Positions 1-64,000 of a stretch of DNA of 64,000 nt are shown here, piece by piece. How positions within the stretch are numbered: position 1 is the stretch's first letter; each line of letters opens with the position of its first letter. Below the pieces are notes generated by a model that had not been told where the DNA came from, made no database searches, and worked only from the letters and a program-made list of their open reading frames with translations. Made by a program: the position numbers and the translations under genes. This stretch comes from an uncultured Bacteriovoracaceae bacterium (GTDB lineage Bacteria > Bdellovibrionota > Bacteriovoracia > Bacteriovoracales > Bacteriovoracaceae), in contig CAXGUD010000012.1 of the NCBI GenBank assembly GCA_964012805.1, forward strand, positions 1-64,000. Direction: 5' to 3'.

Positions 1-77
1 TACACAAGAAGCCCCTTAAACCAAGGTTCACCCTTCATTTAAGAATATGCCTTACCATGATTTTGGTTAAAGTTTGC

Positions 78-120
78 AAAAAAGTAAAAAAAAAAAGTAA
101 AAAAAAAGTAAAAAAAAAGT
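78..120. repeat. Phased A-tract repeat (A6-11 GT) x4
   Basis: A6GT, A11GT, A9GT, A9GT in tandem, about 11-bp period. Confidence 0.8.
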
Positions 121-620
121 CGTAAAAATGAACGTTTACTTATTTAAATAGCTTTAAAATTAATAATTTTTATTGTCTATTTTTTTAAAAAATAATATTT
201 ATTTTTTTAAAAAGGATAAAAAACTACGTCCTCTAATTGTTTCCAATAGATTCTTGATAAGAGGCTTGCTTTTTATCTTGGCTATAAAAGGTCTTTCTTT
301 TTTATTTATTTCAAAAGGTTAGGAAAAACAAAAGCCCTTTTTCTCCACCCTAACCGAACCATTTATTGATTAATCCACAAAATCTTAAGAAAAAAAAATA
401 AAAATATTTAGGCGGGTCTCCAAACGGAAACATTCGGACCTTTACCTGACACATTTTACTCAAATAATGTGAGCTTTTATTTATAAAATCCTCAAAACTG
501 AATACTAAGATCTCTTCTTTATCGATTGAGTTTTACTGTGTTTTATTGATTTTTTGAGTGTGAATTGGGAGATGATAAATGATCCTCTTCCGAAAAAAAT
601 TAGATTTTTTTTCCTAGCCG

Positions 621-2015
621 TTAGTTTATAGGTGACCCAGAATCAATCCAACTTTTAATGACACTTCTTTCTGCTTGAGTAATATTTGTGACGTTACCTG
701 GGGGCATAATATCGGAATCAATGGCCATGGCCTTGATTTTTGAGGAAAAACCTGCAACTAATTTTGCATTATCAAATTTTACTCCTGCTGGAGCCGTTTC
801 AATATCAGGGTATGTCGGGCTTTTCGAGTGGCATGTTGTACAACGTTCTTTTAGGATCGCATGGACATCCTCATATGTGACCTTTTTTTCATAAACCCCA
901 GGCTTTGGGAAATTTAGATTTTCACTTTTATAAGCTTTTCTTATTTTTGCCATGATGAGTGTTGTTTCATCAGAGGTAAAGCTGTTTGTGGCTATGGCCG
1001 CTTTAAGTTCCTTTTTTGTTGGGAGCTCTTTTTGGTGATGACCATGATTATTAAGAGGAGTCATTACTTTATTTATATAGTCTGCAAGTCTATTACTTTT
1101 CAGCGTTGTTGGTTGTGTGACAGGTCTTATAACAAAAGCCAGGGCAAGCATGGCAACTGTTGCACCAGGAAGGATCCAAGTGTTGTAATGTCCTTTATGT
1201 TTAAGATTAAAGTAGTGTCTGACAGAAGCACCAATCAGAGAAATTGATATGAGAATAAGCCAATTAAATTGATGGCCATATGTCATAGGAAAGTGGTTAC
1301 TAACCATAATAAAAAGGGCCGGTAGTGTAAAATAGTTATTATGGAAAGAACGAAGACCTCCAGCAGCTCCCAGGGAAGTGTCAGGTTCCTCTCCCTTTAT
1401 CATCATATCGACCATTTTTCTTTGATTGGGGATAATAACAAAGAAAACATTCGCTGCCATGATCGTTCCAATCATGGCCCCTACATGGAGGTAAGCGGCT
1501 CTTGCACTAAAGACCTCAGTAAAGCCGAAAGCTGCAAAAGAGATAAGAATAAAGCCTATAAAGGCAAAGAGTTTGGGCTTTTTGACAAGAAATGACTTAC
1601 ACATTTGATCATAAATAAGCCAGCCAAGGGTTAAGCTTGCAAGGCTAATTAAGATGGCCTGCCAGGGAAGAAGCTGCATAACGCTATCATCTATCAAGTA
1701 GAGGCTTGCGTTCCAGTAATAAACTATGGCCAGAAGGGAGACCCCTGTAATCCATGTAAAGTAAGCCTCCCATTTAAACCAGTGAAGCACTTTGGGTAAT
1801 TTTTCTGGTGCACCGGAATATTTAAGAACTTGATAAAAATGGCCTCCATGAATGGCAAAGAGCTCTCCTTGTATTCCTTTTTTCTTTTCTTTGGGCGGCC
1901 GGACATTGTGGTTGAGCCAATTAAAATAAAAGGAAGTTCCTATCCAAGCTGCACCAGTGATGAGGTGAAGCCACCTAAATAATAAATTAAGCCAGTCATT
2001 AATATAGCCTTCCAT
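621..2015 (-). CDS. puuD: Urate hydroxylase PuuD (membrane domain plus C-terminal cytochrome c)
   Basis: RWLH..WIGTSFYF, HGGHFY, LHWFKWEAY and HNNYFTLP motifs, multiple TM helices, CTTCH heme motif and distal MPP. Confidence 0.92.
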   Translation of the reverse strand: MEGYINDWLNLLFRWLHLITGAAWIGTSFYFNWLNHNVRPPKEKKKGIQGELFAIHGGHFYQVLKYSGAPEKLPKVLHWFKWEAYFTWITGVSLLAIVYYWNASLYLIDDSVMQLLPWQAILISLASLTLGWLIYDQMCKSFLVKKPKLFAFIGFILISFAAFGFTEVFSARAAYLHVGAMIGTIMAANVFFVIIPNQRKMVDMMIKGEEPDTSLGAAGGLRSFHNNYFTLPALFIMVSNHFPMTYGHQFNWLILISISLIGASVRHYFNLKHKGHYNTWILPGATVAMLALAFVIRPVTQPTTLKSNRLADYINKVMTPLNNHGHHQKELPTKKELKAAIATNSFTSDETTLIMAKIRKAYKSENLNFPKPGVYEKKVTYEDVHAILKERCTTCHSKSPTYPDIETAPAGVKFDNAKLVAGFSSKIKAMAIDSDIMPPGNVTNITQAERSVIKSWIDSGSPIN

Positions 2016-2237
2016 TGTGCTCCCTTCCGAAAAGTGGAGCCCAAAATTCTAAGGAATTCAATATCCTAATGTCAAGTCGCATTGGTATTTCTGAAAGCTC
2101 CTTTATTTTTGTTTATCAAAAGGGGGACTCTTATTTAAGTGATACCTCCCTGAAGTTAATGTGGTTTGAAAAGTTTAGGGGAAGATCACTTAGAAATTTA
2201 GGTCATGAATTTCTATAACTAGGCCATAACCTAAATC

Positions 2238-2265
2238 TTGACCCGCTATTTATATGGGTTATAAT
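2238..2265 (+). promoter_or_regulatory. sigma70-like promoter
   Basis: TTGACC-N16-TATAAT upstream of the ATG at 2330. Confidence 0.6.
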
Positions 2266-2329
2266 CCTCCGCTTTAACTTAAGATATTAAGTTTAATTTT
2301 TTTTGTTTCAAGTGAGGAGACGTTTTAAG

Positions 2330-4621
2330 ATGAGTTTTTTAAGTGAAAAGAAGGTGAGGTCTATGATGGAGCAAAGCCGTGTGGCAGGTCTATCAGTGAC
2401 TTATATGAAAGGGAAACCTTGTGGACTTGATGAAACTTATAGTTGGGGTTTTTCAAACTTGGCAATGAAAGAAAAGGTAACACCCCTTACTCGCTTTCAA
2501 ATGGCTTCTATGACAAAAGTTGTTGCAACTGCTTTTTCCATCCAATTTTTTAATGAAAGGAAAATTAGTTTAGGCTCTCGAGTCAATGAACTTTTAAAAA
2601 ACTATAAAGCCGAATATAAATTAGAATCTGGAGAAGGGTGTGACCCTTTATGGGCCGACGAAGTTGATATAGATCATTTGCTCGACCATACTGCTTTAGA
2701 TCTAAGCTATGTTCCAGGGCACTCTTTAGGAAAGTGTCCTTCTACATTAGACCTAGTTAAAGGAAACGATGGAAATCCAAAAATAAAGCTATTGAGAAAG
2801 CCTGGCAAAGTATTTAAGTTTTCAGGCGGTGGGTTCATTCTTCTCCAATATCTCATTGAGGTTGTTGGAGGGGATTCTATTGAAAAGTTAATGAGACCTT
2901 TTCTTGATAGAATGGGGCTCTCTGATTTTAGATTTTCCCGCGAAGTGGATTCCCCAATCTTTGCAAGAGGTTATAGTGATGACGGATCTCCCATTGAAAA
3001 TGGAGCTTACACATTTCCTGCTTTAGCTGCAGGAGGGGAGTGCACGACAAGGTCTTATGCTCTTTTTCTTTCCCATCTTATAAATGCTTTCCATAATATT
3101 GATGGTTCAGGAGGAATTCATCACAATACCGCCGTTCTTATGTTCCACTCAGAAAGGTGTCAGGGAAGCGTCGACTTTATTGGTGCAAAAATGGGATTGG
3201 GTGTATTTGTAGCGAGAGCAGGCCTTAATAAAATTGCTCTTCATCACGCCGCTAATGATGGATTTCGAAGCCTTTTCTTATGCTGCATAAATGGTCCCAA
3301 TCAAGGAGAGGGGTTTGTTATTGCAAGTAACGGAAGTGACAATGCTATGAAGTTGAATTGTTTTGTTGCCCGTGAACTTTTGATACCATGGCATGGCCTA
3401 AATTTAGGTGACTCTGTTTTAGAAACCAAGGGGCTAGATCCGGAGGAAGTTGTTAGTCAGGCCTTAAAAGAAATGGTCCTTTGTTATTTTCAGGAAATTT
3501 TACCTGAAATGCCTTTTAGAGCAGGGGCCATAGAAAATCGCGCGCACCAAAACATGGCGGTAGGCTCAAAAATAATTCACTGTACAGACCAAAGTTTTGC
3601 AAGGGCCTCTAATTTATTCAGCGATAGGCAACCAGTTTTTGATGCCAATGAATTCGGACGTCAAGGTAAAATTATGGACAGCTGGGAAAGCAAAAGGCAC
3701 AACCCTCAGGAAAAAGAAACGGTTATTTTTTCACTAAAAGAAGCCAGTCAGTTTGACCTCGTTCATATTTCAACTGAGTTTCACAATGGGAATCAATGCC
3801 CTTTTGCAAGCCTTTCTGGCTGGAATGAAAAGGAAAAGGAGTGGGAGGTTATTGTTTCTAAATCCCCCCTCGAGCCCCATTCAAGCCACTGGTTTAAATT
3901 AAAAGAGGGTTCTAAGAAAGTTTGGCGGAAGCTTTCTCTGTCTGGTTACCCAGACGGTGGGATTTCTCGTTTAGGACTCTATAAAAGTAGGGAAGTCAAA
4001 GACCTTCCAGAAAATGTTGTGGAAGATTTAGATAAAGAAGGTTTTTCGATTGAAGCATGTTCTTCCAAGATACCAAAAGGTGAGGAGAAAATTGTTTTAA
4101 GGCCTGAGGATATTGATCCTGAGGTAATCGATAGAAGATGGATGTGTATTAATCAAAAGTCACCCGTTGACGTTTCATCTACTGAATATGGTGGCAAAGT
4201 TATTCAATGCACAGATGAACATTATTCACCAGCTCATCTTATTCTATCAAAGGAAAAACCTATGGGGATGGAAGATGGCCTTGAATCAAGCCGAAGTCGT
4301 GGAAATCATAATGAGGAGGTCATTGTAGGGCTTAAAAAGAAAGCGCTTATAAAAAACTTCGAATTTGATTTTACCTATTTTATTAATAATAGCCCACGGG
4401 AGATTGATATTTATGGTGATGTTGATGGGAATTGGGTGCCGATCGTAAAAAAAATGAGGGTGAAGGCCTGGGCCGGCAATATTTTAAGGCTTAATTGCGA
4501 CTCGATTCAAACGGATAAGGTACGAATAAGGATTTTTCCAGATGGAGGAATTAACCGATTTAAGGTTTTTGGAGTGCCTGCTTTAGAAAAATCTTTGTCA
4601 GACACTTCACGGTTAATGTAA
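2330..4621 (+). CDS. Fusion of beta-lactamase-family serine hydrolase (N-term) and two-repeat allantoicase (C-term)
   Basis: FQMASMTK (SxxK), LLDHT and FSGGGF in the N-term half; DSWESKRH, GNQCP, PDGGISRL, DGLESSRSR and PDGGINRF in the C-term half; GAGGAG RBS before ATG 2330. Confidence 0.85.
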   Translation: MSFLSEKKVRSMMEQSRVAGLSVTYMKGKPCGLDETYSWGFSNLAMKEKVTPLTRFQMASMTKVVATAFSIQFFNERKISLGSRVNELLKNYKAEYKLESGEGCDPLWADEVDIDHLLDHTALDLSYVPGHSLGKCPSTLDLVKGNDGNPKIKLLRKPGKVFKFSGGGFILLQYLIEVVGGDSIEKLMRPFLDRMGLSDFRFSREVDSPIFARGYSDDGSPIENGAYTFPALAAGGECTTRSYALFLSHLINAFHNIDGSGGIHHNTAVLMFHSERCQGSVDFIGAKMGLGVFVARAGLNKIALHHAANDGFRSLFLCCINGPNQGEGFVIASNGSDNAMKLNCFVARELLIPWHGLNLGDSVLETKGLDPEEVVSQALKEMVLCYFQEILPEMPFRAGAIENRAHQNMAVGSKIIHCTDQSFARASNLFSDRQPVFDANEFGRQGKIMDSWESKRHNPQEKETVIFSLKEASQFDLVHISTEFHNGNQCPFASLSGWNEKEKEWEVIVSKSPLEPHSSHWFKLKEGSKKVWRKLSLSGYPDGGISRLGLYKSREVKDLPENVVEDLDKEGFSIEACSSKIPKGEEKIVLRPEDIDPEVIDRRWMCINQKSPVDVSSTEYGGKVIQCTDEHYSPAHLILSKEKPMGMEDGLESSRSRGNHNEEVIVGLKKKALIKNFEFDFTYFINNSPREIDIYGDVDGNWVPIVKKMRVKAWAGNILRLNCDSIQTDKVRIRIFPDGGINRFKVFGVPALEKSLSDTSRLM

Positions 4622-4744
4622 CTTTTGACCAGTATTATATTTTTAATGTTCACTATTTTTCGAGGGAGAAAGGAATGGAACTTTATTCTTTCTTAACCTA
4701 TGAATTCGTACGGTCTTTAATTTAAAAAATTGAAGGAGATTGAT

Positions 4745-5851
4745 ATGCCTTTGGAATTAACACCAAGAACTCTTATGGGCCCAGGTCCGAGTGATGTTCA
4801 CCCCAGAATTTTAGAAGCAGTAGGCAAGCAAACAATTGGACATTTGGATCCACAGTTTGTTGAACTAATGGAAGCGATAAAGTCTCTTCTTAAATATACT
4901 TTTAAAACAAAAAATGAAATGACTTATACGGTTTCAGCACCAGGATCTGCCGGAATGGAAACATGCTTTGTCAATTTGGTTTCACCGGGTGATAAGGTTT
5001 TAGTTTGTATTAACGGTGTTTTTGGCAAAAGGATGTTAGAAAATGTGACGAGAATTGGTGGTGAAGCAGTTGTATTAGAGTTTCCTTGGGGTAGTGGTGT
5101 CGATCCACGAAAAGTTGAGGAAGAGTTAAAGAAAGATCCCGCGATTAAAATTGTCTCCTTTGTTCATGGAGAAACATCAACAGGTGTTTTATCTGATGCA
5201 GAAGCTATTGGAAAAATAGCAAGAGAAAATGATTGTCTTACTATTGTGGACACCGTGACTTCCTTTGTCGGAACACCTTTGGAAGTCGATAAGTGGGGGC
5301 TTGATGCTGTTTATACAGGTTCTCAAAAATGCCTTTCATGTATCCCTGGGTTATCACCAGTAACTTTTAGTGAAAGGGCCCTTGAAAAATTTGATCAAAG
5401 AAAAACACCGGTTCAAAGTTGGTTTTTGGACCTCTCTTTAATTAAGAATTATTGGGGGACGGGCGAAAAAAGAACTTATCACCATACAGCTCCTGTTAAC
5501 TCTCTTTATGCACTTTATGAATCCCTCTTGCTCATTAAAGAAGAAGGACTTGAAAATTGTTGGGAAAGGCATTTTAAAAATCACCTCAAACTAAAAGAAG
5601 GATTAGAGAAATTAAACCTTGAGTTTTTAGTTGACGAAAAAGAGAGGACTCCTCAGCTGAATGCGATAAGAGTGCCGGAGGGGGTAGATGAAGCTAAGGT
5701 AAGGGGAAGGCTTTTAAATGAATTCAACCTTGAGATTGGAGCTGGTTTAGGCCCTTTGGCCGGTAAAATCTGGCGGATAGGCCTTATGGGATATTCTTCA
5801 AGAAAAGACAATATTGACTTTCTTTTGGATTGTTTGAAAAAAGCACTTTAA
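4745..5851 (+). CDS. Alanine-glyoxylate aminotransferase family (class V PLP)
   Basis: LMGPGPS, HGETSTG, SQKC (PLP Lys), YHHTAP, WRIGLMG; AAGGAG RBS before ATG 4745. Confidence 0.9.
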   Translation: MPLELTPRTLMGPGPSDVHPRILEAVGKQTIGHLDPQFVELMEAIKSLLKYTFKTKNEMTYTVSAPGSAGMETCFVNLVSPGDKVLVCINGVFGKRMLENVTRIGGEAVVLEFPWGSGVDPRKVEEELKKDPAIKIVSFVHGETSTGVLSDAEAIGKIARENDCLTIVDTVTSFVGTPLEVDKWGLDAVYTGSQKCLSCIPGLSPVTFSERALEKFDQRKTPVQSWFLDLSLIKNYWGTGEKRTYHHTAPVNSLYALYESLLLIKEEGLENCWERHFKNHLKLKEGLEKLNLEFLVDEKERTPQLNAIRVPEGVDEAKVRGRLLNEFNLEIGAGLGPLAGKIWRIGLMGYSSRKDNIDFLLDCLKKAL

Positions 5852-6046
5852 ATAGGTATTTAAAACAAAAATTTTTTTAAAAGAGATATCAATGTAAGAG
5901 CTTTCTGACAAAAAATTAACTTGGAATAAAAATAGGGAGGGTGTTAGCATCAATCTTTAAGAACTGTTATTGATCTTTTTCATTGGGATTGCAAAAAAAT
6001 GAATTTTTATTTGCTTAAACCTATGAACAAAAAAATGGATCTTTAA

Positions 6047-6547
6047 ATGGCGTTTGGTTTTGAAAGAAAGGTGTGGACACCTACAACAGGTTTGAGGAAT
6101 CTTGCCCTTGTAAAACAGTGCGCAAAAGTGGTTTTTGCCACAGATGATTTTTTTGGGGCCAAAGAAAATCTTATAAGGCCCGAAAAACCTGTCCAAAAGG
6201 AGTCCGGTCTTGATGCTTGGGTTACCAAGAGGAGAAGAGGTCAAGGGCACGACTTTGCAATTATAAGACTTGGATCCATTGGGTTGGTTAAAGAGGTGAT
6301 CGTCGATACAGCTTTTATTGATGGAATGACACCTTCTTTTATTTCTATTGATATCCAAAATAGAAAGGATGTTTCTTTAAATGAAGGGCACTGGACCGAG
6401 GTTCTTCCAATGAAACCCCTCTCATCAAACCGATCTTTTCTTTTAAGGTTAAGCGAATTATATCCGGCACTCTTTGTTCGACTCAATGTCTACCCTGATG
6501 GAGGGATTGCTAGGTTGCGTTTAATGGGAGTTGAGGCCCAAGTTTAA
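6047..6547 (+). CDS. Single-repeat allantoicase-like protein (degenerate)
   Basis: ATDDFFGAKENL, KRRR.GHDFAIIRLG and RLNVYPDGGIARLRL; only one repeat (166 aa). Confidence 0.8.
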   Translation: MAFGFERKVWTPTTGLRNLALVKQCAKVVFATDDFFGAKENLIRPEKPVQKESGLDAWVTKRRRGQGHDFAIIRLGSIGLVKEVIVDTAFIDGMTPSFISIDIQNRKDVSLNEGHWTEVLPMKPLSSNRSFLLRLSELYPALFVRLNVYPDGGIARLRLMGVEAQV

Positions 6548-8728
6548 TTCTTTTTCCAAAAGCGTTACTTCTTCAGGAACTGAATACTTGTTAGGATCGC
6601 TAGCATAGGCTTTTGCCCATGGATCCCTCTCATTTCTTATGAAATCAAAAGTAAAAGGAAGAAGAAGCTCTGTTGCGAATTCACTTGGATTTGGATCAGT
6701 CATAAGTTTCGTGAGTATTTTTATACTGACTAGGTACCATTTATAAGTTTTTTTATTCCATTGAACTTGTATCTTCTTAGTTTCTGTTTCCTGGTTATAG
6801 CGGATAAAATCAATTTCCTCTTTTAGGATTTGATAGAAATCCGCTTTTGAAAAACGTTTGTGGAAAATTTCCGCCCAAACTTCCCAGCGAGACCGCTCGG
6901 TTGTTGCCAAATCATCCATAACTCTTACAAACACGTCCTTTCCGTCCCCATTTTTGAGAGTGGCCGGGAGGGCAACGCAACCATTTCCATTTAACCAATC
7001 GACCAAATACTGGATGACCTGAAAGATATTATAACGTACCTCCTCAGGGTCATTATTTTGGATCGTGCTCGACTTAGTTATAGTTGCCGCTAATAGTTCA
7101 CGGTTAAAAAGAGGGTCGTCTTTTCTTAAGTTTTCATTGTTTTTTTCTGTAACAAAGGTCCATAGATCTTTTTGTTCCTGAGGCATGGAGGGAAGAAGGA
7201 CCTTAATAAGGTTTTTTAGGTCTTTTTCTTTGTTTTCCTTTTTGAGCTTGTTCCAGGCCCAACAAATGGCGATACCTGGTCTCACGAAGTCAGGGTGAGC
7301 AACCCAAAATCCATTAAGACCTCTTCTCAGCTGAATAAGAATATCTTTAATAAAACCAATCATGGCCAGTCTATAAGATTCCCTATTTCCATGTAAAGGA
7401 AGAACCCCATACATACCACCAATAGCAGCACCCCCTTTTTCTCCTACTTCTTTTGCAACTAAGTCGTGGGACGCCTTGATATGTTTAATGACGATATTAG
7501 GATCTGCTTTAACGGGGATTCTATAGAAGGGGTCTAGGCGGAATAGCCTTGCTGTTGAAGCCAAATAATCATGCCAGCCAAGAGATCCACCGGCAAAATA
7601 AGGGTAGAGTTCTTTAATGATTTCTTTAATTCTAAAGATCGCCCTTGGGTTTTCAAAAACAATAAGGACTCTTATTGTCCCTCTTTTATAGCTCGGTTGA
7701 AAATTTTGAATCATTTCTTCTGCGGTCTCAATAAGCTTTTTTAAATAGCGGGCCTCGTTCTCATTTTCCAACTTTGGAAAATAAAATGTAAGTGCTTCAG
7801 GGTTGTTCCAGCAATGAAAAAGGTGCATTCCAAAATCGAAGAGGTGAAGGGGAAGAGGGTTTTCTTTATAAATATGCCCTCCAGAAGGCAGTCCAAACCC
7901 AGGAGGTCTTTTAATCGGCTTCGCTAATTGTTCTTTCTCTATAGAGTAATGTTTTCCACTTTTCTTGTCTTGGTATTTTAGGCTTTTATCAAAGCATTTG
8001 ATTAAATTTTTACAAGCTTCAGAAAATGAATCTATATTAGGCGTTTTAGAATCTTCATCATCGGCGCCCCACTTTGGAAGGATTTTAGATTCGTTTACGA
8101 GTTTGGTAACGAGTTCATGTTCATTTTCATCTTTACGATGCCAAGAGTTCATAGCATTGATAGACATTTTCCGAGTGTCTGAAGGCCCAAACAAGGTGAC
8201 ATGGTGACCTTTTAAATGGGAAGGTAGTTCGAAAATAGCCGTTTCAACAGGCCTTTCGAGGGGACCAACAACTACGTTTTTTTGGGCATCCTTTTTTCCA
8301 ATGATAGTTTCATATTGTTTATCCAAATAAGAAAACTTAAACTCTTTGTTTTTTTTAGACATCTGATTTGTTTGTGTATCAATAAAGTGGCGGTCTTCTT
8401 CTCTCTTTTCAAGGATTTTTCTTAGATCTTCTTTAACTTCATCATAAAGGCGGCATACAAAATAGAGGGCCTCCTCTTGCTCTAAGGGTGATTTTTTTGA
8501 AGTAAGAGGTTTCATATAAAGGCCTGGAATGCTTTTTATTTCAATCATTTCTTTTTTTAGATTTTTTAAAAGGTCACTTGAGATATAATTTGAAAAAGAT
8601 AAAACTGGTTTTTGTAAAGTATATTTAGGAGGACGTGTTTTTTTATCTTTAATATTTTCTTTATCTTTATAAGTGTTTGTATTTTCCATTTTTTTTAGTC
8701 TCTTTAAAAAGGAAAGCGTGTTTGCCAT
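6521..8728 (-). CDS. Malate synthase-like protein (divergent); exact start uncertain
   Basis: ADDEDS, KRPPG, YFPKLE, VFEN, GWHDYL, AIGGM, GFWVAHP and MDDLATTERSR match malate synthase motifs. Confidence 0.85.
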   Translation of the reverse strand: MANTLSFLKRLKKMENTNTYKDKENIKDKKTRPPKYTLQKPVLSFSNYISSDLLKNLKKEMIEIKSIPGLYMKPLTSKKSPLEQEEALYFVCRLYDEVKEDLRKILEKREEDRHFIDTQTNQMSKKNKEFKFSYLDKQYETIIGKKDAQKNVVVGPLERPVETAIFELPSHLKGHHVTLFGPSDTRKMSINAMNSWHRKDENEHELVTKLVNESKILPKWGADDEDSKTPNIDSFSEACKNLIKCFDKSLKYQDKKSGKHYSIEKEQLAKPIKRPPGFGLPSGGHIYKENPLPLHLFDFGMHLFHCWNNPEALTFYFPKLENENEARYLKKLIETAEEMIQNFQPSYKRGTIRVLIVFENPRAIFRIKEIIKELYPYFAGGSLGWHDYLASTARLFRLDPFYRIPVKADPNIVIKHIKASHDLVAKEVGEKGGAAIGGMYGVLPLHGNRESYRLAMIGFIKDILIQLRRGLNGFWVAHPDFVRPGIAICWAWNKLKKENKEKDLKNLIKVLLPSMPQEQKDLWTFVTEKNNENLRKDDPLFNRELLAATITKSSTIQNNDPEEVRYNIFQVIQYLVDWLNGNGCVALPATLKNGDGKDVFVRVMDDLATTERSRWEVWAEIFHKRFSKADFYQILKEEIDFIRYNQETETKKIQVQWNKKTYKWYLVSIKILTKLMTDPNPSEFATELLLPFTFDFIRNERDPWAKAYASDPNKYSVPEEVTLLEKELNLGLNSH

Positions 8729-8965
8729 TACCGTTTAATATTCTAATTACTCATTCAATAACTAATCCAAGCAGCAAGTAGTACATAGATTTTTTACTTT
8801 TACAAGTAGGACTAAGGTTGTTTCTCAAGTCGCTTTCATTAAAAATTCTTGACAAGTATTGATTTCAAAGTAAAGATTTCTTCCCTTTAAAAAATAGAGC
8901 TTTTTTAATAAGGCCCTTAACTATAAGACCGTTGCAGCGGAATAGAAAAATAAGAGGTGATAAGA

Positions 8966-10105
8966 ATGGCCGGTTTACTCTCTCATATAGACCCCAATGG
9001 GCATTTAGAATATTCTGTTGTCTACACAGACCGTTCTTTAAATCATATGTCTGAATCATTTCAGGAAGTGATGAAGGATATTTCTCAATCTTTAAAAAAG
9101 GTTTATAATGCTGAAGCAGTTGTTGTTGTACCGGGTAGCGGAACTTTTGGAATGGAATCTGTTGCCAGGCAATTTGCTACAAACAAAAAATGTATGGTTA
9201 TTAGAAATGGGTTTTTTAGTTATCGTTGGACTCAAATTTTTGAAATGGGAGAAATTCCTTCTGAAAGTAAAGTTTTAAAGGCGACACCTGTTGAGGATGG
9301 AAAACAGGCTTCTTTTGCTCCCGCACCCCTTGAAGAAGTCATCGCTAATATTAAATTATTTAAACCTGACGTTGTGTTTGCTCCTCATGTTGAAACGTCG
9401 GCGGGAATGATCCTCCCCGATTCGTATATTCACGCCGTATCGGATGCTGTTCACGAAGTTGGTGGCCTCTTAGTTTTAGATTGCATCGCTTCGGGAACTA
9501 TTTGGGTTGATATGAAAAAGTGTGGGGTTGATATTCTTATTAGTGCCCCTCAAAAAGGTTGGAGCGCTTCTCCTTGTTGTGCTTTGGTTATGTTGAGTGA
9601 AGAAGGAAAAAAGAAACTTAGTACTACAACAAGCACCAGCTTTTCTTGCGATTTAAAGAAGTGGCATCAAATTATGGAAGCCTATGAGAAAGGAGGTCAT
9701 GCTTATCATGCAACTATGCCTACCGACAGCTTGAAAACCTTTAGAAATGCGATGAATGAAGCAATTGATTATGGACTCTTAAAAGTCAAAAGTGATCAGC
9801 AGGTTTTGGGTCAAAAAATACGGGATTTGTTAGAGGCAAAAGGTATAAAAAGTCTTGCGGCAAAAGGCTTCCAAGCCCCTGGTGTAATTGTCAGTTATAC
9901 CAACGATCCTGGAGTAAAAACTGGTAAGAAATTTTTAGAGTATGATATCCAAATAGCAGCAGGTGTACCTCTTAAATGTGATGAGCCTAGTGATTTTCAA
10001 ACATTTCGTATTGGTCTTTTTGGACTCGATAAATTAAAAAATATTGATAGAACTGTTTCAAATATTTCAGACGCCTTTGATCAGATTCTAGGAAAAATTC
10101 ACTGA
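8966..10105 (+). CDS. Class V aminotransferase (serine/alanine-glyoxylate family)
   Basis: EYSVVYTDRSLNHMS N-terminus, HVETSAG, LDCIASG, SAPQKGW, YHATMP, FRIGLFG; GAGGT RBS. Confidence 0.9.
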   Translation: MAGLLSHIDPNGHLEYSVVYTDRSLNHMSESFQEVMKDISQSLKKVYNAEAVVVVPGSGTFGMESVARQFATNKKCMVIRNGFFSYRWTQIFEMGEIPSESKVLKATPVEDGKQASFAPAPLEEVIANIKLFKPDVVFAPHVETSAGMILPDSYIHAVSDAVHEVGGLLVLDCIASGTIWVDMKKCGVDILISAPQKGWSASPCCALVMLSEEGKKKLSTTTSTSFSCDLKKWHQIMEAYEKGGHAYHATMPTDSLKTFRNAMNEAIDYGLLKVKSDQQVLGQKIRDLLEAKGIKSLAAKGFQAPGVIVSYTNDPGVKTGKKFLEYDIQIAAGVPLKCDEPSDFQTFRIGLFGLDKLKNIDRTVSNISDAFDQILGKIH

Positions 10106-10126
10106 TTTTCTTTTTAAATAATCCTT

Positions 10127-10166
10127 AAAAAAAGAGGGAGGCCATTTTTACTCCCTCTTTTTTTTT
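10127..10166 (+). terminator. Intrinsic terminator (possibly bidirectional)
   Basis: AAAAAAAGAGGGAG-loop-CTCCCTC followed by a T9 tract. Confidence 0.85.
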
Positions 10167-10233
10167 GGGTCTTCGCCGAAAATGATAAGGATAATTTTTT
10201 TTTATTAATATCATTAATTTTAGGGCGAAATTC

Positions 10234-11181
10234 GTGAAGAAGCGGTTTTTTAGGCTTTTAACTTTTATTGGTTTAGCTTCATTTTCTCTGACTATTCTTG
10301 TTGGGTGTAGTGTTCTTAGGTTTGGGCAGGTTAAAGAGGTTGGTTTAAGTGAAAATAAGCTTTTTATGAATTATTTTAAGTATTGGTTTAGGAGCTTTGG
10401 TTATAAGGTGGAATCAGTCCATACGGGTTTGATCTTTGAAAACAATGGAGACAAGAGCGGATTTCAGGAGGGGAACAGGTTAAAAGGACCTCCATTCTTT
10501 AAGAAAAAACTTTTAATCATGACCTCTATAGACTTTAAGGATGGAGAAAAAGGGAATTGCCTCATTGATTTAAGCATATTCAAAGAAGAATTTAGGCAGG
10601 GAGATTTTCCTTTTTATATTAATTTAAACTGCCAAAAACCTTTTCAAACACTAGAAAGAGAGAAAGAACTCTTTCCCAAAATTTCTAAAATTTACTCTAT
10701 AAAGCTTAAGCCTATTGTAAACTTTAAGGTTCAAAGAAGCTTTCGATACTTTGTAGAAAGTAAAAGGTGGCCTGTTGCTATTAGGCTTTTAGATCAAGGA
10801 GCTGACCCTAGAGTTTACATAAATAAATATGAAAATATAGGAACGACCCCACTCAATATAGCCTTCAGTGATTTCTGGAATTTTTATAATAGAATTCATT
10901 CAATTCCATTTATCAATAGACTATTAAAAATCAAAGGAGTCATTGACTTTGAAGATGCAGGTGGAAGTTCTGCTCTAGTGAAATTTTTATTAAAAGATAA
11001 AAGATTAGTTGTCAAAAAGTTAATTCAGGAAGGAGCCGTTTTAAAAGTAAAAAGTAAAAAACAAAAAGAAGTTTTTTTAGAGCTTTTAAAGAACTATAAA
11101 AAAGAAAGTGAAGGTTTTTTGGAGCTATTTTACCAGAAACTCAACAGTATTTCTCAATTTCCATCCTCAATTTCAATATAG
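10234..11181 (+). CDS. Putative lipoprotein with ankyrin-like repeats
   Basis: LVGC lipobox; LLDQGADP, GTTPLNIA and LIQEGA ankyrin-like segments. Confidence 0.55.
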   Translation: MKKRFFRLLTFIGLASFSLTILVGCSVLRFGQVKEVGLSENKLFMNYFKYWFRSFGYKVESVHTGLIFENNGDKSGFQEGNRLKGPPFFKKKLLIMTSIDFKDGEKGNCLIDLSIFKEEFRQGDFPFYINLNCQKPFQTLEREKELFPKISKIYSIKLKPIVNFKVQRSFRYFVESKRWPVAIRLLDQGADPRVYINKYENIGTTPLNIAFSDFWNFYNRIHSIPFINRLLKIKGVIDFEDAGGSSALVKFLLKDKRLVVKKLIQEGAVLKVKSKKQKEVFLELLKNYKKESEGFLELFYQKLNSISQFPSSISI

Positions 11182-11254
11182 ATATCCTATAAAAATGATT
11201 AAGGATTTTCTTTTAGGAAATTATGTCTCCTTTTAATTGTTTTTTAGTTGATTT

Positions 11255-11281
11255 TAAAAGCGTGCTCCTCTTTGTCGAAAA
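11255..11281 (+). promoter_or_regulatory. sigma28 (FliA)-like promoter
   Basis: TAAA-N15-GTCGAAAA ending 9 nt before ATG 11291. Confidence 0.55.
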
Positions 11282-11290
11282 AGAAGCACT

Positions 11291-12592
11291 ATGATCTTAA
11301 AAGTAAATGAGCTTTTTTCAAAAAAGCTTCTTGTTTCTTTTTATTTTGTAATGACCTTTTTATTTTTAGAGGGTCAAGAATTATTCGGAGGTACGACTGC
11401 CCTTATTCCCTCTAATTTCGGCTTAAATAGGGCCGAAACAATGACGGCTTATCCTTATAAGGGGTCTTATTTTTGGTATAATCCAGCTTTATTTAAGTAT
11501 TCGGGATTGAAAATAAATTTTGTCGGTGTTGATTTTATTTTAGATGACAATACTAAAAATAATATAAATGACCGCTTAAATCAAAAAGATATTGATACAC
11601 TGGATGAATTCTCAAAAATTTTAGACCAGGATGATGCGACTATTTCTGGAGGAAGCCTTAATGTATTGAAGCTCTATTTACCTTATTTTGGATTGACGAC
11701 ATTCGCCCAGGGAATTGTAACATCTTCGCCAACAAGTGATGGAAAGGTTTTGAACTCTTTGATCAGAGCAGGTGTTACGAGTGGATTTGCGATTTCTTTA
11801 GGCAAGCTTTCCATTGGTTATTCTGCATTTTTAATAAAACAGGCGCAGGTTCTATCAAGCCCTGATAGCTCCCAGTTGGAAACGATAAAAAGCCACTACG
11901 AAGCGGGGACATTAAATCCTTCTAATGTTAATCTAGCTGATTATACAAATGCCTATTATGGAGAAACGTTTGGGCAAAACATAGGTGTTCACTATCAATT
12001 TTTTGACAATAATAATTCTGGTATTGGAGTAAGCATTTTAAATGCACAGGGTTCAACTTTTGGAAATACGAAGTCTCTTATTAAGGGGGTCGTGAAAGAC
12101 TTAGACAAAGAAATGGAAAAAGAGGCAACAAAAATTGGTGTTACCTTAAAAAAGCCTGGTCATCTAAAGCAATTGATTAATGCCGGAATTCACTTGGAGT
12201 TGGGACAAAAGGGAGATGACTTGTTAAACCTATCTCTTTCTGCTGATTATCAAGATATAAATGGAGTAACAATAGACAATAAATTGTCTTTCGCTTCAGA
12301 GTTTGGCCTTCATATACCAGATTCTGTCGCGGTTAAATTTAGTGCTCCTATTGGTGAAAAGGACGGAACTTATTATCATGTTGGCCTTTTGAATTTAAAT
12401 CTCATTGCTGGATATAGACCTAAAGAAAGTTATAGCTATGGAGCAACCCTTGGGACCCATTGGGGTGTTAACCGGACACTCTCTCTTTTAAGAATGGATT
12501 TTCAGGCAAGCAAAACTGTGAGCCTTAATAAAAAGACTGTCCCAAATTCTTGGGGGTTTCAAACAAATCTAAGTTTAATTTTTCTCTTTTAA
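11291..12592 (+). CDS. Putative outer-membrane beta-barrel protein (TraF/FadL-like)
   Basis: Signal-like N-term, YNPA motif, alternating beta-strand pattern, C-terminal Phe. Confidence 0.55.
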   Translation: MILKVNELFSKKLLVSFYFVMTFLFLEGQELFGGTTALIPSNFGLNRAETMTAYPYKGSYFWYNPALFKYSGLKINFVGVDFILDDNTKNNINDRLNQKDIDTLDEFSKILDQDDATISGGSLNVLKLYLPYFGLTTFAQGIVTSSPTSDGKVLNSLIRAGVTSGFAISLGKLSIGYSAFLIKQAQVLSSPDSSQLETIKSHYEAGTLNPSNVNLADYTNAYYGETFGQNIGVHYQFFDNNNSGIGVSILNAQGSTFGNTKSLIKGVVKDLDKEMEKEATKIGVTLKKPGHLKQLINAGIHLELGQKGDDLLNLSLSADYQDINGVTIDNKLSFASEFGLHIPDSVAVKFSAPIGEKDGTYYHVGLLNLNLIAGYRPKESYSYGATLGTHWGVNRTLSLLRMDFQASKTVSLNKKTVPNSWGFQTNLSLIFLF

Positions 12593-12654
12593 AATGCTTT
12601 AAACACTGACATATGTTAAAGTGGGCTAAAATTTACTCTAAGCATTAGGAATAT

Positions 12655-14076
12655 ATGAAAATCGATTTTACAAATACTTATGCAGATTTGGGAGAAGCTT
12701 TTGGGCAATTCATACGGCCAAGTAGTGCAGTAGACCCTGAATTGATCCTTTTTAACCATGAGTTAGCTTCATTTTTAGGAATAGATTCTTCTTCAACACC
12801 TATGGAAGAGCTTGCAGAGGTCTTTTCGGGTAAGAAAATTTTGGAAAAATCAAGACCGCTGGCCATGGCGTATGCTGGCCATCAATTCGGTCATTTCGTT
12901 CCCCAGTTAGGTGATGGGAGGGCCATTCTTTTGGGAGAAGTATTGGCCTCTAACCAAAAATATCATGACCTTCAGCTAAAAGGAGCTGGGCAAACAGCTT
13001 TTTCAAGGCGCGGTGATGGACGCTCATCTTTGGGACCTGTTATACGTGAATATATAGTCAGTGAGGCCATGTATGCTTTTGGTGTCCCTTCGACGAGGGC
13101 CTTAGCAGCTGTAACAACTGGTGAAACAGTTTATAGAGAGGAGGCGTTGCCCGGAGGAACTCTAACGAGGATTGCTTCAAGCCATATAAGGGTAGGGACT
13201 TTTGAGTATTTTGCTTATCGAAAAGACGATGGAAATCTAAAAGCTCTTGCTGACTATGCTATCAAAAGACATTATCCAGAGTTAATAAATGAAGGCGATA
13301 AATATTTTCAATTTTTTAAGGCCGTAGCACTTAAAAAACTGGAGCTTGTTGCAAAGTGGATGGGTCTTGGTTTTATTCATGGTGTAATGAATACAGATAA
13401 CACTTCTATTGCGGGTGAAACTATAGATTTTGGACCTTGTGCTTTCATGGATACTTTTTCTCACGACAAAGTTTTTAGCTCTATTGATCATCATGGTCGT
13501 TATAGCTATCACAATCAAGGAAATATTGCTCTTTGGAACCTTTCCTGTTTAGCTTCTTGTCTTGTCCCTTTATTAGGTCTTTCTAAAGAGGAAGCACAAA
13601 AAAAGTTTGAACCAGAGTTCGAAACTCTAACAACTTTTTTTAAAGATACCTGGAGGGGTGTGATGGCAAAAAAAGTGGGGATTTTTAAGGCCACTTCAAA
13701 AGATGATGAACTTATTAACGAGTTGTTAAAACATCTTGAAGAAAATAAAATGGACTTCACAAATAGTTTTCGTGATTTGCCTAAAAGTTTAGAAAATAAG
13801 GAAGAAATCTACCAAAAAATTAAAAAAAGGCTTGGGGAACAAAATGAACCTTTAGAAGAGGCCGTAAAGCTAATGAATTCAGTCAATCCTTATATAATTC
13901 CCCGTAATCACCTTGTTGAAAGAGCAATTAATTTGTCTTTTAATAAAGATTATAGTTTTTTTAAAAGTATGGTGGAAGCATTTAAGTTTCCCTTTGAAGA
14001 AAATCAAGCTAATGCTGACTTCACAATGCCCCCTAAACCCAATGAAATTGTCTATCAAACTTTTTGTGGTACTTGA
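12655..14076 (+). CDS. selO: Protein adenylyltransferase SelO/YdiU
   Basis: YAGHQFG, LGDGR, LKGAG.T, HGVMNTDN, DFGP, C-terminal TFCGT. Confidence 0.95.
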   Translation: MKIDFTNTYADLGEAFGQFIRPSSAVDPELILFNHELASFLGIDSSSTPMEELAEVFSGKKILEKSRPLAMAYAGHQFGHFVPQLGDGRAILLGEVLASNQKYHDLQLKGAGQTAFSRRGDGRSSLGPVIREYIVSEAMYAFGVPSTRALAAVTTGETVYREEALPGGTLTRIASSHIRVGTFEYFAYRKDDGNLKALADYAIKRHYPELINEGDKYFQFFKAVALKKLELVAKWMGLGFIHGVMNTDNTSIAGETIDFGPCAFMDTFSHDKVFSSIDHHGRYSYHNQGNIALWNLSCLASCLVPLLGLSKEEAQKKFEPEFETLTTFFKDTWRGVMAKKVGIFKATSKDDELINELLKHLEENKMDFTNSFRDLPKSLENKEEIYQKIKKRLGEQNEPLEEAVKLMNSVNPYIIPRNHLVERAINLSFNKDYSFFKSMVEAFKFPFEENQANADFTMPPKPNEIVYQTFCGT

Positions 14077-14355
14077 GGCATTATCCTTATTTAAGGCCCC
14101 TTTTGTCCTCTTAATGATTCTTATAGTGTTTTCATAAAGGTTGATAAAAAATTAACTAGTAATCAAAAAAATATATTGAATATTTTTATCTTTTTTATTT
14201 AATCTTATCAAATATTAGAATTTTGAAAAATTCAGGTTTTCAATAACCTTTATTGAAAAATCGTGATTTTTGAAAAAAGATATTTATAAAAATTTAATTT
14301 TTTAAAACTGGAGTATTATTAGAAAGAAAAATTACCTTACCTTTTGTAAAGAAAA

Positions 14356-15375
14356 ATGAAAATTATACTTTGGGTTATTATATTTTCATCAACTTTTTCA
14401 ATCTCTTTTTATTATGGAAGAGATATTTCCCAATTCATTACTTCAACGATTCAAAAGAAAGAGTCTTTTAAAGAGGCAGGAAAGGAGATTAATCAAAAAA
14501 GTAATAAAAATTTAGAAAATCAAAGTAAAGAAATCACTTTAAACAATAAAGCAGAAAACAACAGTAAAATAACCTTGGCAAATAAAGAAGAAAAACTAAT
14601 TGATCAAATGAGGTCTTCTCCGCAATATAAAGAAGTTCAAAAGAAAATGAGTAAAAGTGAAGCTTCAGGTTTTATTTATGATTTTATGACGAAAATAAAT
14701 TTAGAAGACGGACCGTTTATGAACGCCTTAAATGATGAAATAGAGGAATCATTTTATAAAGAAGCAGAGAAAAACCCAGAAAAGCTTTTTAAGTCAATTG
14801 AAGAAAATATTGATAATTTTATGGGTTCACCTATCCAGCAGGCAGAATTGATGGACTATTTGACAAAGATCAATGGAATGGAAGAAAAGGCGAAAGAGGT
14901 TATTCTTAATAATTTGAACAAGAGAATACCCGAGCAGGAAATGAAATTAACCGATATTAAGACGCTTGAGGATGAAAATAAATTCTTCAGCGCTGATCCC
15001 AAAGAGATCGCTTATAAAATGAAGTTCGCATCTCTTATTTCTGTCGCTGAAAATCAAGAGGAAGAGAAGAAATTAACAATGGATGTTTTTAATAGGCAGA
15101 AGAATAAAAATATTCAAAGAGATATTGCAAGTGTCTATCTCAAAAAAAATCCTACCAAAGCAAATAATTTTGTAGATGATATTGGTCTTAAAAAAGCCAA
15201 TAATTTAGTCCCTTCCAACATTGAAATTGAAGATAACGGTAATGGAGAATATACTTTTATAAAACTAATTGAACCAAAAAAAAAGGAGGAGCCTGAAGAT
15301 CCTGAAAATCCTGAAAATCCTTCTGAAATTGAGGTCCCAGGTAATAATGAAAACCCTCAAGATCTAAAAGATTAA
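14356..15375 (+). CDS. Hypothetical membrane-anchored or exported protein
   Basis: 339-aa ORF, N-terminal hydrophobic segment, acidic PEDPENPENP tail. Confidence 0.7.
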   Translation: MKIILWVIIFSSTFSISFYYGRDISQFITSTIQKKESFKEAGKEINQKSNKNLENQSKEITLNNKAENNSKITLANKEEKLIDQMRSSPQYKEVQKKMSKSEASGFIYDFMTKINLEDGPFMNALNDEIEESFYKEAEKNPEKLFKSIEENIDNFMGSPIQQAELMDYLTKINGMEEKAKEVILNNLNKRIPEQEMKLTDIKTLEDENKFFSADPKEIAYKMKFASLISVAENQEEEKKLTMDVFNRQKNKNIQRDIASVYLKKNPTKANNFVDDIGLKKANNLVPSNIEIEDNGNGEYTFIKLIEPKKKEEPEDPENPENPSEIEVPGNNENPQDLKD

Positions 15376-15460
15376 TTACAGACCTTGAAAAAACCTTTAT
15401 TGTATTCAAATCACAACGATCCGATTATAAATATTAAAAGTAATAAGATAGATAAAGAGT

Positions 15461-16087
15461 GTGGATGTGATCTGTATGAACTATAACTTGTTAAGGAGCG
15501 TCTTACCTTTTTCCATTTGCAAAAAATTGAAAAATGAGGTTTTAAAAATTGTTGAAACTATTGAGGCGCCCGAAGAATTATCTGTTTTTACCACTAAAAG
15601 TAATAATGCAAGAGACTCATATTTTTATAATTCATTTGATAAAATAGCCATTTTTTTCGAGGAGGAAGCAGTTTCTAATGATAGATTGAAATATTCGAAA
15701 TTAGAGTCTACTAATAAAATAGGTCATGGACTGCATTTACAAAATGATATTTTTAGAGATTTTTCTTTTTCTAGAGAAGTAAAATCTCTCATAAAAAAAT
15801 TTGGTTTTAGTGGGGTCGATGTTGTTCAATCAATGGTCATCTTTAAAAATCCAAAGTTTGGTGGCGAGGTTAAGCCTCATCAAGATCAAACTTATCTGTA
15901 TAGTTACCCTAATACCATAAAAGGGTTATGGATTCCTCTTGAAGAGTCAAAAAAAGAAAATGGGTGTTTATGGGTTCTCCCTTCCAAGGAAGAACATTTG
16001 TTAAAAGAAAGATATATAAGAAGGAAAGGTCAAACTTTTGTTGAAAAAGTAAATGACGTCTTTTGGGATAATGACGATTCCTCTTAA
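15461..16087 (+). pseudogene. Truncated phytanoyl-CoA dioxygenase family (PHYHD1-like) gene
   Basis: NKIGHGLH, QSMVIFKNPKFGGEVKPHQD and ENGCL present; stops before the distal Fe-binding His and 2OG-binding Arg; no continuation seen in other frames. Confidence 0.65.
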
Positions 16088-16363
16088 TAGTTAACTGTTT
16101 TTTTCTAAATAACTCTTTTAATAAGCTACCTATAATTAAGAACATATTTAAAGCGTTTGAAAATAAACTTTTCACTTTGTAAAAATAATAATCTAAATGA
16201 AAAGATTGATTAAAAAAGTATGGGAGGCACATCTTTTTTGGGTATTCTAAAATTAAAACCTGAGAAAAAAAGTCTTGAAAGAGAATTAATTCTTCATTAA
16301 TTGAGCATCGCTTGTGAAGCTCTAAAACGGAAGCTACAATATTCTAAACAAAGGGGGCTAGCA

Positions 16364-16570
16364 TTGGAAACCCATAAAATTGAGCTAACTGATTACGAAA
16401 TTCTCTATATACATCATGCACTCTCTATTTGGGAGCAAGAAAGGACGAGCTTTCTCAGTCAGGAGGCTTTTGAGGCGAAAGAAAAAATTGTTAGGCATAT
16501 CAAAAAAAAATTTCCGGATATGGCCTCTGTTTCAGAAAGAATCAACGAATTTAAAGAAAAACAGCAGTAA
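16364..16570 (+). CDS. Small hypothetical protein (68 aa)
   Basis: TTG start with AGGGGG RBS; TTGTGA-N17-TACAAT promoter at 16312-16340. Confidence 0.55.
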   Translation: METHKIELTDYEILYIHHALSIWEQERTSFLSQEAFEAKEKIVRHIKKKFPDMASVSERINEFKEKQQ

Positions 16571-16572
16571 AG

Positions 16573-17682
16573 CTAATCTTTAAAGAGCCTAAAATGAAGT
16601 TTATATTTCCATGAACTAAACTGACCGGATCCTTGATAAGTTTTAAAAAATTGAAATATATCATCTTCTAAAAATAATGTTTCTAGCTTTCTGGGAGAAT
16701 AGATAAGACTCTCGTTAATAAGGCGGTCATCATTATTTAGTGCCAAAAGAGATTCCGATAATTTTTGGACTTCTTTTCTTAAGGCAACAGAAGTTGCAGA
16801 GGATATAACACCTCCAATTCCTCCTCCAGCGTAAAGGCCGTACGCACTTGCCGCTAAGGGAAGGATGGCCTGACTTATTTTTTGCATTTCTTTAATATCA
16901 TCACCATCAGATTCGATAATAGAAAAGTCCACAATAAGATGTTTATGAGGTGCCTGGAAACCAACTTCTTTAGTTGGGAAAATAACTCTATCAGTTGCGC
17001 TTAAAAAGAAAGATTGACCAGCACTTAGGCCTTTATAAATATCTGTAACTCTACCGACCGTTGTCGCTCCATCAGTCGTATAGAAGAAAAAGTAGATATC
17101 ATCTTTCATAAACTCATCTTTGGCATCTAAAACCTCAAGTTGATAAGCATGAAGAGCCATTCTTGGCATTTTTAAGTTTCTGCTTTCTGAATCACTGCTA
17201 AGGGGTCTTCGAATTTCTGCTTCTTTATTTTCTAAATTTTTTCTATCATTAGAGTTCTCTTTGTTTTCTTCTTTTTTGCGTTTATAAGCCGCCCTTAAAT
17301 CAAAGGACCAATCTGAGAAATCCCCGTTACTACCAACGGGCCCAAGAAAAGTGCTTTCTTCCTCCTTAATTGCTCTGTCGCTTTCATTGTCTTCGCGAAG
17401 AGAAAAAAGCTCGTTAGAACCCATCTTTTCAGTTGCGTTCCATTTATCTAAGACCTTTTGCAAATATTTATGAGAGATGTCTTGTTTTTTAAGAACTTCC
17501 ACCATTTGTTTAAGGAACTTATTTTTTATGAGTTTTTTATTTTTTTCGAAGTGGGGGTTAAGGATTATGTCTATCGCCATTAAGGTCATCGGTAAGGCCT
17601 TTGACTTTTCTACAGCTGACGTATTAGAGGAACTAAAAGAGAAAATTGTTACGAGAAGAAAAAGAGCGGCTAGTTTTTTCAT
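16573..17682 (-). CDS. Secreted hypothetical protein with Gly-rich hydrophobic segment
   Basis: GGAGG RBS, MKKLAALF signal peptide; AASAYGLYAGGGIGGVI segment. Confidence 0.75.
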   Translation of the reverse strand: MKKLAALFLLVTIFSFSSSNTSAVEKSKALPMTLMAIDIILNPHFEKNKKLIKNKFLKQMVEVLKKQDISHKYLQKVLDKWNATEKMGSNELFSLREDNESDRAIKEEESTFLGPVGSNGDFSDWSFDLRAAYKRKKEENKENSNDRKNLENKEAEIRRPLSSDSESRNLKMPRMALHAYQLEVLDAKDEFMKDDIYFFFYTTDGATTVGRVTDIYKGLSAGQSFFLSATDRVIFPTKEVGFQAPHKHLIVDFSIIESDGDDIKEMQKISQAILPLAASAYGLYAGGGIGGVISSATSVALRKEVQKLSESLLALNNDDRLINESLIYSPRKLETLFLEDDIFQFFKTYQGSGQFSSWKYKLHFRLFKD

Positions 17683-17943
17683 CTTTTTATGACCTCCACT
17701 TAAATTAGACCAAGAGCACAATACTGAATTTTGGGAACAATAATCTAAATAGTGCTCTTAGGCAAAGGGAAGTTTTCTTTAGGGAAGCTAATACATGTTG
17801 AATTAACAAATAAACAACAAATTACACTTATTCGTAACAAACTTTAAAAAAAAATGTGCTATGCATAATAAGTCTGCCGTGATAAAAGCTTACTAAGTTT
17901 TTATTGTTTAGTCAGAGTGATTTAATTCTTATTAGGTGAAGCT

Positions 17944-18633
17944 ATGAAAGTTAAACATGTTTTTCCTCAATATATTAGCGAGTTTATTGGAACATTTTTT
18001 CTTATTTTCTTTGGGTGTGGTTCAATGATTTTGGCCGAGGTAAACCCAAATTATGCAGGTTCTTTTGTACCCATTATTTGGGGGGGAAGTGTTTCTATTA
18101 TGATTTATGCTCTTGGTCATATATCGGGAGCCCACTTTAACCCTGCTGTTACCATTGCCTTTTGGAGTGTAAGAAGGTTTCCTGGAAAGAGGGTTGGAGG
18201 CTACCTCCTTTCCCAATCTTTGGGCGCAGTTCTTGCTTCTTCTGTTCATTTTTTAATTTGGGGAGCTTCTCACCAGTTTGGAGCTACTGAGTTCAGTGTA
18301 TCAATGGGAGTAGGCTTTTTAGTTGAAGTTATTTTAAGTTTTGCCTTAATGTTTGTCATTATTAGTGTTGCGACTGATTCAAGAGCGGTTGGTGAATTGG
18401 CCGGGATTGCTATAGGCTCAACTGTGGCCCTTTGTGCTTTTGTTGGTGGACCTCTTACAAATGCTTCGATGAATCCTGCAAGGTCACTGGGGCCCGCTCT
18501 TTTTTCTGGCGGGATATTAGAAGTTTGGCCTTATTTTTTGGCCCCAGTATTGGGTACTTTAATGGGTGCTAAGGTCTATGAGTGGATAAGGTGTCAAAAG
18601 GATCAAGAGTCAGATGGGCCTGGTTGTTGCTAA
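17944..18633 (+). CDS. MIP family aquaporin, NIP-like
   Basis: HISGAHFNPAVT and SMNPARSLGPA; C-terminal GCC. Confidence 0.95.
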   Translation: MKVKHVFPQYISEFIGTFFLIFFGCGSMILAEVNPNYAGSFVPIIWGGSVSIMIYALGHISGAHFNPAVTIAFWSVRRFPGKRVGGYLLSQSLGAVLASSVHFLIWGASHQFGATEFSVSMGVGFLVEVILSFALMFVIISVATDSRAVGELAGIAIGSTVALCAFVGGPLTNASMNPARSLGPALFSGGILEVWPYFLAPVLGTLMGAKVYEWIRCQKDQESDGPGCC

Positions 18634-19442
18634 AGCAGACTTCCATAAATTGCGTCAGGTGTGGAATCAGAGTAATCGTCATAATCAGTAAGAGAGCCAT
18701 CGTGTGCCATATCGAAAACGTGCCAGTATTTTCCACTCGTCGCTTTCCCCGGATAGCTTTTAATAAAATCACCATTTTTATAGACTTTAACTTCCATGTC
18801 AGTGTCGAATGAAGCATCCATTAAGTAGTTTGCAACATAATAGCGCCAATTTCTTTGTTCATAATAGCTAGTTGATCCATTCTCAAATTTTATAGTAACT
18901 GTTTCTGGACCGTCTCCTGATTGGTCATCTACATCTAAACTGGCGCGCGAGGAATCATTGCTGTCAGTTTTTTGTCCGTAATAAATATGGTATGTTGAAT
19001 TCTCTCCATGTGGAACGTACAGGTGACTATCAAGGTCCTTCGGAGTCGAGCCCCAAGTTAGGATTATTGCAATTCGATTTGTCGCATCCTCTGCTTCGAG
19101 GAGGGGAATTGTTTTGGTATTTGAACCACTCTTTATGGAGATATTTATATTTTGGGAAGCAAAGTCTTCATGGCTAACCGAAAAGGAATGGGTGCCTATA
19201 GAGAGCTTATCAGAAAATGAAAAATTTCCTGATAAATCACTATCTACAGTGGCACCGTTGTATAAATGTGTAACTCTAGCACCTGCTACAATTGCGTCCG
19301 ATGTAGAGCCATTTATGATTGTACCTGTTAAAGTACCTTTACTTTGAAAGTTTAGTTCTGATTTACCACAGGCAAAAAAAAGGAGAAAAAGACCATAGAC
19401 TCCAATAAAAAAAATACTTTGAAAAAGCTGAGTTTTCTTCAT
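18630..19442 (-). CDS. Lipoprotein with carboxypeptidase-regulatory-like domain and YfaP/DUF2135-like domain
   Basis: FFAC lipobox; GTLTGTI...GARV; LTWG...DLDSHL; LDVDD...GPETV. Confidence 0.7.
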   Translation of the reverse strand: MKKTQLFQSIFFIGVYGLFLLFFACGKSELNFQSKGTLTGTIINGSTSDAIVAGARVTHLYNGATVDSDLSGNFSFSDKLSIGTHSFSVSHEDFASQNINISIKSGSNTKTIPLLEAEDATNRIAIILTWGSTPKDLDSHLYVPHGENSTYHIYYGQKTDSNDSSRASLDVDDQSGDGPETVTIKFENGSTSYYEQRNWRYYVANYLMDASFDTDMEVKVYKNGDFIKSYPGKATSGKYWHVFDMAHDGSLTDYDDYSDSTPDAIYGSLL

Positions 19443-19581
19443 AAATCCTCAATAATCTTTTAATTCTTTAATATATATTTTTACAATATTAAATATAATT
19501 TGTTAGAAATCGTTTTTACTAGAAAAAAATAGGTGAGTGTGTTTAATTTTAACATTTGATTTAGTTGATAGGGATAGACGG

Positions 19582-21030
19582 TCAACTAGCTTTTTTCTTG
19601 GGGGTTTTTGAGGTTACTCTAGTATTTTCATCTGATTGAATCGTGCCTGGATCTACAAAAACTTTGATGAAGTTTTCAACTATAACAGAATTATATCGTG
19701 AGACTTGTTCCTGAGAGGTCAGAATAAATCTCAAAGCTTCTGTGGGTGTTTTTTTGGTTTTTATCATAATGTGAACAAAGTCATCCACCAGACATAAGAT
19801 GTTGCCAAGAGTAGAGACTTGCTGCCCTTTAAGCTGGTGGGGAAACCCAGTCCCATTATAGCACTCGTGGTGTTGAAGAATAACTTGTTTTACAGAGTTA
19901 TTAATTAGTTTATTCTTTCCAACAATTTCAACTCCCAATTCAGGGTGCTTGTAGTATGTTTCTAACTCCTCTGGTGTAAGGTCTTCAGGTCTGGCATCCA
20001 TAAGTTTTTTAGGTAGCTTTGTTTTCCCGATATCATGAAACATAGAGGCCATAGCGATTGTTTCAATTGTCATTTTAGATTGCCAAGGAAACTGCTTAAC
20101 AATTGCACTTGTATAAAGAGAAGTTACAAAAGAATGAGTAAATTGACTAGGGTCCAGTTCTTGGAAGTCCCTCAGTGTTTGATAAAGATCTTTTTGATCC
20201 TCAACCACTTTATAAAGATTGGATGTTATTTCCTTTGCCTGGTCAACGACTTTAGTTTTTACTCCATTTTGAAATAGTTCTTCTACATACTTTTCAGAAA
20301 CAGTAGACAGTAAGTTTACTTTTGATGCGGCAGAAACTTTTTTATTATCAATGAGCTTTTTGGCCAGGAAATTTGTGTATTGAATGTACTTTCTCCTATC
20401 TTTTTGTTTGAAATAAAGATGATCAATATTTTTTTCTTTTTTATATTTGTTGATCCTTTCTTGAGAGAAGGTATCACCCGAATGAAGAATTTTGACATAC
20501 CTGTTGTCATTTATTTTAACAAAGACATCAAAGAGAACAGCTTGTGATGGATAAAATTTATCAATATGCACTTTAGTAAATTTGTTATCAGCTTCTTTAA
20601 CTTCTTGTTCGTCCGATACGCCCTTTCTTTTCTTTAGATTGGAAACGACATCACTTAAACTCTGATATGATTCTAAAAGTGTGGTTAGCTCCTGATTTAA
20701 GATCGGTTTTACGAGTATATCATTGACGCCTTTTTTATGAAGAGCTTCTTCAGATAATTCCTTTGTTTTTAAAAGTGACTCGTCCTCCAAAAGAACAATA
20801 ACTGTTTGAGCTTCCATATTTTTGGAGATATATGTTAAGACCTGTTGTCCACTATGATTTTTAATAGATGGATTTAAAATAACGGCGAAATATTTATTGT
20901 TGTAAACTTGAAGTTGAGCTTCTTTTCCATTATGTGCTAATGACACCTTATAGGGACCTTCTTCCATGTATACTTTTAATTTTTTCGCCCATGCTTCATC
21001 TTCATCAGCGATCAAAATATCAAGAGGCAC
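19582..21030 (-). CDS. Receiver domain plus HD-GYP domain protein (c-di-GMP phosphodiesterase family)
   Basis: N-term REC fold (ILIADED, ILVKP); FHDIGK, HPELG, QHHE, GTGFP. Confidence 0.85.
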   Translation of the reverse strand: MPLDILIADEDEAWAKKLKVYMEEGPYKVSLAHNGKEAQLQVYNNKYFAVILNPSIKNHSGQQVLTYISKNMEAQTVIVLLEDESLLKTKELSEEALHKKGVNDILVKPILNQELTTLLESYQSLSDVVSNLKKRKGVSDEQEVKEADNKFTKVHIDKFYPSQAVLFDVFVKINDNRYVKILHSGDTFSQERINKYKKEKNIDHLYFKQKDRRKYIQYTNFLAKKLIDNKKVSAASKVNLLSTVSEKYVEELFQNGVKTKVVDQAKEITSNLYKVVEDQKDLYQTLRDFQELDPSQFTHSFVTSLYTSAIVKQFPWQSKMTIETIAMASMFHDIGKTKLPKKLMDARPEDLTPEELETYYKHPELGVEIVGKNKLINNSVKQVILQHHECYNGTGFPHQLKGQQVSTLGNILCLVDDFVHIMIKTKKTPTEALRFILTSQEQVSRYNSVIVENFIKVFVDPGTIQSDENTRVTSKTPKKKAS

Positions 21031-21196
21031 TCGTTTTCTCCAAGATTAAATAATAACCTTCTAAGAAAATATCAACCATTTTTCTTGTCGGTTTTTATAA
21101 GGTTTTAGTAGAGTAAAAATGTAATTATTTCCAAAAAAAAAAGTAAAAAATTGAAGAATTAATCTCAAAAAGTGGTTTGTATAACTTATATTTTAT

Positions 21197-21934
21197 TTAG
21201 TGATAGTAATTTTTCTTGTTTGTATCATCATAATTGGAGTCATTATGGAAGTCGTTTTCTAAATCCTCCAGTATATCAACCTCTTCGTCGATGCATTCTA
21301 CCCAATTTTCATATTCTCTAAATTTATTTTTTTTGTAAAAAAAGTGAAAGAATCCCCAGGTTATTCCGCCAATTAATCCCAAATAGTGAGCTAAATAACT
21401 AGTGTTGGGCGAAAAAGTACTAGGGAAGAAAAGAATAATGCCTACTCCAAATGCTTTAAACAACCTTGTTGGGAAACTAAACCTTCTGTCAATAAATATA
21501 TAGAGGGTTATCCAATGGCCTCCAAGAAAAAAAATCAGTCCAGAGGAGCCGACTAATATAGTATTTTCGGGGTAAAAGTTAAGTACGATAATTGTTAAGA
21601 GACCATTAATAAAAAATGAAATAAAGGGGTAGAAGATAGGCCCGTAATAAGCGGTACTCATAAATCCCCAAAAAAGAAGCATTGAAATATTTGATAATAG
21701 ATGAGTGGTATCGCTATGGATAAGCGTCGTTGTCCAGGCCTTCCAATATTTATTTTTTAAAAGAACATCTTTATGAGTAGCTTCCAGTGAAAAATTAAAA
21801 TCAAAATATTTTTCCCAATGTAGATTGGAAAATATAATAATAATTAAAATAAATGAAAGAGAAATCAGCCAACCATTGGAGTATTGCGTTTTAGATAAAT
21901 AATTTTTTTTAAGCTCATATTTTTTAAGATCCAT
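21197..21934 (-). CDS. Rhomboid family intramembrane serine protease
   Basis: HLLSN, VGSSG, SYLAHYLG; multiple TM helices. Confidence 0.9.
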   Translation of the reverse strand: MDLKKYELKKNYLSKTQYSNGWLISLSFILIIIIFSNLHWEKYFDFNFSLEATHKDVLLKNKYWKAWTTTLIHSDTTHLLSNISMLLFWGFMSTAYYGPIFYPFISFFINGLLTIIVLNFYPENTILVGSSGLIFFLGGHWITLYIFIDRRFSFPTRLFKAFGVGIILFFPSTFSPNTSYLAHYLGLIGGITWGFFHFFYKKNKFREYENWVECIDEEVDILEDLENDFHNDSNYDDTNKKNYYH

Positions 21935-21942
21935 AGAAGATT

Positions 21943-21969
21943 AAATCGGAAGGGGCAGATTAAAAATTA
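21943..21969 (-). promoter_or_regulatory. sigma28 (FliA)-like promoter
   Basis: TAAT-N15-TCCGATTT ending 8 nt before the rhomboid ATG. Confidence 0.45.
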
Positions 21970-21982
21970 TAAATTTATAGAG

Positions 21983-22282
21983 TTAATTTTTAGAAAAAAA
22001 ACTAATTACACTTTGTTTGGGGGACTCAAAAAAGCGTTTAAGGAACGTCTTTTTTTTCGGATATAATTTAATAAATGTGACTTCATTTTTAGACTTTAAG
22101 ACCTTGACTCTTTTCGTCTTTACGAAGAACTTGATTCTCTTTTCAAGGATATCCAAATTGAATTCAGGTATATTTTGAACCTTAATATGATCTAGGTCCA
22201 TGATAATTTGCTCCAAGGTTAATGCGGTGTAGAAGGAAAGGGACTCTAGGATAAGTTCATCAATCTTTTCTTTCATAAGCAT
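21983..22282 (-). CDS. Small hypothetical protein (possible winged-helix fold)
   Basis: 99-aa ORF co-oriented between the kinase and rhomboid genes. Confidence 0.6.
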   Translation of the reverse strand: MLMKEKIDELILESLSFYTALTLEQIIMDLDHIKVQNIPEFNLDILEKRIKFFVKTKRVKVLKSKNEVTFIKLYPKKKTFLKRFFESPKQSVISFFSKN

Positions 22283-22326
22283 ATACTAGCATTGAAAAGT
22301 TTTATTAATAAGATGCCCTGCATATA

Positions 22327-24945
22327 CTATTGGGATTCATCAAGGTTAAAAGGGAAGCCTAGTATAAATTCAGTCCCTTGTCCCTTTTTAGTATTTATTT
22401 TTATTTGACCACCTAAACTCTCGATATTTTTCTTGATGATGTCCATACCTAGTCCTCTACCTGAGATCTTGCTCGCTTCCTCTTTGGAGGAAAAACCCTC
22501 TTTAAAAATGAGTTCTACTTTCTCAGATTCCAACATCTTTTCAAAACCTTCTTTGGTTACAATATTATTCGCTATAGCTTTTTCTCCGATTTTGTCATTG
22601 TCGATTCCAGTTCCATCATCTTTAACAGATAGTTGAAAAGATGAATCAAGCATAAGGCATTTTATTTCAATATTTCCCTTCTTGTCCTTTCCTAAACTTT
22701 TTCTTTCTATGGGTGATTCAATAGCATGGTCGATTGAGTTCTTAAGAAGGTGAATGACTGAGTCAGAGATTTTTGAAAGGACGCTTTCCTTTAAGTAAAT
22801 ATCATCTCCCCCTACCCGATAAGATACATTTTTGCCAACTTCTTTACTGGTTAAATCAACTAATGATTCGAAGCCCCTTAATAAATCAAGAAGTGATGAC
22901 TTAAACAAATGGCTCCACTCTTTTAAAACGTCATCCATCTCTTGAAGTTCAACTTTTGCGGATAAGAGCTTAATTTTCTTGTCCATTACGTCTAATTTGT
23001 CTACCTCAATATAGCTTGTTTTTTTAGCTTTTTTCATATTAGCACTTAGACCAAATATTTCTTCGGCAGTAATTTCATAATCTGAGATGGCCTCTATAAT
23101 GGCCAATAAACTACTGCAAATTTCTAAAATAAGATCATCTGATATTTTTCCTTTTTTAGGCCTTAATTTAAGGTATTTTTGCTCCTCTTCATCCAACTTT
23201 GAGGAGAGTCCATTTAAACCAAAAAATTTTGAATTATTTTTAACAGTGTTAACGTTTTTCCAAATAAATTGCTCATCCCACTCATCTATACTGTCCATAT
23301 TTTTTGATGAAGCCAATTTACTTGAATCGCTAATTAGAGTTCTTGACTCTCTAAAAAAATTTGAAAGGTTAACTTTATGCTTCTCTAAGTTTCTTCCTTT
23401 CTCTGGAACTAATTCAGATATAATAATGTTTCTTCTATTTACTCGCAATTCATTTTCAATCATTTTTTCTAAATCTGTTACATCCTGTACAATTAATAAA
23501 ACTTCCTTTATTTTTTGCGTTTTCCCATCAATCAATTCTCCATATTTAATTGATAAAGCTTTCTCTTTTTTATTTATTGAAAAAAATACTTTTTCTGGAA
23601 AATCTTTTTTTAATTCTATCCATTCTTTTAAATCAAGGTCTTCTACAGACAATAATTTATTTTTAAACGTATTTGAAAATTCGTTTTGGTTGTGTAAGTT
23701 TGAAAAGAAATTATTAAATATCGATTTATTTATTTGGCTTTCACCAAAGATTTGTTTTGAAAGTTCTTTATTTGTTTCCTTTTTGACTATTCCATCAAAG
23801 TTTAAACTTAAAATAACTTCGTTAATTTCGTTAAAAATACTATTTAAATCGTTCATTTCAGTCTCTAAGGTATCTTTTATCGATGGCAATAAACTTTTGA
23901 GTTGATTGATTTGATTTAAGTAAAGTATTTCTTTATTAATATTCCTTAAGATAAGAATTAAAGTCTGGACAGCGACTAGAAGAAATATGAATGAGTATTT
24001 ATAATTTGAAGACATGTTTAAAAAATAATCAATATAAACTAGTGAAATAAAAGCTGTGAAAAATACAATTGTAAAAAATATTGTAAAGAATTTTGCGAAT
24101 GCATCTTTTTTATAAAAGGAAATTATACCAATTAAAATAAGGGAATATATTAAAAAAAAGTGAATTTGATGAAAGATGATAGGAAGATTTTTTGGAAAAA
24201 GTGAATGTGGGATAAGAAAATAGATGATAGAAATAGCAATTGAAAAGGACAGGATAAACTTGGAGTTTTTTTCTAAAAATTTGGATTCATTAAAGAGTTC
24301 CTTTATAAAGTATAAGTTCGCAACGTGTAAACCTATCAAGGAGCCGAAATCTAATTTGTTCAAAATTAACGAAAGAGTGTTTGAACTCTTTAAGAAATAC
24401 CACATCATATCTAATTCTATAAACGACCAAATAATAGAAAAAACAGAAAAAGCGCTACAGTATAAGGATATTTTTTCATTTTTCGAAATAAAAAGAATAA
24501 AGTAGAAGGCTGCGCAAAAAAGTAATATTCCAAATGAAATGCTTTTTAAAATAAACCTGAAGGGCGGACTATTAATTGTAGAAATATGGGTAAATTCTTT
24601 TTTAGAGTTTTCTTTTTGATCATTATATGTTGAAGTATGAGCTACTAGTTTCATTTTACTTGTGATGGGTAATGTTTTTAAATCGAATCTTTTAGTGTCA
24701 TTGATTGCCTCATGAGGAAAGCGTTGTATAGATTCATTTTTTAGTAAAGAAGCAATTTTTTTACCGTCCGTATAGGGTTTCCCTTGGTTTAATACTTTTA
24801 ACTTGGTCTGTTTATTAAAATTTTCTTTGACGAGTATAGAATAATGCTTACTCTTTTCATTAATGTAATTATTAGCGTGGCTTTTCGTCGAGATGAAAAG
24901 AAGGATAATTGCTTGAATGAAAAATAATATTTCTTTTTTTTTCAT
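22327..24945 (-). CDS. 7TM receptor, PAS-like core, His-less Hpt and CheA-type HATPase (no CheW)
   Basis: Signal peptide and about 7 TM; VQDVT core end; NTVKN at the Hpt site; HLLKNSIDH, DDGTG, SGRGLGM and GQGTEF kinase boxes. Confidence 0.85.
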   Translation of the reverse strand: MKKKEILFFIQAIILLFISTKSHANNYINEKSKHYSILVKENFNKQTKLKVLNQGKPYTDGKKIASLLKNESIQRFPHEAINDTKRFDLKTLPITSKMKLVAHTSTYNDQKENSKKEFTHISTINSPPFRFILKSISFGILLFCAAFYFILFISKNEKISLYCSAFSVFSIIWSFIELDMMWYFLKSSNTLSLILNKLDFGSLIGLHVANLYFIKELFNESKFLEKNSKFILSFSIAISIIYFLIPHSLFPKNLPIIFHQIHFFLIYSLILIGIISFYKKDAFAKFFTIFFTIVFFTAFISLVYIDYFLNMSSNYKYSFIFLLVAVQTLILILRNINKEILYLNQINQLKSLLPSIKDTLETEMNDLNSIFNEINEVILSLNFDGIVKKETNKELSKQIFGESQINKSIFNNFFSNLHNQNEFSNTFKNKLLSVEDLDLKEWIELKKDFPEKVFFSINKKEKALSIKYGELIDGKTQKIKEVLLIVQDVTDLEKMIENELRVNRRNIIISELVPEKGRNLEKHKVNLSNFFRESRTLISDSSKLASSKNMDSIDEWDEQFIWKNVNTVKNNSKFFGLNGLSSKLDEEEQKYLKLRPKKGKISDDLILEICSSLLAIIEAISDYEITAEEIFGLSANMKKAKKTSYIEVDKLDVMDKKIKLLSAKVELQEMDDVLKEWSHLFKSSLLDLLRGFESLVDLTSKEVGKNVSYRVGGDDIYLKESVLSKISDSVIHLLKNSIDHAIESPIERKSLGKDKKGNIEIKCLMLDSSFQLSVKDDGTGIDNDKIGEKAIANNIVTKEGFEKMLESEKVELIFKEGFSSKEEASKISGRGLGMDIIKKNIESLGGQIKINTKKGQGTEFILGFPFNLDESQ

Positions 24946-24988
24946 TTTTTTAAGGTCTTCCAATATTGTGGGTCATCCATATACTAGA

Positions 24989-25015
24989 TAATCGGATAAA
25001 CCTGGAGATTTATTA
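24989..25015 (-). promoter_or_regulatory. sigma28 (FliA)-like promoter
   Basis: TAAT-N15-TCCGATTA upstream of the 7TM kinase. Confidence 0.5.
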
Positions 25016-25091
25016 GATTTTTAAGTTAGTCACTAAAAAGATTAGCTCAATTTACACGCTGGGCTTATGCTTTGAGTTAGGGGGTTGTTTG

Positions 25092-25262
25092 TTAATCTTT
25101 TTTATCAATTTGATTGGGAAAGAATAGATCGAGTTGTTTTAACCCCTTAGGAGGAATTTGAGATTTTTTCTTGTCTTTAATTTCCTGCTTAATGAGTTTA
25201 AGCTCTAATTCTAAAAAGCTCTTTTTTTTGTATAAGTCGTTTAGGGTGAGGTGATTTTCCAT
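25092..25262 (-). CDS. Small 56-aa protein with QLDLF beta-clamp-binding-like motif (not in ORF track)
   Basis: Manual translation MENHLTLNDLYKKKSFLELELKLIKQEIKDKKKSQIPPKGLKQLDLFFPNQIDKKD; no SD seen. Confidence 0.5.
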   Translation of the reverse strand: MENHLTLNDLYKKKSFLELELKLIKQEIKDKKKSQIPPKGLKQLDLFFPNQIDKKD

Positions 25263-25566
25263 TTTAGAAATTTTGAACTTTTTCTAATAGTTAAGCAAGC
25301 ATTTTTCTCTACTAATTAAGAAAACGTTTAAATTTTTTTAGTTAGAAATTCTATATAATCATTTTCTAAAGAATTTTGTCATTATAAGCGGGTTTTTTTT
25401 AGGAGGGAACTCTTTAGAAGGCCTCCATAAATTTTGTGATTACCAACACTCTACCTTCCAAAGATAGTTGGGTGCAATGCGTTTGTTTTGCTGCAAAAAA
25501 ATAGTTGAGAGTAGATGACGAAACTTAAATTTATTAATGAGTGAAAACAATAGAGTTTTTTTTGAG

Positions 25567-26304
25567 TTAGTTTTTCTCTTTTCTCTTGAGCTCAGCATTT
25601 AATTTATCAACCCCCTCTGTGATTTTATTTTGGCAAATGGAAGCAAGTTGGGGGACTGAGTCTTCATCCATACCTGCTACTGAAATAGGTTCTAGAACGT
25701 TAACAATGATTGTTCCGGCGTTCCATTTTTTGAAGTCTATATTTTCTCTTATACTGCTTATACAGACCGGTATAATTTGCTGTTGACTGTATACCGCCAT
25801 AAAAAAAGGACCTTTTTTAAATGGAAGAATTCCTGAGTGGTGACTCCTTGTTCCTTCCGGCATAATCCACAGAGACACTTTTCTACTAACCATGGACTCT
25901 GTTGCCTTTAGAAGAAACTTTTTTGCCTTTTCTTTTTTTTCACGGTTGAGAAGTATATTTCCAGTAAGCCAAAAAAGTTGTCCGAAAATGGGAATCCATT
26001 TGAGGCTTTTTTTACCAACAGCTACCGTTCTTTTTGGGACGGTGAGCCCACAAGGAATGACGTCAAAGTTACTTTGATGATTAGAAATAACAATAAAAGT
26101 AGAATCGCTTGGAAAATTTTGTTCATTTCTTTTTTCTATCTTGATCCCAAAAATTTTTGCCCAGCCTCCCATTAGAAAGCGTGAAACAAAATAAAGGTTA
26201 AGAGGGTTCGTAGGTTTTCTAAGTGTGTAAAGAAAAAGAAATGGCCCTGTTAAAGCAATAAAAATCCCTGCAATTATATATCTTAGTATAGCTAATAAAA
26301 TCAT
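25567..26304 (-). CDS. plsC: 1-acyl-sn-glycerol-3-phosphate acyltransferase
   Basis: NHQSNFD, KKSLKWIP.FG, PEGTRS, FKKG. Confidence 0.93.
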   Translation of the reverse strand: MILLAILRYIIAGIFIALTGPFLFLYTLRKPTNPLNLYFVSRFLMGGWAKIFGIKIEKRNEQNFPSDSTFIVISNHQSNFDVIPCGLTVPKRTVAVGKKSLKWIPIFGQLFWLTGNILLNREKKEKAKKFLLKATESMVSRKVSLWIMPEGTRSHHSGILPFKKGPFFMAVYSQQQIIPVCISSIRENIDFKKWNAGTIIVNVLEPISVAGMDEDSVPQLASICQNKITEGVDKLNAELKRKEKN

Positions 26305-26691
26305 TCTTTAATCTTAAAGATAAGGTTTAAGTTCAATACCTGTTTTTATTGGTCGGTATAACAGGGTAAATAAGTAGACTTTTTTTTTGCAAATGTATAG
26401 TGACCCTTTTGGTTAAACAAAAAATGCAAAAGATGGTAAAGGTTTTGATTTCTGTTTTAAAAAGTATAAATCTTGCCATAAGTGTAGTTAGGTCTTGGAA
26501 ATTGGTAAATTTATCAATTTATTATTTAGATTGAGTCGATTATTCAAATTAAATATCTTTAAAAAAAACTAGAACTAGCTTTGACCTTTTTTAGATTTTG
26601 AAGAAAAAAATATTCCCAAATTAATTTGTTTAATATTCCTAATGAAAAAAAACATAAGATCCGAAAAATTGCTAAAGGAATGGGCATTAGT

Positions 26692-29600
26692 ATGAAGGCA
26701 AAAAAGACAACCATTGCTAAAAAAATGATATTGTCTGTGATATTTGTAACAGTTGTTGTTGCATCCCTCACTTCGTTTATTATTCTAAGGCAAGATTATA
26801 TAAAAGAAATGAGTGGTGTTGAAAAGGTATTAGATGGTGTTCAAGAAAGCTTTGTTAATCAACTATCGTCGGCTTTGTATAATGAAGATGAAGAGCAAGT
26901 AAGCCATTCTCTTAAAGGAATATTAAAACTGCCAGGAATTGTGGAAGTAAGAGTTCGAGAAGAAGATGATGAACAAGATGTTCATAATTTTATTAATGAT
27001 GGATTTAAGTCTTTGGAAAATAAAAAGAGGAGGGGCCTAGGTCCTAAGAGAGAAATCGACTTAGTCTATAAGCAGAAAGGAGAAAAAGATAAATATATTG
27101 GGGTGCTTTATGTTTACTCTACTTTAGGATTTGCAAAGCAAAGAATTGTAAAGCAAATCATAAACTTCAGTATAGTTCAGTCTTCGCAAGTTGTAGTTCT
27201 TGCCTTGTCTATTTTTTTAATTTTTAGAAATCTTGTATCAAGACATTTAAAGAAAATGACAATTTTTGCTGAATCTATGGATTTAAATGATTTAAGTGGT
27301 CCTGGATTATATTTAGATAGAAAAAAAAGCACTGTTAAGGATGAGCTTCAAGACTTAACAGACTCTTTTAATGAAATGAGGCATAATTTAAAGGTAGCTC
27401 ATGCAAGTTTAAAAGATTACGCCGACAACCTTGAAGATAAAGTTAAAGTTGCAACAAAAGAGATTGAAGATGAAAAGGGAAAGGTTTCAAATTTATTAAA
27501 TAATATGAGGCAAGCCGTATTTTTAATAGACGGGAATTGGATTGTAATACCGCCTGTTTCTGAATTTACGCACCAGGTTTTTGAAAATGATATAATTGGT
27601 AAAGATGTTTTAACGACAGTCTTTAAAGATATGGATCAAGAGTCAGAAGACTTTTCAGATTTAAAAAGTGCTTTATGTCTTGTTTATGGCGATGATGAAT
27701 TTCAGTTCTCAATAATTTATGATAATTTACCAAAAAAAATTCTATTCATAACAGAATCAGGTGATGAAAAAATCCTCTCGATTTCATATATTGGCCTTTA
27801 CAACAGTGATGAACTTTTAGAAACAATTATGTTGGTCGTTGACGATGTTACAGAGAGAGAAAAGTTAGAGAAGGAAATAAATTTAAAAAAGCAAGAAAGT
27901 GAAAAAAGTATTCAATTAATCACTGAGATGGCAAATGCGGAAATTGAAGACATTGAAATGTTTTTAACAAATTCGCAAAACCTTATACAAAGTTTAATCA
28001 AGTTGGGAAAAAATGCACCAACAGATATTTCTACTATTGGTGAAATGTTTAGATTTCTTCATACATTGAAAGGAAACTCAAGAATATTTAATTTTAATAG
28101 TATATCCCAGTTGGCACATAGAACAGAAAATCAGGTTACAGAAATTAAGACATTAATCGAAGAAGGTGAGAGCGTACAGGATTCTCTTTATAGGGATGTT
28201 GTTGAAAATCTTTATAATGTATCTAAAGAAATAATGGAAGTTAGCGGTCTTGCTAAAAAAGTTTTTAGGATAGAAAACAGGTTTGAGAAGGATCTTTTAA
28301 AAGTCATTTTTAGTAATTTAATAAAATTAGACGACTTAATAAGAAGAAATATAATAGAAAAAGACTATTTACTTCATAGTGGCGAAGGATTCAAAAAGAG
28401 GAAAGAGATTTTTAAAAATGTCTGTGCAAACTTGTCAATCGAAGGCAAAGAAGGTGTTATCGCAGAGTGTGTTCATAATTTAAAAAGTTATTCAAAAGCA
28501 AGTATGTCATTTCACGATTTAAATCAATTTGCTAATAATTTTGAAAACTCACTATATTTGCTAAAGAACTTAACTGAAGAAAATTTAAACGAGTTTAGTG
28601 AACACTTCATAGACAACCTCTTGGAGTTGAAAGACAATTGCAAGGCACTCTATTTTGAATCTGATTTAAATCGTCCCATTTCATTAAGTTATGACGATTG
28701 GTCAATTCTTATAATCAAATTCTATGAGTTTCACCTATCATTAGATATAAAGAATTGTAAAATTAAAGAAGATGATATCTCTCTTCTTACAAAATTTATA
28801 GAATATGCCAAATCATTTCAATTGGGACTTTTATTTTATTTAGGAGAGGAAATTAAAAAAGTTGTCTGTAGTCCCCAACCGGAAGCGCTAGAAGTTTCAG
28901 AGCTTATCGCCGAAGTTTGGGATTATATTCTTTTAATTACGAAAATAGATTTAATTGTTCAAAATAAAAGCGAAAAAGTTGATAAAGAAAAAGGAATCAT
29001 AGATAGCTATTATGATCAATCCCAAATTGGAAAAGTTAAAAGACAGGATTTAATGGAAAACGGACATGATAACTTAGTTCAGAATATCTTTTTAAATTTA
29101 ATAAAAAGAAATATGACAATCCATAGGTTTGTAGACACATTGAGAAGAACTTTTGATTTTGACCAAAGATACGAGAATTTAAAAGATAACTCATCATTAT
29201 TTTTTATTCACTTTGAGTATCGGTCTATATTGAAGACTATCAGAAATGATTTTAAAACTTCCAGAATAATAAGCGATGTTCCAAATAAAACAAAAAAGTT
29301 TGCAAAAGATGGTGTGCCAATAGCCAAAGCCTTTGATAATTATTTTTTATGGAATAAGAGGGTAAGTTATCTAAAACTTATAGATCTTTATCAAGTTTTA
29401 GAAGGTTTTACTGCTCAAGGTGCTAAAGAAATAGGAATAAAAAAGGCAGAAACTTGGCCTGTTATTGTTAAAAACTTGAAAAAATTAGAAAATTTAATAG
29501 ATGAAAAAGCTGATATCCATAAAATAAGTGATGCTTTTAGGAGACTAAAAGATATACCTTTAGTACCTAACTTAAATAAATTTAAAACTATGGTCCAGGA

Positions 29601-30126
29601 TATTTCACTAAAGCTAAGTAAAACCGTAAATTTTTCTGTTTCAGGTGCAGATGTAACCTTGGATAAGGATGCTTTTAATTTATTACAAGATGGCATTATT
29701 CACATTTTAAGAAATTGTTTGGATCATGGCATTGAGCTACCAGAAGAAAGAACAAGTATTGGAAAAAGCGGCGTAGGGAATATCGAGATAATTTGTAAAG
29801 AGAATAAAAACGGGAAAATTGAGCTAGTTGTTAAGGATGATGGAAAAGGTATTAATCTAGATATTATTTCAAAAAAGGCAATAGAAAAAGGACTCTATAC
29901 AGAAGAAAGTTTATCTACACTTGAAGAGCAAGAAATTTTAAATATTATATTCCATCCACATTTTAGTCAGAAAGAGGAAGTAGATGAACTAAGTGGGCGT
30001 GGAATTGGAATGGATGTAGTCAGAAAGAATTTGATTAAAATGGAAGGCGAAATACACGTTGAATCTAAGCTTGGTGTGGGTACAAGTATGAAAATGCTAT
30101 TTAACCCTGGCCCACCAAAAACTTAA
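26692..30126 (+). CDS. 2TM-HAMP receptor, PAS-like core, tandem Hpt and CheA-type HATPase (no CheW)
   Basis: DELQDLTDSFNEM HAMP; HTLKG (28060) and HNLKS (28474); HILRNCLDHG, DDGKG, SGRGIGM; start chosen by alignment to the paralog at 54842. Confidence 0.88.
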   Translation: MKAKKTTIAKKMILSVIFVTVVVASLTSFIILRQDYIKEMSGVEKVLDGVQESFVNQLSSALYNEDEEQVSHSLKGILKLPGIVEVRVREEDDEQDVHNFINDGFKSLENKKRRGLGPKREIDLVYKQKGEKDKYIGVLYVYSTLGFAKQRIVKQIINFSIVQSSQVVVLALSIFLIFRNLVSRHLKKMTIFAESMDLNDLSGPGLYLDRKKSTVKDELQDLTDSFNEMRHNLKVAHASLKDYADNLEDKVKVATKEIEDEKGKVSNLLNNMRQAVFLIDGNWIVIPPVSEFTHQVFENDIIGKDVLTTVFKDMDQESEDFSDLKSALCLVYGDDEFQFSIIYDNLPKKILFITESGDEKILSISYIGLYNSDELLETIMLVVDDVTEREKLEKEINLKKQESEKSIQLITEMANAEIEDIEMFLTNSQNLIQSLIKLGKNAPTDISTIGEMFRFLHTLKGNSRIFNFNSISQLAHRTENQVTEIKTLIEEGESVQDSLYRDVVENLYNVSKEIMEVSGLAKKVFRIENRFEKDLLKVIFSNLIKLDDLIRRNIIEKDYLLHSGEGFKKRKEIFKNVCANLSIEGKEGVIAECVHNLKSYSKASMSFHDLNQFANNFENSLYLLKNLTEENLNEFSEHFIDNLLELKDNCKALYFESDLNRPISLSYDDWSILIIKFYEFHLSLDIKNCKIKEDDISLLTKFIEYAKSFQLGLLFYLGEEIKKVVCSPQPEALEVSELIAEVWDYILLITKIDLIVQNKSEKVDKEKGIIDSYYDQSQIGKVKRQDLMENGHDNLVQNIFLNLIKRNMTIHRFVDTLRRTFDFDQRYENLKDNSSLFFIHFEYRSILKTIRNDFKTSRIISDVPNKTKKFAKDGVPIAKAFDNYFLWNKRVSYLKLIDLYQVLEGFTAQGAKEIGIKKAETWPVIVKNLKKLENLIDEKADIHKISDAFRRLKDIPLVPNLNKFKTMVQDISLKLSKTVNFSVSGADVTLDKDAFNLLQDGIIHILRNCLDHGIELPEERTSIGKSGVGNIEIICKENKNGKIELVVKDDGKGINLDIISKKAIEKGLYTEESLSTLEEQEILNIIFHPHFSQKEEVDELSGRGIGMDVVRKNLIKMEGEIHVESKLGVGTSMKMLFNPGPPKT

Positions 30127-30140
30127 AACTTGGATAAAAA

Positions 30141-31376
30141 TTGAAAATTTGTTTTGGAACCCATCGGTTAAATTTTGAAGATAAACAGTCATCAAAGATA
30201 ATAGAATTGGCTTTAAAAAGTGGTTGTACGACGATCGTCAATTCTTCAATTATAAACTATGACAAATATGAAGAGATGATTGGCTCACTTCTTTGTGATA
30301 ATAGAGATTTAAGTCCAACAATAATATCTAAGGGTGGAATATTAAATAATTCTGACAAAGAAGAATTTTTAAAATTTGCGGACATAAAAAGAAAAGAGGA
30401 AGAATCACTCTTTCCTTTTCAAGAATATCCACTTTTTTCTTTGGATGAGAAAGTATTGGAATTCCAAATTAATAACTCATTAAGAAGATTAAAAAAGGAA
30501 GCTCTGGATGTTTTTATAATTCAATATCCTGAACAATATTTAATTAAAGACTTAAAAAATATAGAGTCTTTTTACAACAAGATTCATCAATTGATCACTT
30601 TTTTAGAAAAAAAAGTTGAATGTAAAAAAATAAAAGAATACGGGGTCAGCTCCTCTTGTTTTACAATAGAAGAAAAAAATAAAGTTAATTTGGAAGAGAT
30701 CATCAACCTAAGTAAAAAAGGAAGAAAAGAAAATCATTTAAGATGGGTAGAGTTTCCATTAAACCTAATAGAAAGAGAGGCCTTAGAAAGGGGGAAGAGT
30801 GGGGAATCACTTATAGATTTGGCAAAAAATAACAATCTAAAAACCCTTTCATTTAGACCATTGAGTGCTTTTATGTCAGATAAATTATTGAGATTGGCCA
30901 CATATGAAGAAGTTTCAAAAGGTTTTAATTACAGTGAATCCCAGCGTATTTTAGAAGATTTTATAGATTTATTGGAGTTTGAAATTTTAGATAAATATGG
31001 GCAAATAACAATGGATGATTATTCCTTTTTCACTTTTTTGAGGCGTAATTGGGTTGAGCTTCATAACTTCGATCAAATTGATCATATTTTCAATAAAGCT
31101 ATTCCTCTTTTTGTTGGCAAAATTTCTAAGACTAAGAGGATTAAAGATAAGGTTGATATTCTTTATAGAGTGGGTTCAATCCAGGTTAGGCATTACATGA
31201 CTAAAAAAGGAAATGAATTTAGGAAGAAGGCCATAATTGAAGGAATAATTCCAGATATCCCTGAAAAAGATTTGGCTACACTAGCTTTTGAAACGTATAA
31301 AAAATGGGATATAGATTTTGTTTCTTTAAATTTTAGAGAAATAGAAGATATTCGGAAAGTAACTAATTTCTTTTAA
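30141..31376 (+). CDS. Aldo/keto reductase-fold protein (degenerate)
   Basis: ICFGTHR, ISKGG, SLRRLKKEALDVF, YGVSS, FPLNLIE. Confidence 0.75.
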   Translation: MKICFGTHRLNFEDKQSSKIIELALKSGCTTIVNSSIINYDKYEEMIGSLLCDNRDLSPTIISKGGILNNSDKEEFLKFADIKRKEEESLFPFQEYPLFSLDEKVLEFQINNSLRRLKKEALDVFIIQYPEQYLIKDLKNIESFYNKIHQLITFLEKKVECKKIKEYGVSSSCFTIEEKNKVNLEEIINLSKKGRKENHLRWVEFPLNLIEREALERGKSGESLIDLAKNNNLKTLSFRPLSAFMSDKLLRLATYEEVSKGFNYSESQRILEDFIDLLEFEILDKYGQITMDDYSFFTFLRRNWVELHNFDQIDHIFNKAIPLFVGKISKTKRIKDKVDILYRVGSIQVRHYMTKKGNEFRKKAIIEGIIPDIPEKDLATLAFETYKKWDIDFVSLNFREIEDIRKVTNFF

Positions 31377-31402
31377 TTTTATAATGGAGTTCGGGGTAAA
31401 AA

Positions 31403-31765
31403 ATGAAAATTTTGGTAATTGATGATTCAAGTGAATATAGAAGTCGTTGGCGAAATTTATTGGAAATTTTAAATCACGATGTAATAGAAGCCGAAGATGG
31501 TTACCAAGGAATTGACCAAATTAAAAGTAATGATGATATTAACTTAATAATTTCAGACCTTCACATGCCAGAATTGAATGGAATTGAAATGTGTCGAAAA
31601 ATCAGAGAGCAAAACCTATCTGTCCCAAAAATTCTTATGATTACAACAGAAGCCAATCCAACACTTAAGAAAGAGGGAATTAAAGTTGGTGTTTATAAGT
31701 GGATATTAAAAAGACACTTAAGCGATGATGTTTTTAAAATGGTTATTAATGAAGTTTTCAAATAA
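31403..31765 (+). CDS. Single-domain response regulator (CheY-like)
   Basis: ILVIDDS, ISDLHMPELNG, ITTE, WILK. Confidence 0.93.
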   Translation: MKILVIDDSSEYRSRWRNLLEILNHDVIEAEDGYQGIDQIKSNDDINLIISDLHMPELNGIEMCRKIREQNLSVPKILMITTEANPTLKKEGIKVGVYKWILKRHLSDDVFKMVINEVFK

Positions 31766-31795
31766 TTAAATAATAAAATTTTTAGGAGAAGGCTT

Positions 31796-32545
31796 ATGTT
31801 CATGAAAAAATGGTATTTTAGTTTTCTATTTTTTACTCTTCCAATTTACTCATGGGGTGATGTGATAAATATTGCGTCAATTAATTGGGCACCTTTTTAT
31901 GGAAAAGACTTAAAAAAGGATGGCGTTGTCAGTGAAATTGCTAGGGTCGCCTTAGAAAGGTCAGGCCACAAAATTAATTTTGAATACATGCCTTGGAAAA
32001 GGGCCATGAAAAAAACGGCCAAAGGGAAAAAATATCATGGGCTTTTTGGCTGTTGGTACAGTAAAGATAGAGAAAAAGATTATATCTTTTCTAAGGAAAC
32101 AATGTTGGATGGGTCTCCTCATTTCATAGCAGGCATAAATTCACCTGTTACTATTTCGAAAGCCTCAGACCTTAAGGGGCTAACAATAGGCATTGTCAGA
32201 GGCTATACTACGAGTGAACAGGTTAAGGAATTATTTCAAGCAAAGAAGACAAAAAAATGGGAGGTTTCAAAAGGACATCAGCTTTTCTCTCTTATTGAAA
32301 AGAAAAAAGTTGATGTTGTTTTAGAAAATCAATTTGTTGCACAAGATATTTTTAAAAAGAAGTTTCCTGGAAAAAGTTACAATTTTAAGAAGGTTGGAAG
32401 CGACTTCTTTAACGGTAAACTTTTTATGTGCTGGAGTAAGAAATTTCCTGGTGTAAAGAAAATAGCTGATGATTTTGATAAGAATTTAAAAATAATGAAA
32501 TCCGATGGCAGTTTACAAAAAATCAAAAAAGAATTTAATTTTTAA
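31796..32545 (+). CDS. Periplasmic solute-binding protein, family 3-like
   Basis: Signal peptide, WAPF, PWKRA, DLKGLTIG..RGY, MKSDG.L..I. Confidence 0.88.
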   Translation: MFMKKWYFSFLFFTLPIYSWGDVINIASINWAPFYGKDLKKDGVVSEIARVALERSGHKINFEYMPWKRAMKKTAKGKKYHGLFGCWYSKDREKDYIFSKETMLDGSPHFIAGINSPVTISKASDLKGLTIGIVRGYTTSEQVKELFQAKKTKKWEVSKGHQLFSLIEKKKVDVVLENQFVAQDIFKKKFPGKSYNFKKVGSDFFNGKLFMCWSKKFPGVKKIADDFDKNLKIMKSDGSLQKIKKEFNF

Positions 32546-32560
32546 ATTATAATTTTAAAA

Positions 32561-32680
32561 TTGCGACCTTGTGGGGGGATCTTTAATGCCCCCACCACAT
32601 CGGTTCTTTTTGTGCTACGCGCATTGGTGCCATTTAGGAACTCTATCTCACTAAAAGAGGATGCATAAAAGTCGGCATCA
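32561..32680. other. GC-rich structured intergenic element (possible ncRNA)
   Basis: 57/120 GC by hand count in AT-rich flanks; several complementary stems. Confidence 0.3.
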
Positions 32681-33014
32681 TAAAAAATAAATGTTTGTTC
32701 CTCCTTTTTTATTATTTTATAAGGTTTTTGCTCCTTCTTTCCGTTTCTCGCGCTCTTTTCTTTGAATGTTTTTTCGAGAAAAAAATAAAATACTATTTTT
32801 TCTTTTAGCCAGTGCCAGAATGGAATAAATAAATTTGATTTTTCTTGTTTTTTTTAAAAAAACTTACAAATAGGCCATATGTAAGTTCTTAAATTCATTG
32901 TCAGAAAAGGTTAGATGAAGAATTCATTTAGTTGGTATTTAAGATAACTACCACTCTGATGATTGGGTTTAAATTACCTCTTTGTCAGAAAAACTTGAGT
33001 CATGGAGGTTAAAA

Positions 33015-33827
33015 ATGATTAACGTTTTTATAAAAAATTTTTTATTTTTGGGCCTTATTATTTTAGTGGTCTCATGTGGAAAAAATTATAAACGACATGA
33101 TTCTTCGGAAAACTTAGATTTTAATAAGTCTTTAACGGTTATCAGGGAGAATAATTTTGTTAAGGTTCCAGAAAACCCTGATTTGTATTCCGATTTGCTT
33201 TCTTCTAAAGTTCTAAACTCTATCGGAAGAATGGAGCTAGGTTGTACTGTTACCCATATTGGGGGACGTTTTGCAATAACTGCAGGTCATTGTTTCGCTA
33301 ACCCATATTTAAGAGAGGATAGGGCCTCTTTTTTTGTAAAAGATGTTAGTTGTAATTATGTTTCTGGACTTCCTAACAGTAAGTATGAAGTATCTTTTGG
33401 GGTGAGAGGAAAGTCACTTGGAAATGTTAAAGGCCAATGTGAAAAAATTATTATCGCTGAGAATAGTGCTCATTTAGACTTTGCAATAATCAAGCTTACC
33501 AAAGCACCTAAAGAGGCAATTTTTTTAAAGGAAAAATCTAAAGCAATTGAGGGGAAAAAAGTAACGATCTATTCTCATCCCTCTAAAAGGGCCTTAGAGT
33601 GGTCACAAGATTGTTACTTATTAGGTAGGAGAATGGACGAGCTTAATAGAATTCAATATGACTGTGATACGGAAGGTGGAAGTAGTGGAGCAGCTGTTTT
33701 AGATACGGATTCGTTAGAAATTGTTGCTATTCATACTAATGGAACTTTCAATAGTTATTATGGACACAATTCTGGTCAACCCATTCAAGATATTATTAAC
33801 AAGTTAAAAAAAGAACTTGATATTTGA
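33015..33827 (+). CDS. Trypsin-like serine protease lipoprotein
   Basis: VVSC lipobox; TAGHC, DFAII, DTEGGSSG triad; GGAGG RBS. Confidence 0.92.
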   Translation: MINVFIKNFLFLGLIILVVSCGKNYKRHDSSENLDFNKSLTVIRENNFVKVPENPDLYSDLLSSKVLNSIGRMELGCTVTHIGGRFAITAGHCFANPYLREDRASFFVKDVSCNYVSGLPNSKYEVSFGVRGKSLGNVKGQCEKIIIAENSAHLDFAIIKLTKAPKEAIFLKEKSKAIEGKKVTIYSHPSKRALEWSQDCYLLGRRMDELNRIQYDCDTEGGSSGAAVLDTDSLEIVAIHTNGTFNSYYGHNSGQPIQDIINKLKKELDI

Positions 33828-33851
33828 TTCCCTAAATTGAGTAAGTTAAAT

Positions 33852-33888
33852 AAAAAGGGGGACGGTTAAGAGTCCTCTTTTTTATTTT
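33852..33888 (+). terminator. Intrinsic terminator
   Basis: AAAAAGGGGGAC-loop-GTCCTCTTTTT plus T tract. Confidence 0.75.
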
Positions 33889-34032
33889 AAAATAATTTCT
33901 ATTTCAAGGATCGATTATTTCTTAATCACTAAAGAAGAAAACTTTTTTTTGTAAATTGAAATAAAATTTTTTTTGTTGTTTAATAAAAAAATACTTGAAA
34001 AAAATTAAATTAAATTTTAATTTTTTCGTTCA

Positions 34033-34060
34033 TAAATAAAAAATTAAAATACTCCGATAA
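34033..34060 (+). promoter_or_regulatory. sigma28 (FliA)-like promoter
   Basis: TAAA-N16-TCCGATAA ending 10 nt before the mlaE ATG. Confidence 0.5.
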
Positions 34061-34070
34061 TTACTGCGTT

Positions 34071-34808
34071 ATGGAGTTTTATAATTTTTTTTACTTTTTA
34101 TACTTAGATTTAAAAAAACAAGCAAAAGAACAAAAAGTTCCAAAAAAGGTCATTTTTGATCAAATTTACTTCACTGGTGTTCAAGCACTACCCATCATTG
34201 CAATTATTTCACTCCTTTTGGGCGCCATAATTATTAAGGAAGGACATGCTTATGTTGGAAAATTTGTCGATAAAAGCTGGATTTATAAAATTATTGTAAG
34301 TGTTATGATTCGTGATGCTGCTCCCTTTATAACTGCTCTTATTGTTTTAAGTCGATCTGGAATTGCGATGGCAACTGAGCTTGGTTATATGAATATAAAT
34401 AAAGAGGTCGATTCGTTGAGAATCATGGGAATATCACCCCTTACTTATATTGTATTACCAAGGATATTGGGAGTCTCAATTTCGGTTGTATTATTAGTGA
34501 TTTATTTTCTTTTGATTGGGATTATTGGTGGTTATATAGTTACCAATGTTTTTTCGCCAATACCTTTTTGGGTCTTTATGGAAAAACTTTCTCAAAATAT
34601 GAGTTTTTCGGATCTTTTTATTATGTTTATAAAAGCTTTGTCATCCGGTTTTTTAATTTCTTTTATTTGTTGCTTTCATGGACTTAATGTCAGGTATAGT
34701 TTTACGGAAATACCACAAAGAAATATTAAGGCCTTTGCCCAGAGTGCCTTATCTATAACTTTTATTAATTTTATGGGAATAATGTTTTATTTGGTCTTTT
34801 TTACATGA
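34071..34808 (+). CDS. mlaE: MlaE-family ABC permease
   Basis: RSGIAMATELGYM...EVDSLRIMGISP..Y.VLPR. Confidence 0.92.
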   Translation: MEFYNFFYFLYLDLKKQAKEQKVPKKVIFDQIYFTGVQALPIIAIISLLLGAIIIKEGHAYVGKFVDKSWIYKIIVSVMIRDAAPFITALIVLSRSGIAMATELGYMNINKEVDSLRIMGISPLTYIVLPRILGVSISVVLLVIYFLLIGIIGGYIVTNVFSPIPFWVFMEKLSQNMSFSDLFIMFIKALSSGFLISFICCFHGLNVRYSFTEIPQRNIKAFAQSALSITFINFMGIMFYLVFFT

Positions 34809-35482
34809 CTATAAAAATTAAAAATTTAACTTTAAGGAACCTTGAAGGCAATTTTAAAGATTTAACTTTTTCTTTTGAATATGGAAAAAGTTATTTCGTT
34901 CGCGGAGTTAACGGAATTGGAAAAACAACTCTAGTGAACTCATTGGTCGGCTTACATAAGCCTTTAATAGGAGATATTTTATACGATGGTGTTAATTTTT
35001 ACAAAGGTTCTAGGCAAGATAGATATAAAATACGCCAAAAAATGGGAATAATTTTCGACAAGCCAGGACTTCTTTCTAATTTAACAATATTTGAGAATTT
35101 AAAATTGAGATTTCTATCAATAGAAAAAATTAATCTTTGGGAAGACAACTGGAATAAACGAGAAATCGATATTCTGATTGGAGAGGAGTTAATTGATTTA
35201 GGTTTAGAAAACAAAAAATACTTAAGGCCAAATTTACTTTCTCAAGGTGAAATTAAAAAAATATCAATATCCAGGGCCTTGATTTCAAATCCAAAAATAA
35301 TTATTTGGGATAATGCATTTGAAGGTTTATCTATAGAGGATAAAGTGTATTTTGAGAAAAAAATACTTAATCTGAAAAGTAAAAATGCGATTATAATTTT
35401 TTTTAACTCATGGATTTCATGCAAAGACGATTTATTGGATGATGTCTTAGATTTAAATGAATGGAGAAAGAAAGTTGATTAA
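34805..35482 (+). CDS. mlaF: MlaF-like ABC ATP-binding protein with degenerate motifs
   Basis: Walker A GVNGIGKTT, signature LSQGE, Walker B IIWDN; ATGA overlap with mlaE. Confidence 0.8.
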   Translation: MTIKIKNLTLRNLEGNFKDLTFSFEYGKSYFVRGVNGIGKTTLVNSLVGLHKPLIGDILYDGVNFYKGSRQDRYKIRQKMGIIFDKPGLLSNLTIFENLKLRFLSIEKINLWEDNWNKREIDILIGEELIDLGLENKKYLRPNLLSQGEIKKISISRALISNPKIIIWDNAFEGLSIEDKVYFEKKILNLKSKNAIIIFFNSWISCKDDLLDDVLDLNEWRKKVD

Positions 35483-36407
35483 TAAGAATGATGCAACAAA
35501 AAAGACGCCCGTGATTTTTTTGTTAGGCGCAGTCTTAATTCTTTCTATTTTTCTAGGTCTACTTATAACCCAAAGAAATATACTTTTACCGAAAAAAAGA
35601 TTTTATACCTATATTAAAAACGCAAGCGGATTGGATGTGAGACCAAGAGTTTACTTAAAAGGAATTAATATAGGGAGAGTCACAGAATATGAACTGACTA
35701 ATGACAATAGAATAAAGGTTAATTTTTATATTCTAAAAAAATATTTAAAAAATATTACTAAAAACACTATTGTTTTGACTGAAGAAAATCTGTTAACAGG
35801 TGGGGTGGATAAATTAAATTTGGCAACTGAATTTTCATCAAAGAAAAATAATTTAATTGGTAAGAAGTTTATTCCTTGGGAGAATAGTCCCGAGGGAATT
35901 AAAATTAAAAATGACTATCAACTAGACTACTCAGGAAATCAAATAACAATTCTTATTAATCAAATGTCTACTATATTTGCTAACATGGATAAAAAAGAAT
36001 TAACAGATTCCCTAAGAAATATTGTTTTAAATACAGAAAGTGTTTTAAAAAATATTAATGAAAATAAAATACCAAATAAAGTTGGGAATACTGTCTTTCA
36101 AACAAAAAAATTGGTCATAAGTTTAAGACAATTAGTGGATAATTATAAAGAACCAAATGGTATCCTTCTTAAAATGACAGACCCAAATCTAAGAAGTATT
36201 TTTGGAGAAATAGAAAAATCATTAAATCACCTTTCCGGTATATTAGAAAAAGTTCATGAAAACAAAAATGAAATCGGCCCTCTTCTTGAAAACCTTAATG
36301 TTGTTCTCAAGGAAGTTAAACAAATCACTAGTAAATTAAATAGATTGGAAGTTTTTGAAAAGAATAGAATTAAAAAGGAGCGCATTGACTTTGAAATTGA
36401 TAATTAA
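35475..36407 (+). CDS. mlaD: MlaD/MCE-domain protein with long helical extension
   Basis: TM anchor, ASGL...VYLKGINIGRV MCE motif, coiled-coil tail; TTG start overlaps the mlaF stop. Confidence 0.85.
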   Translation: MINKNDATKKTPVIFLLGAVLILSIFLGLLITQRNILLPKKRFYTYIKNASGLDVRPRVYLKGINIGRVTEYELTNDNRIKVNFYILKKYLKNITKNTIVLTEENLLTGGVDKLNLATEFSSKKNNLIGKKFIPWENSPEGIKIKNDYQLDYSGNQITILINQMSTIFANMDKKELTDSLRNIVLNTESVLKNINENKIPNKVGNTVFQTKKLVISLRQLVDNYKEPNGILLKMTDPNLRSIFGEIEKSLNHLSGILEKVHENKNEIGPLLENLNVVLKEVKQITSKLNRLEVFEKNRIKKERIDFEIDN

Positions 36408-37221
36408 TTGCTTTCTTATTTTTGTTTTTTCGTCTTGTTCTTTTCAAATGGGGAAAGCACCAAAAGAGCAAATGTTTAATACCTTTGAAAGGGCTTCTTA
36501 CCTTGTAAAAAGATCCAAGGCTTTAAGGTATAAAGGCAAAATAGATGATTCAATTAAGTTAATGGAAAACGCCACACTTAACTTTTTAGCTTCAGGAAAA
36601 AGAAAAGAATTTTTTTTGACAAATGTACAAATATTAATTTTGTCTTTGACTCACAATAAAAAAAGAGAATATGAAAAAGAAATAAAAAAACTAGAAAACT
36701 TCAATATGATAAATGATTTAAATATGGATATACCATTAACTATAGTCAAGTCTTATTTTTATTTCAAAAAGAATAAAAAAAAAATAGCTATTGAAATTTT
36801 AAACAATTATGAGCTAGTCAATACAATCGATGATTTGAGAACTAAAATTTATTTTCTATCAATTCGGATGGAAATATCTGATTTTGATGTAAAAAACGAT
36901 TTAATTTTATCCTTGGATAAAATGTGCAGATCATACGAAAAAAGTAAATCCGAAAGGAATGGAAAAAAAATAAATCTAGAATTATTATCTAAAGCATCTT
37001 TTAACTTAGGTAAGGCTTTTCTGAGAATAGGGGACTTGAAAAAATCAAATTTCTGGCTTTTGAAAAATTATGAAATAAATAAACGACTTCAGCATTATGT
37101 TAAATTAATTCCAACATTAGAACTTTTAAAGGCTAATTTTGAGCGCATGGGGTTGAGAAAAAAAAGTAATTATTATAAAAATCTAGAAAATTTTTACGTG
37201 GATTTTTTAAACTCTCTTTAA
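36355..37221 (+). CDS. TPR-like lipoprotein in the MCE operon
   Basis: FSSC lipobox; FNLGKAFLRIGD TPR-like helix pattern; start uncertain. Confidence 0.65.
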   Translation: MKRIELKRSALTLKLIINCFLIFVFSSCSFQMGKAPKEQMFNTFERASYLVKRSKALRYKGKIDDSIKLMENATLNFLASGKRKEFFLTNVQILILSLTHNKKREYEKEIKKLENFNMINDLNMDIPLTIVKSYFYFKKNKKKIAIEILNNYELVNTIDDLRTKIYFLSIRMEISDFDVKNDLILSLDKMCRSYEKSKSERNGKKINLELLSKASFNLGKAFLRIGDLKKSNFWLLKNYEINKRLQHYVKLIPTLELLKANFERMGLRKKSNYYKNLENFYVDFLNSL

Positions 37222-37238
37222 AGTAATCATAAAAATAA

Positions 37239-39734
37239 CTAAAGAGAAAATTTTAAGACTTCTTTATAGGGAAGGATTAAATTTTGGTTCATTATTGTTT
37301 CATTTAGTTTACTTTGATCAGGGATTTGTTTGAATAAATTTGCGATACTTGTAAAAGTGGATGATTCCATATCTTTATGGATCGATTTTAATAACAACGA
37401 AATATAACTGGTCCTAAGAGTGATTAAATTTATGGTATGGTCAAAGTCTGGGTATGTTTTTGCTAAAAGTGCCATCCTTGCAAGCTTTGTCTTATCAATA
37501 AGATTTAAGTCCTGGATTAGGAATGTTTTTTGAAACAAATTAGATAATAAAATCTTCAAATCTTTAATTTTTTCCTCGATCTTACTATCAAAGGAAAAAT
37601 CTAATTCAATTGGGGAGAAGAGATTCATAACATTTCGGTAAAGTAAAATATAATCAAAGATGTCTATTAATTTGTTTGTTATTTCAACCCTGTGATTAAT
37701 TCCCTTTGTGTTTTCTCTTTTTCCATAATCCTTTTCACCTTTTATTGATGTATAGTCAAACTCTGCTGCTTTTGTGTGTATTTTTGTGTTCAGTGATTTC
37801 ATACTTTTAGTCTTGATATTGACTTTATCTATAAACCCTTTGTATCTTTCCATATGTTGAGGTACTCCATCTGCCTCACATAGTGGAGATAAAAAGAATT
37901 CAAGTTCTTCAATACTAGCTTGGATACTATTTTTTAAATCCAATATAACCGATTCTTTGTCTTTTATCGTTAAGATCTCTTTCATGAAAGTATAGCTTTG
38001 CTGGTCTTTTTTTGCTTCCTGATAATATTTCTCAAAGTCTGATATGTCTTCAACAATAAACATTAATTTTTCAACATTTTTTTGCTTGTTAAATATAGGT
38101 GAGTAAGAAATTTTTAATGTCCTTCCTTCAGGTCTTTCACTATCGGCAAATATTATAGATTGCGGAAAGTTAACTTCAACAAAAGAATAGTTAAGTTCAT
38201 CATCTCCAAAAACACTTTTAAAACTCAATAAAACTTCATCAAATTTTCTTGAGCCTTTTTGGTAGCTTATAAATAAAAATTCAAATACACTTTTACCCTT
38301 AATGTCTTTTTTAAATAATTTTTCTGAGTACGATGAAAAAGGAGGCGTAACCTTCAAATCTTTTCCCACATAAAAAATAGAACTTTCTAAATTATTTAGA
38401 AGACCTGATATTTCTTTTGTTCTTTTCTCGATTTTATCTTCTAGCTCATTATTTAATGTCTCTGCTCTTTGGTAGGCATAGGAAAATTTCTTCGAAATGA
38501 TATAACTTTGGATAAAGACAAATATACTGCTTGTGAAAAGGCTTATTCCAGGTGGTGGAACCATTTGTCTTGCTACTAAAATATCATAAATAGCTCCAAA
38601 AATAAGAATAATATTTCCACTTAAACAAATTCTTGAATAAGGAATATTTTTTATTGAGGCCCTTGTCATTTGGAACAGAAGATAAAATGATATTAAGATT
38701 ATAATGTACTGGTAAGCTTCAGTTAAACGTGTAAAAAAGGAAACTGGTGTCAAAATTGTGATTGCCGAAAGTAAAAGACCAAGCCTCCAATACCACTTTA
38801 ATAAAATATTACTAAAATAATTTTCAAAAATACATTTTAAAAATGTCAAAAAAGTTTGTCCGATAAGGAAAAAAGTAAGATATTCAAGTTTTTTTCCAAG
38901 GGCATAGGCAAAGATCCCTGGATTTTCAAAAAAAACATCAAAATATGAATTAATTGAAAGATAACGAATTGTCATTGTTAAACAAAATAAAGCAAACCAT
39001 AAACTCTCTTTGTCTTCTTTTCTTTGATAGAATATTCCTAAATGGTTTATCGCCATAATTAGAAAAACACCTAAGATGAAAAAAGATCCATGGTTATTGG
39101 TATCAAATTGTTTCTTTAGTTCGTTTTTAAGGCCTATTTTTATTGTTTTTAAAGGGCCACCATCTCGATGATAGAAGTTTGATACGTGGATTAAAATTTT
39201 GAAACTTTTTTCTTTTAAAATAAAATCATTAAAAAACTGCCCACTTTGTGGAGTGGAGTTATTAATTTTATTCCCAACTTTTCCAAGACCTCCTAAGTCT
39301 TCGTAACCATTTTTATAAACAATCATTATTTTATAGCTTGATGAAATCTCAGTTGCCATTAAGCTTAATTTTGTATCTTTGGGGATCCCCTTGACTTCCA
39401 GGACATAACTTGAATATCCATAATCTTTAAAGTTTTTTAAATCTTTATCTTTTCCGGCACTCCACGCACCTGGAATCTTAATGAGATGGCTATCTCTTAA
39501 CCTCTTTTCAATTTTTTCATTTTTGGGGGGGAGAAGTTCGTTCCAAAAAAATAACCAATCTCCCTCTAAAGAAATTGATTGTTCTTTTTTCAAATCTTCA
39601 ATACTTAAATCAATTTTACCCTTTTCCACCTTTCCTATGGTTAAAGTCTGATCTTTTGCATACCCAAAGGGAATTCCACTTGAAACCATTAGAAGTATAG
39701 AGGTTAGGAAATGTAATTTTAATCTTTTAAACAT
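37239..39734 (-). CDS. 7TM-DISM receptor, PAS-like core and kinase-less helical C-terminal domain
   Basis: LEGDWLFFWNELL, IPGAW and HVSNFYHRDGG extracellular motifs; 7 TM; LLNN..PPFS..VEDIS core; no HATPase boxes. Confidence 0.85.
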   Translation of the reverse strand: MFKRLKLHFLTSILLMVSSGIPFGYAKDQTLTIGKVEKGKIDLSIEDLKKEQSISLEGDWLFFWNELLPPKNEKIEKRLRDSHLIKIPGAWSAGKDKDLKNFKDYGYSSYVLEVKGIPKDTKLSLMATEISSSYKIMIVYKNGYEDLGGLGKVGNKINNSTPQSGQFFNDFILKEKSFKILIHVSNFYHRDGGPLKTIKIGLKNELKKQFDTNNHGSFFILGVFLIMAINHLGIFYQRKEDKESLWFALFCLTMTIRYLSINSYFDVFFENPGIFAYALGKKLEYLTFFLIGQTFLTFLKCIFENYFSNILLKWYWRLGLLLSAITILTPVSFFTRLTEAYQYIIILISFYLLFQMTRASIKNIPYSRICLSGNIILIFGAIYDILVARQMVPPPGISLFTSSIFVFIQSYIISKKFSYAYQRAETLNNELEDKIEKRTKEISGLLNNLESSIFYVGKDLKVTPPFSSYSEKLFKKDIKGKSVFEFLFISYQKGSRKFDEVLLSFKSVFGDDELNYSFVEVNFPQSIIFADSERPEGRTLKISYSPIFNKQKNVEKLMFIVEDISDFEKYYQEAKKDQQSYTFMKEILTIKDKESVILDLKNSIQASIEELEFFLSPLCEADGVPQHMERYKGFIDKVNIKTKSMKSLNTKIHTKAAEFDYTSIKGEKDYGKRENTKGINHRVEITNKLIDIFDYILLYRNVMNLFSPIELDFSFDSKIEEKIKDLKILLSNLFQKTFLIQDLNLIDKTKLARMALLAKTYPDFDHTINLITLRTSYISLLLKSIHKDMESSTFTSIANLFKQIPDQSKLNETIMNQNLILPYKEVLKFSL

Positions 39735-39740
39735 GAATAT

Positions 39741-39767
39741 TTAACGGTTTTTTAAGCACTTGATTTA
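39741..39767 (-). promoter_or_regulatory. sigma28 (FliA)-like promoter
   Basis: TAAA-N15-ACCGTTAA ending 6 nt before ATG 39734. Confidence 0.5.
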
Positions 39768-39975
39768 GATTAATGAAAGAAATTTTTTAATTAATTTTTT
39801 TAAAACTTCTTTCAAATTTATTTGGTAAAAAAGAGAGGAATAAGATCATTCAAATGGCAAAACTCAATTCCTCAAGTACTTTTCGGGCAATAAAAATGAT
39901 ATATTTTATTGGGTATTTATCAACTTTTGGTGCAGAAAAGACTAAAGGCATCAGTGAAGTGGAGCGAGTTTACAA

Positions 39976-40200
39976 CTATTCTTTTCTTTTTCCCCGCTTT
40001 TTGATGATAAGACCATTTAAGAAGTTTCTCAAGAGTTGATCACCACATTCTTTATAGTTTGGATGGTCCTCTTTTCTGAAGATGGCCGATAACTCAGATT
40101 TTGTCATATGAAAATCTACCAATTTTAAGACTTCTAATATATCGGTGTCTCTATAGGACAAGGCTATCCTAAGTTTTTTTAAAATGTCGTTGTTTGTCAT
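39976..40200 (-). CDS. DUF1456 (YehS-like) family protein
   Basis: MTNNDILKKLRIAL...CGDQLLRNFLNGLI. Confidence 0.88.
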   Translation of the reverse strand: MTNNDILKKLRIALSYRDTDILEVLKLVDFHMTKSELSAIFRKEDHPNYKECGDQLLRNFLNGLIIKKRGKRKE

Positions 40201-40516
40201 ACAGGCCCCTAAAAACCATGTTTCATGAGATATTTTGCACTTTTAGGTTAAAAAGACCTTTAGTTCAAGCTAAAATGTAAGATTTGTAGTTTTCTCCTAT
40301 TTTTGAACTCAATTCCCTGGCTTATTTAAAAGCCCTTTGAGTTTTTATTACTTTAGATAAATTTTTTGGAAAAAGAATGCCTATTTTATTGAGTTGGCTC
40401 CTTTTTTAAACTGTTAAGGCTTTTTTCCAGGAGTCCTTCTAGGGAATAATTCAAAGTTTGTCATTAGGTATAAAAATTTTATAATTGTGAAAAAAGTTAA
40501 TTTTTAGGATGCAAAA

Positions 40517-41473
40517 ATGAGTATTGAAAAAAGGATTGACCCCAAATCAAATAGGGCCTTAAAAGCTTTTAAAAAAAATTTACCAAAAGGACTTAATGGT
40601 ATTAAAGACATTAATGAAAGAAGAAGACTTCTTTATGAAAATGTACAAAAGATGAAGGCCATCTTTCCTCCAAGCACCAATATTCTTTGTGAAAATCATT
40701 TTACTAGAAGAAAGAATGGTGGTGAAGATTTAAAGTTGCGTAGTTACAGGCCAAAAGATAAAAAAGGAACCCTTCCTTGCCTCTATTATATACATGGAGG
40801 GGGGATGATTATGGGGACTGCTGAAAATGATGATGCCAATGCTTCTCGCTTGAGTGAAGAACTTGGGGTGGTTGTGGTTTCTGTTGATTACCGTTTGGCG
40901 CCCGAAGATCCTCACCCTGCCCAAATAAATGATTGCTATAACGGTCTTTTATGGGTTGAGTCTCAAAAAGAGAGTTTAAAAATAGACACTTCAAAAATTG
41001 CTCTTTATGGACAAAGTGCCGGAGGGGGGTTGGTCATTGCTACATCTATGATGGTACGAGATAGGGGGGGACCTGAAATAATTTTTCAAATGCCTATCTA
41101 CCCAATGCTTGATGACCGGCATGAAACGCCTTCCAGTTATGAAATAGTAGATATAGGTATTTGGGATAGGGAAGCTAGTATTGAAGCTTGGAATTGGTAT
41201 CTGGGAGGAAAGGATGCTGACCCTTATGCGGCACCTTCAAGGGCAACTGCTCTGAAAGGACTTCCACCTACATTTATTGATGTCGGCGAATTAGACTTAT
41301 TTAGGGATGAAAATATTATCTTTGTCCAAAGGCTTCTTCAAGCTGGGGTTGCGACAGAGTTCCACCTTTATCCTGGTGCCTATCATGCTTCTGAAAACTT
41401 TGCGCCTGATGCTGATCTTAGTAAAACGATTTGGAGTAAAAGGATCGAAGCTTTAAAAAAAGCATTTGGGTGA
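40517..41473 (+). CDS. Alpha/beta hydrolase, HSL (family IV) esterase
   Basis: HGGG, VDYRLAPE, GQSAGG, DLFRDE, GAYH. Confidence 0.93.
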   Translation: MSIEKRIDPKSNRALKAFKKNLPKGLNGIKDINERRRLLYENVQKMKAIFPPSTNILCENHFTRRKNGGEDLKLRSYRPKDKKGTLPCLYYIHGGGMIMGTAENDDANASRLSEELGVVVVSVDYRLAPEDPHPAQINDCYNGLLWVESQKESLKIDTSKIALYGQSAGGGLVIATSMMVRDRGGPEIIFQMPIYPMLDDRHETPSSYEIVDIGIWDREASIEAWNWYLGGKDADPYAAPSRATALKGLPPTFIDVGELDLFRDENIIFVQRLLQAGVATEFHLYPGAYHASENFAPDADLSKTIWSKRIEALKKAFG

Positions 41474-41518
41474 GTTTTTAAATACCTTTTGAATTAAAAA
41501 TGAACCCTGTTGCATTTT

Positions 41519-41941
41519 TTAAGACTTTGATTTTAAGTAATCAAAAAGTTCATTGAGACCTTTTTTGACTTTCTTCTTTTTTTGTTTAATTTCCTTGTCT
41601 TTTTGGTCGAAGCCATCTTGAGAAGATTGGGAAAAGGTCTTTTCATCTCTTAGCGGCTTTTTAGGGGAATCGGAGGTAAGCGCGAGGGATACTTTTAAGG
41701 TCCTACCATCAACTAAGGCTCCATTAAGTCCCTTTATAGCACCCTGGGCTTGTTCTGGTTTTCTCATTTTAATAAAAGCGATACCCTTACTTCTATCTTG
41801 CCCTGATTCCATAACGAGTTTAACGCTTTGGACTTTTCCGTATTTAGAAAAGAGTTTCTTAAGACCTTCTTGATCTCTTTTATAGTTAAGGTTCCCGACA
41901 TATACTGTTGAATCAAGAGTGTATTGTTTTTTTTGTTCCAT
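41519..41941 (-). CDS. RRM RNA-binding protein
   Basis: RNP2 VYVGNL, RNP1 KGIAFIKM, Lys-rich tail. Confidence 0.92.
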   Translation of the reverse strand: MEQKKQYTLDSTVYVGNLNYKRDQEGLKKLFSKYGKVQSVKLVMESGQDRSKGIAFIKMRKPEQAQGAIKGLNGALVDGRTLKVSLALTSDSPKKPLRDEKTFSQSSQDGFDQKDKEIKQKKKKVKKGLNELFDYLKSKS

Positions 41942-42171
41942 AATTAACTTCTTTTTTGAAAGGCTCTTTCGGCTTATTTTTAGTTGAGTAAAAGTACGTT
42001 AAATCTAAACCTTGAGCACACTATCACCCCTTTTCACAAACTTCTATGACAATTAACTAAGAGAGTATAATTTAAAGGGTAAATGGAGTTTATTTGATTT
42101 TTTAGTGTCCAAAATCCTTAAATTAATGATTATTAAGGAAAAATTGTAATAATTTCAGATATTTAAGCCTG

Positions 42172-42891
42172 TTAATCTCTTCTCCTGCCAAAGAGTTTTA
42201 AAAGATACAAAAATAAATTGATGAAATCCAAGTAGAGGGTTAGAGCACCAAAAATAGTCTCTTTGTGGTCCTCTTCTGAACCTTCATTACCAATAATATT
42301 TGATTCTTTTATTTTTTGTGTATCATAGGCAGTGAGTCCGGAAAAAATTCCAACTCCAATGATCGATACGACTATATCCATTGTTCCTCCTATGAGAGAA
42401 GGAAAAAACCAACTAAGAACATAAAACCCGATAATTCCCCATAGACCCATATGGCAAAAGGTTCCGACAGGGCCGAGGTCTTTCTTAGTGACATAGCCAA
42501 ATAGAGATAAACCGGCAAAACAAAAGGAGGTAATGAAGAAGACTTCTTGGACAGACTCTTGTGTATAAATTAAAAAGACCACAGAAAGAGTGAGCCCAGT
42601 AAAAAAGGCATAGAGTAAATAAACAAGTGTTGCCATGAATGCATTTATTCGTTCTATCATAGCGCTAAGAAAAATGACTGCTCCAACCTGCGCCAGAATA
42701 AGGCCTATAGATACAAATGGATTAGTTGCAATGACCATGACAATTTGCTGTTTGAGAGAAACGTAATAACTTGTAGCACCTGTAAGTAAAATGCCAAAAG
42801 TCATCCATTTATAAACACCGGCCATAAAGCGCGCATTTTCTTCTTTTATTGCCGTTTCACTTTTAGTTATGTATTGACTTTGAGAATTCAA
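42172..42891 (-). CDS. Bax inhibitor-1/YccA family membrane protein
   Basis: GYVTKKDL, AYDTQKIK, ALTLYLDFINLF; TAAT-N15-GTCGATAT sigma28-like site at 42950-42976. Confidence 0.93.
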   Translation of the reverse strand: MNSQSQYITKSETAIKEENARFMAGVYKWMTFGILLTGATSYYVSLKQQIVMVIATNPFVSIGLILAQVGAVIFLSAMIERINAFMATLVYLLYAFFTGLTLSVVFLIYTQESVQEVFFITSFCFAGLSLFGYVTKKDLGPVGTFCHMGLWGIIGFYVLSWFFPSLIGGTMDIVVSIIGVGIFSGLTAYDTQKIKESNIIGNEGSEEDHKETIFGALTLYLDFINLFLYLLKLFGRRRD

Positions 42892-43207
42892 ATTAATTCC
42901 TTATTAAAAAATGCAAGACTTCTAAATACATATTTCATTCGTTATAAAAATATCGACTAATCAGATTGTTTAATTAGATTATATTATTAGAGATATTTGC
43001 TTTAATTTTTTTTGTCTATTATAAAGATAATAATAAGTATTAAAACTAAGATTTTTAGTTAGATATTAATGAAAAAAAATTAATAACTTCCAACAACATT
43101 CTAAAAGTATAGCGGATAATTTTTCCCTTTTTGTTCCTTTTATTATTATTAATCTACTTATTTTTTTATTTTACGAAATACTACCAACACCAATTTAAAG
43201 AAAAAAT

Positions 43208-45919
43208 ATGAAACGTTTTCTTCAAATATTTTTTATCTTTTTTCCTGCAATTATTTTTGCAGAAGCTCCTCCCGTTGTAATGGAGAAGGGGAAAAATTTC
43301 TATCAGCTAGGCCTTCATTTAGATCTATATGAAGATAAGACTGGAAAGTTAACAATTAAAGATATTATTAAGCCTGAATTATTATCCAAGTTTGAGACTA
43401 GTAAGCAAAAGGTTCCTAACTTTGGTTTTACCAAATCTCATTTTTGGGCTAGGTTAAAAATTACAAATCCACAAAAAGTAAAAGGTGATTGGTATTTAAG
43501 TTTTAACTATGTTTTGCAAGATCGAGTTTCATTTTACAAAAAAGAAAATAATGATTGGATTGCCGAAAATATGGGGGATGAATTAAAGTTTTCAAGCAGA
43601 AAAGTAAAGGTGAGGCCTTTTGTCTTACAGGTGAATACAGAAAAGGATCAAGTCTATTTTGTAAAAATCAATGGAGGGCTAAACCAAATAAACCTGACAC
43701 TTGTTTCACAAAAACAAATGTTAATGAAAGAGGGCGAGGACAATCAGGTTTATGGAATATTTTTTGGAATCATCGTCTCAATGGTTCTTTATAACCTTTT
43801 TATTCTCTTTTCGACAAAAAGCTACAGTTACTTATTTTATGTCGTTTATGTTTTCTGCTATGGTTTATTTTTAGCGGGTTATCAGGGGTTCACTCAAAAA
43901 TACCTGTTTTATAACTATCCTTGGTTTAGCAATAATGGACTAAGTTTTATAATGGGCTTTTCTGAGTTGTTTCTTACCCTTTTCACGATGGCCTATTTAA
44001 ATATTCCTGAAAAGAATAAAAGATTAAATTGGCTTTTCAGAATGAGTGCTCTAGGAGGAATCGTTGTTATTCTGTCTAGTCTTATTAACCCTTATGCGGT
44101 CAATGTAAAATTGTTCTTTTTAAATGCAGCGGTTATTTCTTTCCTTGCTTACGGAACTGCCATATATAAGTGGGTTAAAGGTTATAGACCTGCAAGGTAT
44201 TTTACCTTGGCTTTTTCTTTTATGATTATAGGTAGCATGATCACGAACCTGGCCGTTGCCAATGTTCTTCCAAATCTTGCGCTTTTCAGGCAATCAGTTA
44301 TTATTGGAACGGCATTGCAACTTATCTTTCTCTCCATGGGATTAGCCGACCGTTTTAACCTTATTCAGGAAGAGGCCAAGAAGCTTCAAGAAAATTATGC
44401 GAAAGAATTGGAAAAAGAAGTTACAGAAAAAACCAAGCAAGTTGTTATGGAAAAAGAAAGAGCAGAGGCTTCAGAAAGAGAAGTTTCAGGTCTTCTTCAT
44501 AACATGAGGCAGTCTGTTTTTAGTGTTAATAAAGATTGTGAAATCATTCCACCAGTCTCCGAATACAGTTTAGAGTTATTTGGAAAACAAATCGTAAAAG
44601 AAAGTATCCATGACACTCTTTTTAAGGACCTAGATAAGGATGGTGAAGTTTTTTTTAAAGCTCGCTTTGCTTTGGCCGTTTCAATTGATGAAGACTTGTA
44701 TCAATATGACGCTCTTGCAGAGGACCTACCTAGTAAGATTTATATGAAAGATAAGAAAGGTGAAAATAGATCTCTTAAGATTAATTACTCACCAATTGTG
44801 GATAAAGAGGACATTGTTCAAAAAATTATGATGGTTGTTGAAGATGTTACTGAGTTAGAAAATTTAGAGAGAGAAGCTAAAGAAACCAGGGAACAATCGG
44901 CCAAAAAGATTACGAGGCTTCAAGAAATTGTTTCTAATGGAAAAAAGGAAATCCAGCTCTTTACGAGAGGAGCCCTTCTCAACCTTGATAATGCAAAAGA
45001 GTCAATAGAAACAACTGATTTAGATAAGTTGTTCAGGGCCGCCCATACGATAAAAGGTAATGCAAGAATTCATAATCTGGCAGGGCTATCTTCCGAAGTT
45101 CACGTTTTAGAAAATGAAATAGATAATATGAGAGGTTTAGAGGAAGGTACAAAAATTGAAAAAAGCAAATTGAATTCAATATATAAAAGTCTAAAAGCAT
45201 CCGTTGATGATTACCTTGAGTTATCTAAAGAAATTTTTGGTCAAGATGTTGATGAATCAGTAGTAACAACAGATCTTGATGACATGATTATTTCGAAGTC
45301 TCTTTTTACATCGAGCCTTGAAGAATTAAAAGAAATTAATAAAGAAATTGATAACAAAAAGATCCTTGATATATTAGTCAAACTAGAGCGGGAAGAGTTT
45401 AAAAAGTACCTCACTATTCTTCAAAAAAACGTTAATAATATTTCAATAAATTTAATTAAAGATATTGAATTGGAGATTAGTGGTGATGATGTATATTTGG
45501 ACCTTAATACAGCTTCAATGATAAAAGATGCTATCTTGCATATTATTCAAAATTCAGCTGAGCATGGAATAGAAAAAGAAGGTCTTATTAAAATTGACCT
45601 ATCAGACTCCGATGGAAAAATTGGAATTACTGTTTCGGATAATGGTTCAGGAATAGATCCTGAAGTGATTTATAAAAAATCACTTGAAAAAGGCCTTATA
45701 AAACAAGAAGACTCCGGGAACTTGAACCTTGATGAGAAGCTGTATCTTATTTTCCTTCCAGGCTTTTCGACTAAAGAAGTAGCTACAGAATTTTCTGGAA
45801 GGGGAGTAGGTTTAGATGTCGTTAAAAATAATATCGAAAAATTAGAAGGTTCGGTAAAAATAGAGTCATCTTTAGGTAAAGGGACAACGTTTCACTTGTC
45901 CGTTCCTTTGAAATCTTGA
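43208..45919 (+). CDS. 7TM-DISM receptor, PAS-like core, Hpt and CheA-type HATPase (no CheW)
   Basis: YEDKTG.L, PNFGF..S.FW DISMED2-like motifs; 7 TM; HTIKG (45044); HIIQNSAEHG, DNGSG, SGRGVGL. Confidence 0.9.
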   Translation: MKRFLQIFFIFFPAIIFAEAPPVVMEKGKNFYQLGLHLDLYEDKTGKLTIKDIIKPELLSKFETSKQKVPNFGFTKSHFWARLKITNPQKVKGDWYLSFNYVLQDRVSFYKKENNDWIAENMGDELKFSSRKVKVRPFVLQVNTEKDQVYFVKINGGLNQINLTLVSQKQMLMKEGEDNQVYGIFFGIIVSMVLYNLFILFSTKSYSYLFYVVYVFCYGLFLAGYQGFTQKYLFYNYPWFSNNGLSFIMGFSELFLTLFTMAYLNIPEKNKRLNWLFRMSALGGIVVILSSLINPYAVNVKLFFLNAAVISFLAYGTAIYKWVKGYRPARYFTLAFSFMIIGSMITNLAVANVLPNLALFRQSVIIGTALQLIFLSMGLADRFNLIQEEAKKLQENYAKELEKEVTEKTKQVVMEKERAEASEREVSGLLHNMRQSVFSVNKDCEIIPPVSEYSLELFGKQIVKESIHDTLFKDLDKDGEVFFKARFALAVSIDEDLYQYDALAEDLPSKIYMKDKKGENRSLKINYSPIVDKEDIVQKIMMVVEDVTELENLEREAKETREQSAKKITRLQEIVSNGKKEIQLFTRGALLNLDNAKESIETTDLDKLFRAAHTIKGNARIHNLAGLSSEVHVLENEIDNMRGLEEGTKIEKSKLNSIYKSLKASVDDYLELSKEIFGQDVDESVVTTDLDDMIISKSLFTSSLEELKEINKEIDNKKILDILVKLEREEFKKYLTILQKNVNNISINLIKDIELEISGDDVYLDLNTASMIKDAILHIIQNSAEHGIEKEGLIKIDLSDSDGKIGITVSDNGSGIDPEVIYKKSLEKGLIKQEDSGNLNLDEKLYLIFLPGFSTKEVATEFSGRGVGLDVVKNNIEKLEGSVKIESSLGKGTTFHLSVPLKS

Positions 45920-45947
45920 GTAAATCTAGAAGACTCAAATGATTAAT

Positions 45948-46334
45948 TCAGTAAGTGCCTTTCAATTTTTCTAAAATTCTTTTGATTGTGGAGACTAGAA
46001 TTGCTGGTTTTACTGGTTTTGTAATCCAGGCCTTCACGACGCCTGTCTTTTTGGCCTCAACAGCCAATTTTGGATGAGATTCTGTTGTAACTAGAATAGT
46101 TGGAATTCTGCAAATTTTATCGTTTTTACTTTGTTCTTTGGCAAACTCAATACCATTCATGGCCGGCATGTTGATATCGAGTAAGATCATGTCGATTTCA
46201 GTCTGTTCTTTTAAAACCTCCAAAGCATCTAGCCCGTCCTCTGATTCCAGAACTTCAAAGCCGGCTCCCTCGAGTATTGCTCGAAGGCTTACTCTTACAG
46301 ATTCGGAATCATCTACTATTAGGACTCTTTGCAT
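45948..46334 (-). CDS. Single-domain response regulator (CheY-like)
   Basis: VLIVDDS, LLDINMP.MNG, VTTE, WITKP; AGGAGG RBS. Confidence 0.93.
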   Translation of the reverse strand: MQRVLIVDDSESVRVSLRAILEGAGFEVLESEDGLDALEVLKEQTEIDMILLDINMPAMNGIEFAKEQSKNDKICRIPTILVTTESHPKLAVEAKKTGVVKAWITKPVKPAILVSTIKRILEKLKGTY

Positions 46335-46524
46335 GGATCCTCCTAAAATGATCATAACACTAGAAAGATATAAAACAAGACAGGACGCTTTTGGTGATTA
46401 TTTTGCTCTCAATTTAAAGGTTGTCTTTATTACTTGGTCTTTATTGACTGTCTTCCAAACTGTAATTTATAAAAACGCTTTTAATCTTAATCATCAACAT
46501 AGCACGGGTGAGGCTATTTATTTT

Positions 46525-47169
46525 TTAGAGAGTATTATTTTCTTTGAGAAGGGCAAGTGAGTGGTTTGGACCTACACTTGTATTGTAGGCCATATGAATC
46601 CAAAAGAGGGCCAAATTCTCTAGGTGTTTTGCCTCAGCTAAATCACCAATATCAACACCTTGAAAACCTAATTTAGAAATTAATGAGAGGGTTCTTTGCT
46701 TGGCCATTAGGTTATCACCTGCTACTAACATGAGAGTTGTTCCATCTTCGTAGCGTGGATTTTTAATATTTCCTGCCCCTGTATGATTAAAGGCCTTAAT
46801 AACGAAGGCGTCTGGAAGAAGAGAAGATACTTTTTCTCCTCCTGAAAGTCCGTCTTGATGATGGAGACCTTTGAGGTTACTGGTGAGTGGGTTTGTACAA
46901 TCACAGATGATCTGCCCCTTTTTGTATTTCAGTTCCCTCAATGCCTCTGGGACGGTTGGCCACGGGACCGCTAAAAAAATAAAGTCGTGGTCAGGGCCAA
47001 TGTCTTTAACTTTTTGAAATGAGACGAACTCGCGATAAAGCTCTTTTAAGTCGTCGTATTTTGTGTCATTAGGACTTTTTACTCCAAAGGAAACGGGAAT
47101 TTTCTGTTTAAAAAACTTTTGGGCAAGGGCCCTACCGACGTTTCCAGCACCTAAAATAGCAACTCTCAT
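46525..47169 (-). CDS. NADPH-dependent F420 reductase family oxidoreductase
   Basis: ILGAGNVG, LAVPW, DCTNP, KAFN, VAGD. Confidence 0.88.
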   Translation of the reverse strand: MRVAILGAGNVGRALAQKFFKQKIPVSFGVKSPNDTKYDDLKELYREFVSFQKVKDIGPDHDFIFLAVPWPTVPEALRELKYKKGQIICDCTNPLTSNLKGLHHQDGLSGGEKVSSLLPDAFVIKAFNHTGAGNIKNPRYEDGTTLMLVAGDNLMAKQRTLSLISKLGFQGVDIGDLAEAKHLENLALFWIHMAYNTSVGPNHSLALLKENNTL

Positions 47170-47400
47170 ACCTTCCTCAGGTTTGTTTTTAAATAGAATG
47201 AACAACCGTAAAGTAAAAATAATGTGCCGTCAATAAAGGGAGAGAAAGAGTTTTCAGCTACGAGAGCACAACCAAATGCTCTAGATATTACAGAAGGGTA
47301 ATGATTTCCTTATTATGGCATTCTCATTGATTTGGTATTGTGCGTAATGTAGAAAAGGTTAATTAAGGGGAAAGTGCTTGATATATTCCGTGGAGATTAA

Positions 47401-48597
47401 GTGGAAAAAGACCTTCTAGAGAAAAATATTTCAAAAATCTACTTACTTAAATTCTTCTCTATGTTTCTTATTTTAATGCCTGTTATTGTGCCTTTTTTTA
47501 ACTCTCTTGGGATTGGAATGAAGGGAGTATACCTTATCCAGTGCATTTTTGCTGTTACCGTTTTTATTTTTGAAGTCCCCTCAGGTTATATTGCGGACAT
47601 ACTCGGGAGGAAAAAGACCTTAATGACAGCTTTCTTTTTATCTGCTTTGGGTTTTAGCCTTTTCCCGTTTGCTCAAAATTTAACTCATTTGATTTTAGCA
47701 GAAATCATTTTGGGTTTGGGGCTTTCTCTTAGTTCGGGAACGGATACAGCACTACTCTATGATACCTTAGAGGCCCTTAAATCTAAAAAGGCTTATGTAA
47801 AAGTTTTGGGAAAGAGTCTGGCCTTTTTGTCTATGGGAGAAGGCTTTGCTTCTCTTATTTCAAGTCTATTAATATATTTATCATTCACCACTCGGGATCT
47901 GGCCGTTGCGTCTGCAATTTGCAGTTGGATACCCTTTTTTATAACATTCTTCCTTTTTGAGCCGTCGAGGCAAAAGATGGCAAATGAGCATAAGGAAAAT
48001 TTTAAGTACATTTTTAAGGAGTTATTTAAACAATCCAAGCTTTTAAGACTAATTGTTTTTAATATTGTTTTTTCTTTTTCAGGGACTCTTTTTGCTGTCT
48101 GGATGTTTCAAAAGTATTGGGCGAATCTGGGGATACCTCTTTTTTATTTTGGTCTTTTATGGGCCTTAACGAATTTTACTGTTTCTCTTTCTGGTCGCTA
48201 TGCTCACAAGCTTGAAAAGTGGTGGGGAAGTGCTTGGGTTGTAGCATTTATTGGAGTACTTCCTGTTGCTGGTTATTTTGGAATTTCTTTTGTTGAACAT
48301 ACTGTTGGGGTTTTAGTCTGCTTGTTGTTTCAAGTATGTAGAGGTGTTGGCCAGGTGATTTTAAAAGATGCTCTCAACAAAAGAGTGACTGGCGATTTTA
48401 GGGCTACAGCTAATAGCATTGCTCAGATGGGAGCAAGGGTATTCTTTACTATTTTGGGCCCATTTTTAGGTTTTTATATTGATACATTTGGTCTTTCGTC
48501 AGGGGCTTTTTCCATGGGTGTTCTTTATAGTTTCATTTTCATCTTTGCCATTATCCCACTTATTCGCCAAAGAAAAGACTTCATACAGTTTTCCTAA
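47401..48597 (+). CDS. MFS transporter
   Basis: EVPSGYIADILGRK motif A, SGTDTALLYD, about 12 TM. Confidence 0.92.
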   Translation: MEKDLLEKNISKIYLLKFFSMFLILMPVIVPFFNSLGIGMKGVYLIQCIFAVTVFIFEVPSGYIADILGRKKTLMTAFFLSALGFSLFPFAQNLTHLILAEIILGLGLSLSSGTDTALLYDTLEALKSKKAYVKVLGKSLAFLSMGEGFASLISSLLIYLSFTTRDLAVASAICSWIPFFITFFLFEPSRQKMANEHKENFKYIFKELFKQSKLLRLIVFNIVFSFSGTLFAVWMFQKYWANLGIPLFYFGLLWALTNFTVSLSGRYAHKLEKWWGSAWVVAFIGVLPVAGYFGISFVEHTVGVLVCLLFQVCRGVGQVILKDALNKRVTGDFRATANSIAQMGARVFFTILGPFLGFYIDTFGLSSGAFSMGVLYSFIFIFAIIPLIRQRKDFIQFS

Positions 48598-48696
48598 CAA
48601 TTCTGTTTCGAGTTGAGCTTTTTAAAAAAGTAAAATGGTTGTTTTTTTGTAATGACTATTGAATCAATGTTTGCATTGATTATAATTTAAAAAAAT

Positions 48697-49012
48697 ATGG
48701 CTAAAAAAATGCAAATGAGCAATATACTTGAAGAGGAAATGCAGTCTAAAATAAATCAAGCTGAAGGAAAGGCAGAAGAAATTTTAACAATTTCAAAAGC
48801 TACAGCTGAGTTTATTATGAAGGTAGGATGACTTGAGCCAGTAAGGTGGTGAGAAGCCCATTAAAATACTGCTTTCCCAGCAATATTTGTCTAAATTGAC
48901 CAAACTTGCTTATGGAGAAAAAAAGGTGATTCTTCCCGTTAAGATTTCAGATTTTGATTCACTTTTATTAAATATCGGTCTTGATTGGAGAAAAGAAGAT
49001 TTCAAGCTTTAG
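48697..49012 (+). pseudogene. Remnant of an SPFH/band-7 (QmcA/stomatin-like) gene, C-terminal part
   Basis: EMQSKINQAEGKAEEILTISKATAE, stop at 48829, frameshift, stop at 48842, then GGEKPIKILLSQQYLSKLTKLA...VILP. Confidence 0.7.
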
Positions 49013-49038
49013 TATGGAAACCATTTCATGGAGAAGAT

Positions 49039-49692
49039 ATGGCCTATAGAACGGATAACATCCCTTTACTTATAAAACCGCTTTACTTTGCTATATCTTA
49101 TATTCTGGCAATTATTGTATTTGTCTTTTTTATCTTTCCTCTGAGACTCACATTAAGAATTGATTTTCAGGGTAAAGAGAACCTCAATAAGAAACCTTTT
49201 ATTGGATGTATCTGGCATCAAGATTTGGGGCCAGTTTTTACTTCATTAAAAAAATTTGGTGTCAACCAAATTTGGATGAACTATCCTGTTTGGTATATGA
49301 AACCTATCCATTTTCTTCTGAACTTTATTGGAATCAAAGAACTCGTATTGGGCTCTTCTGGCCACAATGGAAAAGAAGCTGCAAGTAAATTATGTAGGCT
49401 TTTAAAAGAGAAAAATGCTTCCACAATAGTTGCCGTGGATGGTCCCCTCGGTCCTTCTAAAGTTTTAAAAAAAGGGGTCCTTTACATGGCACTCGAGACA
49501 GGCTTTCCTATTATACCTTTAACATTTGAACTCTCACCATGTTTTATTCTAAGGCCTAGTTGGGATGGAAAAAAGATGACCGTTCCTTTTGGGCGGATGA
49601 AAATTATTTGTCATGAATCACTTTATGTAACTGAAGACAATTTTAAAGAAAGATCAATACAATTGGAAAATGCATTGAATAGAGTTCCTTAG
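49039..49692 (+). CDS. DUF374/lysophospholipid acyltransferase-like protein
   Basis: WHQD, GSS...G, VDGPLGP, K.GV..MA, SWD...VPFG. Confidence 0.8.
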   Translation: MAYRTDNIPLLIKPLYFAISYILAIIVFVFFIFPLRLTLRIDFQGKENLNKKPFIGCIWHQDLGPVFTSLKKFGVNQIWMNYPVWYMKPIHFLLNFIGIKELVLGSSGHNGKEAASKLCRLLKEKNASTIVAVDGPLGPSKVLKKGVLYMALETGFPIIPLTFELSPCFILRPSWDGKKMTVPFGRMKIICHESLYVTEDNFKERSIQLENALNRVP

Positions 49693-49963
49693 ATTCTTCT
49701 TTTTCATTATTTTCCCTTTAGAAAGTTATTTAGAATCACCGTGACAAAATTTTCAATTATAAATTTCCTTTGCGCCATGTCCATGGCTACTTTTATTTGA
49801 TCTCTTTTTTCATGGCCGATAAAGCTTTTATAAATCTCTTCAGCGACTTTTTTGTCCAATGCTTTTTTTATCAGGACTATTGGTAATAATAATTTTAATT
49901 TTATTATTTTCTTCGTTAATAATATTCAGGAAGAATTCCAATACGTTTGTAATCTAATTTAAT

Positions 49964-50956
49964 TTATTTCTCTAAAATAAAATAATTCCACACTGCTTTG
50001 AAAGTATCTTTATTTGAAAAAGTTTTTTCCATACCTTCTCGTATAAGAGTTAATCTATCTTCTATGCATTTTTGGTCACAATTTTTACCTGTAACTTTTT
50101 TGGATCCACCAACCCATCCTATAACACCTTCATGGTAGACATTTATAAATTCGTACCAATCGTTAACAGTTGCTTCAATGGGGTGGTACTCACTAGAAAC
50201 TTCTTTAAGTCCTACTTCTTTAAAAATATCTTTGTAAAAATCAATAGATCTTACAGGAAGAAAATACTTTTCCCTCAATTTATCATGAGCATTCATATAA
50301 TTTTTATCTTCCAAAGACAAACGATATTTTGAAAAACGCTTATCTGTTGAAACAATTTCTAAAACAGCTTCATTAATTTTAAGAACGCTTTCATCTATAA
50401 TCCATCCTTCTTTTGCTGCCTCAGGGTTATTTATATTCCCAGATTGAATATAGATACGACCTCCAGGTCTGAGGATTTTTTTCCATGATTCGAGTGTTTC
50501 TTTTAGGTTATAGTAGAGGTGTATGGCATTAGTGGAAGAAATAATATCGATTCCTTTTTTATAAAAGTCTTCTTCTATTACTTCATGAAGGTATTCGAGT
50601 CTTTTTTCTTCTTTTTTGAAGTTTATAAGTCTATAAGCAACTCTAGGATCAGATTTAAGCTTTTCAATGGCCAGCCTTAAAAATTTTGGAGAGGAATCTA
50701 CAATCAAAATACCTAAATCAGAGCTTTTTCCAAGGTTACGTAACAATCTGTTTGCAAGAATTCCTGTACCACCAGAGTAATCTAAAAGTATATCTCCTCT
50801 TTTTATATCCCTACTGATTTGGTCTACGGTGTTATCCAAATTCCTGTACCATCCGTGGTTTTCAACCGTATCATATTTTAAGGCCAAGCTTTCTAAAGGG
50901 GCTCTCACCCACTCTTGTTCTGGAATAGTTTTAAAGTTTTTTGGCCACGGTAACAC
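49964..50956 (-). CDS. Class I SAM-dependent methyltransferase
   Basis: LLDYSGGTG motif I, VDSS, NAIH, ILRPGG. Confidence 0.85.
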   Translation of the reverse strand: MLPWPKNFKTIPEQEWVRAPLESLALKYDTVENHGWYRNLDNTVDQISRDIKRGDILLDYSGGTGILANRLLRNLGKSSDLGILIVDSSPKFLRLAIEKLKSDPRVAYRLINFKKEEKRLEYLHEVIEEDFYKKGIDIISSTNAIHLYYNLKETLESWKKILRPGGRIYIQSGNINNPEAAKEGWIIDESVLKINEAVLEIVSTDKRFSKYRLSLEDKNYMNAHDKLREKYFLPVRSIDFYKDIFKEVGLKEVSSEYHPIEATVNDWYEFINVYHEGVIGWVGGSKKVTGKNCDQKCIEDRLTLIREGMEKTFSNKDTFKAVWNYFILEK

Positions 50957-51198
50957 ATTAGCTCCTTAGGAAAGAATTAACCTTTGAAAGATTTACACTG
51001 TTGTTTTTAGTTTTCATAATTATAGTTCATTTTGGTGCCGTTTTGATCCTCTTTTTTAATTTTTTAAATCAAAAATACTAATTTACCAGACATTTTTTAT
51101 TAGAAAAATAAAGGTGAAAAATCATTTTTCATTGATATATTCCCTCGAAAGAAGGTATTCTAAATGATTTTTGATACCTTCCCCTAAAGGAGGTATAT

Positions 51199-52761
51199 AT
51201 GAAAAAGTTTAAACCACTACCATTTTTTCTTCTCTCAACCTCTATGTTATTTTTGTCCTGTGGTAAATATGATCTAGAATTCAGAGGGCCACAATTTTCG
51301 AATTCAAAATTTATGACAAATGTAAGTAATCTAAAGTTGAAAAAGGACTTTAGGGGCGTTTATCGTACTTTTGATGGAGAGGAAGAAGATAATTTTTTAA
51401 AAGGATGGCAGCATTGGGATAATGATAGGTTTAATAAAGTTCACATACCAAGTTCTAATATTGAAATTGCTAAAAAAAACCTAGATGTTGAAAATATGAA
51501 TGAAGTAATCGTAGCGGTCATTGACAGTGGCGTTGATGTTTATCACCCCTCTTTTAAAGGAAGAATTTGGGAAAATGAAAATGAAATACCTTATGACGGA
51601 ATTGATAATGATGGAAATGGATATATAGATGATATTTATGGTTGGAACTTTTTGGGAGAGGTCGAAAAAGAAAACTTTGAACTTACAAGAAAATATAGAA
51701 GGTGTGGAAACAACAATTTATTAGAAGGGGAAAGTAGGGAAGATTGCTATAGAGTTGAAAAGGAGTTTAGAAAAAAACGTAAAAAAGCCTATCAAAACCT
51801 GAATTATGTATCAAAGTATTCTAATTATTTTGGGAAAGAAGCCTATAATCATTACTATAACCAAGTTAACTTCTATTTAAATCCTGAATATAATCCAAGA
51901 GAGGAGTCTATAAACGGAGTACTTTATGATGAAGAATGGGGAAATAGTAATATTTTACCCAGGGATAATAGCGAAAGTCATGGTACCCACGTAGCCGGTA
52001 TAATTGCAGGAAGAAAGCATGGAGAAATTTCAATTGGAGTTAATCCTTATGCAAAGATCATGGCATTAAGAGTCGTACCTGAAGGTGATGAAAGGGCAAG
52101 TGATGTTTCAAGGGCCGTCATTTATGCAGTAGAAAATGGTGCAAGAGTTATTAATATGAGTTTTGGAAATTATGAGAATACAGGACAAGCAGAACTTTTA
52201 GAGGCCTTTGAATATGCCGCCGAAAAAGGAGTCCTTATTGTTCATGCAGCAGGAAATGATTCACTTAATATAAATAAAATTATTCATTCTCCAAGCCGAA
52301 AGGGAGGTAGTAAAAAATTACTTGATTCCTGGATCGAAGTCGGAAGTAGCACTTCAACTATTTATTTCAATAAAAGAAATCAAAAATACTATGTAAATTC
52401 TTCCTTACTGCCTTCCTCTTTCTCAAATTATGGAAATCAATACGTTGATCTTTTTGCACCTGGAAGTCAAATTTTTGCTCCAGTTCCTGCCGGAAAATAT
52501 GCTTCAATGAGTGGAACAAGTATGGCCGCACCATTAGTTTCTGGAGTTGCTTCTCTTTTGCTCTCCTACAAACCAGAATTAAATGCTGCCGATTTAAAGG
52601 AAATTCTTTTAAAATCATCTAGAATAGAATCATATGATGTTTACCTTCCTAATCAAAGTAAAGGTAGTGATAGTGAGAGAGTTTCATTTTCTTCTTTAAG
52701 TAAAAAGGGCTCTGTTTTAGATGCCTATAGTGCTTTAGGGTATATAAAAGAAAGATATTAA
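51199..52761 (+). CDS. S8 subtilisin-family serine protease lipoprotein
   Basis: FLSC lipobox; VIDSG, HGTHVAG, AAGN, SGTSMAAP; AAGGAGG RBS. Confidence 0.95.
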   Translation: MKKFKPLPFFLLSTSMLFLSCGKYDLEFRGPQFSNSKFMTNVSNLKLKKDFRGVYRTFDGEEEDNFLKGWQHWDNDRFNKVHIPSSNIEIAKKNLDVENMNEVIVAVIDSGVDVYHPSFKGRIWENENEIPYDGIDNDGNGYIDDIYGWNFLGEVEKENFELTRKYRRCGNNNLLEGESREDCYRVEKEFRKKRKKAYQNLNYVSKYSNYFGKEAYNHYYNQVNFYLNPEYNPREESINGVLYDEEWGNSNILPRDNSESHGTHVAGIIAGRKHGEISIGVNPYAKIMALRVVPEGDERASDVSRAVIYAVENGARVINMSFGNYENTGQAELLEAFEYAAEKGVLIVHAAGNDSLNINKIIHSPSRKGGSKKLLDSWIEVGSSTSTIYFNKRNQKYYVNSSLLPSSFSNYGNQYVDLFAPGSQIFAPVPAGKYASMSGTSMAAPLVSGVASLLLSYKPELNAADLKEILLKSSRIESYDVYLPNQSKGSDSERVSFSSLSKKGSVLDAYSALGYIKERY

Positions 52762-52762
52762 T

Positions 52763-52806
52763 TCAAAAAAAGAGGGAGAAGGCATGGTCTTCTCCTTCTT
52801 TTTTGA
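52763..52806. terminator. Bidirectional intrinsic terminator
   Basis: A7GAGGGAGAAG-loop-CTTCTCCTTC-T6 between convergent genes. Confidence 0.8.
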
Positions 52807-52844
52807 GTTCTTAGTAACAGATTAGGAAATTAAAATAAGAATCG

Positions 52845-54842
52845 TTATACTTTTTGTTTGCCGTAGTTTTTAATTCTATCTTCAATACTCTCTAATTTTG
52901 GTAAAATTATTGAGTACGGCTCAATTAGATTATTTTTAATTATAGATTTTGATAACATTCTTCTTTCCGGCATTTGTTTTACAAGGTTTGATAATGTTTC
53001 AAAATCCTGGGCCAACTCAAAATATCCAAGTCCTCTTAGAAGAAATTTGAGAAGGTTAGACCTTTGATGAATTAAATTAATTGTTCTTTCAAACTCAGGA
53101 TAAAGGATTGCAACTTTTAGAACTTTCTCCATCTTCTCATCGTCTATTTTATTAATATCTCTAACTAGAAAAACATATTCAAATAAGTTTTTAAAAACCT
53201 TTTCTAAATCATTTATCTTTTCAATCGCGATTTTAGAAAATGAAGAACCGAGATCTATTTTTGTTGGTGTGATTAAGTTTGCAGTCATACTATAATTAAT
53301 TAAATATTCAAAGAAAGAGCATAATATGTTTGTCACTTCAAATTGGGTGTTGAGCTCTTTACTATTTTCAATTTGTTGCACTTCTTTAAGATGATATTCA
53401 ATTTTAGATTTGAATAAGATAGAACAATCTAAAATCGATTGGATTTTTTCTAAATACGATTTGAAGTTATTTATAAAATGAGACGAATCGTATGTATCAG
53501 ACATGGGAGAAATAAAGTCATCGAGAATTTCAAAAGATTTTTTTAGAGATAATTCCAACGTTTGAGATAAATGAACCTTTTGGGGAATTGATATAATCTC
53601 TTTTAAATTATGGAATTTTTCTTGATCTTGATTTGAGACTTTTAAAAGATTCTCACTATCTGTTATATCCTCAGCCGTACACATAAGCTTTTCAATGGTA
53701 TCATTTCCATCTGAAATCGCCTTATAGGATAATTTAAGGATTTTACCCCTTTTTTCAAACTGATCAGGTATTGTAACTTTTTTGGGTAATTTTGATTTTA
53801 ATTCTTCAAATTCATTTATATTAGTTTCAAAGATCTTTTTAAAGGTCAATGAAAGTTCTATGTATTGTCTAGTTCCTTTTTTGAAATTAAAAAAAAGAAC
53901 CTGACTGATATGAAGCCCAACTATATTTCTATTAAAAAGAAATTCAGAAAAATCAGATACAGGAGGAAGTATTAAAAAATCACTTCCTATTACAAAAATT
54001 GAGACTTGTATGTTATTTAAAAGTGTCCCAATTTTATTTTTTTCTTCGTTTATTTCTTTCGTAGCATCTCTTATCTTATATTCAAGATTTTTTGAATAAT
54101 CTATAAGCTTTTCATGATTAATTTGAAGGTTTTTTTTCATTTTATTGATTGAATTAACAAGTTGATCTAGTTCATCTGGGTGTTTAAGTACTTTTCTATT
54201 TAATTTTAGATCTCCTAAGGCCTTTAATTTATTTAGATCAAGACTTATGGCGTATTCAACCATTCTATTTATATGACTAGTGATCAGATATCTAAAAATA
54301 AAAAAAACTAAGACTGTTGTTACAATTGTTTGAAATAGAATTAAAAAAGATTGGTCTATAACTTGTTTTCTCGTTTTTTTTAGAATATATCTATTTGTGA
54401 AAAATACTTTTAATTTTCCAAGATAGGCTTTTTTTGTTTCTCCTTCAATCTGATGAAATATTGGTAGAGTCTTCATAATGAAGCTTCTAGGGTCTTCATT
54501 CTTAAAGTTTTTATCTTCTAAAAAAAATAACTCACTGTGTTTGGAATCTAAATTATTCTCATTACTTACTTCTAAAAAAGATACTTTGATAATATTTTCG
54601 TCAGCCAAAATCCCTCTGAGAGACAAGCTAATTCCTTCTTCATTCTCTTCAAAAAGAGCACCAGCAAGAGGGGGAATAATTGATTCTTTAAAATCCCTTA
54701 ATTTTGTATTAATTTTTTTTGTATTTTCTTTTGAGAGTTCTAGATAATTTTGAAGCATGAAAGCGAGGCTAACTAGGATATTTCCTAAAAGAACATAGAA
54801 GATCAGTTTAGACGCTATAGATGATTTCTTTTTTAAATTCAT
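52845..54842 (-). CDS. 2TM-HAMP receptor, PAS-like core and kinase-less helical C-terminal domain
   Basis: N-half aligns with the 26692 gene (DELDQLVNSINKM, LLNN, PPVSDF); C-terminus aligns with the 37239 gene; TAAT-N16-CCCGATAC at 54883-54910. Confidence 0.85.
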   Translation of the reverse strand: MNLKKKSSIASKLIFYVLLGNILVSLAFMLQNYLELSKENTKKINTKLRDFKESIIPPLAGALFEENEEGISLSLRGILADENIIKVSFLEVSNENNLDSKHSELFFLEDKNFKNEDPRSFIMKTLPIFHQIEGETKKAYLGKLKVFFTNRYILKKTRKQVIDQSFLILFQTIVTTVLVFFIFRYLITSHINRMVEYAISLDLNKLKALGDLKLNRKVLKHPDELDQLVNSINKMKKNLQINHEKLIDYSKNLEYKIRDATKEINEEKNKIGTLLNNIQVSIFVIGSDFLILPPVSDFSEFLFNRNIVGLHISQVLFFNFKKGTRQYIELSLTFKKIFETNINEFEELKSKLPKKVTIPDQFEKRGKILKLSYKAISDGNDTIEKLMCTAEDITDSENLLKVSNQDQEKFHNLKEIISIPQKVHLSQTLELSLKKSFEILDDFISPMSDTYDSSHFINNFKSYLEKIQSILDCSILFKSKIEYHLKEVQQIENSKELNTQFEVTNILCSFFEYLINYSMTANLITPTKIDLGSSFSKIAIEKINDLEKVFKNLFEYVFLVRDINKIDDEKMEKVLKVAILYPEFERTINLIHQRSNLLKFLLRGLGYFELAQDFETLSNLVKQMPERRMLSKSIIKNNLIEPYSIILPKLESIEDRIKNYGKQKV

Positions 54843-55102
54843 TATTTCTTTTTTTAATAAATATCTAAAAATATATGAACCTGTATCGGGTGGTAAAGCT
54901 ATTAAAATTAATGATTTAACTCAAATTTAAAAAGTAATTTAAGTTAAAAAAACCGACTTTTTAAGTTTTGAAAGATAGTTGACTAGTTTTCTTGGAGTAA
55001 GGATAAATATTACAAAATACTTGTACTCCAATGCAGTTATTAATTACTATCCAGAGGTATAAATGTTATAAATGCCTCAAAGTACTATTAAAAAGGAAAG
55101 GT

Positions 55103-55693
55103 ATGTTTTTAAAAATTTTTACTTTAGGCCTTTGTCTGATTTTGAATTTTTCTTCTTTTGCAAGAACAGGAGACCTTTTTGAAAAAGATTATTTTATTCT
55201 AAAAAAAATTCCAGCAGACTATAGATCATTTGGAGCCATCTGTGAACAGGTTGCAAGATTAAGGCTTAAAGAGAGGTTTGATCCAAATAAATTTCAATTT
55301 ATTATTGGCCTTGAATATAGAAACTCACGAAGGGTATTGGGTGAAATTGACCTTATTGTTGTTTCCAAAAAAAATCAAAAAGTCATAGTTGTTGGTGAAG
55401 TTAAATGTTGGAAAAATTTAAAGGCTGCTTCAAAGAAAGCAAAAAAACAATTAAATAGGTTCTTTACTGCAATAAAGAGTTTGGAAAAAATACTTTTTTT
55501 TCCTAAAGAAACAGTGAGTTTCAAGTTTAAAAAAGAGGACTTCTTTAATGCAAAAAGAATGCTTTTCTCCCAAAAGGTAGAAGGTGATAATCCTTTTAAA
55601 AACAATATTGGTTTAACTCTTAATCAAGTTAAAAAATTAAGACAAAAACTTCAGATCTGTCAAAAGAATAGAGAGTGCCCTTCTCTAAAATGA
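55103..55693 (+). CDS. Secreted PD-(D/E)XK nuclease-like protein
   Basis: Signal peptide ending SSFA; GAICEQ, GEIDLIV, VGEVKC motifs. Confidence 0.65.
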   Translation: MFLKIFTLGLCLILNFSSFARTGDLFEKDYFILKKIPADYRSFGAICEQVARLRLKERFDPNKFQFIIGLEYRNSRRVLGEIDLIVVSKKNQKVIVVGEVKCWKNLKAASKKAKKQLNRFFTAIKSLEKILFFPKETVSFKFKKEDFFNAKRMLFSQKVEGDNPFKNNIGLTLNQVKKLRQKLQICQKNRECPSLK

Positions 55694-55784
55694 TTAATTT
55701 TCTAGGGATATTAATTGTACTCTTTTTATTTTGGAACCTATATAAAAAACAAAATTTTAATATATTTATTTGGGAGATTAAACT

Positions 55785-56243
55785 ATGAGTGAAACCCGCT
55801 TATGGATTGATGCTGATGCCTGTCCGAAAGCTGTTAAAGAAATTATCTATAAATCTTCTAGCCGACTACAGTTTGAAGTCATACTCGTTGCTAATGCTTA
55901 CCAATCTGTTCCCCAAAGTCCCCTTATTAAGCTAGTAAAGGTTGACTTGGGCGCTGATGTGGCGGACCACTATATTATAGAGCATTGTGGAGCATCTGAT
56001 ATTGTTATAACAGCTGATATACCTTTGGCCTCCCATATTGTTAAAAAGGGAGCAATAGCATTAAATCCAAGGGGGGAAGTTTATGATGAAGAAAATATTG
56101 GTGAAAGATTGGCAGTTAGGGATTTGATGAAAGATCTGAGAAATAATGGGGAAGTAACAGGCGGTCCACCGCCATTTGGGCCAAAAGATAAAGCCAACTT
56201 TGCAAACTCTTTCAACAAGCTTATCACGAGGAAGATGAAGTAA
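55785..56243 (+). CDS. yaiI: YaiI/YqxD (UPF0178) family protein
   Basis: WIDADACP, DVAD, ITADIPLA, LNPRG, GGPPPF. Confidence 0.93.
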   Translation: MSETRLWIDADACPKAVKEIIYKSSSRLQFEVILVANAYQSVPQSPLIKLVKVDLGADVADHYIIEHCGASDIVITADIPLASHIVKKGAIALNPRGEVYDEENIGERLAVRDLMKDLRNNGEVTGGPPPFGPKDKANFANSFNKLITRKMK

Positions 56244-56340
56244 AAATTTCTTATAAGTATCAATAAAAACTATTGATTTAAGACAAAGAAATTGGCCCAT
56301 GGTAGAGGTATATTTTTGAAACTTCAGAGAGGTAAGACCT

Positions 56341-57711
56341 ATGAATAAAGGAAAACCTTTTAGCCAAATGGCATTAAAAAAAGAACTTGTGAATTCTCTT
56401 GAAGAAATGAAATTTGAATCCATGACACCGATTCAGGAAAAAGCGCTTCCTTTTATTCTGGAAAATCGAGATGTGATTGCCCAAGCAAAAACAGGATCAG
56501 GCAAAACTTATGCCTTTGGTTTAGGAATTCTTTCATTCATAGATGTATCTATCTTCAAACCTCAGGCCCTTATTTTGTGTCCAACAAGAGAGCTTGCTGA
56601 TCAAGTTGCTGAAGATCTTAGAAAGCTAGGCAAAAAAATAGATAATCTAAAAATCGCGACTCTTACAGGTGGAGGCTTTGAAGAAAGGCAGAAAAAGTCC
56701 CTTGAACATGGTGTGCATATTGTTGTTGGAACACCAGGAAGGACCCTTAAATTTTTAAAAAAGGGAATCTTGAAAAACATAACATTTAAGCACTTTGTTT
56801 TAGATGAAGCTGATAGAATGCTAGATATGGGATTTAGAGAGAGTATCGAAGCAATAGTTTCTTACCTTCCACTTAAGCGTCAAAGCTTACTATTTTCAGC
56901 AACATATCCAGAAAAAATCCAAGATCTTTCAGAAGATATTTTGAGAGAACCTCGATTTTTAAAAGTAGATACGATTCATAATTTTGATGTCATTGATGAG
57001 TGCTTTGTTCATTTAAATGATCATAAAGAAAAGGCACCGTTATTATTTTCTTTTTTAGAGACCTTAGGTTCCAAAACATGTTTAATCTTTTGTAAGACAA
57101 AGCTTATTTGCAAAAATCTTTCTGATTCAATTAACAGGAAAGGCTTTGAAGCACTTGCCATTCATGGTGATTTAAACCAAAAAGAAAGGAGCCTTGTTTT
57201 AACAAAGTTTACCAATGGGAGTTCAAGAATTTTGGTGGCAACTGATGTTGCAGCAAGGGGACTCGATATCGATAAATTGGATGTCGTTATCAATTTTGAT
57301 ATTCCACGAGATAAAGATAGTTATACTCATCGTATAGGTAGGACAGGTAGGGCAAATTTAAAGGGAAAAGCCGTTACTTTTTTTACTGACAAAGAAAAAA
57401 ATTCTCTTGATCAATGGGAAAATATATCTTTAACTTCCCCTTTAGAACTAACAACGCATAAAAAAGGCATTATTCCCCCGGAAATGAAAACTATTTGTAT
57501 TGCTGCTGGGAAAAAGCAGAAATTAAGGAAAACTGATATCTTAGGTGCTTTAGTGAAAGACGTTGGTATAGAAAGTAACGACGTTGGTAGAATAGACCTT
57601 TTAGATCATTCTTCCTATGTTGGAATTAGTGCAAGCTCCGTTGGTTTCGTTTTAACAGCTTTAAAAAGTAAAATGATCAAAGGGAAAAGAAGACGGGTTT
57701 CCCAAGTTTGA
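56341..57711 (+). CDS. dbpA: DEAD-box RNA helicase DbpA
   Basis: AKTGSGKT, PTRELA, DEAD, SAT, HRIGRTGR; C-terminal GKKQKLR..DILGAL DbpA domain. Confidence 0.93.
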   Translation: MNKGKPFSQMALKKELVNSLEEMKFESMTPIQEKALPFILENRDVIAQAKTGSGKTYAFGLGILSFIDVSIFKPQALILCPTRELADQVAEDLRKLGKKIDNLKIATLTGGGFEERQKKSLEHGVHIVVGTPGRTLKFLKKGILKNITFKHFVLDEADRMLDMGFRESIEAIVSYLPLKRQSLLFSATYPEKIQDLSEDILREPRFLKVDTIHNFDVIDECFVHLNDHKEKAPLLFSFLETLGSKTCLIFCKTKLICKNLSDSINRKGFEALAIHGDLNQKERSLVLTKFTNGSSRILVATDVAARGLDIDKLDVVINFDIPRDKDSYTHRIGRTGRANLKGKAVTFFTDKEKNSLDQWENISLTSPLELTTHKKGIIPPEMKTICIAAGKKQKLRKTDILGALVKDVGIESNDVGRIDLLDHSSYVGISASSVGFVLTALKSKMIKGKRRRVSQV

Positions 57712-57767
57712 TTCCTCTATATTATTTGACAGTCTTAAGTAAAAGTTTTTCTTTCAAGGTTATCTTT

Positions 57768-58667
57768 ATGAGAGTCATTTTCACTATTTTAATCTGTTTT
57801 TCTTTGGGTAATCTTAATTATTATCTCTTTTTCCAAGATGATTCATCAATTAAAGGGACTATAAAAGACCTGACATCTAGAAATTCTGAAAAAATTGATA
57901 AATCAATCGATAGGATAAAGGATAATACATCTAAGCTTGATCAAAAAGCGTCTCTTCAAAGTGGATCTCAAAAAAAAGCGAAGGATAAGGCTTTAGTTAC
58001 CCAAAGTAAAAGTGAAAAAAAACAAGCTAGTGTACTTGACGAAAAAACGAATAGGAAAAAGTTCTTAGAAGAACAATTTGTAAAAGAATCTATTACTAGC
58101 GAAGATAATAATCCTTTTTTTGGCGAAAGAAATTTATTAGAAGATTTGGATAATGGCCTTGATGAAAACAAAAAACTAAAGGTTAAAAAAAGAAGAATAA
58201 AAATTAAAAAACGTTTGGAGCATCTTTTTTCAGAAAAAACATATCCTTGGGTGAAAAGAATAAGCTCTTTAAAAGGGATAGAGTCTCCCAGAAACTCTCT
58301 TGAATTTTATCCATGGGGTTTTTGGCGAGGACAATACCTAAGCTCAGATGGATTCATGAGGTCAATAACCCTAAAGATAAATAGAAAAAGTCATGAATTA
58401 AAAGACCTTGCAAAACTCAATATGAAGGTAGGGAAGGGAAAAAAACTTCATTTGGCAATTTTAAAGAATTTTCCATTAAAAACATCTGAAAATGAGGGTT
58501 TTTTAAATAAATTTCATTACTTTTCTTTTTCAATTGATAAAGAAATCCGTTTAATTCTTTTTAAGAGAAAAAAGCAAAAGAATTTTATGGGCTTGATAAA
58601 GCTGAGAAGAAAAAAGGAATGGGTCACCTTTGCAACTTTCAGGCTAAAAAAAATTATTAGGAAGTAA
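57768..58667 (+). CDS. Hypothetical basic membrane-anchored or exported protein
   Basis: N-terminal hydrophobic segment, about 300-aa ORF. Confidence 0.65.
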   Translation: MRVIFTILICFSLGNLNYYLFFQDDSSIKGTIKDLTSRNSEKIDKSIDRIKDNTSKLDQKASLQSGSQKKAKDKALVTQSKSEKKQASVLDEKTNRKKFLEEQFVKESITSEDNNPFFGERNLLEDLDNGLDENKKLKVKKRRIKIKKRLEHLFSEKTYPWVKRISSLKGIESPRNSLEFYPWGFWRGQYLSSDGFMRSITLKINRKSHELKDLAKLNMKVGKGKKLHLAILKNFPLKTSENEGFLNKFHYFSFSIDKEIRLILFKRKKQKNFMGLIKLRRKKEWVTFATFRLKKIIRK

Positions 58668-59048
58668 AACTTTATAATTTCTATTACTTTACTATTGTTC
58701 AAAACCTCTTTTATTTTCTATTATTAAATATTACTGATTTTATTCATTTAAATAGAGGAATGAGCGTAAATACAGAGACTTTAAATTTGTTTAAATCAGT
58801 TAGTATTCTATTGTTTGTTATTATTTAAAAAGAGTCTAATTTAAAATTATAAATATTTACTTTCACTTCATTTCTTAGTGTTTCTAGGAAATTGTCATTA
58901 AAAAAAATCTATACTTCTTCAAAATTTATTTAATTATTTTGAAAACAATAAAATTATTGGTTTATTTTTTTTTTATTTTTTATAACTAAAAATTGAAAAT
59001 GCTTTAGAATGTATAGAAAAATAGAGACTCTCTTTATGGAGGTTAAAG

Positions 59049-61175
59049 ATGAATTTTAGATTTCTGTCGATTTTCCTTTCTATGATTTTAAGTACTAATC
59101 TCTTTTCTTTTCCTTCCTATATGAAAAGGGATGTCGATGCCTTTTTAAAGCTTAAAAAGCAAATTAAAAAGGAAGTTAAGAAATTTAACAAGGAAACAAA
59201 ATTCACCATAAAGTCATCAATGTTTGGCGGCTCAAGTAAGAAATATAATTTTTATCAAAATGTGGTACCAAATTATTGCCAGTTTGGTATTGAACAACAG
59301 GTTCATGAATCGAAAAACTCCATCTTTAGAACAAAAGATGGAAAAGGTATTGTAAACAGAAGCGGGCCTGTAGATATCGGTGATGACCTGGATATGTTCA
59401 CCAAGGATTATAATCCAAGAAAGAACTTGGGTTACTCAATAAGGTTTAATAATTATTTGGGCAAAACAAATCCTTTAACCCTTAATTATAAAAGTAAATC
59501 TGAAAGAGATAAGGTCAAAGATGCACTGAATGTTGTTCAGAGGCTTTGTAGAGACAAGAAAAGAAGGCTTAGGAACCTAATTTCAGCTGGAGTTGATCCC
59601 GTGGAAGTAGGGGAACTTGGTAAGTTGAAAAAGGGTGAAAAGAGTCAAGGTTATAACAGGAACCCTTATGATCTCTCAAAATTTAGTGGGAAAGGCTTCA
59701 AAAATAATCCTGCTATGACTATTCCAACTTCAAGTAAGTTTGGTCCTTTCCCTTACAGAACAAGTGGACAGGATCTTGTGACAGTTGGAGCGCTTGGAGG
59801 AGAAAGATCATTTATTAGAAGAATTGCCATTTCACAACAGGCCAAAAAATCAATTGATATTTTAAACTTACAATTTATGGCCGATGAAATCGGAATGGTC
59901 TTAGGAGAAATTTTAATCAATAAAAGAAAGCAAGGAGTCAATGTAAGACTTTATATTGATGCTTTTTCGGTTTTTGTTGATGGAAGGGATGCGATCGCTC
60001 AAGGGAATTCTTATATTCTCTATAGAAATATGATGGCCCATGGAATTCCTGTTTATGGTTTCCAGTGTGATTCTAAGTGGAGACTCCTAAAGCAAGAATG
60101 GGACAATACCAAGAAAATTAAGGGGCGTTCCTGGATGCATAGGTTCCATGAGAAAATATGGATTGCTGATGGAGAAGTAGCAATTGTTGGAGGTGCCAAT
60201 ATTACCGCTTCTTACCACATGGTTTACCCCAATGGGCGTTTGAGATGGAGGGATATGGATGTCGAAATGACAGGAAGAAAAACAATTAAGGATTTGACCA
60301 ATAGGATAGATGAAAAGGTTAAGCTTTATAATAGAGACTTTCCTGATCCAACTAAAATGAAGTGTTTTAATAAATATCCAGTTGGTACAGTTAAGTGGAA
60401 AAACTTTGCTAAGAACGAAAGTAAAAAGTATATTCCTTTTGGGTCAGGTAAAATAAGTAAGGACCAAGACTTTGCCATGAAGTATGTCAAAAAATTAACG
60501 AAAGGAGATTTTAACCTTGAAGGTAAAAAGTGGAAATTGAGAAAGGTTAGGACAAAGGGCTCGAGAGTTGTTTTCTCGAGACCAAAGTTTGGAGAACTTT
60601 ACCTTGAGCAGGTTTACATAGACCTGATCAATAAGTCTAAGTATGAAATCCTCTTAGAAAACTCTTATTTTATTCCCTCACAGCCACTTTTAGACGCCTT
60701 AATTAAGGCCTCTCAAAGAGGTGTAAAAATTAAAATTTTGACTAATGGTCCTGAAACAAACGAACCACCTATGGTCATGACTCCGCTAGCGAGGTTCTAT
60801 TACAAGGACCTCATGGACGTAAATCAAGGGAATAAAAGGCATGAAGCAGAGATTTATGAGTGGAATGGTCGTTATAAAAACGGTAAAGATATCCATTTTG
60901 GAATGGTCCACTCTAAGTTTGCTGTTTTCGATAGGCAAATTACACTTATTGGATCTTATAACTTTGATAATGTAAGTAGGGACTTTAATGAAGAGTTGGC
61001 AATTCTTTATGATGGAACAGATTTGGCGCTTTTTATTGCTAAAAGGTTCTATGAATATGATTTGAATTACACGGAAAGGATTAAATACAAGGATGCATTA
61101 AAATATAAGAAGCCAAGGAATTTTGGTCAACAGATGATTTTAAAAATGCTTAGAAAGATGGAAAGTAGGATTTAG
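59049..61175 (+). CDS. Secreted phospholipase D-superfamily protein (two HKD motifs)
   Basis: Signal peptide; HEKIWIAD..GGAN and HSKFAVFD..GSYN; GGAGG RBS. Confidence 0.9.
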   Translation: MNFRFLSIFLSMILSTNLFSFPSYMKRDVDAFLKLKKQIKKEVKKFNKETKFTIKSSMFGGSSKKYNFYQNVVPNYCQFGIEQQVHESKNSIFRTKDGKGIVNRSGPVDIGDDLDMFTKDYNPRKNLGYSIRFNNYLGKTNPLTLNYKSKSERDKVKDALNVVQRLCRDKKRRLRNLISAGVDPVEVGELGKLKKGEKSQGYNRNPYDLSKFSGKGFKNNPAMTIPTSSKFGPFPYRTSGQDLVTVGALGGERSFIRRIAISQQAKKSIDILNLQFMADEIGMVLGEILINKRKQGVNVRLYIDAFSVFVDGRDAIAQGNSYILYRNMMAHGIPVYGFQCDSKWRLLKQEWDNTKKIKGRSWMHRFHEKIWIADGEVAIVGGANITASYHMVYPNGRLRWRDMDVEMTGRKTIKDLTNRIDEKVKLYNRDFPDPTKMKCFNKYPVGTVKWKNFAKNESKKYIPFGSGKISKDQDFAMKYVKKLTKGDFNLEGKKWKLRKVRTKGSRVVFSRPKFGELYLEQVYIDLINKSKYEILLENSYFIPSQPLLDALIKASQRGVKIKILTNGPETNEPPMVMTPLARFYYKDLMDVNQGNKRHEAEIYEWNGRYKNGKDIHFGMVHSKFAVFDRQITLIGSYNFDNVSRDFNEELAILYDGTDLALFIAKRFYEYDLNYTERIKYKDALKYKKPRNFGQQMILKMLRKMESRI

Positions 61176-61201
61176 AAGAATCTTCCTTTAAAAATGGACT
61201 C

Positions 61202-61232
61202 AAGGGCCGCCTCTATGGTGGCCCTTTTTTTT
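61202..61232 (+). terminator. Intrinsic terminator
   Basis: AAGGGCCGCC-loop-GGTGGCCC followed by T8. Confidence 0.85.
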
Positions 61233-61245
61233 GACTTTTGTCACT

Positions 61246-61824
61246 TTAAGGTAGCGGAAAACCTGACTTTCTTAGAAACTCACACAATTTAATAAGGGGG
61301 AGACCAATGATTCCTGTTGAGTCATCCACATCAATACTTTCAAAAAGGGAGACTCCAAGAGACTCAAGCTTGTATGAGCCTGCACAGTCAAATGGCTTAT
61401 CGTAATCGACATAGCGGATAATGGCTTCTTTATCCAATGCTCTCATTTTCATCTTCGCTATTGAAGTAAAGAGAAGCTCTTCATCTTCTTCAGCAATACA
61501 CACAGCTGTAATCAATGTGTGCTCTCTACCTTGCATTTCAAGAAGTTGTGTAATGGCTTTTTCTCGTTCACCAGGTTTGCCTAAAAGTTTTCCTTCAAGG
61601 TTGAGGACCTGATCGCTTCCAATAGAAATTTCATTTAAGTCTCTAAGTGCCCTTTTCGCCTTTAATTTCGCAAGCTCCTCTGCAACTTTTCTTGGTTCCT
61701 CAATACTTTCTTTTATGAATTCTTCATTCACACCAGGGTCACGGGTTTCAAAAGGGATATTGAGTCTTTCAAGGAGCTCTTTTCTATAAGAGCTTGTGCT
61801 TGCTAAAATAAGTTTCTTTTCCAT
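61246..61824 (-). CDS. maf: Maf family nucleotide pyrophosphatase (YceF-like)
   Basis: LILASTS.YR, GSDQV, GKP, CAGSYKLE, IIGLP. Confidence 0.92.
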   Translation of the reverse strand: MEKKLILASTSSYRKELLERLNIPFETRDPGVNEEFIKESIEEPRKVAEELAKLKAKRALRDLNEISIGSDQVLNLEGKLLGKPGEREKAITQLLEMQGREHTLITAVCIAEEDEELLFTSIAKMKMRALDKEAIIRYVDYDKPFDCAGSYKLESLGVSLFESIDVDDSTGIIGLPLIKLCEFLRKSGFPLP

Positions 61825-61918
61825 TCCTACTTAAAACATTTTTTGATTTATATTTCAATGAAAAATTATTTTATGTGATAAAGTTTTAGAGAAAAGAATA
61901 TCTGTGTTGTTTAACTAC

Positions 61919-62359
61919 TCAAAGAGGGCCTTTAATAAAAAATTGGTTCACTTCCCGGAAGGCTTCACTTATTGATTTTTCGAATTTTAATTTATGGGGA
62001 GTTGACTCTTTGGGCTTTTTACCAACATAAGCGTTAAGACATTTGTCTAGCCTTTTTAAATAAGCAAAGGTACTGGCCCCTTCTTCTACTGTTAGGTAGC
62101 ATTTACTGGCCTCAAGAAAATCCTTAACTCCACCTTTTTTCTTTAGAACATTAAAAGCTACTTTTCTTGCAGGTTTGATAAGTGACTGTGGAGGTTGAAT
62201 TTTTGTGAGCTTAAAATAGGAGTAAAGAACAGAAGTTGCATAGTTCTTGCACATCAGTGTTTCAAGTTCCTCAAGTTTTGTTTTCGCGTTAGAAAGAGTC
62301 GAATGAAGGGTAAAGGTCAAAAGAGTTACTTTAAATGATAGGACGAAAAATATCTTCAT
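61919..62359 (-). CDS. Small secreted hypothetical protein
   Basis: MKIFF...SNA signal peptide, three Cys; TAAG-N15-ACCGATAA sigma28-like site at 62494-62520. Confidence 0.6.
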   Translation of the reverse strand: MKIFFVLSFKVTLLTFTLHSTLSNAKTKLEELETLMCKNYATSVLYSYFKLTKIQPPQSLIKPARKVAFNVLKKKGGVKDFLEASKCYLTVEEGASTFAYLKRLDKCLNAYVGKKPKESTPHKLKFEKSISEAFREVNQFFIKGPL

Positions 62360-62701
62360 TGAAATTACCCTAAGATTTAATTTTATGGAAATAAAAGAGA
62401 TTTTCGCAAAGCTAAAATAAACTTTTAGCCTTTTTTGCATTCCTCGTTAAGCTTGCGATTTAAAATTTTTTCTTAATTTTCTCAGCTATTCACTTATCGG
62501 TTAAAGAAACAGAGAGCTTATCTTTAAATTCACTTTTTCAAATAACGAAAACTAAGTGGATTCTTAGCGCCTTTTTGAGACAAAGTTTAGTCGGGTTGTG
62601 AATAGGCTACCATGTGTAGTCCTTTTCTTGTATCATTCGAGAAATGAAGTTGACTGGTTGGGTCAGGCAAGTGACCAAATAAAATAATCATAAGGTCCTA
62701 A

Positions 62702-64000
62702 ATGAAAGCAAAAGAAAAAAGTGGAAGGAAATCAGGTAGTTATGAAGATTCTTTAAAGAATCGGGAAGAAGGGTTCCGCGATATTGTTAAGGAATTAGGG
62801 CATATCCACGTTGTAGGTGCCAAAGAACACAATCTAAAAAATATTGAAGTCAAAATACCCAAAAAAAAGCTCGTTATTATAACCGGGGTTTCCGGTTCGG
62901 GGAAGTCTTCCCTTGCCTTCGATACAGTTTATGCTGAGGGACAGCGTCGCTATGTTGAATCCCTTTCTAGCTATGCAAGACAGTTTTTGGGCCAAATGGA
63001 AAAACCAAAGTTTGATACCATAAAAGGGCTTTCTCCTACCATTGCTATTGAACAAAAAGCTGCTAGTAAAAACCCTAGGTCTACTGTTGGAACAATAACT
63101 GAAGTTTATGATTATTTAAGAGTCCTCTTTGCTCGATTAGGCACTCAGTTTTGTCATAGCTGTGGAAAAGAAGTTGGACGTGGCGATGCCATGAGTATGG
63201 TTAGTCAAATATTAAAAATTCCTGAATCGACTAAGGTTATTCTTCTAGCACCGGTCATTGAAAATAGGAAGGGTGAGCACAAGGAGATTCTCGAGGGTTT
63301 TAAGAAAGAAGGATATAGAAGAGTCCGCATTGACGGAATAGTTCGCGATATAGAAGATGTTCAAAGCCTTGCCAAAAACAAAAAGCATAATATTGAGGTG
63401 GTCATTGACCGTCTCAAAATAAAAAAAGATAAGGCCTTTCAAAAAAGGCTCACTGATTCGGTTGAGCAGTCTTTAAAGGTAGGTCATGGACAGATTTTTA
63501 TTCATATAGAGGGGAGAGAAGACCTTAAAATGAGTGAGGCCCGCTCCTGCTGTGGTCATGCCTTTCCAGAACTCATACCTCAACTTTTTTCTTTTAATTC
63601 CCCAACGGGAATGTGCGAGGATTGCCATGGACTGGGGACTGTTATTGATATAGACATTGACAAAGTGGTTCCCAACGAAAATTTATCCATCAGCGAAGGT
63701 GCCGTCAGGCCTTGGGATAATTATTTTGATAGTGATGGATCAAAGAAGGAGCTCTCCTGGGGACTCGCCAGAATAGAGGCCATGGAGGATGCTTGGGGAT
63801 TAGACCTTAATTGTCCTTGGAAAAAGATTCCCAAAAAAATAAAGGAAAGAATCCTCTATGGTTGTGAGGATCCTCGCTATCAACTGACCATGCAGTGGTT
63901 TGGAGAGAGTGGAGAAGGTCAGTGGAACACTCATTATGAAGGACTTATTCCCAGGCTTATGAGGCTTTACCTGAAACATAAAAGTGATGGGCGTAGGTCT
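62702..64000 (+). CDS. uvrA: Excinuclease ABC subunit A (5' part, runs off window; absent from ORF track)
   Basis: Manual translation: GAKEHNLKNI, ITGVSGSGKSSLAFDTVYAEGQRRYVESLSSYARQFLGQMEKP, FSFNSP.G.C..C.G.G. Confidence 0.97.
   Translation, partial: MKAKEKSGRKSGSYEDSLKNREEGFRDIVKELGHIHVVGAKEHNLKNIEVKIPKKKLVIITGVSGSGKSSLAFDTVYAEGQRRYVESLSSYARQFLGQMEKPKFDTIKGLSPTIAIEQKAASKNPRSTVGTITEVYDYLRVLFARLGTQFCHSCGKEVGRGDAMSMVSQILKIPESTKVILLAPVIENRKGEHKEILEGFKKEGYRRVRIDGIVRDIEDVQSLAKNKKHNIEVVIDRLKIKKDKAFQKRLTDSVEQSLKVGHGQIFIHIEGREDLKMSEARSCCGHAFPELIPQLFSFNSPTGMCEDCHGLGTVIDIDIDKVVPNENLSISEGAVRPWDNYFDSDGSKKELSWGLARIEAMEDAWGLDLNCPWKKIPKKIKERILYGCEDPRYQLTMQWFGESGEGQWNTHYEGLIPRLMRLYLKHKSDGRRS

Follow-up and report, generated by a model that had tools for sequence, protein, structure and literature searches.

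The gene that begins at position 2,330 of the window (the whole stretch of 64,000 nucleotides analysed here, from a bacterium of predatory type) joins a beta-lactamase-fold (Bla) serine hydrolase domain to an allantoicase, and raises the question of what such a domain does, if anything, in the breakdown of urate. The first-pass annotation had proposed a serine-dependent allantoinase, not homologous to the known ones, that would pass its product to the allantoicase half. As other options, it had considered the hydrolysis of HIU and, in view of a Tyr-to-Phe change in one motif, an inactive binding domain.

The frame runs without a stop from the ATG at 2330 to 4621 on the forward strand (763 codons), and a TTG codon lies upstream at 2303. 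As had been read from the uninterrupted frame, it contains an SxxK hydrolase followed by two allantoicase repeats: PF00144 (Beta-lactamase) matched residues 7–338 with 66.9 bits and PF03561 (Allantoicase) matched across the protein, in two repeats, with 180.7 bits, the cut-off being 27 bits for each (the gathering cut-off, in the case of PF00144). The score with the NCBIfam allantoicase equivalog TIGR02961 was 187.3 bits, below its cut-off of 277.9, and the motifs GK-MDSWE-R, PDGG-R and DG-E-R-R of both allantoicase repeats were seen to be kept in the alignments. The Pfam and NCBIfam profile searches gave no match of the fusion protein to Amidohydro or Polysacc_deac, that is, to the homology groups of AllB or PuuE. 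By eye, the N-terminus is without any hydrophobic stretch, in agreement with the earlier remark that there is no signal peptide. In the AlphaFold model of the whole protein (pLDDT 90), the pTM of 0.89 points to a joint packing of both halves into a single body. The same two-domain protein was found, with 67–99% identity, as P0002–P0008 (the sources of P0003–P0008 being ENA, JGI and NCBI) and at two genome loci, L016 and L017. Because it occurs in other assemblies, the fusion cannot be put down to an artefact of assembly; a chimeric ORF was thus ruled out, and with it the concern of the first-pass annotation that the fusion could be unique to one assembly.

Table 1. Features of the fusion gene and of its neighbours in the window.
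Feature	Position	Strand	Evidence
PuuD-type membrane urate oxidase, divergent from the fusion gene	621..2015	-	Pfam Urate_ox_N, 422 bits
Fusion ORF, Bla-fold domain and two allantoicase repeats	2330..4621	+	Translation, Pfam, AlphaFold
N-terminal beta-lactamase/PBP-fold domain and linker, residues 1-397	2330..3520	+	PF00144, AlphaFold, Foldseek
S-x-x-K motif, Ser60-Met-Thr-Lys63	2507..2518	+	Family alignments
F-S-G-G-G motif, Phe164 at the position of the family's Tyr (YxN motif)	2819..2833	+	Alignment
Third motif, H305-H-A-A-N309 (family consensus H-Q-G/A-A-N)	3242..3256	+	Alignment
Allantoicase repeat 1	3563..3985	+	PF03561, 108.8 bits
Allantoicase repeat 2	4190..4579	+	PF03561, 80.2 bits
AGXT-family class V aminotransferase	4730..5851	+	Pfam Aminotran_5
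Small protein of 166 aa, one allantoicase repeat	6047..6547	+	PF03561, 110 bits
Malate-synthase-like protein	6521..8728	-	MS_TIM-barrel, 90.6 bits
Second class V aminotransferase	8957..10105	+	Pfam; solved relative 3ke3, 488 bits

The N-domain was also modelled by itself (pLDDT 92, pTM 0.93). In Foldseek, this model matched Pab87 (2qmi), the esterase IS11 (7spn), LACTB (7v21) and class C (ADC) enzymes with TM values of 0.63–0.70 and a probability of 1.00. As shown with the model, the domain folds like the class C beta-lactamase/PBP group. The alkaline D-peptidase 4y7p, the R61 DD-peptidase 1cef, the class C beta-lactamases, the D-amino-acid amidase 2dns, Pab87, IS11 and LACTB have in common with the Bla family both the fold and the S-x-x-K / Y-x-N / (K/H)-x-G frame. 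They are enzymes that cleave amides or esters through a serine acyl-enzyme, none of them is tied to ureide metabolism, and their identity to the family is 14–21%, with profile E-values of 1e-14 at best.

Concerning the motifs, translation and alignments placed the serine codon of ASMTK (2507), the Phe codon (2819) and the HHAAN sequence just where the first-pass annotation had named them. Ser60 and Lys63 were invariant in the alignments A2–A4 and conserved to at least 90% in A1. In a profile alignment to 4y7p, the Y-S-G of the family sits on Y-S-N, with Gly throughout the family where the canonical YxN motif has Asn, while in the window protein it is F164-S-G that aligns to Y-S-N, the Tyr general base being missing. 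The H305-H-A of the third motif may correspond, by its position, to the H-T-G of R61 (third motif K/H-T/S-G). His305 is invariant in the family, and Ser60, Lys63, His305 and Asn309 are all retained in the window protein. In class C beta-lactamases, Tyr-to-Phe mutants keep partial activity on some substrates.

A threshold of E ≤ 1e-30 sets off the subfamily of the N-domain, with 87 representatives, well apart from generic PF00144: its members scored 130–408 bits, the full-length ones with 31–49% identity, against about 85–95 bits for generic PF00144 proteins. A search of domain architectures, as the first-pass annotation had advised, brought out the two-domain form and larger layouts among 32 members analyzed with Pfam. 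These were standalone Bla; Bla and allantoicase; OHCU decarboxylase, Bla and allantoicase; a malate-synthase-like module, with or without OHCU decarboxylase, followed by Bla and allantoicase; and Bla, AllA-type lyase and allantoicase. The form found in most Bdellovibrio-like genomes is a protein of about 1550 residues with the succession malate-synthase-like/OHCU decarboxylase/Bla/allantoicase, encoded beside puuD and HIU hydrolase genes. The Bla and malate-synthase-like matches share one frame in 72 of 80 genome loci, where the frames not ended by a contig edge measured 1373–1657 aa, four shorter ones excepted. The order OHCU decarboxylase, Bla, allantoicase parallels the order of the pathway steps, and the Ser, Lys, Tyr and His residues are invariant among the members of Tyr type. 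The four-domain proteins of Bdellovibrionota (e.g., L079:7433-12055, from Peredibacter, 1540 aa) have Bla and allantoicase halves homologous to those of the window protein, with 34–41% identity over the Bla domain, and both kinds of protein are encoded in a puuD cluster. Unlike them, the window protein has neither of these N-terminal modules (malate-synthase-like and OHCU decarboxylase), shows Phe164 together with ten further changes, and coexists with AllB. The standalone members appear to derive from protists; the few sources named for them by cluster look-up were from EukProt, one being a Polykrikos transcript, and several have ends that resemble peroxisome-targeting signals.

AllB (DAL1; TIGR03178) opens the ring of (S)-allantoin to give allantoate, as the Tyr-type Bla domain is predicted to do, and both occupy the same pathway position and the same operon neighbourhood beside allantoicase. 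However, AllB is a binuclear-metal cyclic amidohydrolase with a TIM barrel, whereas Bla has a serine acyl-enzyme fold, and the two are unrelated. The metal-independent PuuE (TIGR03212) also differs from Bla, its fold being that of polysaccharide deacetylases. The opening of the allantoin ring is not known to be done by types of enzyme other than these two, AllB and PuuE. A precedent for a further type is the study of 2008 in which PuuE, an allantoinase not homologous to AllB, was reportedly found by way of genomes with the pathway but without AllB.

The distribution of these enzymes was studied in a phylum sample of 401 genomes; allantoicase was found in 103, one of which is the window's own. 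Of the remaining 102, 71 had Bla alone, 30 had AllB alone, one had neither and none had both. In this set, Bla and AllB exclude each other, as in the anti-correlation that the first-pass annotation had wished to see checked. Even single genera (g100 and g154) contained both the Bla-only and the AllB-only state. None of 130 genome searches (0/80 and 0/50) turned up PuuE, which was also absent from the window's own genome. AllB-like matches below the cut-off (114–281 bits) were considered as a possible hiding place of AllB. Among seven of the highest-scoring ones, six were dihydropyrimidinase or dihydroorotase, and the seventh, in the genome of the nearest relative (G001), was a true AllB–OHCU decarboxylase fusion ended by a contig edge. 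Because AllB is absent from all the Bla-positive genomes of the 102 and PuuE was found in none of the genomes searched for it, the Tyr-type Bla subfamily is, judging from sequences and their genomic distribution, very probably a serine-type allantoinase. A role as HIU hydrolase analogue was rejected: it is unlikely because a separate transthyretin-type HIUase gene adjoins the fusion in 58 of the 80 loci (PuuD being counted in 54 and AllB in none of these neighbourhoods), and such an enzyme is also encoded in the window's own genome.

In a search of the main texts of openly accessible papers, neither the fusion nor a serine-type allantoinase was found described, which agrees with the earlier impression that the fusion is undescribed. 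The words "lactamase" and "serine hydrolase" do not occur in the consulted part of a 2026 review (PMC13751858). A zebrafish peroxisome paper has LACTB2, unrelated to the Bla subfamily, as its sole mention of a lactamase, and a conventional allantoinase is listed in the Guillardia paper.

The window's own genome departs from the mutual exclusion. It encodes an AllB (508 bits versus a cut-off of 358) fused to OHCU decarboxylase, and therefore no allantoinase is missing there. HIU hydrolase and a canonical standalone allantoicase (319.5 bits with Pfam) are encoded at other loci of this genome, in which no AllA-type ureidoglycolate lyase was found. So, the proposal of a serine-dependent allantoinase is well supported for the Bla family, by the exclusion and by the domain order, and goes against the evidence for the very gene on which it was made; likewise, the circumstance that carriers of the fusion also encode AllB or PuuE, which the first-pass annotation had taken as adverse, is found in the window's genome and, with respect to AllB, in none of the 71 Bla-positive ones. 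The nearest relative, G001, also has AllB–OHCU decarboxylase, and one standalone allantoicase is present in each of G001 and G002, the third genome of the clade with Phe. Neither AllB nor OHCU decarboxylase was found in G002, a genome of uncertain completeness, which may depend on its Phe-type Bla domain.

Phe at position 164 is confined to P0001–P0008, L016 and L017; 78 of the 80 loci and 65 library proteins have Tyr. The earlier flag on this residue was well placed, as the change belongs to the window's clade and is accompanied there by others in the active-site motifs. Taking as reference the 71 N-domain columns conserved to at least 95% in 72 Tyr-type sequences, the six clade sequences compared were altered in 11 (Tyr164 and ten more), four of them inside the three catalytic motifs, while 5 of 62 conserved columns were altered in the allantoicase half. 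The alterations include Y164F, Q306H, G307A and L61M, and the invariant His126, Ser264 and Asp277 are gone. Positions 126 and 264 are variable within the clade, and all six sequences share F164, H306, M61 and Q173. The changed positions, being mostly fixed in the clade, look like a selected new state and not like drift. When the window's copy was compared with L016, the Bla part gave a dN/dS of 0.075 and the allantoicase part one of 0.073, with dS about 1.1–1.3. The Bla domain of the window's copy is under strong purifying selection and is not decaying.

With respect to the neighbouring genes, the divergent orientation towards puuD, noticed at first reading, was confirmed by the PuuD-type profile match (Table 1). 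The closest solved relative of the first aminotransferase is the alanine-glyoxylate aminotransferase 1vjo (377 bits, with 279 bits for PucG, 3isl), and by this similarity it is likely a glyoxylate aminotransferase. Each of the two class V aminotransferases was matched in 2 of the 80 related loci; both resemble ordinary glyoxylate aminotransferases. The single-repeat allantoicase ORF gave a tblastn match of 260 bits at the corresponding place in L016. The malate-synthase-like product scored 137 bits with the malate synthase A model, whose cut-off is 594, and 612–702 bits by tblastn with the full-length malate-synthase-like modules of related loci. In sequence, it corresponds to the module that opens the four-domain proteins, and it is a candidate for a ureidoglycolate lyase. 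A malate-synthase-like ureidoglycolate lyase, DrMSL, acts in zebrafish at the last step of purine breakdown (PMC10120013). DrMSL is a recruited homologue of malate synthase; this product and the fusions' N-terminal modules are divergent homologues of it in ureide clusters. The UGL group described in that paper is stated there to hold eukaryotic sequences only.

It seems reasonable to interpret the product of 2330–4621 as a shortened relative, with two domains, of the four-domain protein for urate breakdown in Bdellovibrio-like bacteria, in which the predicted serine-allantoinase domain has given up the allantoinase job, a reading to which we give about even chances. It is because the catalytic Tyr is gone and an ordinary AllB is in the genome that the Bla domain is likely no longer an allantoinase here. 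In the ancestral form, Ser60 would attack the amide in the ring of (S)-allantoin, the acid/base role falling to Lys63 and Tyr164, and the allantoate would be handed on to the adjoining allantoicase domain. In the window's lineage, the AllB–OHCU decarboxylase route would have taken over the ring opening, the fused OHCU decarboxylase module would have been lost, and the malate-synthase-like module would have become a separate gene. The Bla active site would have been remodelled by the alterations listed above, from Y164F to the loss of Asp277, and the domain would now be retained, most likely because it binds a ligand or has a structural function as the partner of the allantoicase half. That half likely still cleaves allantoate to ureidoglycolate and urea. 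In the corresponding route, PuuD would oxidise urate, HIUase and OHCU decarboxylase–AllB, encoded elsewhere, would lead to allantoate, allantoicase would give ureidoglycolate, and the malate-synthase-like protein and the AGXT-type aminotransferase would likely produce glyoxylate and then glycine.

The window N-domain could instead still be a working serine allantoinase, parallel to AllB and feeding its own allantoicase half, which we consider rather doubtful. All the family-level evidence of layouts and Bla/AllB exclusion would apply to it, but in the other 102 genomes that same evidence never puts Bla and AllB together. The retained Ser60, Lys63, His305 and Asn309, and the purifying selection on the Bla part, equal to that on the allantoicase half, are consistent with activity. 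However, the Tyr invariant in all other members is Phe, and ten more invariant positions are altered, two of them being now freely variable. The clade-wide Q306H, beside His305, could provide a replacement base. AllB was not found in G002, whereas in the window's genome AllB, HIUase, OHCU decarboxylase and canonical allantoicase are all present, with nothing missing.

It is decidedly unlikely, in our estimate, that the remodelled N-domain is a new hydrolase for some other small amide or ureide, working through Ser60, Lys63 and the new His306, in a clade-specific variant of the pathway. The active-site changes fixed in all six clade sequences, rather than scattered, and the strong purifying selection would suit such an enzyme, but its general-base Tyr is gone and the clade is not uniform at positions 126 and 264. 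The clade cluster does have genes not shown by other loci (the two aminotransferases and the single-repeat allantoicase gene, the latter matched in L016), but this context yields no candidate substrate; the aminotransferases look like the ordinary glyoxylate type. Finally, that the entire Bla subfamily is not an allantoinase, but a non-catalytic assembly module or the enzyme of another step, allantoin being opened by an unrecognised enzyme, seems very improbable: the family role does rest on sequence and genome context, Gly replaces the canonical Asn family-wide and the solved relatives are just distantly similar, but against it stand the exclusion from AllB even within genera, the invariance of Ser, Lys, Tyr and His in Tyr-type members, a domain order that mirrors the pathway, and an HIUase separately encoded next to the fusion.

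Beside the preferred reading, a Bla domain withdrawn from the allantoinase job in this lineage, there is a broader one that we hold with fair confidence: the window protein would belong to a third class of allantoinase, dependent on serine and unrelated to AllB and PuuE, which its exceptional state helps to bring to light. Most of the Bdellovibrio-like bacteria that degrade urate would use this class, and the Phe copy of the window would be a natural Tyr knock-out kept for a new role in a lineage that carries AllB. AllB and the Bla domain coexist in the window's lineage, and it is precisely there that the catalytic Tyr has been lost and yet the domain conserved. This loss beside AllB is indirect support for the role of the family and would be a clean case of an enzyme domain turned into something else. 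The window's copy also gives natural controls, of Phe type versus Tyr type, that the four-domain proteins cannot provide. If true, a serine-hydrolase allantoinase would be the third independent solution to the opening of the allantoin ring, the annotation of Bla subfamily proteins as "serine hydrolase" or "beta-lactamase" would be corrected, and an apparent gap in the purine breakdown of predatory bacteria, and probably of several protist lineages, would be closed.

The gene that the first-pass annotation had described as one reading frame, joining a beta-lactamase-fold (Bla) N-domain to two allantoicase repeats, is a single frame open over 763 codons, in which Pfam recognized both Beta-lactamase (PF00144, 66.9 bits) and Allantoicase (PF03561, 180.7 bits). 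The Ser and Phe motif codons and the HHAAN motif were all exactly in place, and the PuuD-type urate oxidase gene is transcribed away from the fusion gene, as had been claimed. The fusion is not unique to this assembly, since the same two domains are shared by seven other database proteins, 67–99% identical to the window protein, and are encoded as a two-domain protein at two other genome loci (L016 and L017).

Features of the fusion gene, its neighbourhood and related loci (window positions unless a genome or locus is named)
Feature	Position	Strand	Remarks
PuuD-type urate oxidase	621-2015	-	divergent from fusion gene
Bla-allantoicase fusion	2330-4621	+	Bla domain at residues 7-338
S-x-x-K motif, A-S60-M-T-K63	2507 (Ser codon)	+	
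F164-S-G-G-G motif	2819 (Phe codon)	+	
Third motif, H305-H-A-A-N309			window protein
Allantoicase repeats, PF03561	3563-3985 and 4190-4579	+	
AGXT-family aminotransferase	4730-5851		downstream of fusion gene; best solved relative 1vjo, 377 bits
166-aa protein, single allantoicase repeat	6047-6547	+	110 bits
Malate-synthase-like (MS-like) gene, very divergent	6521-8728	-	137 bits (malate synthase A cut-off, 594)
Second class V aminotransferase	8957-10105		downstream of fusion gene
Second MS-like gene, window's genome	G000:C5:140756-141403		
AllB C-terminally fused to OHCU decarboxylase, window's genome	G000:C16, L012:8048-10236	-	617 aa; HIU hydrolase gene overlaps its end
XdhC and xanthine dehydrogenase subunit genes, Peredibacter	L079:13964-18584	-	just downstream of four-domain gene
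Bla module match, another genome	G387:C20:18540-19599		split in two pieces, one with an internal TGA stop; broken gene or sequencing error possible

Structure models were confident both for the N-domain (pLDDT 92, pTM 0.93) and for the full-length protein as one body (pLDDT 90, pTM 0.89). The N-domain model matched the class C beta-lactamase/PBP-like fold with TM of 0.63–0.70 at only 14–21% identity, the matches including Pab87 (2qmi), esterase IS11 (7spn), FmtA-like 4gdn, LACTB (7v21) and ADC class C enzymes. In a profile search, the top solved structure was the alkaline D-peptidase 4y7p (E 1.4e-14), whose Y-S-N aligned with the Y-S-G of the Bla family. Residue 164 therefore corresponds to the Tyr of the canonical YxN motif; Gly takes the place of its Asn across the whole family.

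When the N-domain alone was searched against 1.84 billion representative proteins, 87 were retrieved at E≤1e-30, beyond which scores dropped to the generic PF00144 level. Pfam scans of 32 members of this Bla subfamily revealed five layouts: standalone Bla (about 390–455 aa); Bla plus allantoicase; OHCU decarboxylase, Bla and allantoicase; MS-like, OHCU decarboxylase (not always detected), Bla and allantoicase, with complete forms of 1416–1775 aa; and, in one member, Bla, AllA-type ureidoglycolate lyase and allantoicase. At least some members are eukaryotic, their names or sources indicating Ectocarpus, Hyaloraphidium and a Polykrikos transcript; this last, from a dinoflagellate, combines Bla, AllA-type lyase and allantoicase with an -SKL end. 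Several standalone members also end in -SKL, -SRL or -ARM in the subfamily alignment, ends that resemble peroxisomal targeting signals; the proteins behind these observations on C-terminal ends are P0039, P0045, P0046, P0048, P0049, P0057 and P0056. In one genome per species from 185,579 prokaryotic species, 148 stretches encoding a relative were found. The best 80 of the 148 were nearly all Bdellovibrio-like by label (Bacteriovoracaceae, Halobacteriovoraceae, Bdellovibrionales, Oligoflexia), with few other labels, including one Chlamydiales and three Planctomycetia MAGs. The nearest relative of the window protein among these prokaryotic loci, at 86% identity, came from a Halobacteriovoraceae MAG.

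The 80 loci, many shortened by contig ends, were queried by local tblastn with the purine-pathway proteins of the window's own genome. Matches were obtained with the MS-like query in 75, HIU hydrolase in 58, OHCU decarboxylase in 54 and PuuD in 54, and with AllB in none. The Bla and MS-like matches lay within the same open frame in 72 of the 80, and Bla-holding frames uncut by contig ends measured 1373–1657 aa, four shorter ones excepted. In the complete Peredibacter genome (L079), PuuD and HIU hydrolase are followed by a 1540-aa protein comprising MS-like, OHCU decarboxylase, Bla and allantoicase modules. The cluster therefore holds all urate-to-glyoxylate steps save allantoinase, and the Bla module is placed between the two enzymes flanking that step. 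With its xanthine dehydrogenase genes, the cluster extends from xanthine to glyoxylate.

The MS-like protein of the window corresponds to the N-terminal module of these four-domain proteins. By analogy with zebrafish DrMSL, whose group is said to be eukaryote-only (PMC10120013), it is possibly a bacterial version of ureidoglycolate lyase. The end of the convergent 166-aa ORF overlaps that of the MS-like ORF by 27 bases; the 166-aa ORF has an altered allantoicase GK-MDSWE motif and gave a tblastn match (260 bits) at the same place in L016.

The anti-correlation with other allantoinases, a check proposed in the first-pass annotation, was analyzed across the phylum. From 401 genomes drawn with at least 90% completeness requested, 103 had allantoicase, the window's own included; the other 102 were scored in two batches (80, then 22), AllB being called with TIGR03178 at its curated cut-off of 357.85 bits and the Bla subfamily with its profile at E≤1e-40. 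Genomes were first grouped by kind of allantoicase match, and finally tabulated by AllB and Bla as measured. AllB was absent from all 71 genomes with the Bla subfamily and present in 30 of the 31 without it, the exception being G321 (90% complete), so the expected anti-correlation held at the level of the family. PuuE (TIGR03212) was above cut-off in none of the 80 genomes of the first batch. A second sample of 50 genomes, reached via the loci, chosen for longer contigs and overlapping the first to an undefined extent, had neither AllB nor PuuE over cut-off (0/50 each). NCBIfam classification of seven AllB-like matches that scored among the highest below the cut-off identified six as dihydropyrimidinase (535–614 bits) or dihydroorotase (667–677 bits), not hidden AllB, and one as a genuine AllB-OHCU decarboxylase truncated by a contig end. 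Where present, the AllB gene adjoined a standalone allantoicase gene. The taxonomic family f1 included both states (43 genomes with Bla, 8 with AllB), and genera g100 and g154 each contained AllB with standalone allantoicase as well as Bla-containing fusions, so one ancient divergence does not explain the pattern, although genomes that are related do not count as independent observations. Within both genera, this suggests recent exchange of one system for the other. Such mutual exclusion is a signature of non-orthologous displacement, and the members with a Y-S-G-G-G motif (Tyr type) are predicted, with good confidence, to be allantoinases; no description of them as such was found in a literature search.

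The window's own genome encodes, at other loci, all the enzymes needed: AllB (508 bits) fused to OHCU decarboxylase, with HIU hydrolase encoded next to it, and an allantoicase of 337 aa that stands alone (Pfam, 319.5 bits). Neither PuuE nor an AllA-type lyase was found in it. In the other AllB-bearing genomes sampled from the phylum, AllB frames were mostly of 441–524 aa and adjoined allantoicase instead. The AllB-OHCU decarboxylase recurs in the genome of L016, and standalone allantoicase in those of both L016 and L017.

Of the 80 loci, 78 have Tyr164; the two that lack it, L016 and L017, are those most closely related to the window. A regular-expression scan of 108 library proteins gave 65 with Tyr and eight with Phe, the latter (P0001–P0008) comprising the window protein itself and others that share at least 67% identity with it; three hits were off-motif, elsewhere in long proteins, and 32 fragments or variants had none. 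Six sequences of this Phe clade were compared with 72 of the Tyr type, taking columns conserved in at least 95% of the Tyr type as changed when altered in at least five of the six. Changes affected 11 of 71 such columns in the N-domain (L61M, H126, Y164F, E173Q, S264, D277C, M284I, Q306H, G307A, N376S, Y379L), four of them inside the three catalytic motifs, and 5 of 62 in the allantoicase half. Residues 126 and 264 differ among members of the clade. Simple decay of the Bla domain is countered by the low dN/dS between window and L016 (Bla part, 0.075; allantoicase part, 0.073; dS 1.1–1.3), by the fixation of most changed positions across the clade and by the intact Ser60, Lys63, His305 and Asn309.

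The most economical account, which may well be right and could equally be wrong, is that the window's Bla domain is a remodelled, retained derivative, likely no longer the allantoinase of the pathway. An ancestor would have had a Tyr-type Bla-allantoicase, a two-domain form that exists today (L018, P0010–P0012; no AllB was found in the L018 genome). The window's lineage, also carrying the AllB-OHCU decarboxylase/HIU hydrolase set and standalone allantoicase, would then have lost the ancestral catalytic tyrosine from a Bla domain that was reshaped, yet kept. AllB and OHCU decarboxylase were not found in the L017 genome, whose completeness is not given, so this is neutral to the domain having been remodelled. 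That the window's domain is still an allantoinase, as its retained serine, lysine, histidine and asparagine would allow, is rather unlikely: the serine-allantoinase interpretation of the first-pass annotation is favoured for the family by the AllB/Bla exclusion and probably fails for this copy, given Tyr164Phe, the other changes and the presence of AllB. A new hydrolytic activity, compatible with the same residues and with the clade-wide changes, seems less probable again. That the Bla family has a function other than that of an allantoinase is very improbable in the face of the exclusion pattern.

With the Bla family, the known allantoinase reaction would gain a third, new type of enzyme, and the remodelled copy in the window, as a derived variant of that family, would be useful as a natural control.

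Follow-up and report, generated by a model that had tools for sequence, protein, structure and literature searches.

Two kinase-less receptors with a common C-terminal domain

The window, a 64,000-nucleotide stretch of DNA from an uncultured Bacteriovoracaceae bacterium, encodes two membrane receptors, hereafter A and B (Table 1). Both genes were found where the original prediction had placed them, and every motif pair quoted there was present in the translations. BLASTP aligned A with B over 406 aa (32% identity, E 6e-61), and the match spanned the coiled coil, the PAS domain, and the entire C-terminal domain of approximately 245 aa but left out the sensors, in agreement with the proposal of shared C-termini behind different sensors. 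The periplasmic sensor of B was related to that of kinase 26626. Both genes end at normal stops directly faced by convergent plus-strand genes (36355-37221 on the A side and 51199-52761 on the B side), so that a frameshifted kinase would have no space to follow. No HisKA or HATPase domain was found in A or B, and the MCPsignal domain was absent from both and undetectable anywhere in the genome. A promoter scan gave 22 against 16.1 ± 3.6, near chance. Transcription cannot be concluded from the RNA library, in which a single 151-nt contig matched positions 53102-53252 at 99%.

Table 1. Positions of receptors A and B, their parts, and related signaling genes in the window
Feature	Residues (aa)	Position	Strand	Basis
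Receptor A, 831 aa: extracellular sensor, 7TM-DISM, coiled coil, PAS, tandem pseudo-Hpt		37239..39734	-	BLASTP, Pfam, own HMM
A, 7TMR-DISM_7TM membrane domain	218-414	38493..39083	-	Pfam E 6.9e-18
A, PAS-like domain, common to the CheA-like kinases of the genome	439-571	38022..38420	-	own HMM; weak PAS_9
A, tandem pseudo-Hpt output domain	577-829	37248..38006	-	alignment, family HMM, G001 orthologue
A, S776, phospho-His position of Hpt2	776	37407..37409	-	alignment
Receptor B, 665 aa: two TM around periplasmic sensor, HAMP, coiled coil, PAS, tandem pseudo-Hpt		52845..54842	-	
B, HAMP	191-240	54123..54272	-	Pfam E 0.0012, below cut-off
B, PAS-like domain	268-400	53643..54041	-	own HMM
B, bundle 1, in the place of Hpt1; poorly conserved	406-526	53265..53627	-	AF2 helices, VIA 3myf match
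B, bundle 2, conserved part; homologous to Hpt2 of double-Hpt kinases	527-650	52893..53264	-	hhalign 83-84%; VIA 1tqg
B, N596, phospho-His position of Hpt2	596	53055..53057	-	profile alignment
Paralogous reference kinase 26626: sensor-HAMP-PAS-Hpt1(H479)-Hpt2(H617)-helical region-HATPase		26626..30126	+	
Kinase 26626, Hpt2, closest relative of bundle 2	~552-678	28279..28659	+	
Single-domain CheY-type receiver downstream of kinase 26626; candidate partner class		31403..31765	+	Pfam

The genome encodes 70 PAS-bearing CheA-like kinases, 87 single receivers, approximately 10 CheX-family matches, and flagella including FliM. We take its sensor-PAS-Hpt-Hpt-HATPase kinases to be those labeled "class III histidine kinase". 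A class of 30 "His-less" kinases set apart by a regular expression was discarded, as most of its members read HTxKA and keep the His.

Probable Hpt ancestry of the C-terminal domain

No known unrelated family matched the domain: Pfam assigned no family to the domain of B, a PDB sequence search returned only generic helical matches (E ≥ 0.019), NCBIfam had no match on it, and the atlas gave nothing usable. The Pfam Hpt family matched neither A, B, nor any of 26 aligned members, and none of its 61 matches in the genome lay at these loci.

The original prediction had read the domain as His-less Hpt repeats with a weak match to the second Hpt of kinase 26626/26692. The match was not seen by BLASTP, where the alignment of B with this kinase (31% identity over 402 aa) stopped at residue 409, but it was recovered by profile–profile alignment in the predicted register, with N596 of B aligned to H617 of the kinase. 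Against a profile of what follows the PAS domain in 22 double-Hpt kinases, the domain was collinear with a score of 46.1 (E 2.4e-5), compared with 15.5 and 16.9 for reversed profiles and a maximum of 31.8 among 40 block shuffles; the global profile alignment covered 252 columns (E 1.8e-6). Bundle 2 matched Hpt2 at 83-84% in hhalign and did not match Hpt1, and among 95 paralogue-family profiles of the genome its top two matches were Hpt2 regions (34.4 and 31.8; next 21.1). Bundle 1 alone had no significant profile match (0.7% against Hpt1 and 5% against single-Hpt kinases).

The AlphaFold model of the domain (pLDDT 90.8) showed two helical bundles, whose ten long helices and short turn before an inserted helix matched one to one those of Hpt1 and Hpt2 in the kinase model (pLDDT 85.4). 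Foldseek returned nothing at E ≤ 0.001. In VIA, bundle 1 matched the Hpt structure 3myf (Z 9.5, rmsd 3.2, 104 aligned) and bundle 2 matched the Hpt structure 1tqg (Z 8.7, rmsd 3.6, 103 aligned), both within the helical-bundle background: Hpt entries reached Z 8.2-9.5 and were outranked by unrelated chains of up to Z 11.2, whereas the true Hpt1 scored Z 15.1 against CheA P1. The top VIA matches (McbB, KslB, and designed bundles) were assigned to this background.

The collinear profiles with their controls, the specificity for Hpt2, and the one-to-one helix order argue for Hpt homology; descent of bundle 2 from Hpt2 is well supported and that of bundle 1 from Hpt1 less so. Some doubt on the Hpt reading comes from the Z values in the helical background, the empty Foldseek search, and the lack of a significant profile match for bundle 1. 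An unrelated helical domain resembling Hpt through amphipathic periodicity would fit these Z values, the pairwise identity of approximately 11% to Hpt2, and the result that the domain HMM matched no kinase among the ORFs of the genome at E<0.1. Such a domain is nevertheless very unlikely, since the bundles occupy the same position after the same PAS domain, are both collinear with the Hpt pair, prefer Hpt2 to Hpt1 with ranks 1-2 of 95 profiles, and have an identical helix order including the insert, and since the Hpt2 HMM, used in reverse, scored four family members over their full length at 15-18 bits.

Distribution and selection of the family

An HMM census extended the family from the two receptors originally noted to 19 ORFs in this genome and to both congeneric genomes, with 11 and 23 matches. 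Of the 238 genomes of the order, no further one yielded the domain in searches that scored 6-11 candidates per genome, and such searches may miss remote members. A weak match in G161 (E 1e-4) was read from its sequence as the coiled-coil segment of an MlaD-like protein, and the match in G348 contains internal stops; neither was accepted as a member. Cluster representatives were searched with a 661-position profile including N-terminal columns, and distant proteins related to bundle 2 but standing alone may rank below the best 150 matches listed. Short database matches were mostly from short contigs or labeled partial. In databases, the domain appears as hypothetical or as a mislabeled MCP, such as homologue P0002, which is named MCP at NCBI.

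Continuation into a kinase domain was found in none of the 19 ORFs, 70 database proteins, and 18 complete congeneric loci. The end point was common to 58 of the 70 database proteins; the other 12 carried a conserved extension of ~130 aa, which did not match the sequence of the post-Hpt2 region of the kinases. No recurrent neighbor gene or fused partner was found in the 19 neighborhoods of the genome, nor any fusion to another known output domain among the 70 homologues. The PAS domains of the kinase-less receptors formed one group (support 92, unstarred), suggesting a single origin of the family.

Strong purifying selection on the domain is indicated by comparison of coding sequences. In the G001 orthologue of A, the two bundles were 78% and 86% identical, with pN of 0.13 and 0.09 against pS of 0.67 and 0.75, and in the five pairs of clear orthologues between this genome and G001, pN of bundle 2 was 0.09-0.14 against pS of 0.50-0.76. 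Among paralogues of the genome, bundle 2 was better conserved (39%, 14 rows) than the Hpt2 of the kinases (22%, 22 rows), whereas bundle 1 (22%) was less conserved than their Hpt1 (36%). That the genes are functionless, decaying remnants of truncated kinases might be suspected from the 3 split copies among 19 (one more is interrupted by a contig end), but this selection, with pN far below pS, refutes it, and the matches in sister genomes and the common or conservedly extended end points leave the idea a negligible probability. A and B are intact receptors in the membrane, and the kinase-less family to which they belong extends across the genus.

Probable former active site and conserved surfaces

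The phospho-His site of bundle 2 held no His in any of 77 sequences (R34, K33, L4, Q2, N1, S1, T1, and I1); A has Ser and B has Asn, neither of them Arg or Lys. In an alignment of 55 rows, His never occurred more than 21 times in any column. The helper positions were also replaced: H+3 Lys by Ser (57/77), H+4 Gly by Phe, Leu, or Tyr (72/77), and H+22 Glu by Ser or Ala (75/77). Together, these changes indicate that catalysis was lost. The positions that follow the site were kept, with Lys/Arg at H+7 (56/77), V/G/A/I at H+8 (71/77), mostly hydrophobic residues at H+9, and Gly at H+10 (46/77). They correspond to R58-V59-L60-G61 of CheA3 P1, which contact CheY6 (PMC2817712), and form a putative CheY-docking patch. 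For Ypd1, bulky H+4 substitutions are reported to abolish transfer while lowering binding only modestly (PMC6341664).

The strongest conservation (NLFEYVFLVR, AKLYPEFD, and QMP) lay, by helix order, at one end of bundle 2, and many of the best conserved residues, which include N552 (73/77), F584, Y581, P625, and L639, cluster by topology at this far end, away from the old active site. This pattern counts against receiver docking and could mean a new binding site. The pseudo-Hpt pair would then be only a scaffold, and its conserved cap (the end of helix A, the inserted helix, the QMP turn, and the start of helix B) would bind either a small molecule or some common partner other than a receiver, as the conservation of bundle 2 above that of working Hpt2 domains and the lack of adjacent receiver genes might suggest. 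We regard such a surface as improbable: the cap residues are mostly hydrophobic and may belong to the core, and neither a recurring partner nor a fusion to a known output emerged from the neighborhoods and homologues described above.

Conserved polar residues were also found on helices A and B (D/N545 in 67, N552 in 73, E555 in 65, D/E585 in 74, and Q/N593 in 50 of 77 sequences). CheZ, CheX, and Rap proteins dephosphorylate via a conserved amide, with acid–amide motifs DxxxQ in CheZ and ExxN in CheX. Bundle 2 might accordingly be a sensor-gated phosphatase that docks CheY-P through the retained patch and hydrolyzes it, giving an input of opposite sign. No exact family-wide DxxxQ or ExxN motif was present, Q593 was lacking from A and throughout one subgroup, and the genome already has its CheX-family matches, which make a phosphatase improbable too, if anything slightly more so. 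A precedent may be the P1-containing protein CheA3, which is reported to have phosphatase activity; the region responsible was subsequently interpreted as degenerate Hpt and kinase domains (PMC2817712; PMC10542144).

Proposed function

We consider it an even chance that the domain is an Hpt1-Hpt2 pair that lost the ATPase module and both phospho-His residues, and that the receptors bind CheY-type receivers without phosphotransfer. Receiver binding is predicted here from sequence. A ligand at the sensor would move the coiled coil and PAS domain, and this movement would expose or hide the docking face of bundle 2; Arg or Lys in place of the lost His would point into the acidic or phosphorylated pocket of the receiver. 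The receptor may thereby sequester or read phosphorylated receivers. In the network formed by about 70 kinases and 87 single receivers, the family would act as a negative or modulating input. Against this reading we count the orphan genes, with single-domain receivers within 2 kb of 0/18 family genes versus 20/70 kinases, as well as the Ser and Asn of A and B and the split copies.

The orphan genes would suit a dominant-negative co-receptor that throttles autophosphorylation in a ligand-dependent manner, either as a heterodimer with paralogous kinases via the coiled coil and PAS domain or as a pseudosubstrate for the ATPase. The sensor, HAMP, coiled coil, and PAS domain are common to the kinases, as the BLASTP match of B to kinase 26626 illustrates; the sensors of the family often have their best matches in kinases; the basic residue at the acceptor site might suit a pseudosubstrate; and inhibition of one kinase by another has a reported precedent in RetS-GacS. 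Yet the CheA-type dimerization segment and ATPase are missing, the receptor PAS domains form their own group instead of pairing with individual kinases, and no sensor twin was found above about 50% identity; we therefore judge a co-receptor unlikely.

Comparison with known systems

The receptors resemble the double-Hpt kinases and CheA P1 (PF01627) in sensors, coiled coil, PAS domain, helix order, and positions H+7 to H+10, and differ from these kinases in lacking the His, H+3 Lys, small H+4, H+22 Glu, ATPase, and adjacent receiver gene. Like MCPs, they are kinase-less membrane receptors with diverse sensors, but their output is a bundle pair, not a long hairpin, and MCPsignal is absent. Plant PHPs consist of one Hpt domain and are not known to carry a sensor, whereas here a tandem pair is the sole output behind a TM sensor and PAS domain, in a bacterium with about 19 copies. 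The lack of His in a (here predicted) Hpt-derived fold is shared with AHP6 and rice PHPs, which are described as negative regulators of the phosphorelay (PMC11497342). Degenerate His-less Hpt repeats of CheA origin also occur in ChpA and CheA3, and their role in bacteria is there called undetermined (PMC10542144); as described there, they lie beside a His-bearing Hpt, while no His-bearing Hpt or CheA-type kinase remains here. DivL of Caulobacter is reported to have kept its kinase module after loss of catalysis and reused it to bind a phosphorylated receiver (PMC4211667); it retains the DHp-CA core, whereas A and B retain an Hpt-type module with putative receiver binding.

Implications for signaling in the genus

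The domain constitutes an unannotated family of a general kind already seen in plant pseudo-HPts and the logic of DivL. His-less Hpt domains were known before; here they provide the only output for an entire family of receptors that is under selection and has shuffled its sensors, and their role is directly testable in a small, well-predicted bundle of 125 aa. In this flagellated lineage with FliM, CheX, and many single receivers but no detectable MCP, environmental signaling may have passed to direct sensor–kinase fusions and to those of their siblings that lost catalysis. It is possible, though rather unlikely, that a two-sign network replaces MCP arrays, in which the kinases would load CheY and the approximately 19 pseudo-Hpt receptors would drain or trap it as phosphatases or phospho-specific traps. 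If true, the receptors would represent a new chemoreceptor class that steers flagella without MCPs.

Receptors without a kinase domain

Both receptor ORFs of the original prediction, A and B, are real, and every C-terminal motif quoted for them was present in the translations. The C-termini are shared despite different sensors, as had been claimed: an alignment of 406 aa (32% identity, E = 6e-61) starts at the coiled coil of A and B and continues to their C-termini. Pfam assigned 7TMR-DISM_7TM to A and a weak HAMP to B, without a match in the last 250 residues of either protein; HATPase_c was present in the three other receptors of the window (22327, 26626, and 43208). Convergent genes face the stop codons of both A and B, which rules out frameshift loss of a kinase at these loci. 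Separately, the ATPase motifs of sensor kinase 22327 look intact and Asn replaces the Hpt His (VNTVKN); a protein on contig C32 likewise lacks this His, and both are possibly trans-acting or pseudo-kinases.

Features described in this analysis (C, contigs of the same genome)
Feature	Location	Strand	Remarks
Receptor A	window 37239-39734	minus	831 aa
Receptor B	window 52845-54842	minus	665 aa
Kinase 26626	window 26626-30126	+	Hpt1-Hpt2 paralogue
Helical region of kinase 26626	window 28690-29560	+	aa ~690-980
Sensor kinase 22327	window 22327-24963	minus	
Protein without Hpt His	C32:8663-12403		
Divergent family member	C44:4728-6602		
Hybrid form	C6:24877-28698		
Extension carriers	C27:21907-24078, 24343-26550, 43066-44595		also database homologues P0001, P0039 and others
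CheA-CheW locus	C58:12277-15306		
Stand-alone Hpt-like protein	C3:10351-10869	minus	172 aa
Three tandem CheX-like paralogues	C3:97634-99576	+	~200 aa each; acidic 'GDIDFF/L'-type tail
Beta-lactamase-family (PF00144) domain fused to two allantoicase repeats	window 2303-4621	+	772 aa
Malate-synthase-like gene	window 6521-8728		adjoins the fusion
Aldo/keto-reductase-like ORF	window 30141-31376	+	separates kinase 26626 from 31403, its likely receiver

Family size and domain architecture

An HMM of the shared domain identified 19 ORFs in this genome. Of these, 14 were intact with a full domain; in another intact ORF (C44) the second half of the domain is shortened; three were split, and one was cut by a contig end. 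PAS was found in the same ORF in 17 of the 19, where the domain directly follows the PAS common to the genome's 70 sensor-PAS-Hpt-HATPase kinases. Two congeneric genomes, 72% and 68% complete, contained 11 and 23 matches, respectively. Real matches were confined to these three genomes among 238 genomes of the order, and a 401-genome sample of the phylum yielded no further ones. A fourth order-level match (E = 1e-4) was rejected as an unrelated coiled coil. Database homologues were labeled Bacteriovoracales, Halobacteriovoraceae, or Bdellovibrionota and named hypothetical, once MCP. The PAS-bearing receptor set was expanded in this genus only (62, 39, and 62 matches vs 0–2 in the other 38 genomes). 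The C44 protein and database homologues P0071 and P0080 are divergent members, with a second bundle lacking the inserted helix and conserved cap motif.

The original prediction had asked whether homologues normally run on into a kinase domain. None was found with a CheA-type ATPase, neither among the 19 ORFs nor among the 70 of 171 database proteins matching the second half of the domain. The protein ended within 23 residues after the domain in 58 of these 70 (some being fragments), and a conserved extension of 122–142 aa followed in the other 12; among 20 congeneric loci, the stop lay within 22 residues in 16, two had the extension, and two ran off the contig. This helical extension of ~130 aa ends in an LP..N.KFI.FL motif and matched neither Pfam families nor the genome's kinases.

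One architecture is not strictly kinase-less: the database homologue P0043 carries a class I HisKA-HATPase and receiver domains upstream. This hybrid form, continuing into PAS and the pseudo-Hpt pair, also occurred in L023, L053, and our genome (C6:24877), where the upstream receivers are present and the HisKA-HATPase is degenerate; its composition shows that the pseudo-Hpt module swaps with Hpt-HATPase outputs.

Fold and probable Hpt ancestry

The AlphaFold2 model of the domain (55 sequences) was all-helical with a pLDDT of 90.8. Comparison by VIA matched the first half (bundle 1) to Hpt domains (3myf, Z 9.5, rmsd 3.2, 104 aligned; 1a0b, Z 8.2) and the second half (bundle 2) to CheA P1 (1tqg, Z 8.7, rmsd 3.6, 103 aligned, 18% identity; also 2ld6 and 3kyj). 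Because unrelated bundles scored as high or higher, and the true Hpt of kinase 26626 reached Z 15.1, the fold search alone proves little.

Sequence profiles were more specific. In 20 of the genome's 22 long kinases the first Hpt is succeeded by another that also bears a His, and the domain was collinear with Hpt1+Hpt2 in profile–profile alignment (score 46.1, E = 2.4e-5; global alignment, 252 columns, E = 1.8e-6), compared with 15.5 and 16.9 for reversed profiles and a maximum of 31.8 for 40 block shuffles. Bundle 2 matched Hpt2 at 83.5% (84.4% with 77 sequences) vs 0.2%, no match, for Hpt1; bundle 1 alone gave no significant match (0.7% and 5%). The best two of 95 paralogue-family profiles from this genome were both Hpt2 regions (34.4 and 31.8; third, 21.1). 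By helix order in the two predicted models, the helices of the domain (2-13, 17-38, 48-65, 70-87, 94-119, 127-152, 163-175, 179-199, 203-217, and 227-245) correspond to those of the kinase (2-21, 25-47, 53-72, 76-97, 104-132, 137-160, 174-187, 193-208, 212-233, and 236-263); the correspondence extends to the inserted helix, a peculiarity of Hpt2. These data support Hpt2 ancestry of bundle 2, and we regard a non-Hpt origin as very improbable.

The PAS-domain tree grouped the family with support of 80 (all 94 rows) or 92 (83 rows, leaving out four long-branch and seven non-kinase rows). A double-Hpt kinase with both histidines occurred in another genus (G023), which fits a kinase older than the pseudo-Hpt receptors, the PAS tree being unrooted. 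The long kinases also contain a confidently modelled all-helical region of ~290 aa between Hpt2 and the ATPase; across the 22 it showed a conserved Trp and a YLKxID motif, with no Pfam family over the cut-off.

Active-site loss and selection

The predicted loss of the Hpt His was borne out, B N596 and A S776 aligning with the Hpt2 phospho-His H617 of kinase 26626. The 77 non-redundant sequences have Arg (34), Lys (33), Leu (4), Gln (2), or Asn, Ser, Thr, and Ile (one each) at this site, and His reached at most 21 of 55 rows in any column of the domain. Around the site, 57 of 77 carry Ser at H+3, 72 carry Phe, Leu, or Tyr at H+4, and 75 carry Ser or Ala at H+22. In contrast, Lys or Arg occupies H+7 in 56, one of Val, Gly, Ala, and Ile stands at H+8 in 71, and 46 have Gly at H+10. 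The CheA3 P1-CheY6 crystal interface comprises helices A and B with R58, V59, L60, and G61 (H+7 to H+10) (PMC2817712), and in Ypd1 bulky H+4 residues are reported to abolish transfer and to reduce binding only modestly (PMC6341664). Two rival functions can be considered: binding of a new partner by the conserved cap, which we regard as unlikely, and phosphatase activity, which ranks just below it.

Five clear orthologue pairs with the congeneric genome G001 gave pN of 0.09–0.14 for bundle 2 and 0.06–0.32 for bundle 1 against pS of 0.50–0.76; most of the 20 loci compared beyond these pairs were more distant paralogues. A was 78% (bundle 1) and 86% (bundle 2) identical to its G001 orthologue; B had no close orthologue in the compared congeneric genomes, and a 663-aa database protein was 72% identical to it over the domain. 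Since pN was far below pS, the family genes are not decaying, and decay as an explanation of the family is negligible. Identity among own paralogues was 22% for bundle 1 and 39% for bundle 2, compared with 36% for kinase Hpt1 and 22% for Hpt2, so that conservation has shifted from the first to the second bundle relative to the Hpt pair.

Genomic context and proposed function

The genome, 100% complete by markers, encodes 151 receiver ORFs (87 single-domain), about 10 CheX matches, nine flagellins, FliM, and one CheA-CheW locus. MCPsignal had no match here or in G001 and two in the congeneric G002; of 22 genomes representing the bacterial family's other genera, 15 had MCPs. No chemoreceptor adjoins the CheA-CheW locus, and the CheA encoded there starts with a receiver domain. 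A stand-alone Hpt-like protein between cheY-like and cheX-like genes (Pfam Hpt, 25.6 bits) has Asp at the expected His and represents a second pseudo-Hpt solution; its C-terminal peptide resembles the CheZ tail.

A single receiver lay within 2 kb of none of 18 family genes vs 20 of 70 kinases (Fisher p = 0.009, and 0.064 at 300 bp, with paralogues not independent). The family's sensors come from the same pool as those of the kinases, whose inhibition, by heterodimer or pseudosubstrate, is a further alternative; it too is improbable, ranking ahead of the cap partner.

The domain does not belong to working Hpt domains, nor do A/B-type receptors belong to CheA-like kinases, MCPs, or DivL-type pseudokinases. 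ChpA and CheA3 are known to contain Hpt repeats that lack the His, to which no role has been assigned (PMC10542144). A search limited to open-access papers found none on sensor-fused pseudo-Hpt receptors or this domain family, which are real and previously undescribed. Their action may resemble that of plant pseudo-HPts, described as His-less negative regulators (PMC11497342), or alternatively that of DivL, a dead kinase core reading a phosphorylated regulator (PMC4211667). We favor, at about even odds, the reading that the receptors bind CheY-type receivers under sensor gating without phosphotransfer; sensor input would then gate binding of receivers by the pseudo-Hpt domain, the bound receivers would get no phosphate from it, and the effect on signalling would be negative.
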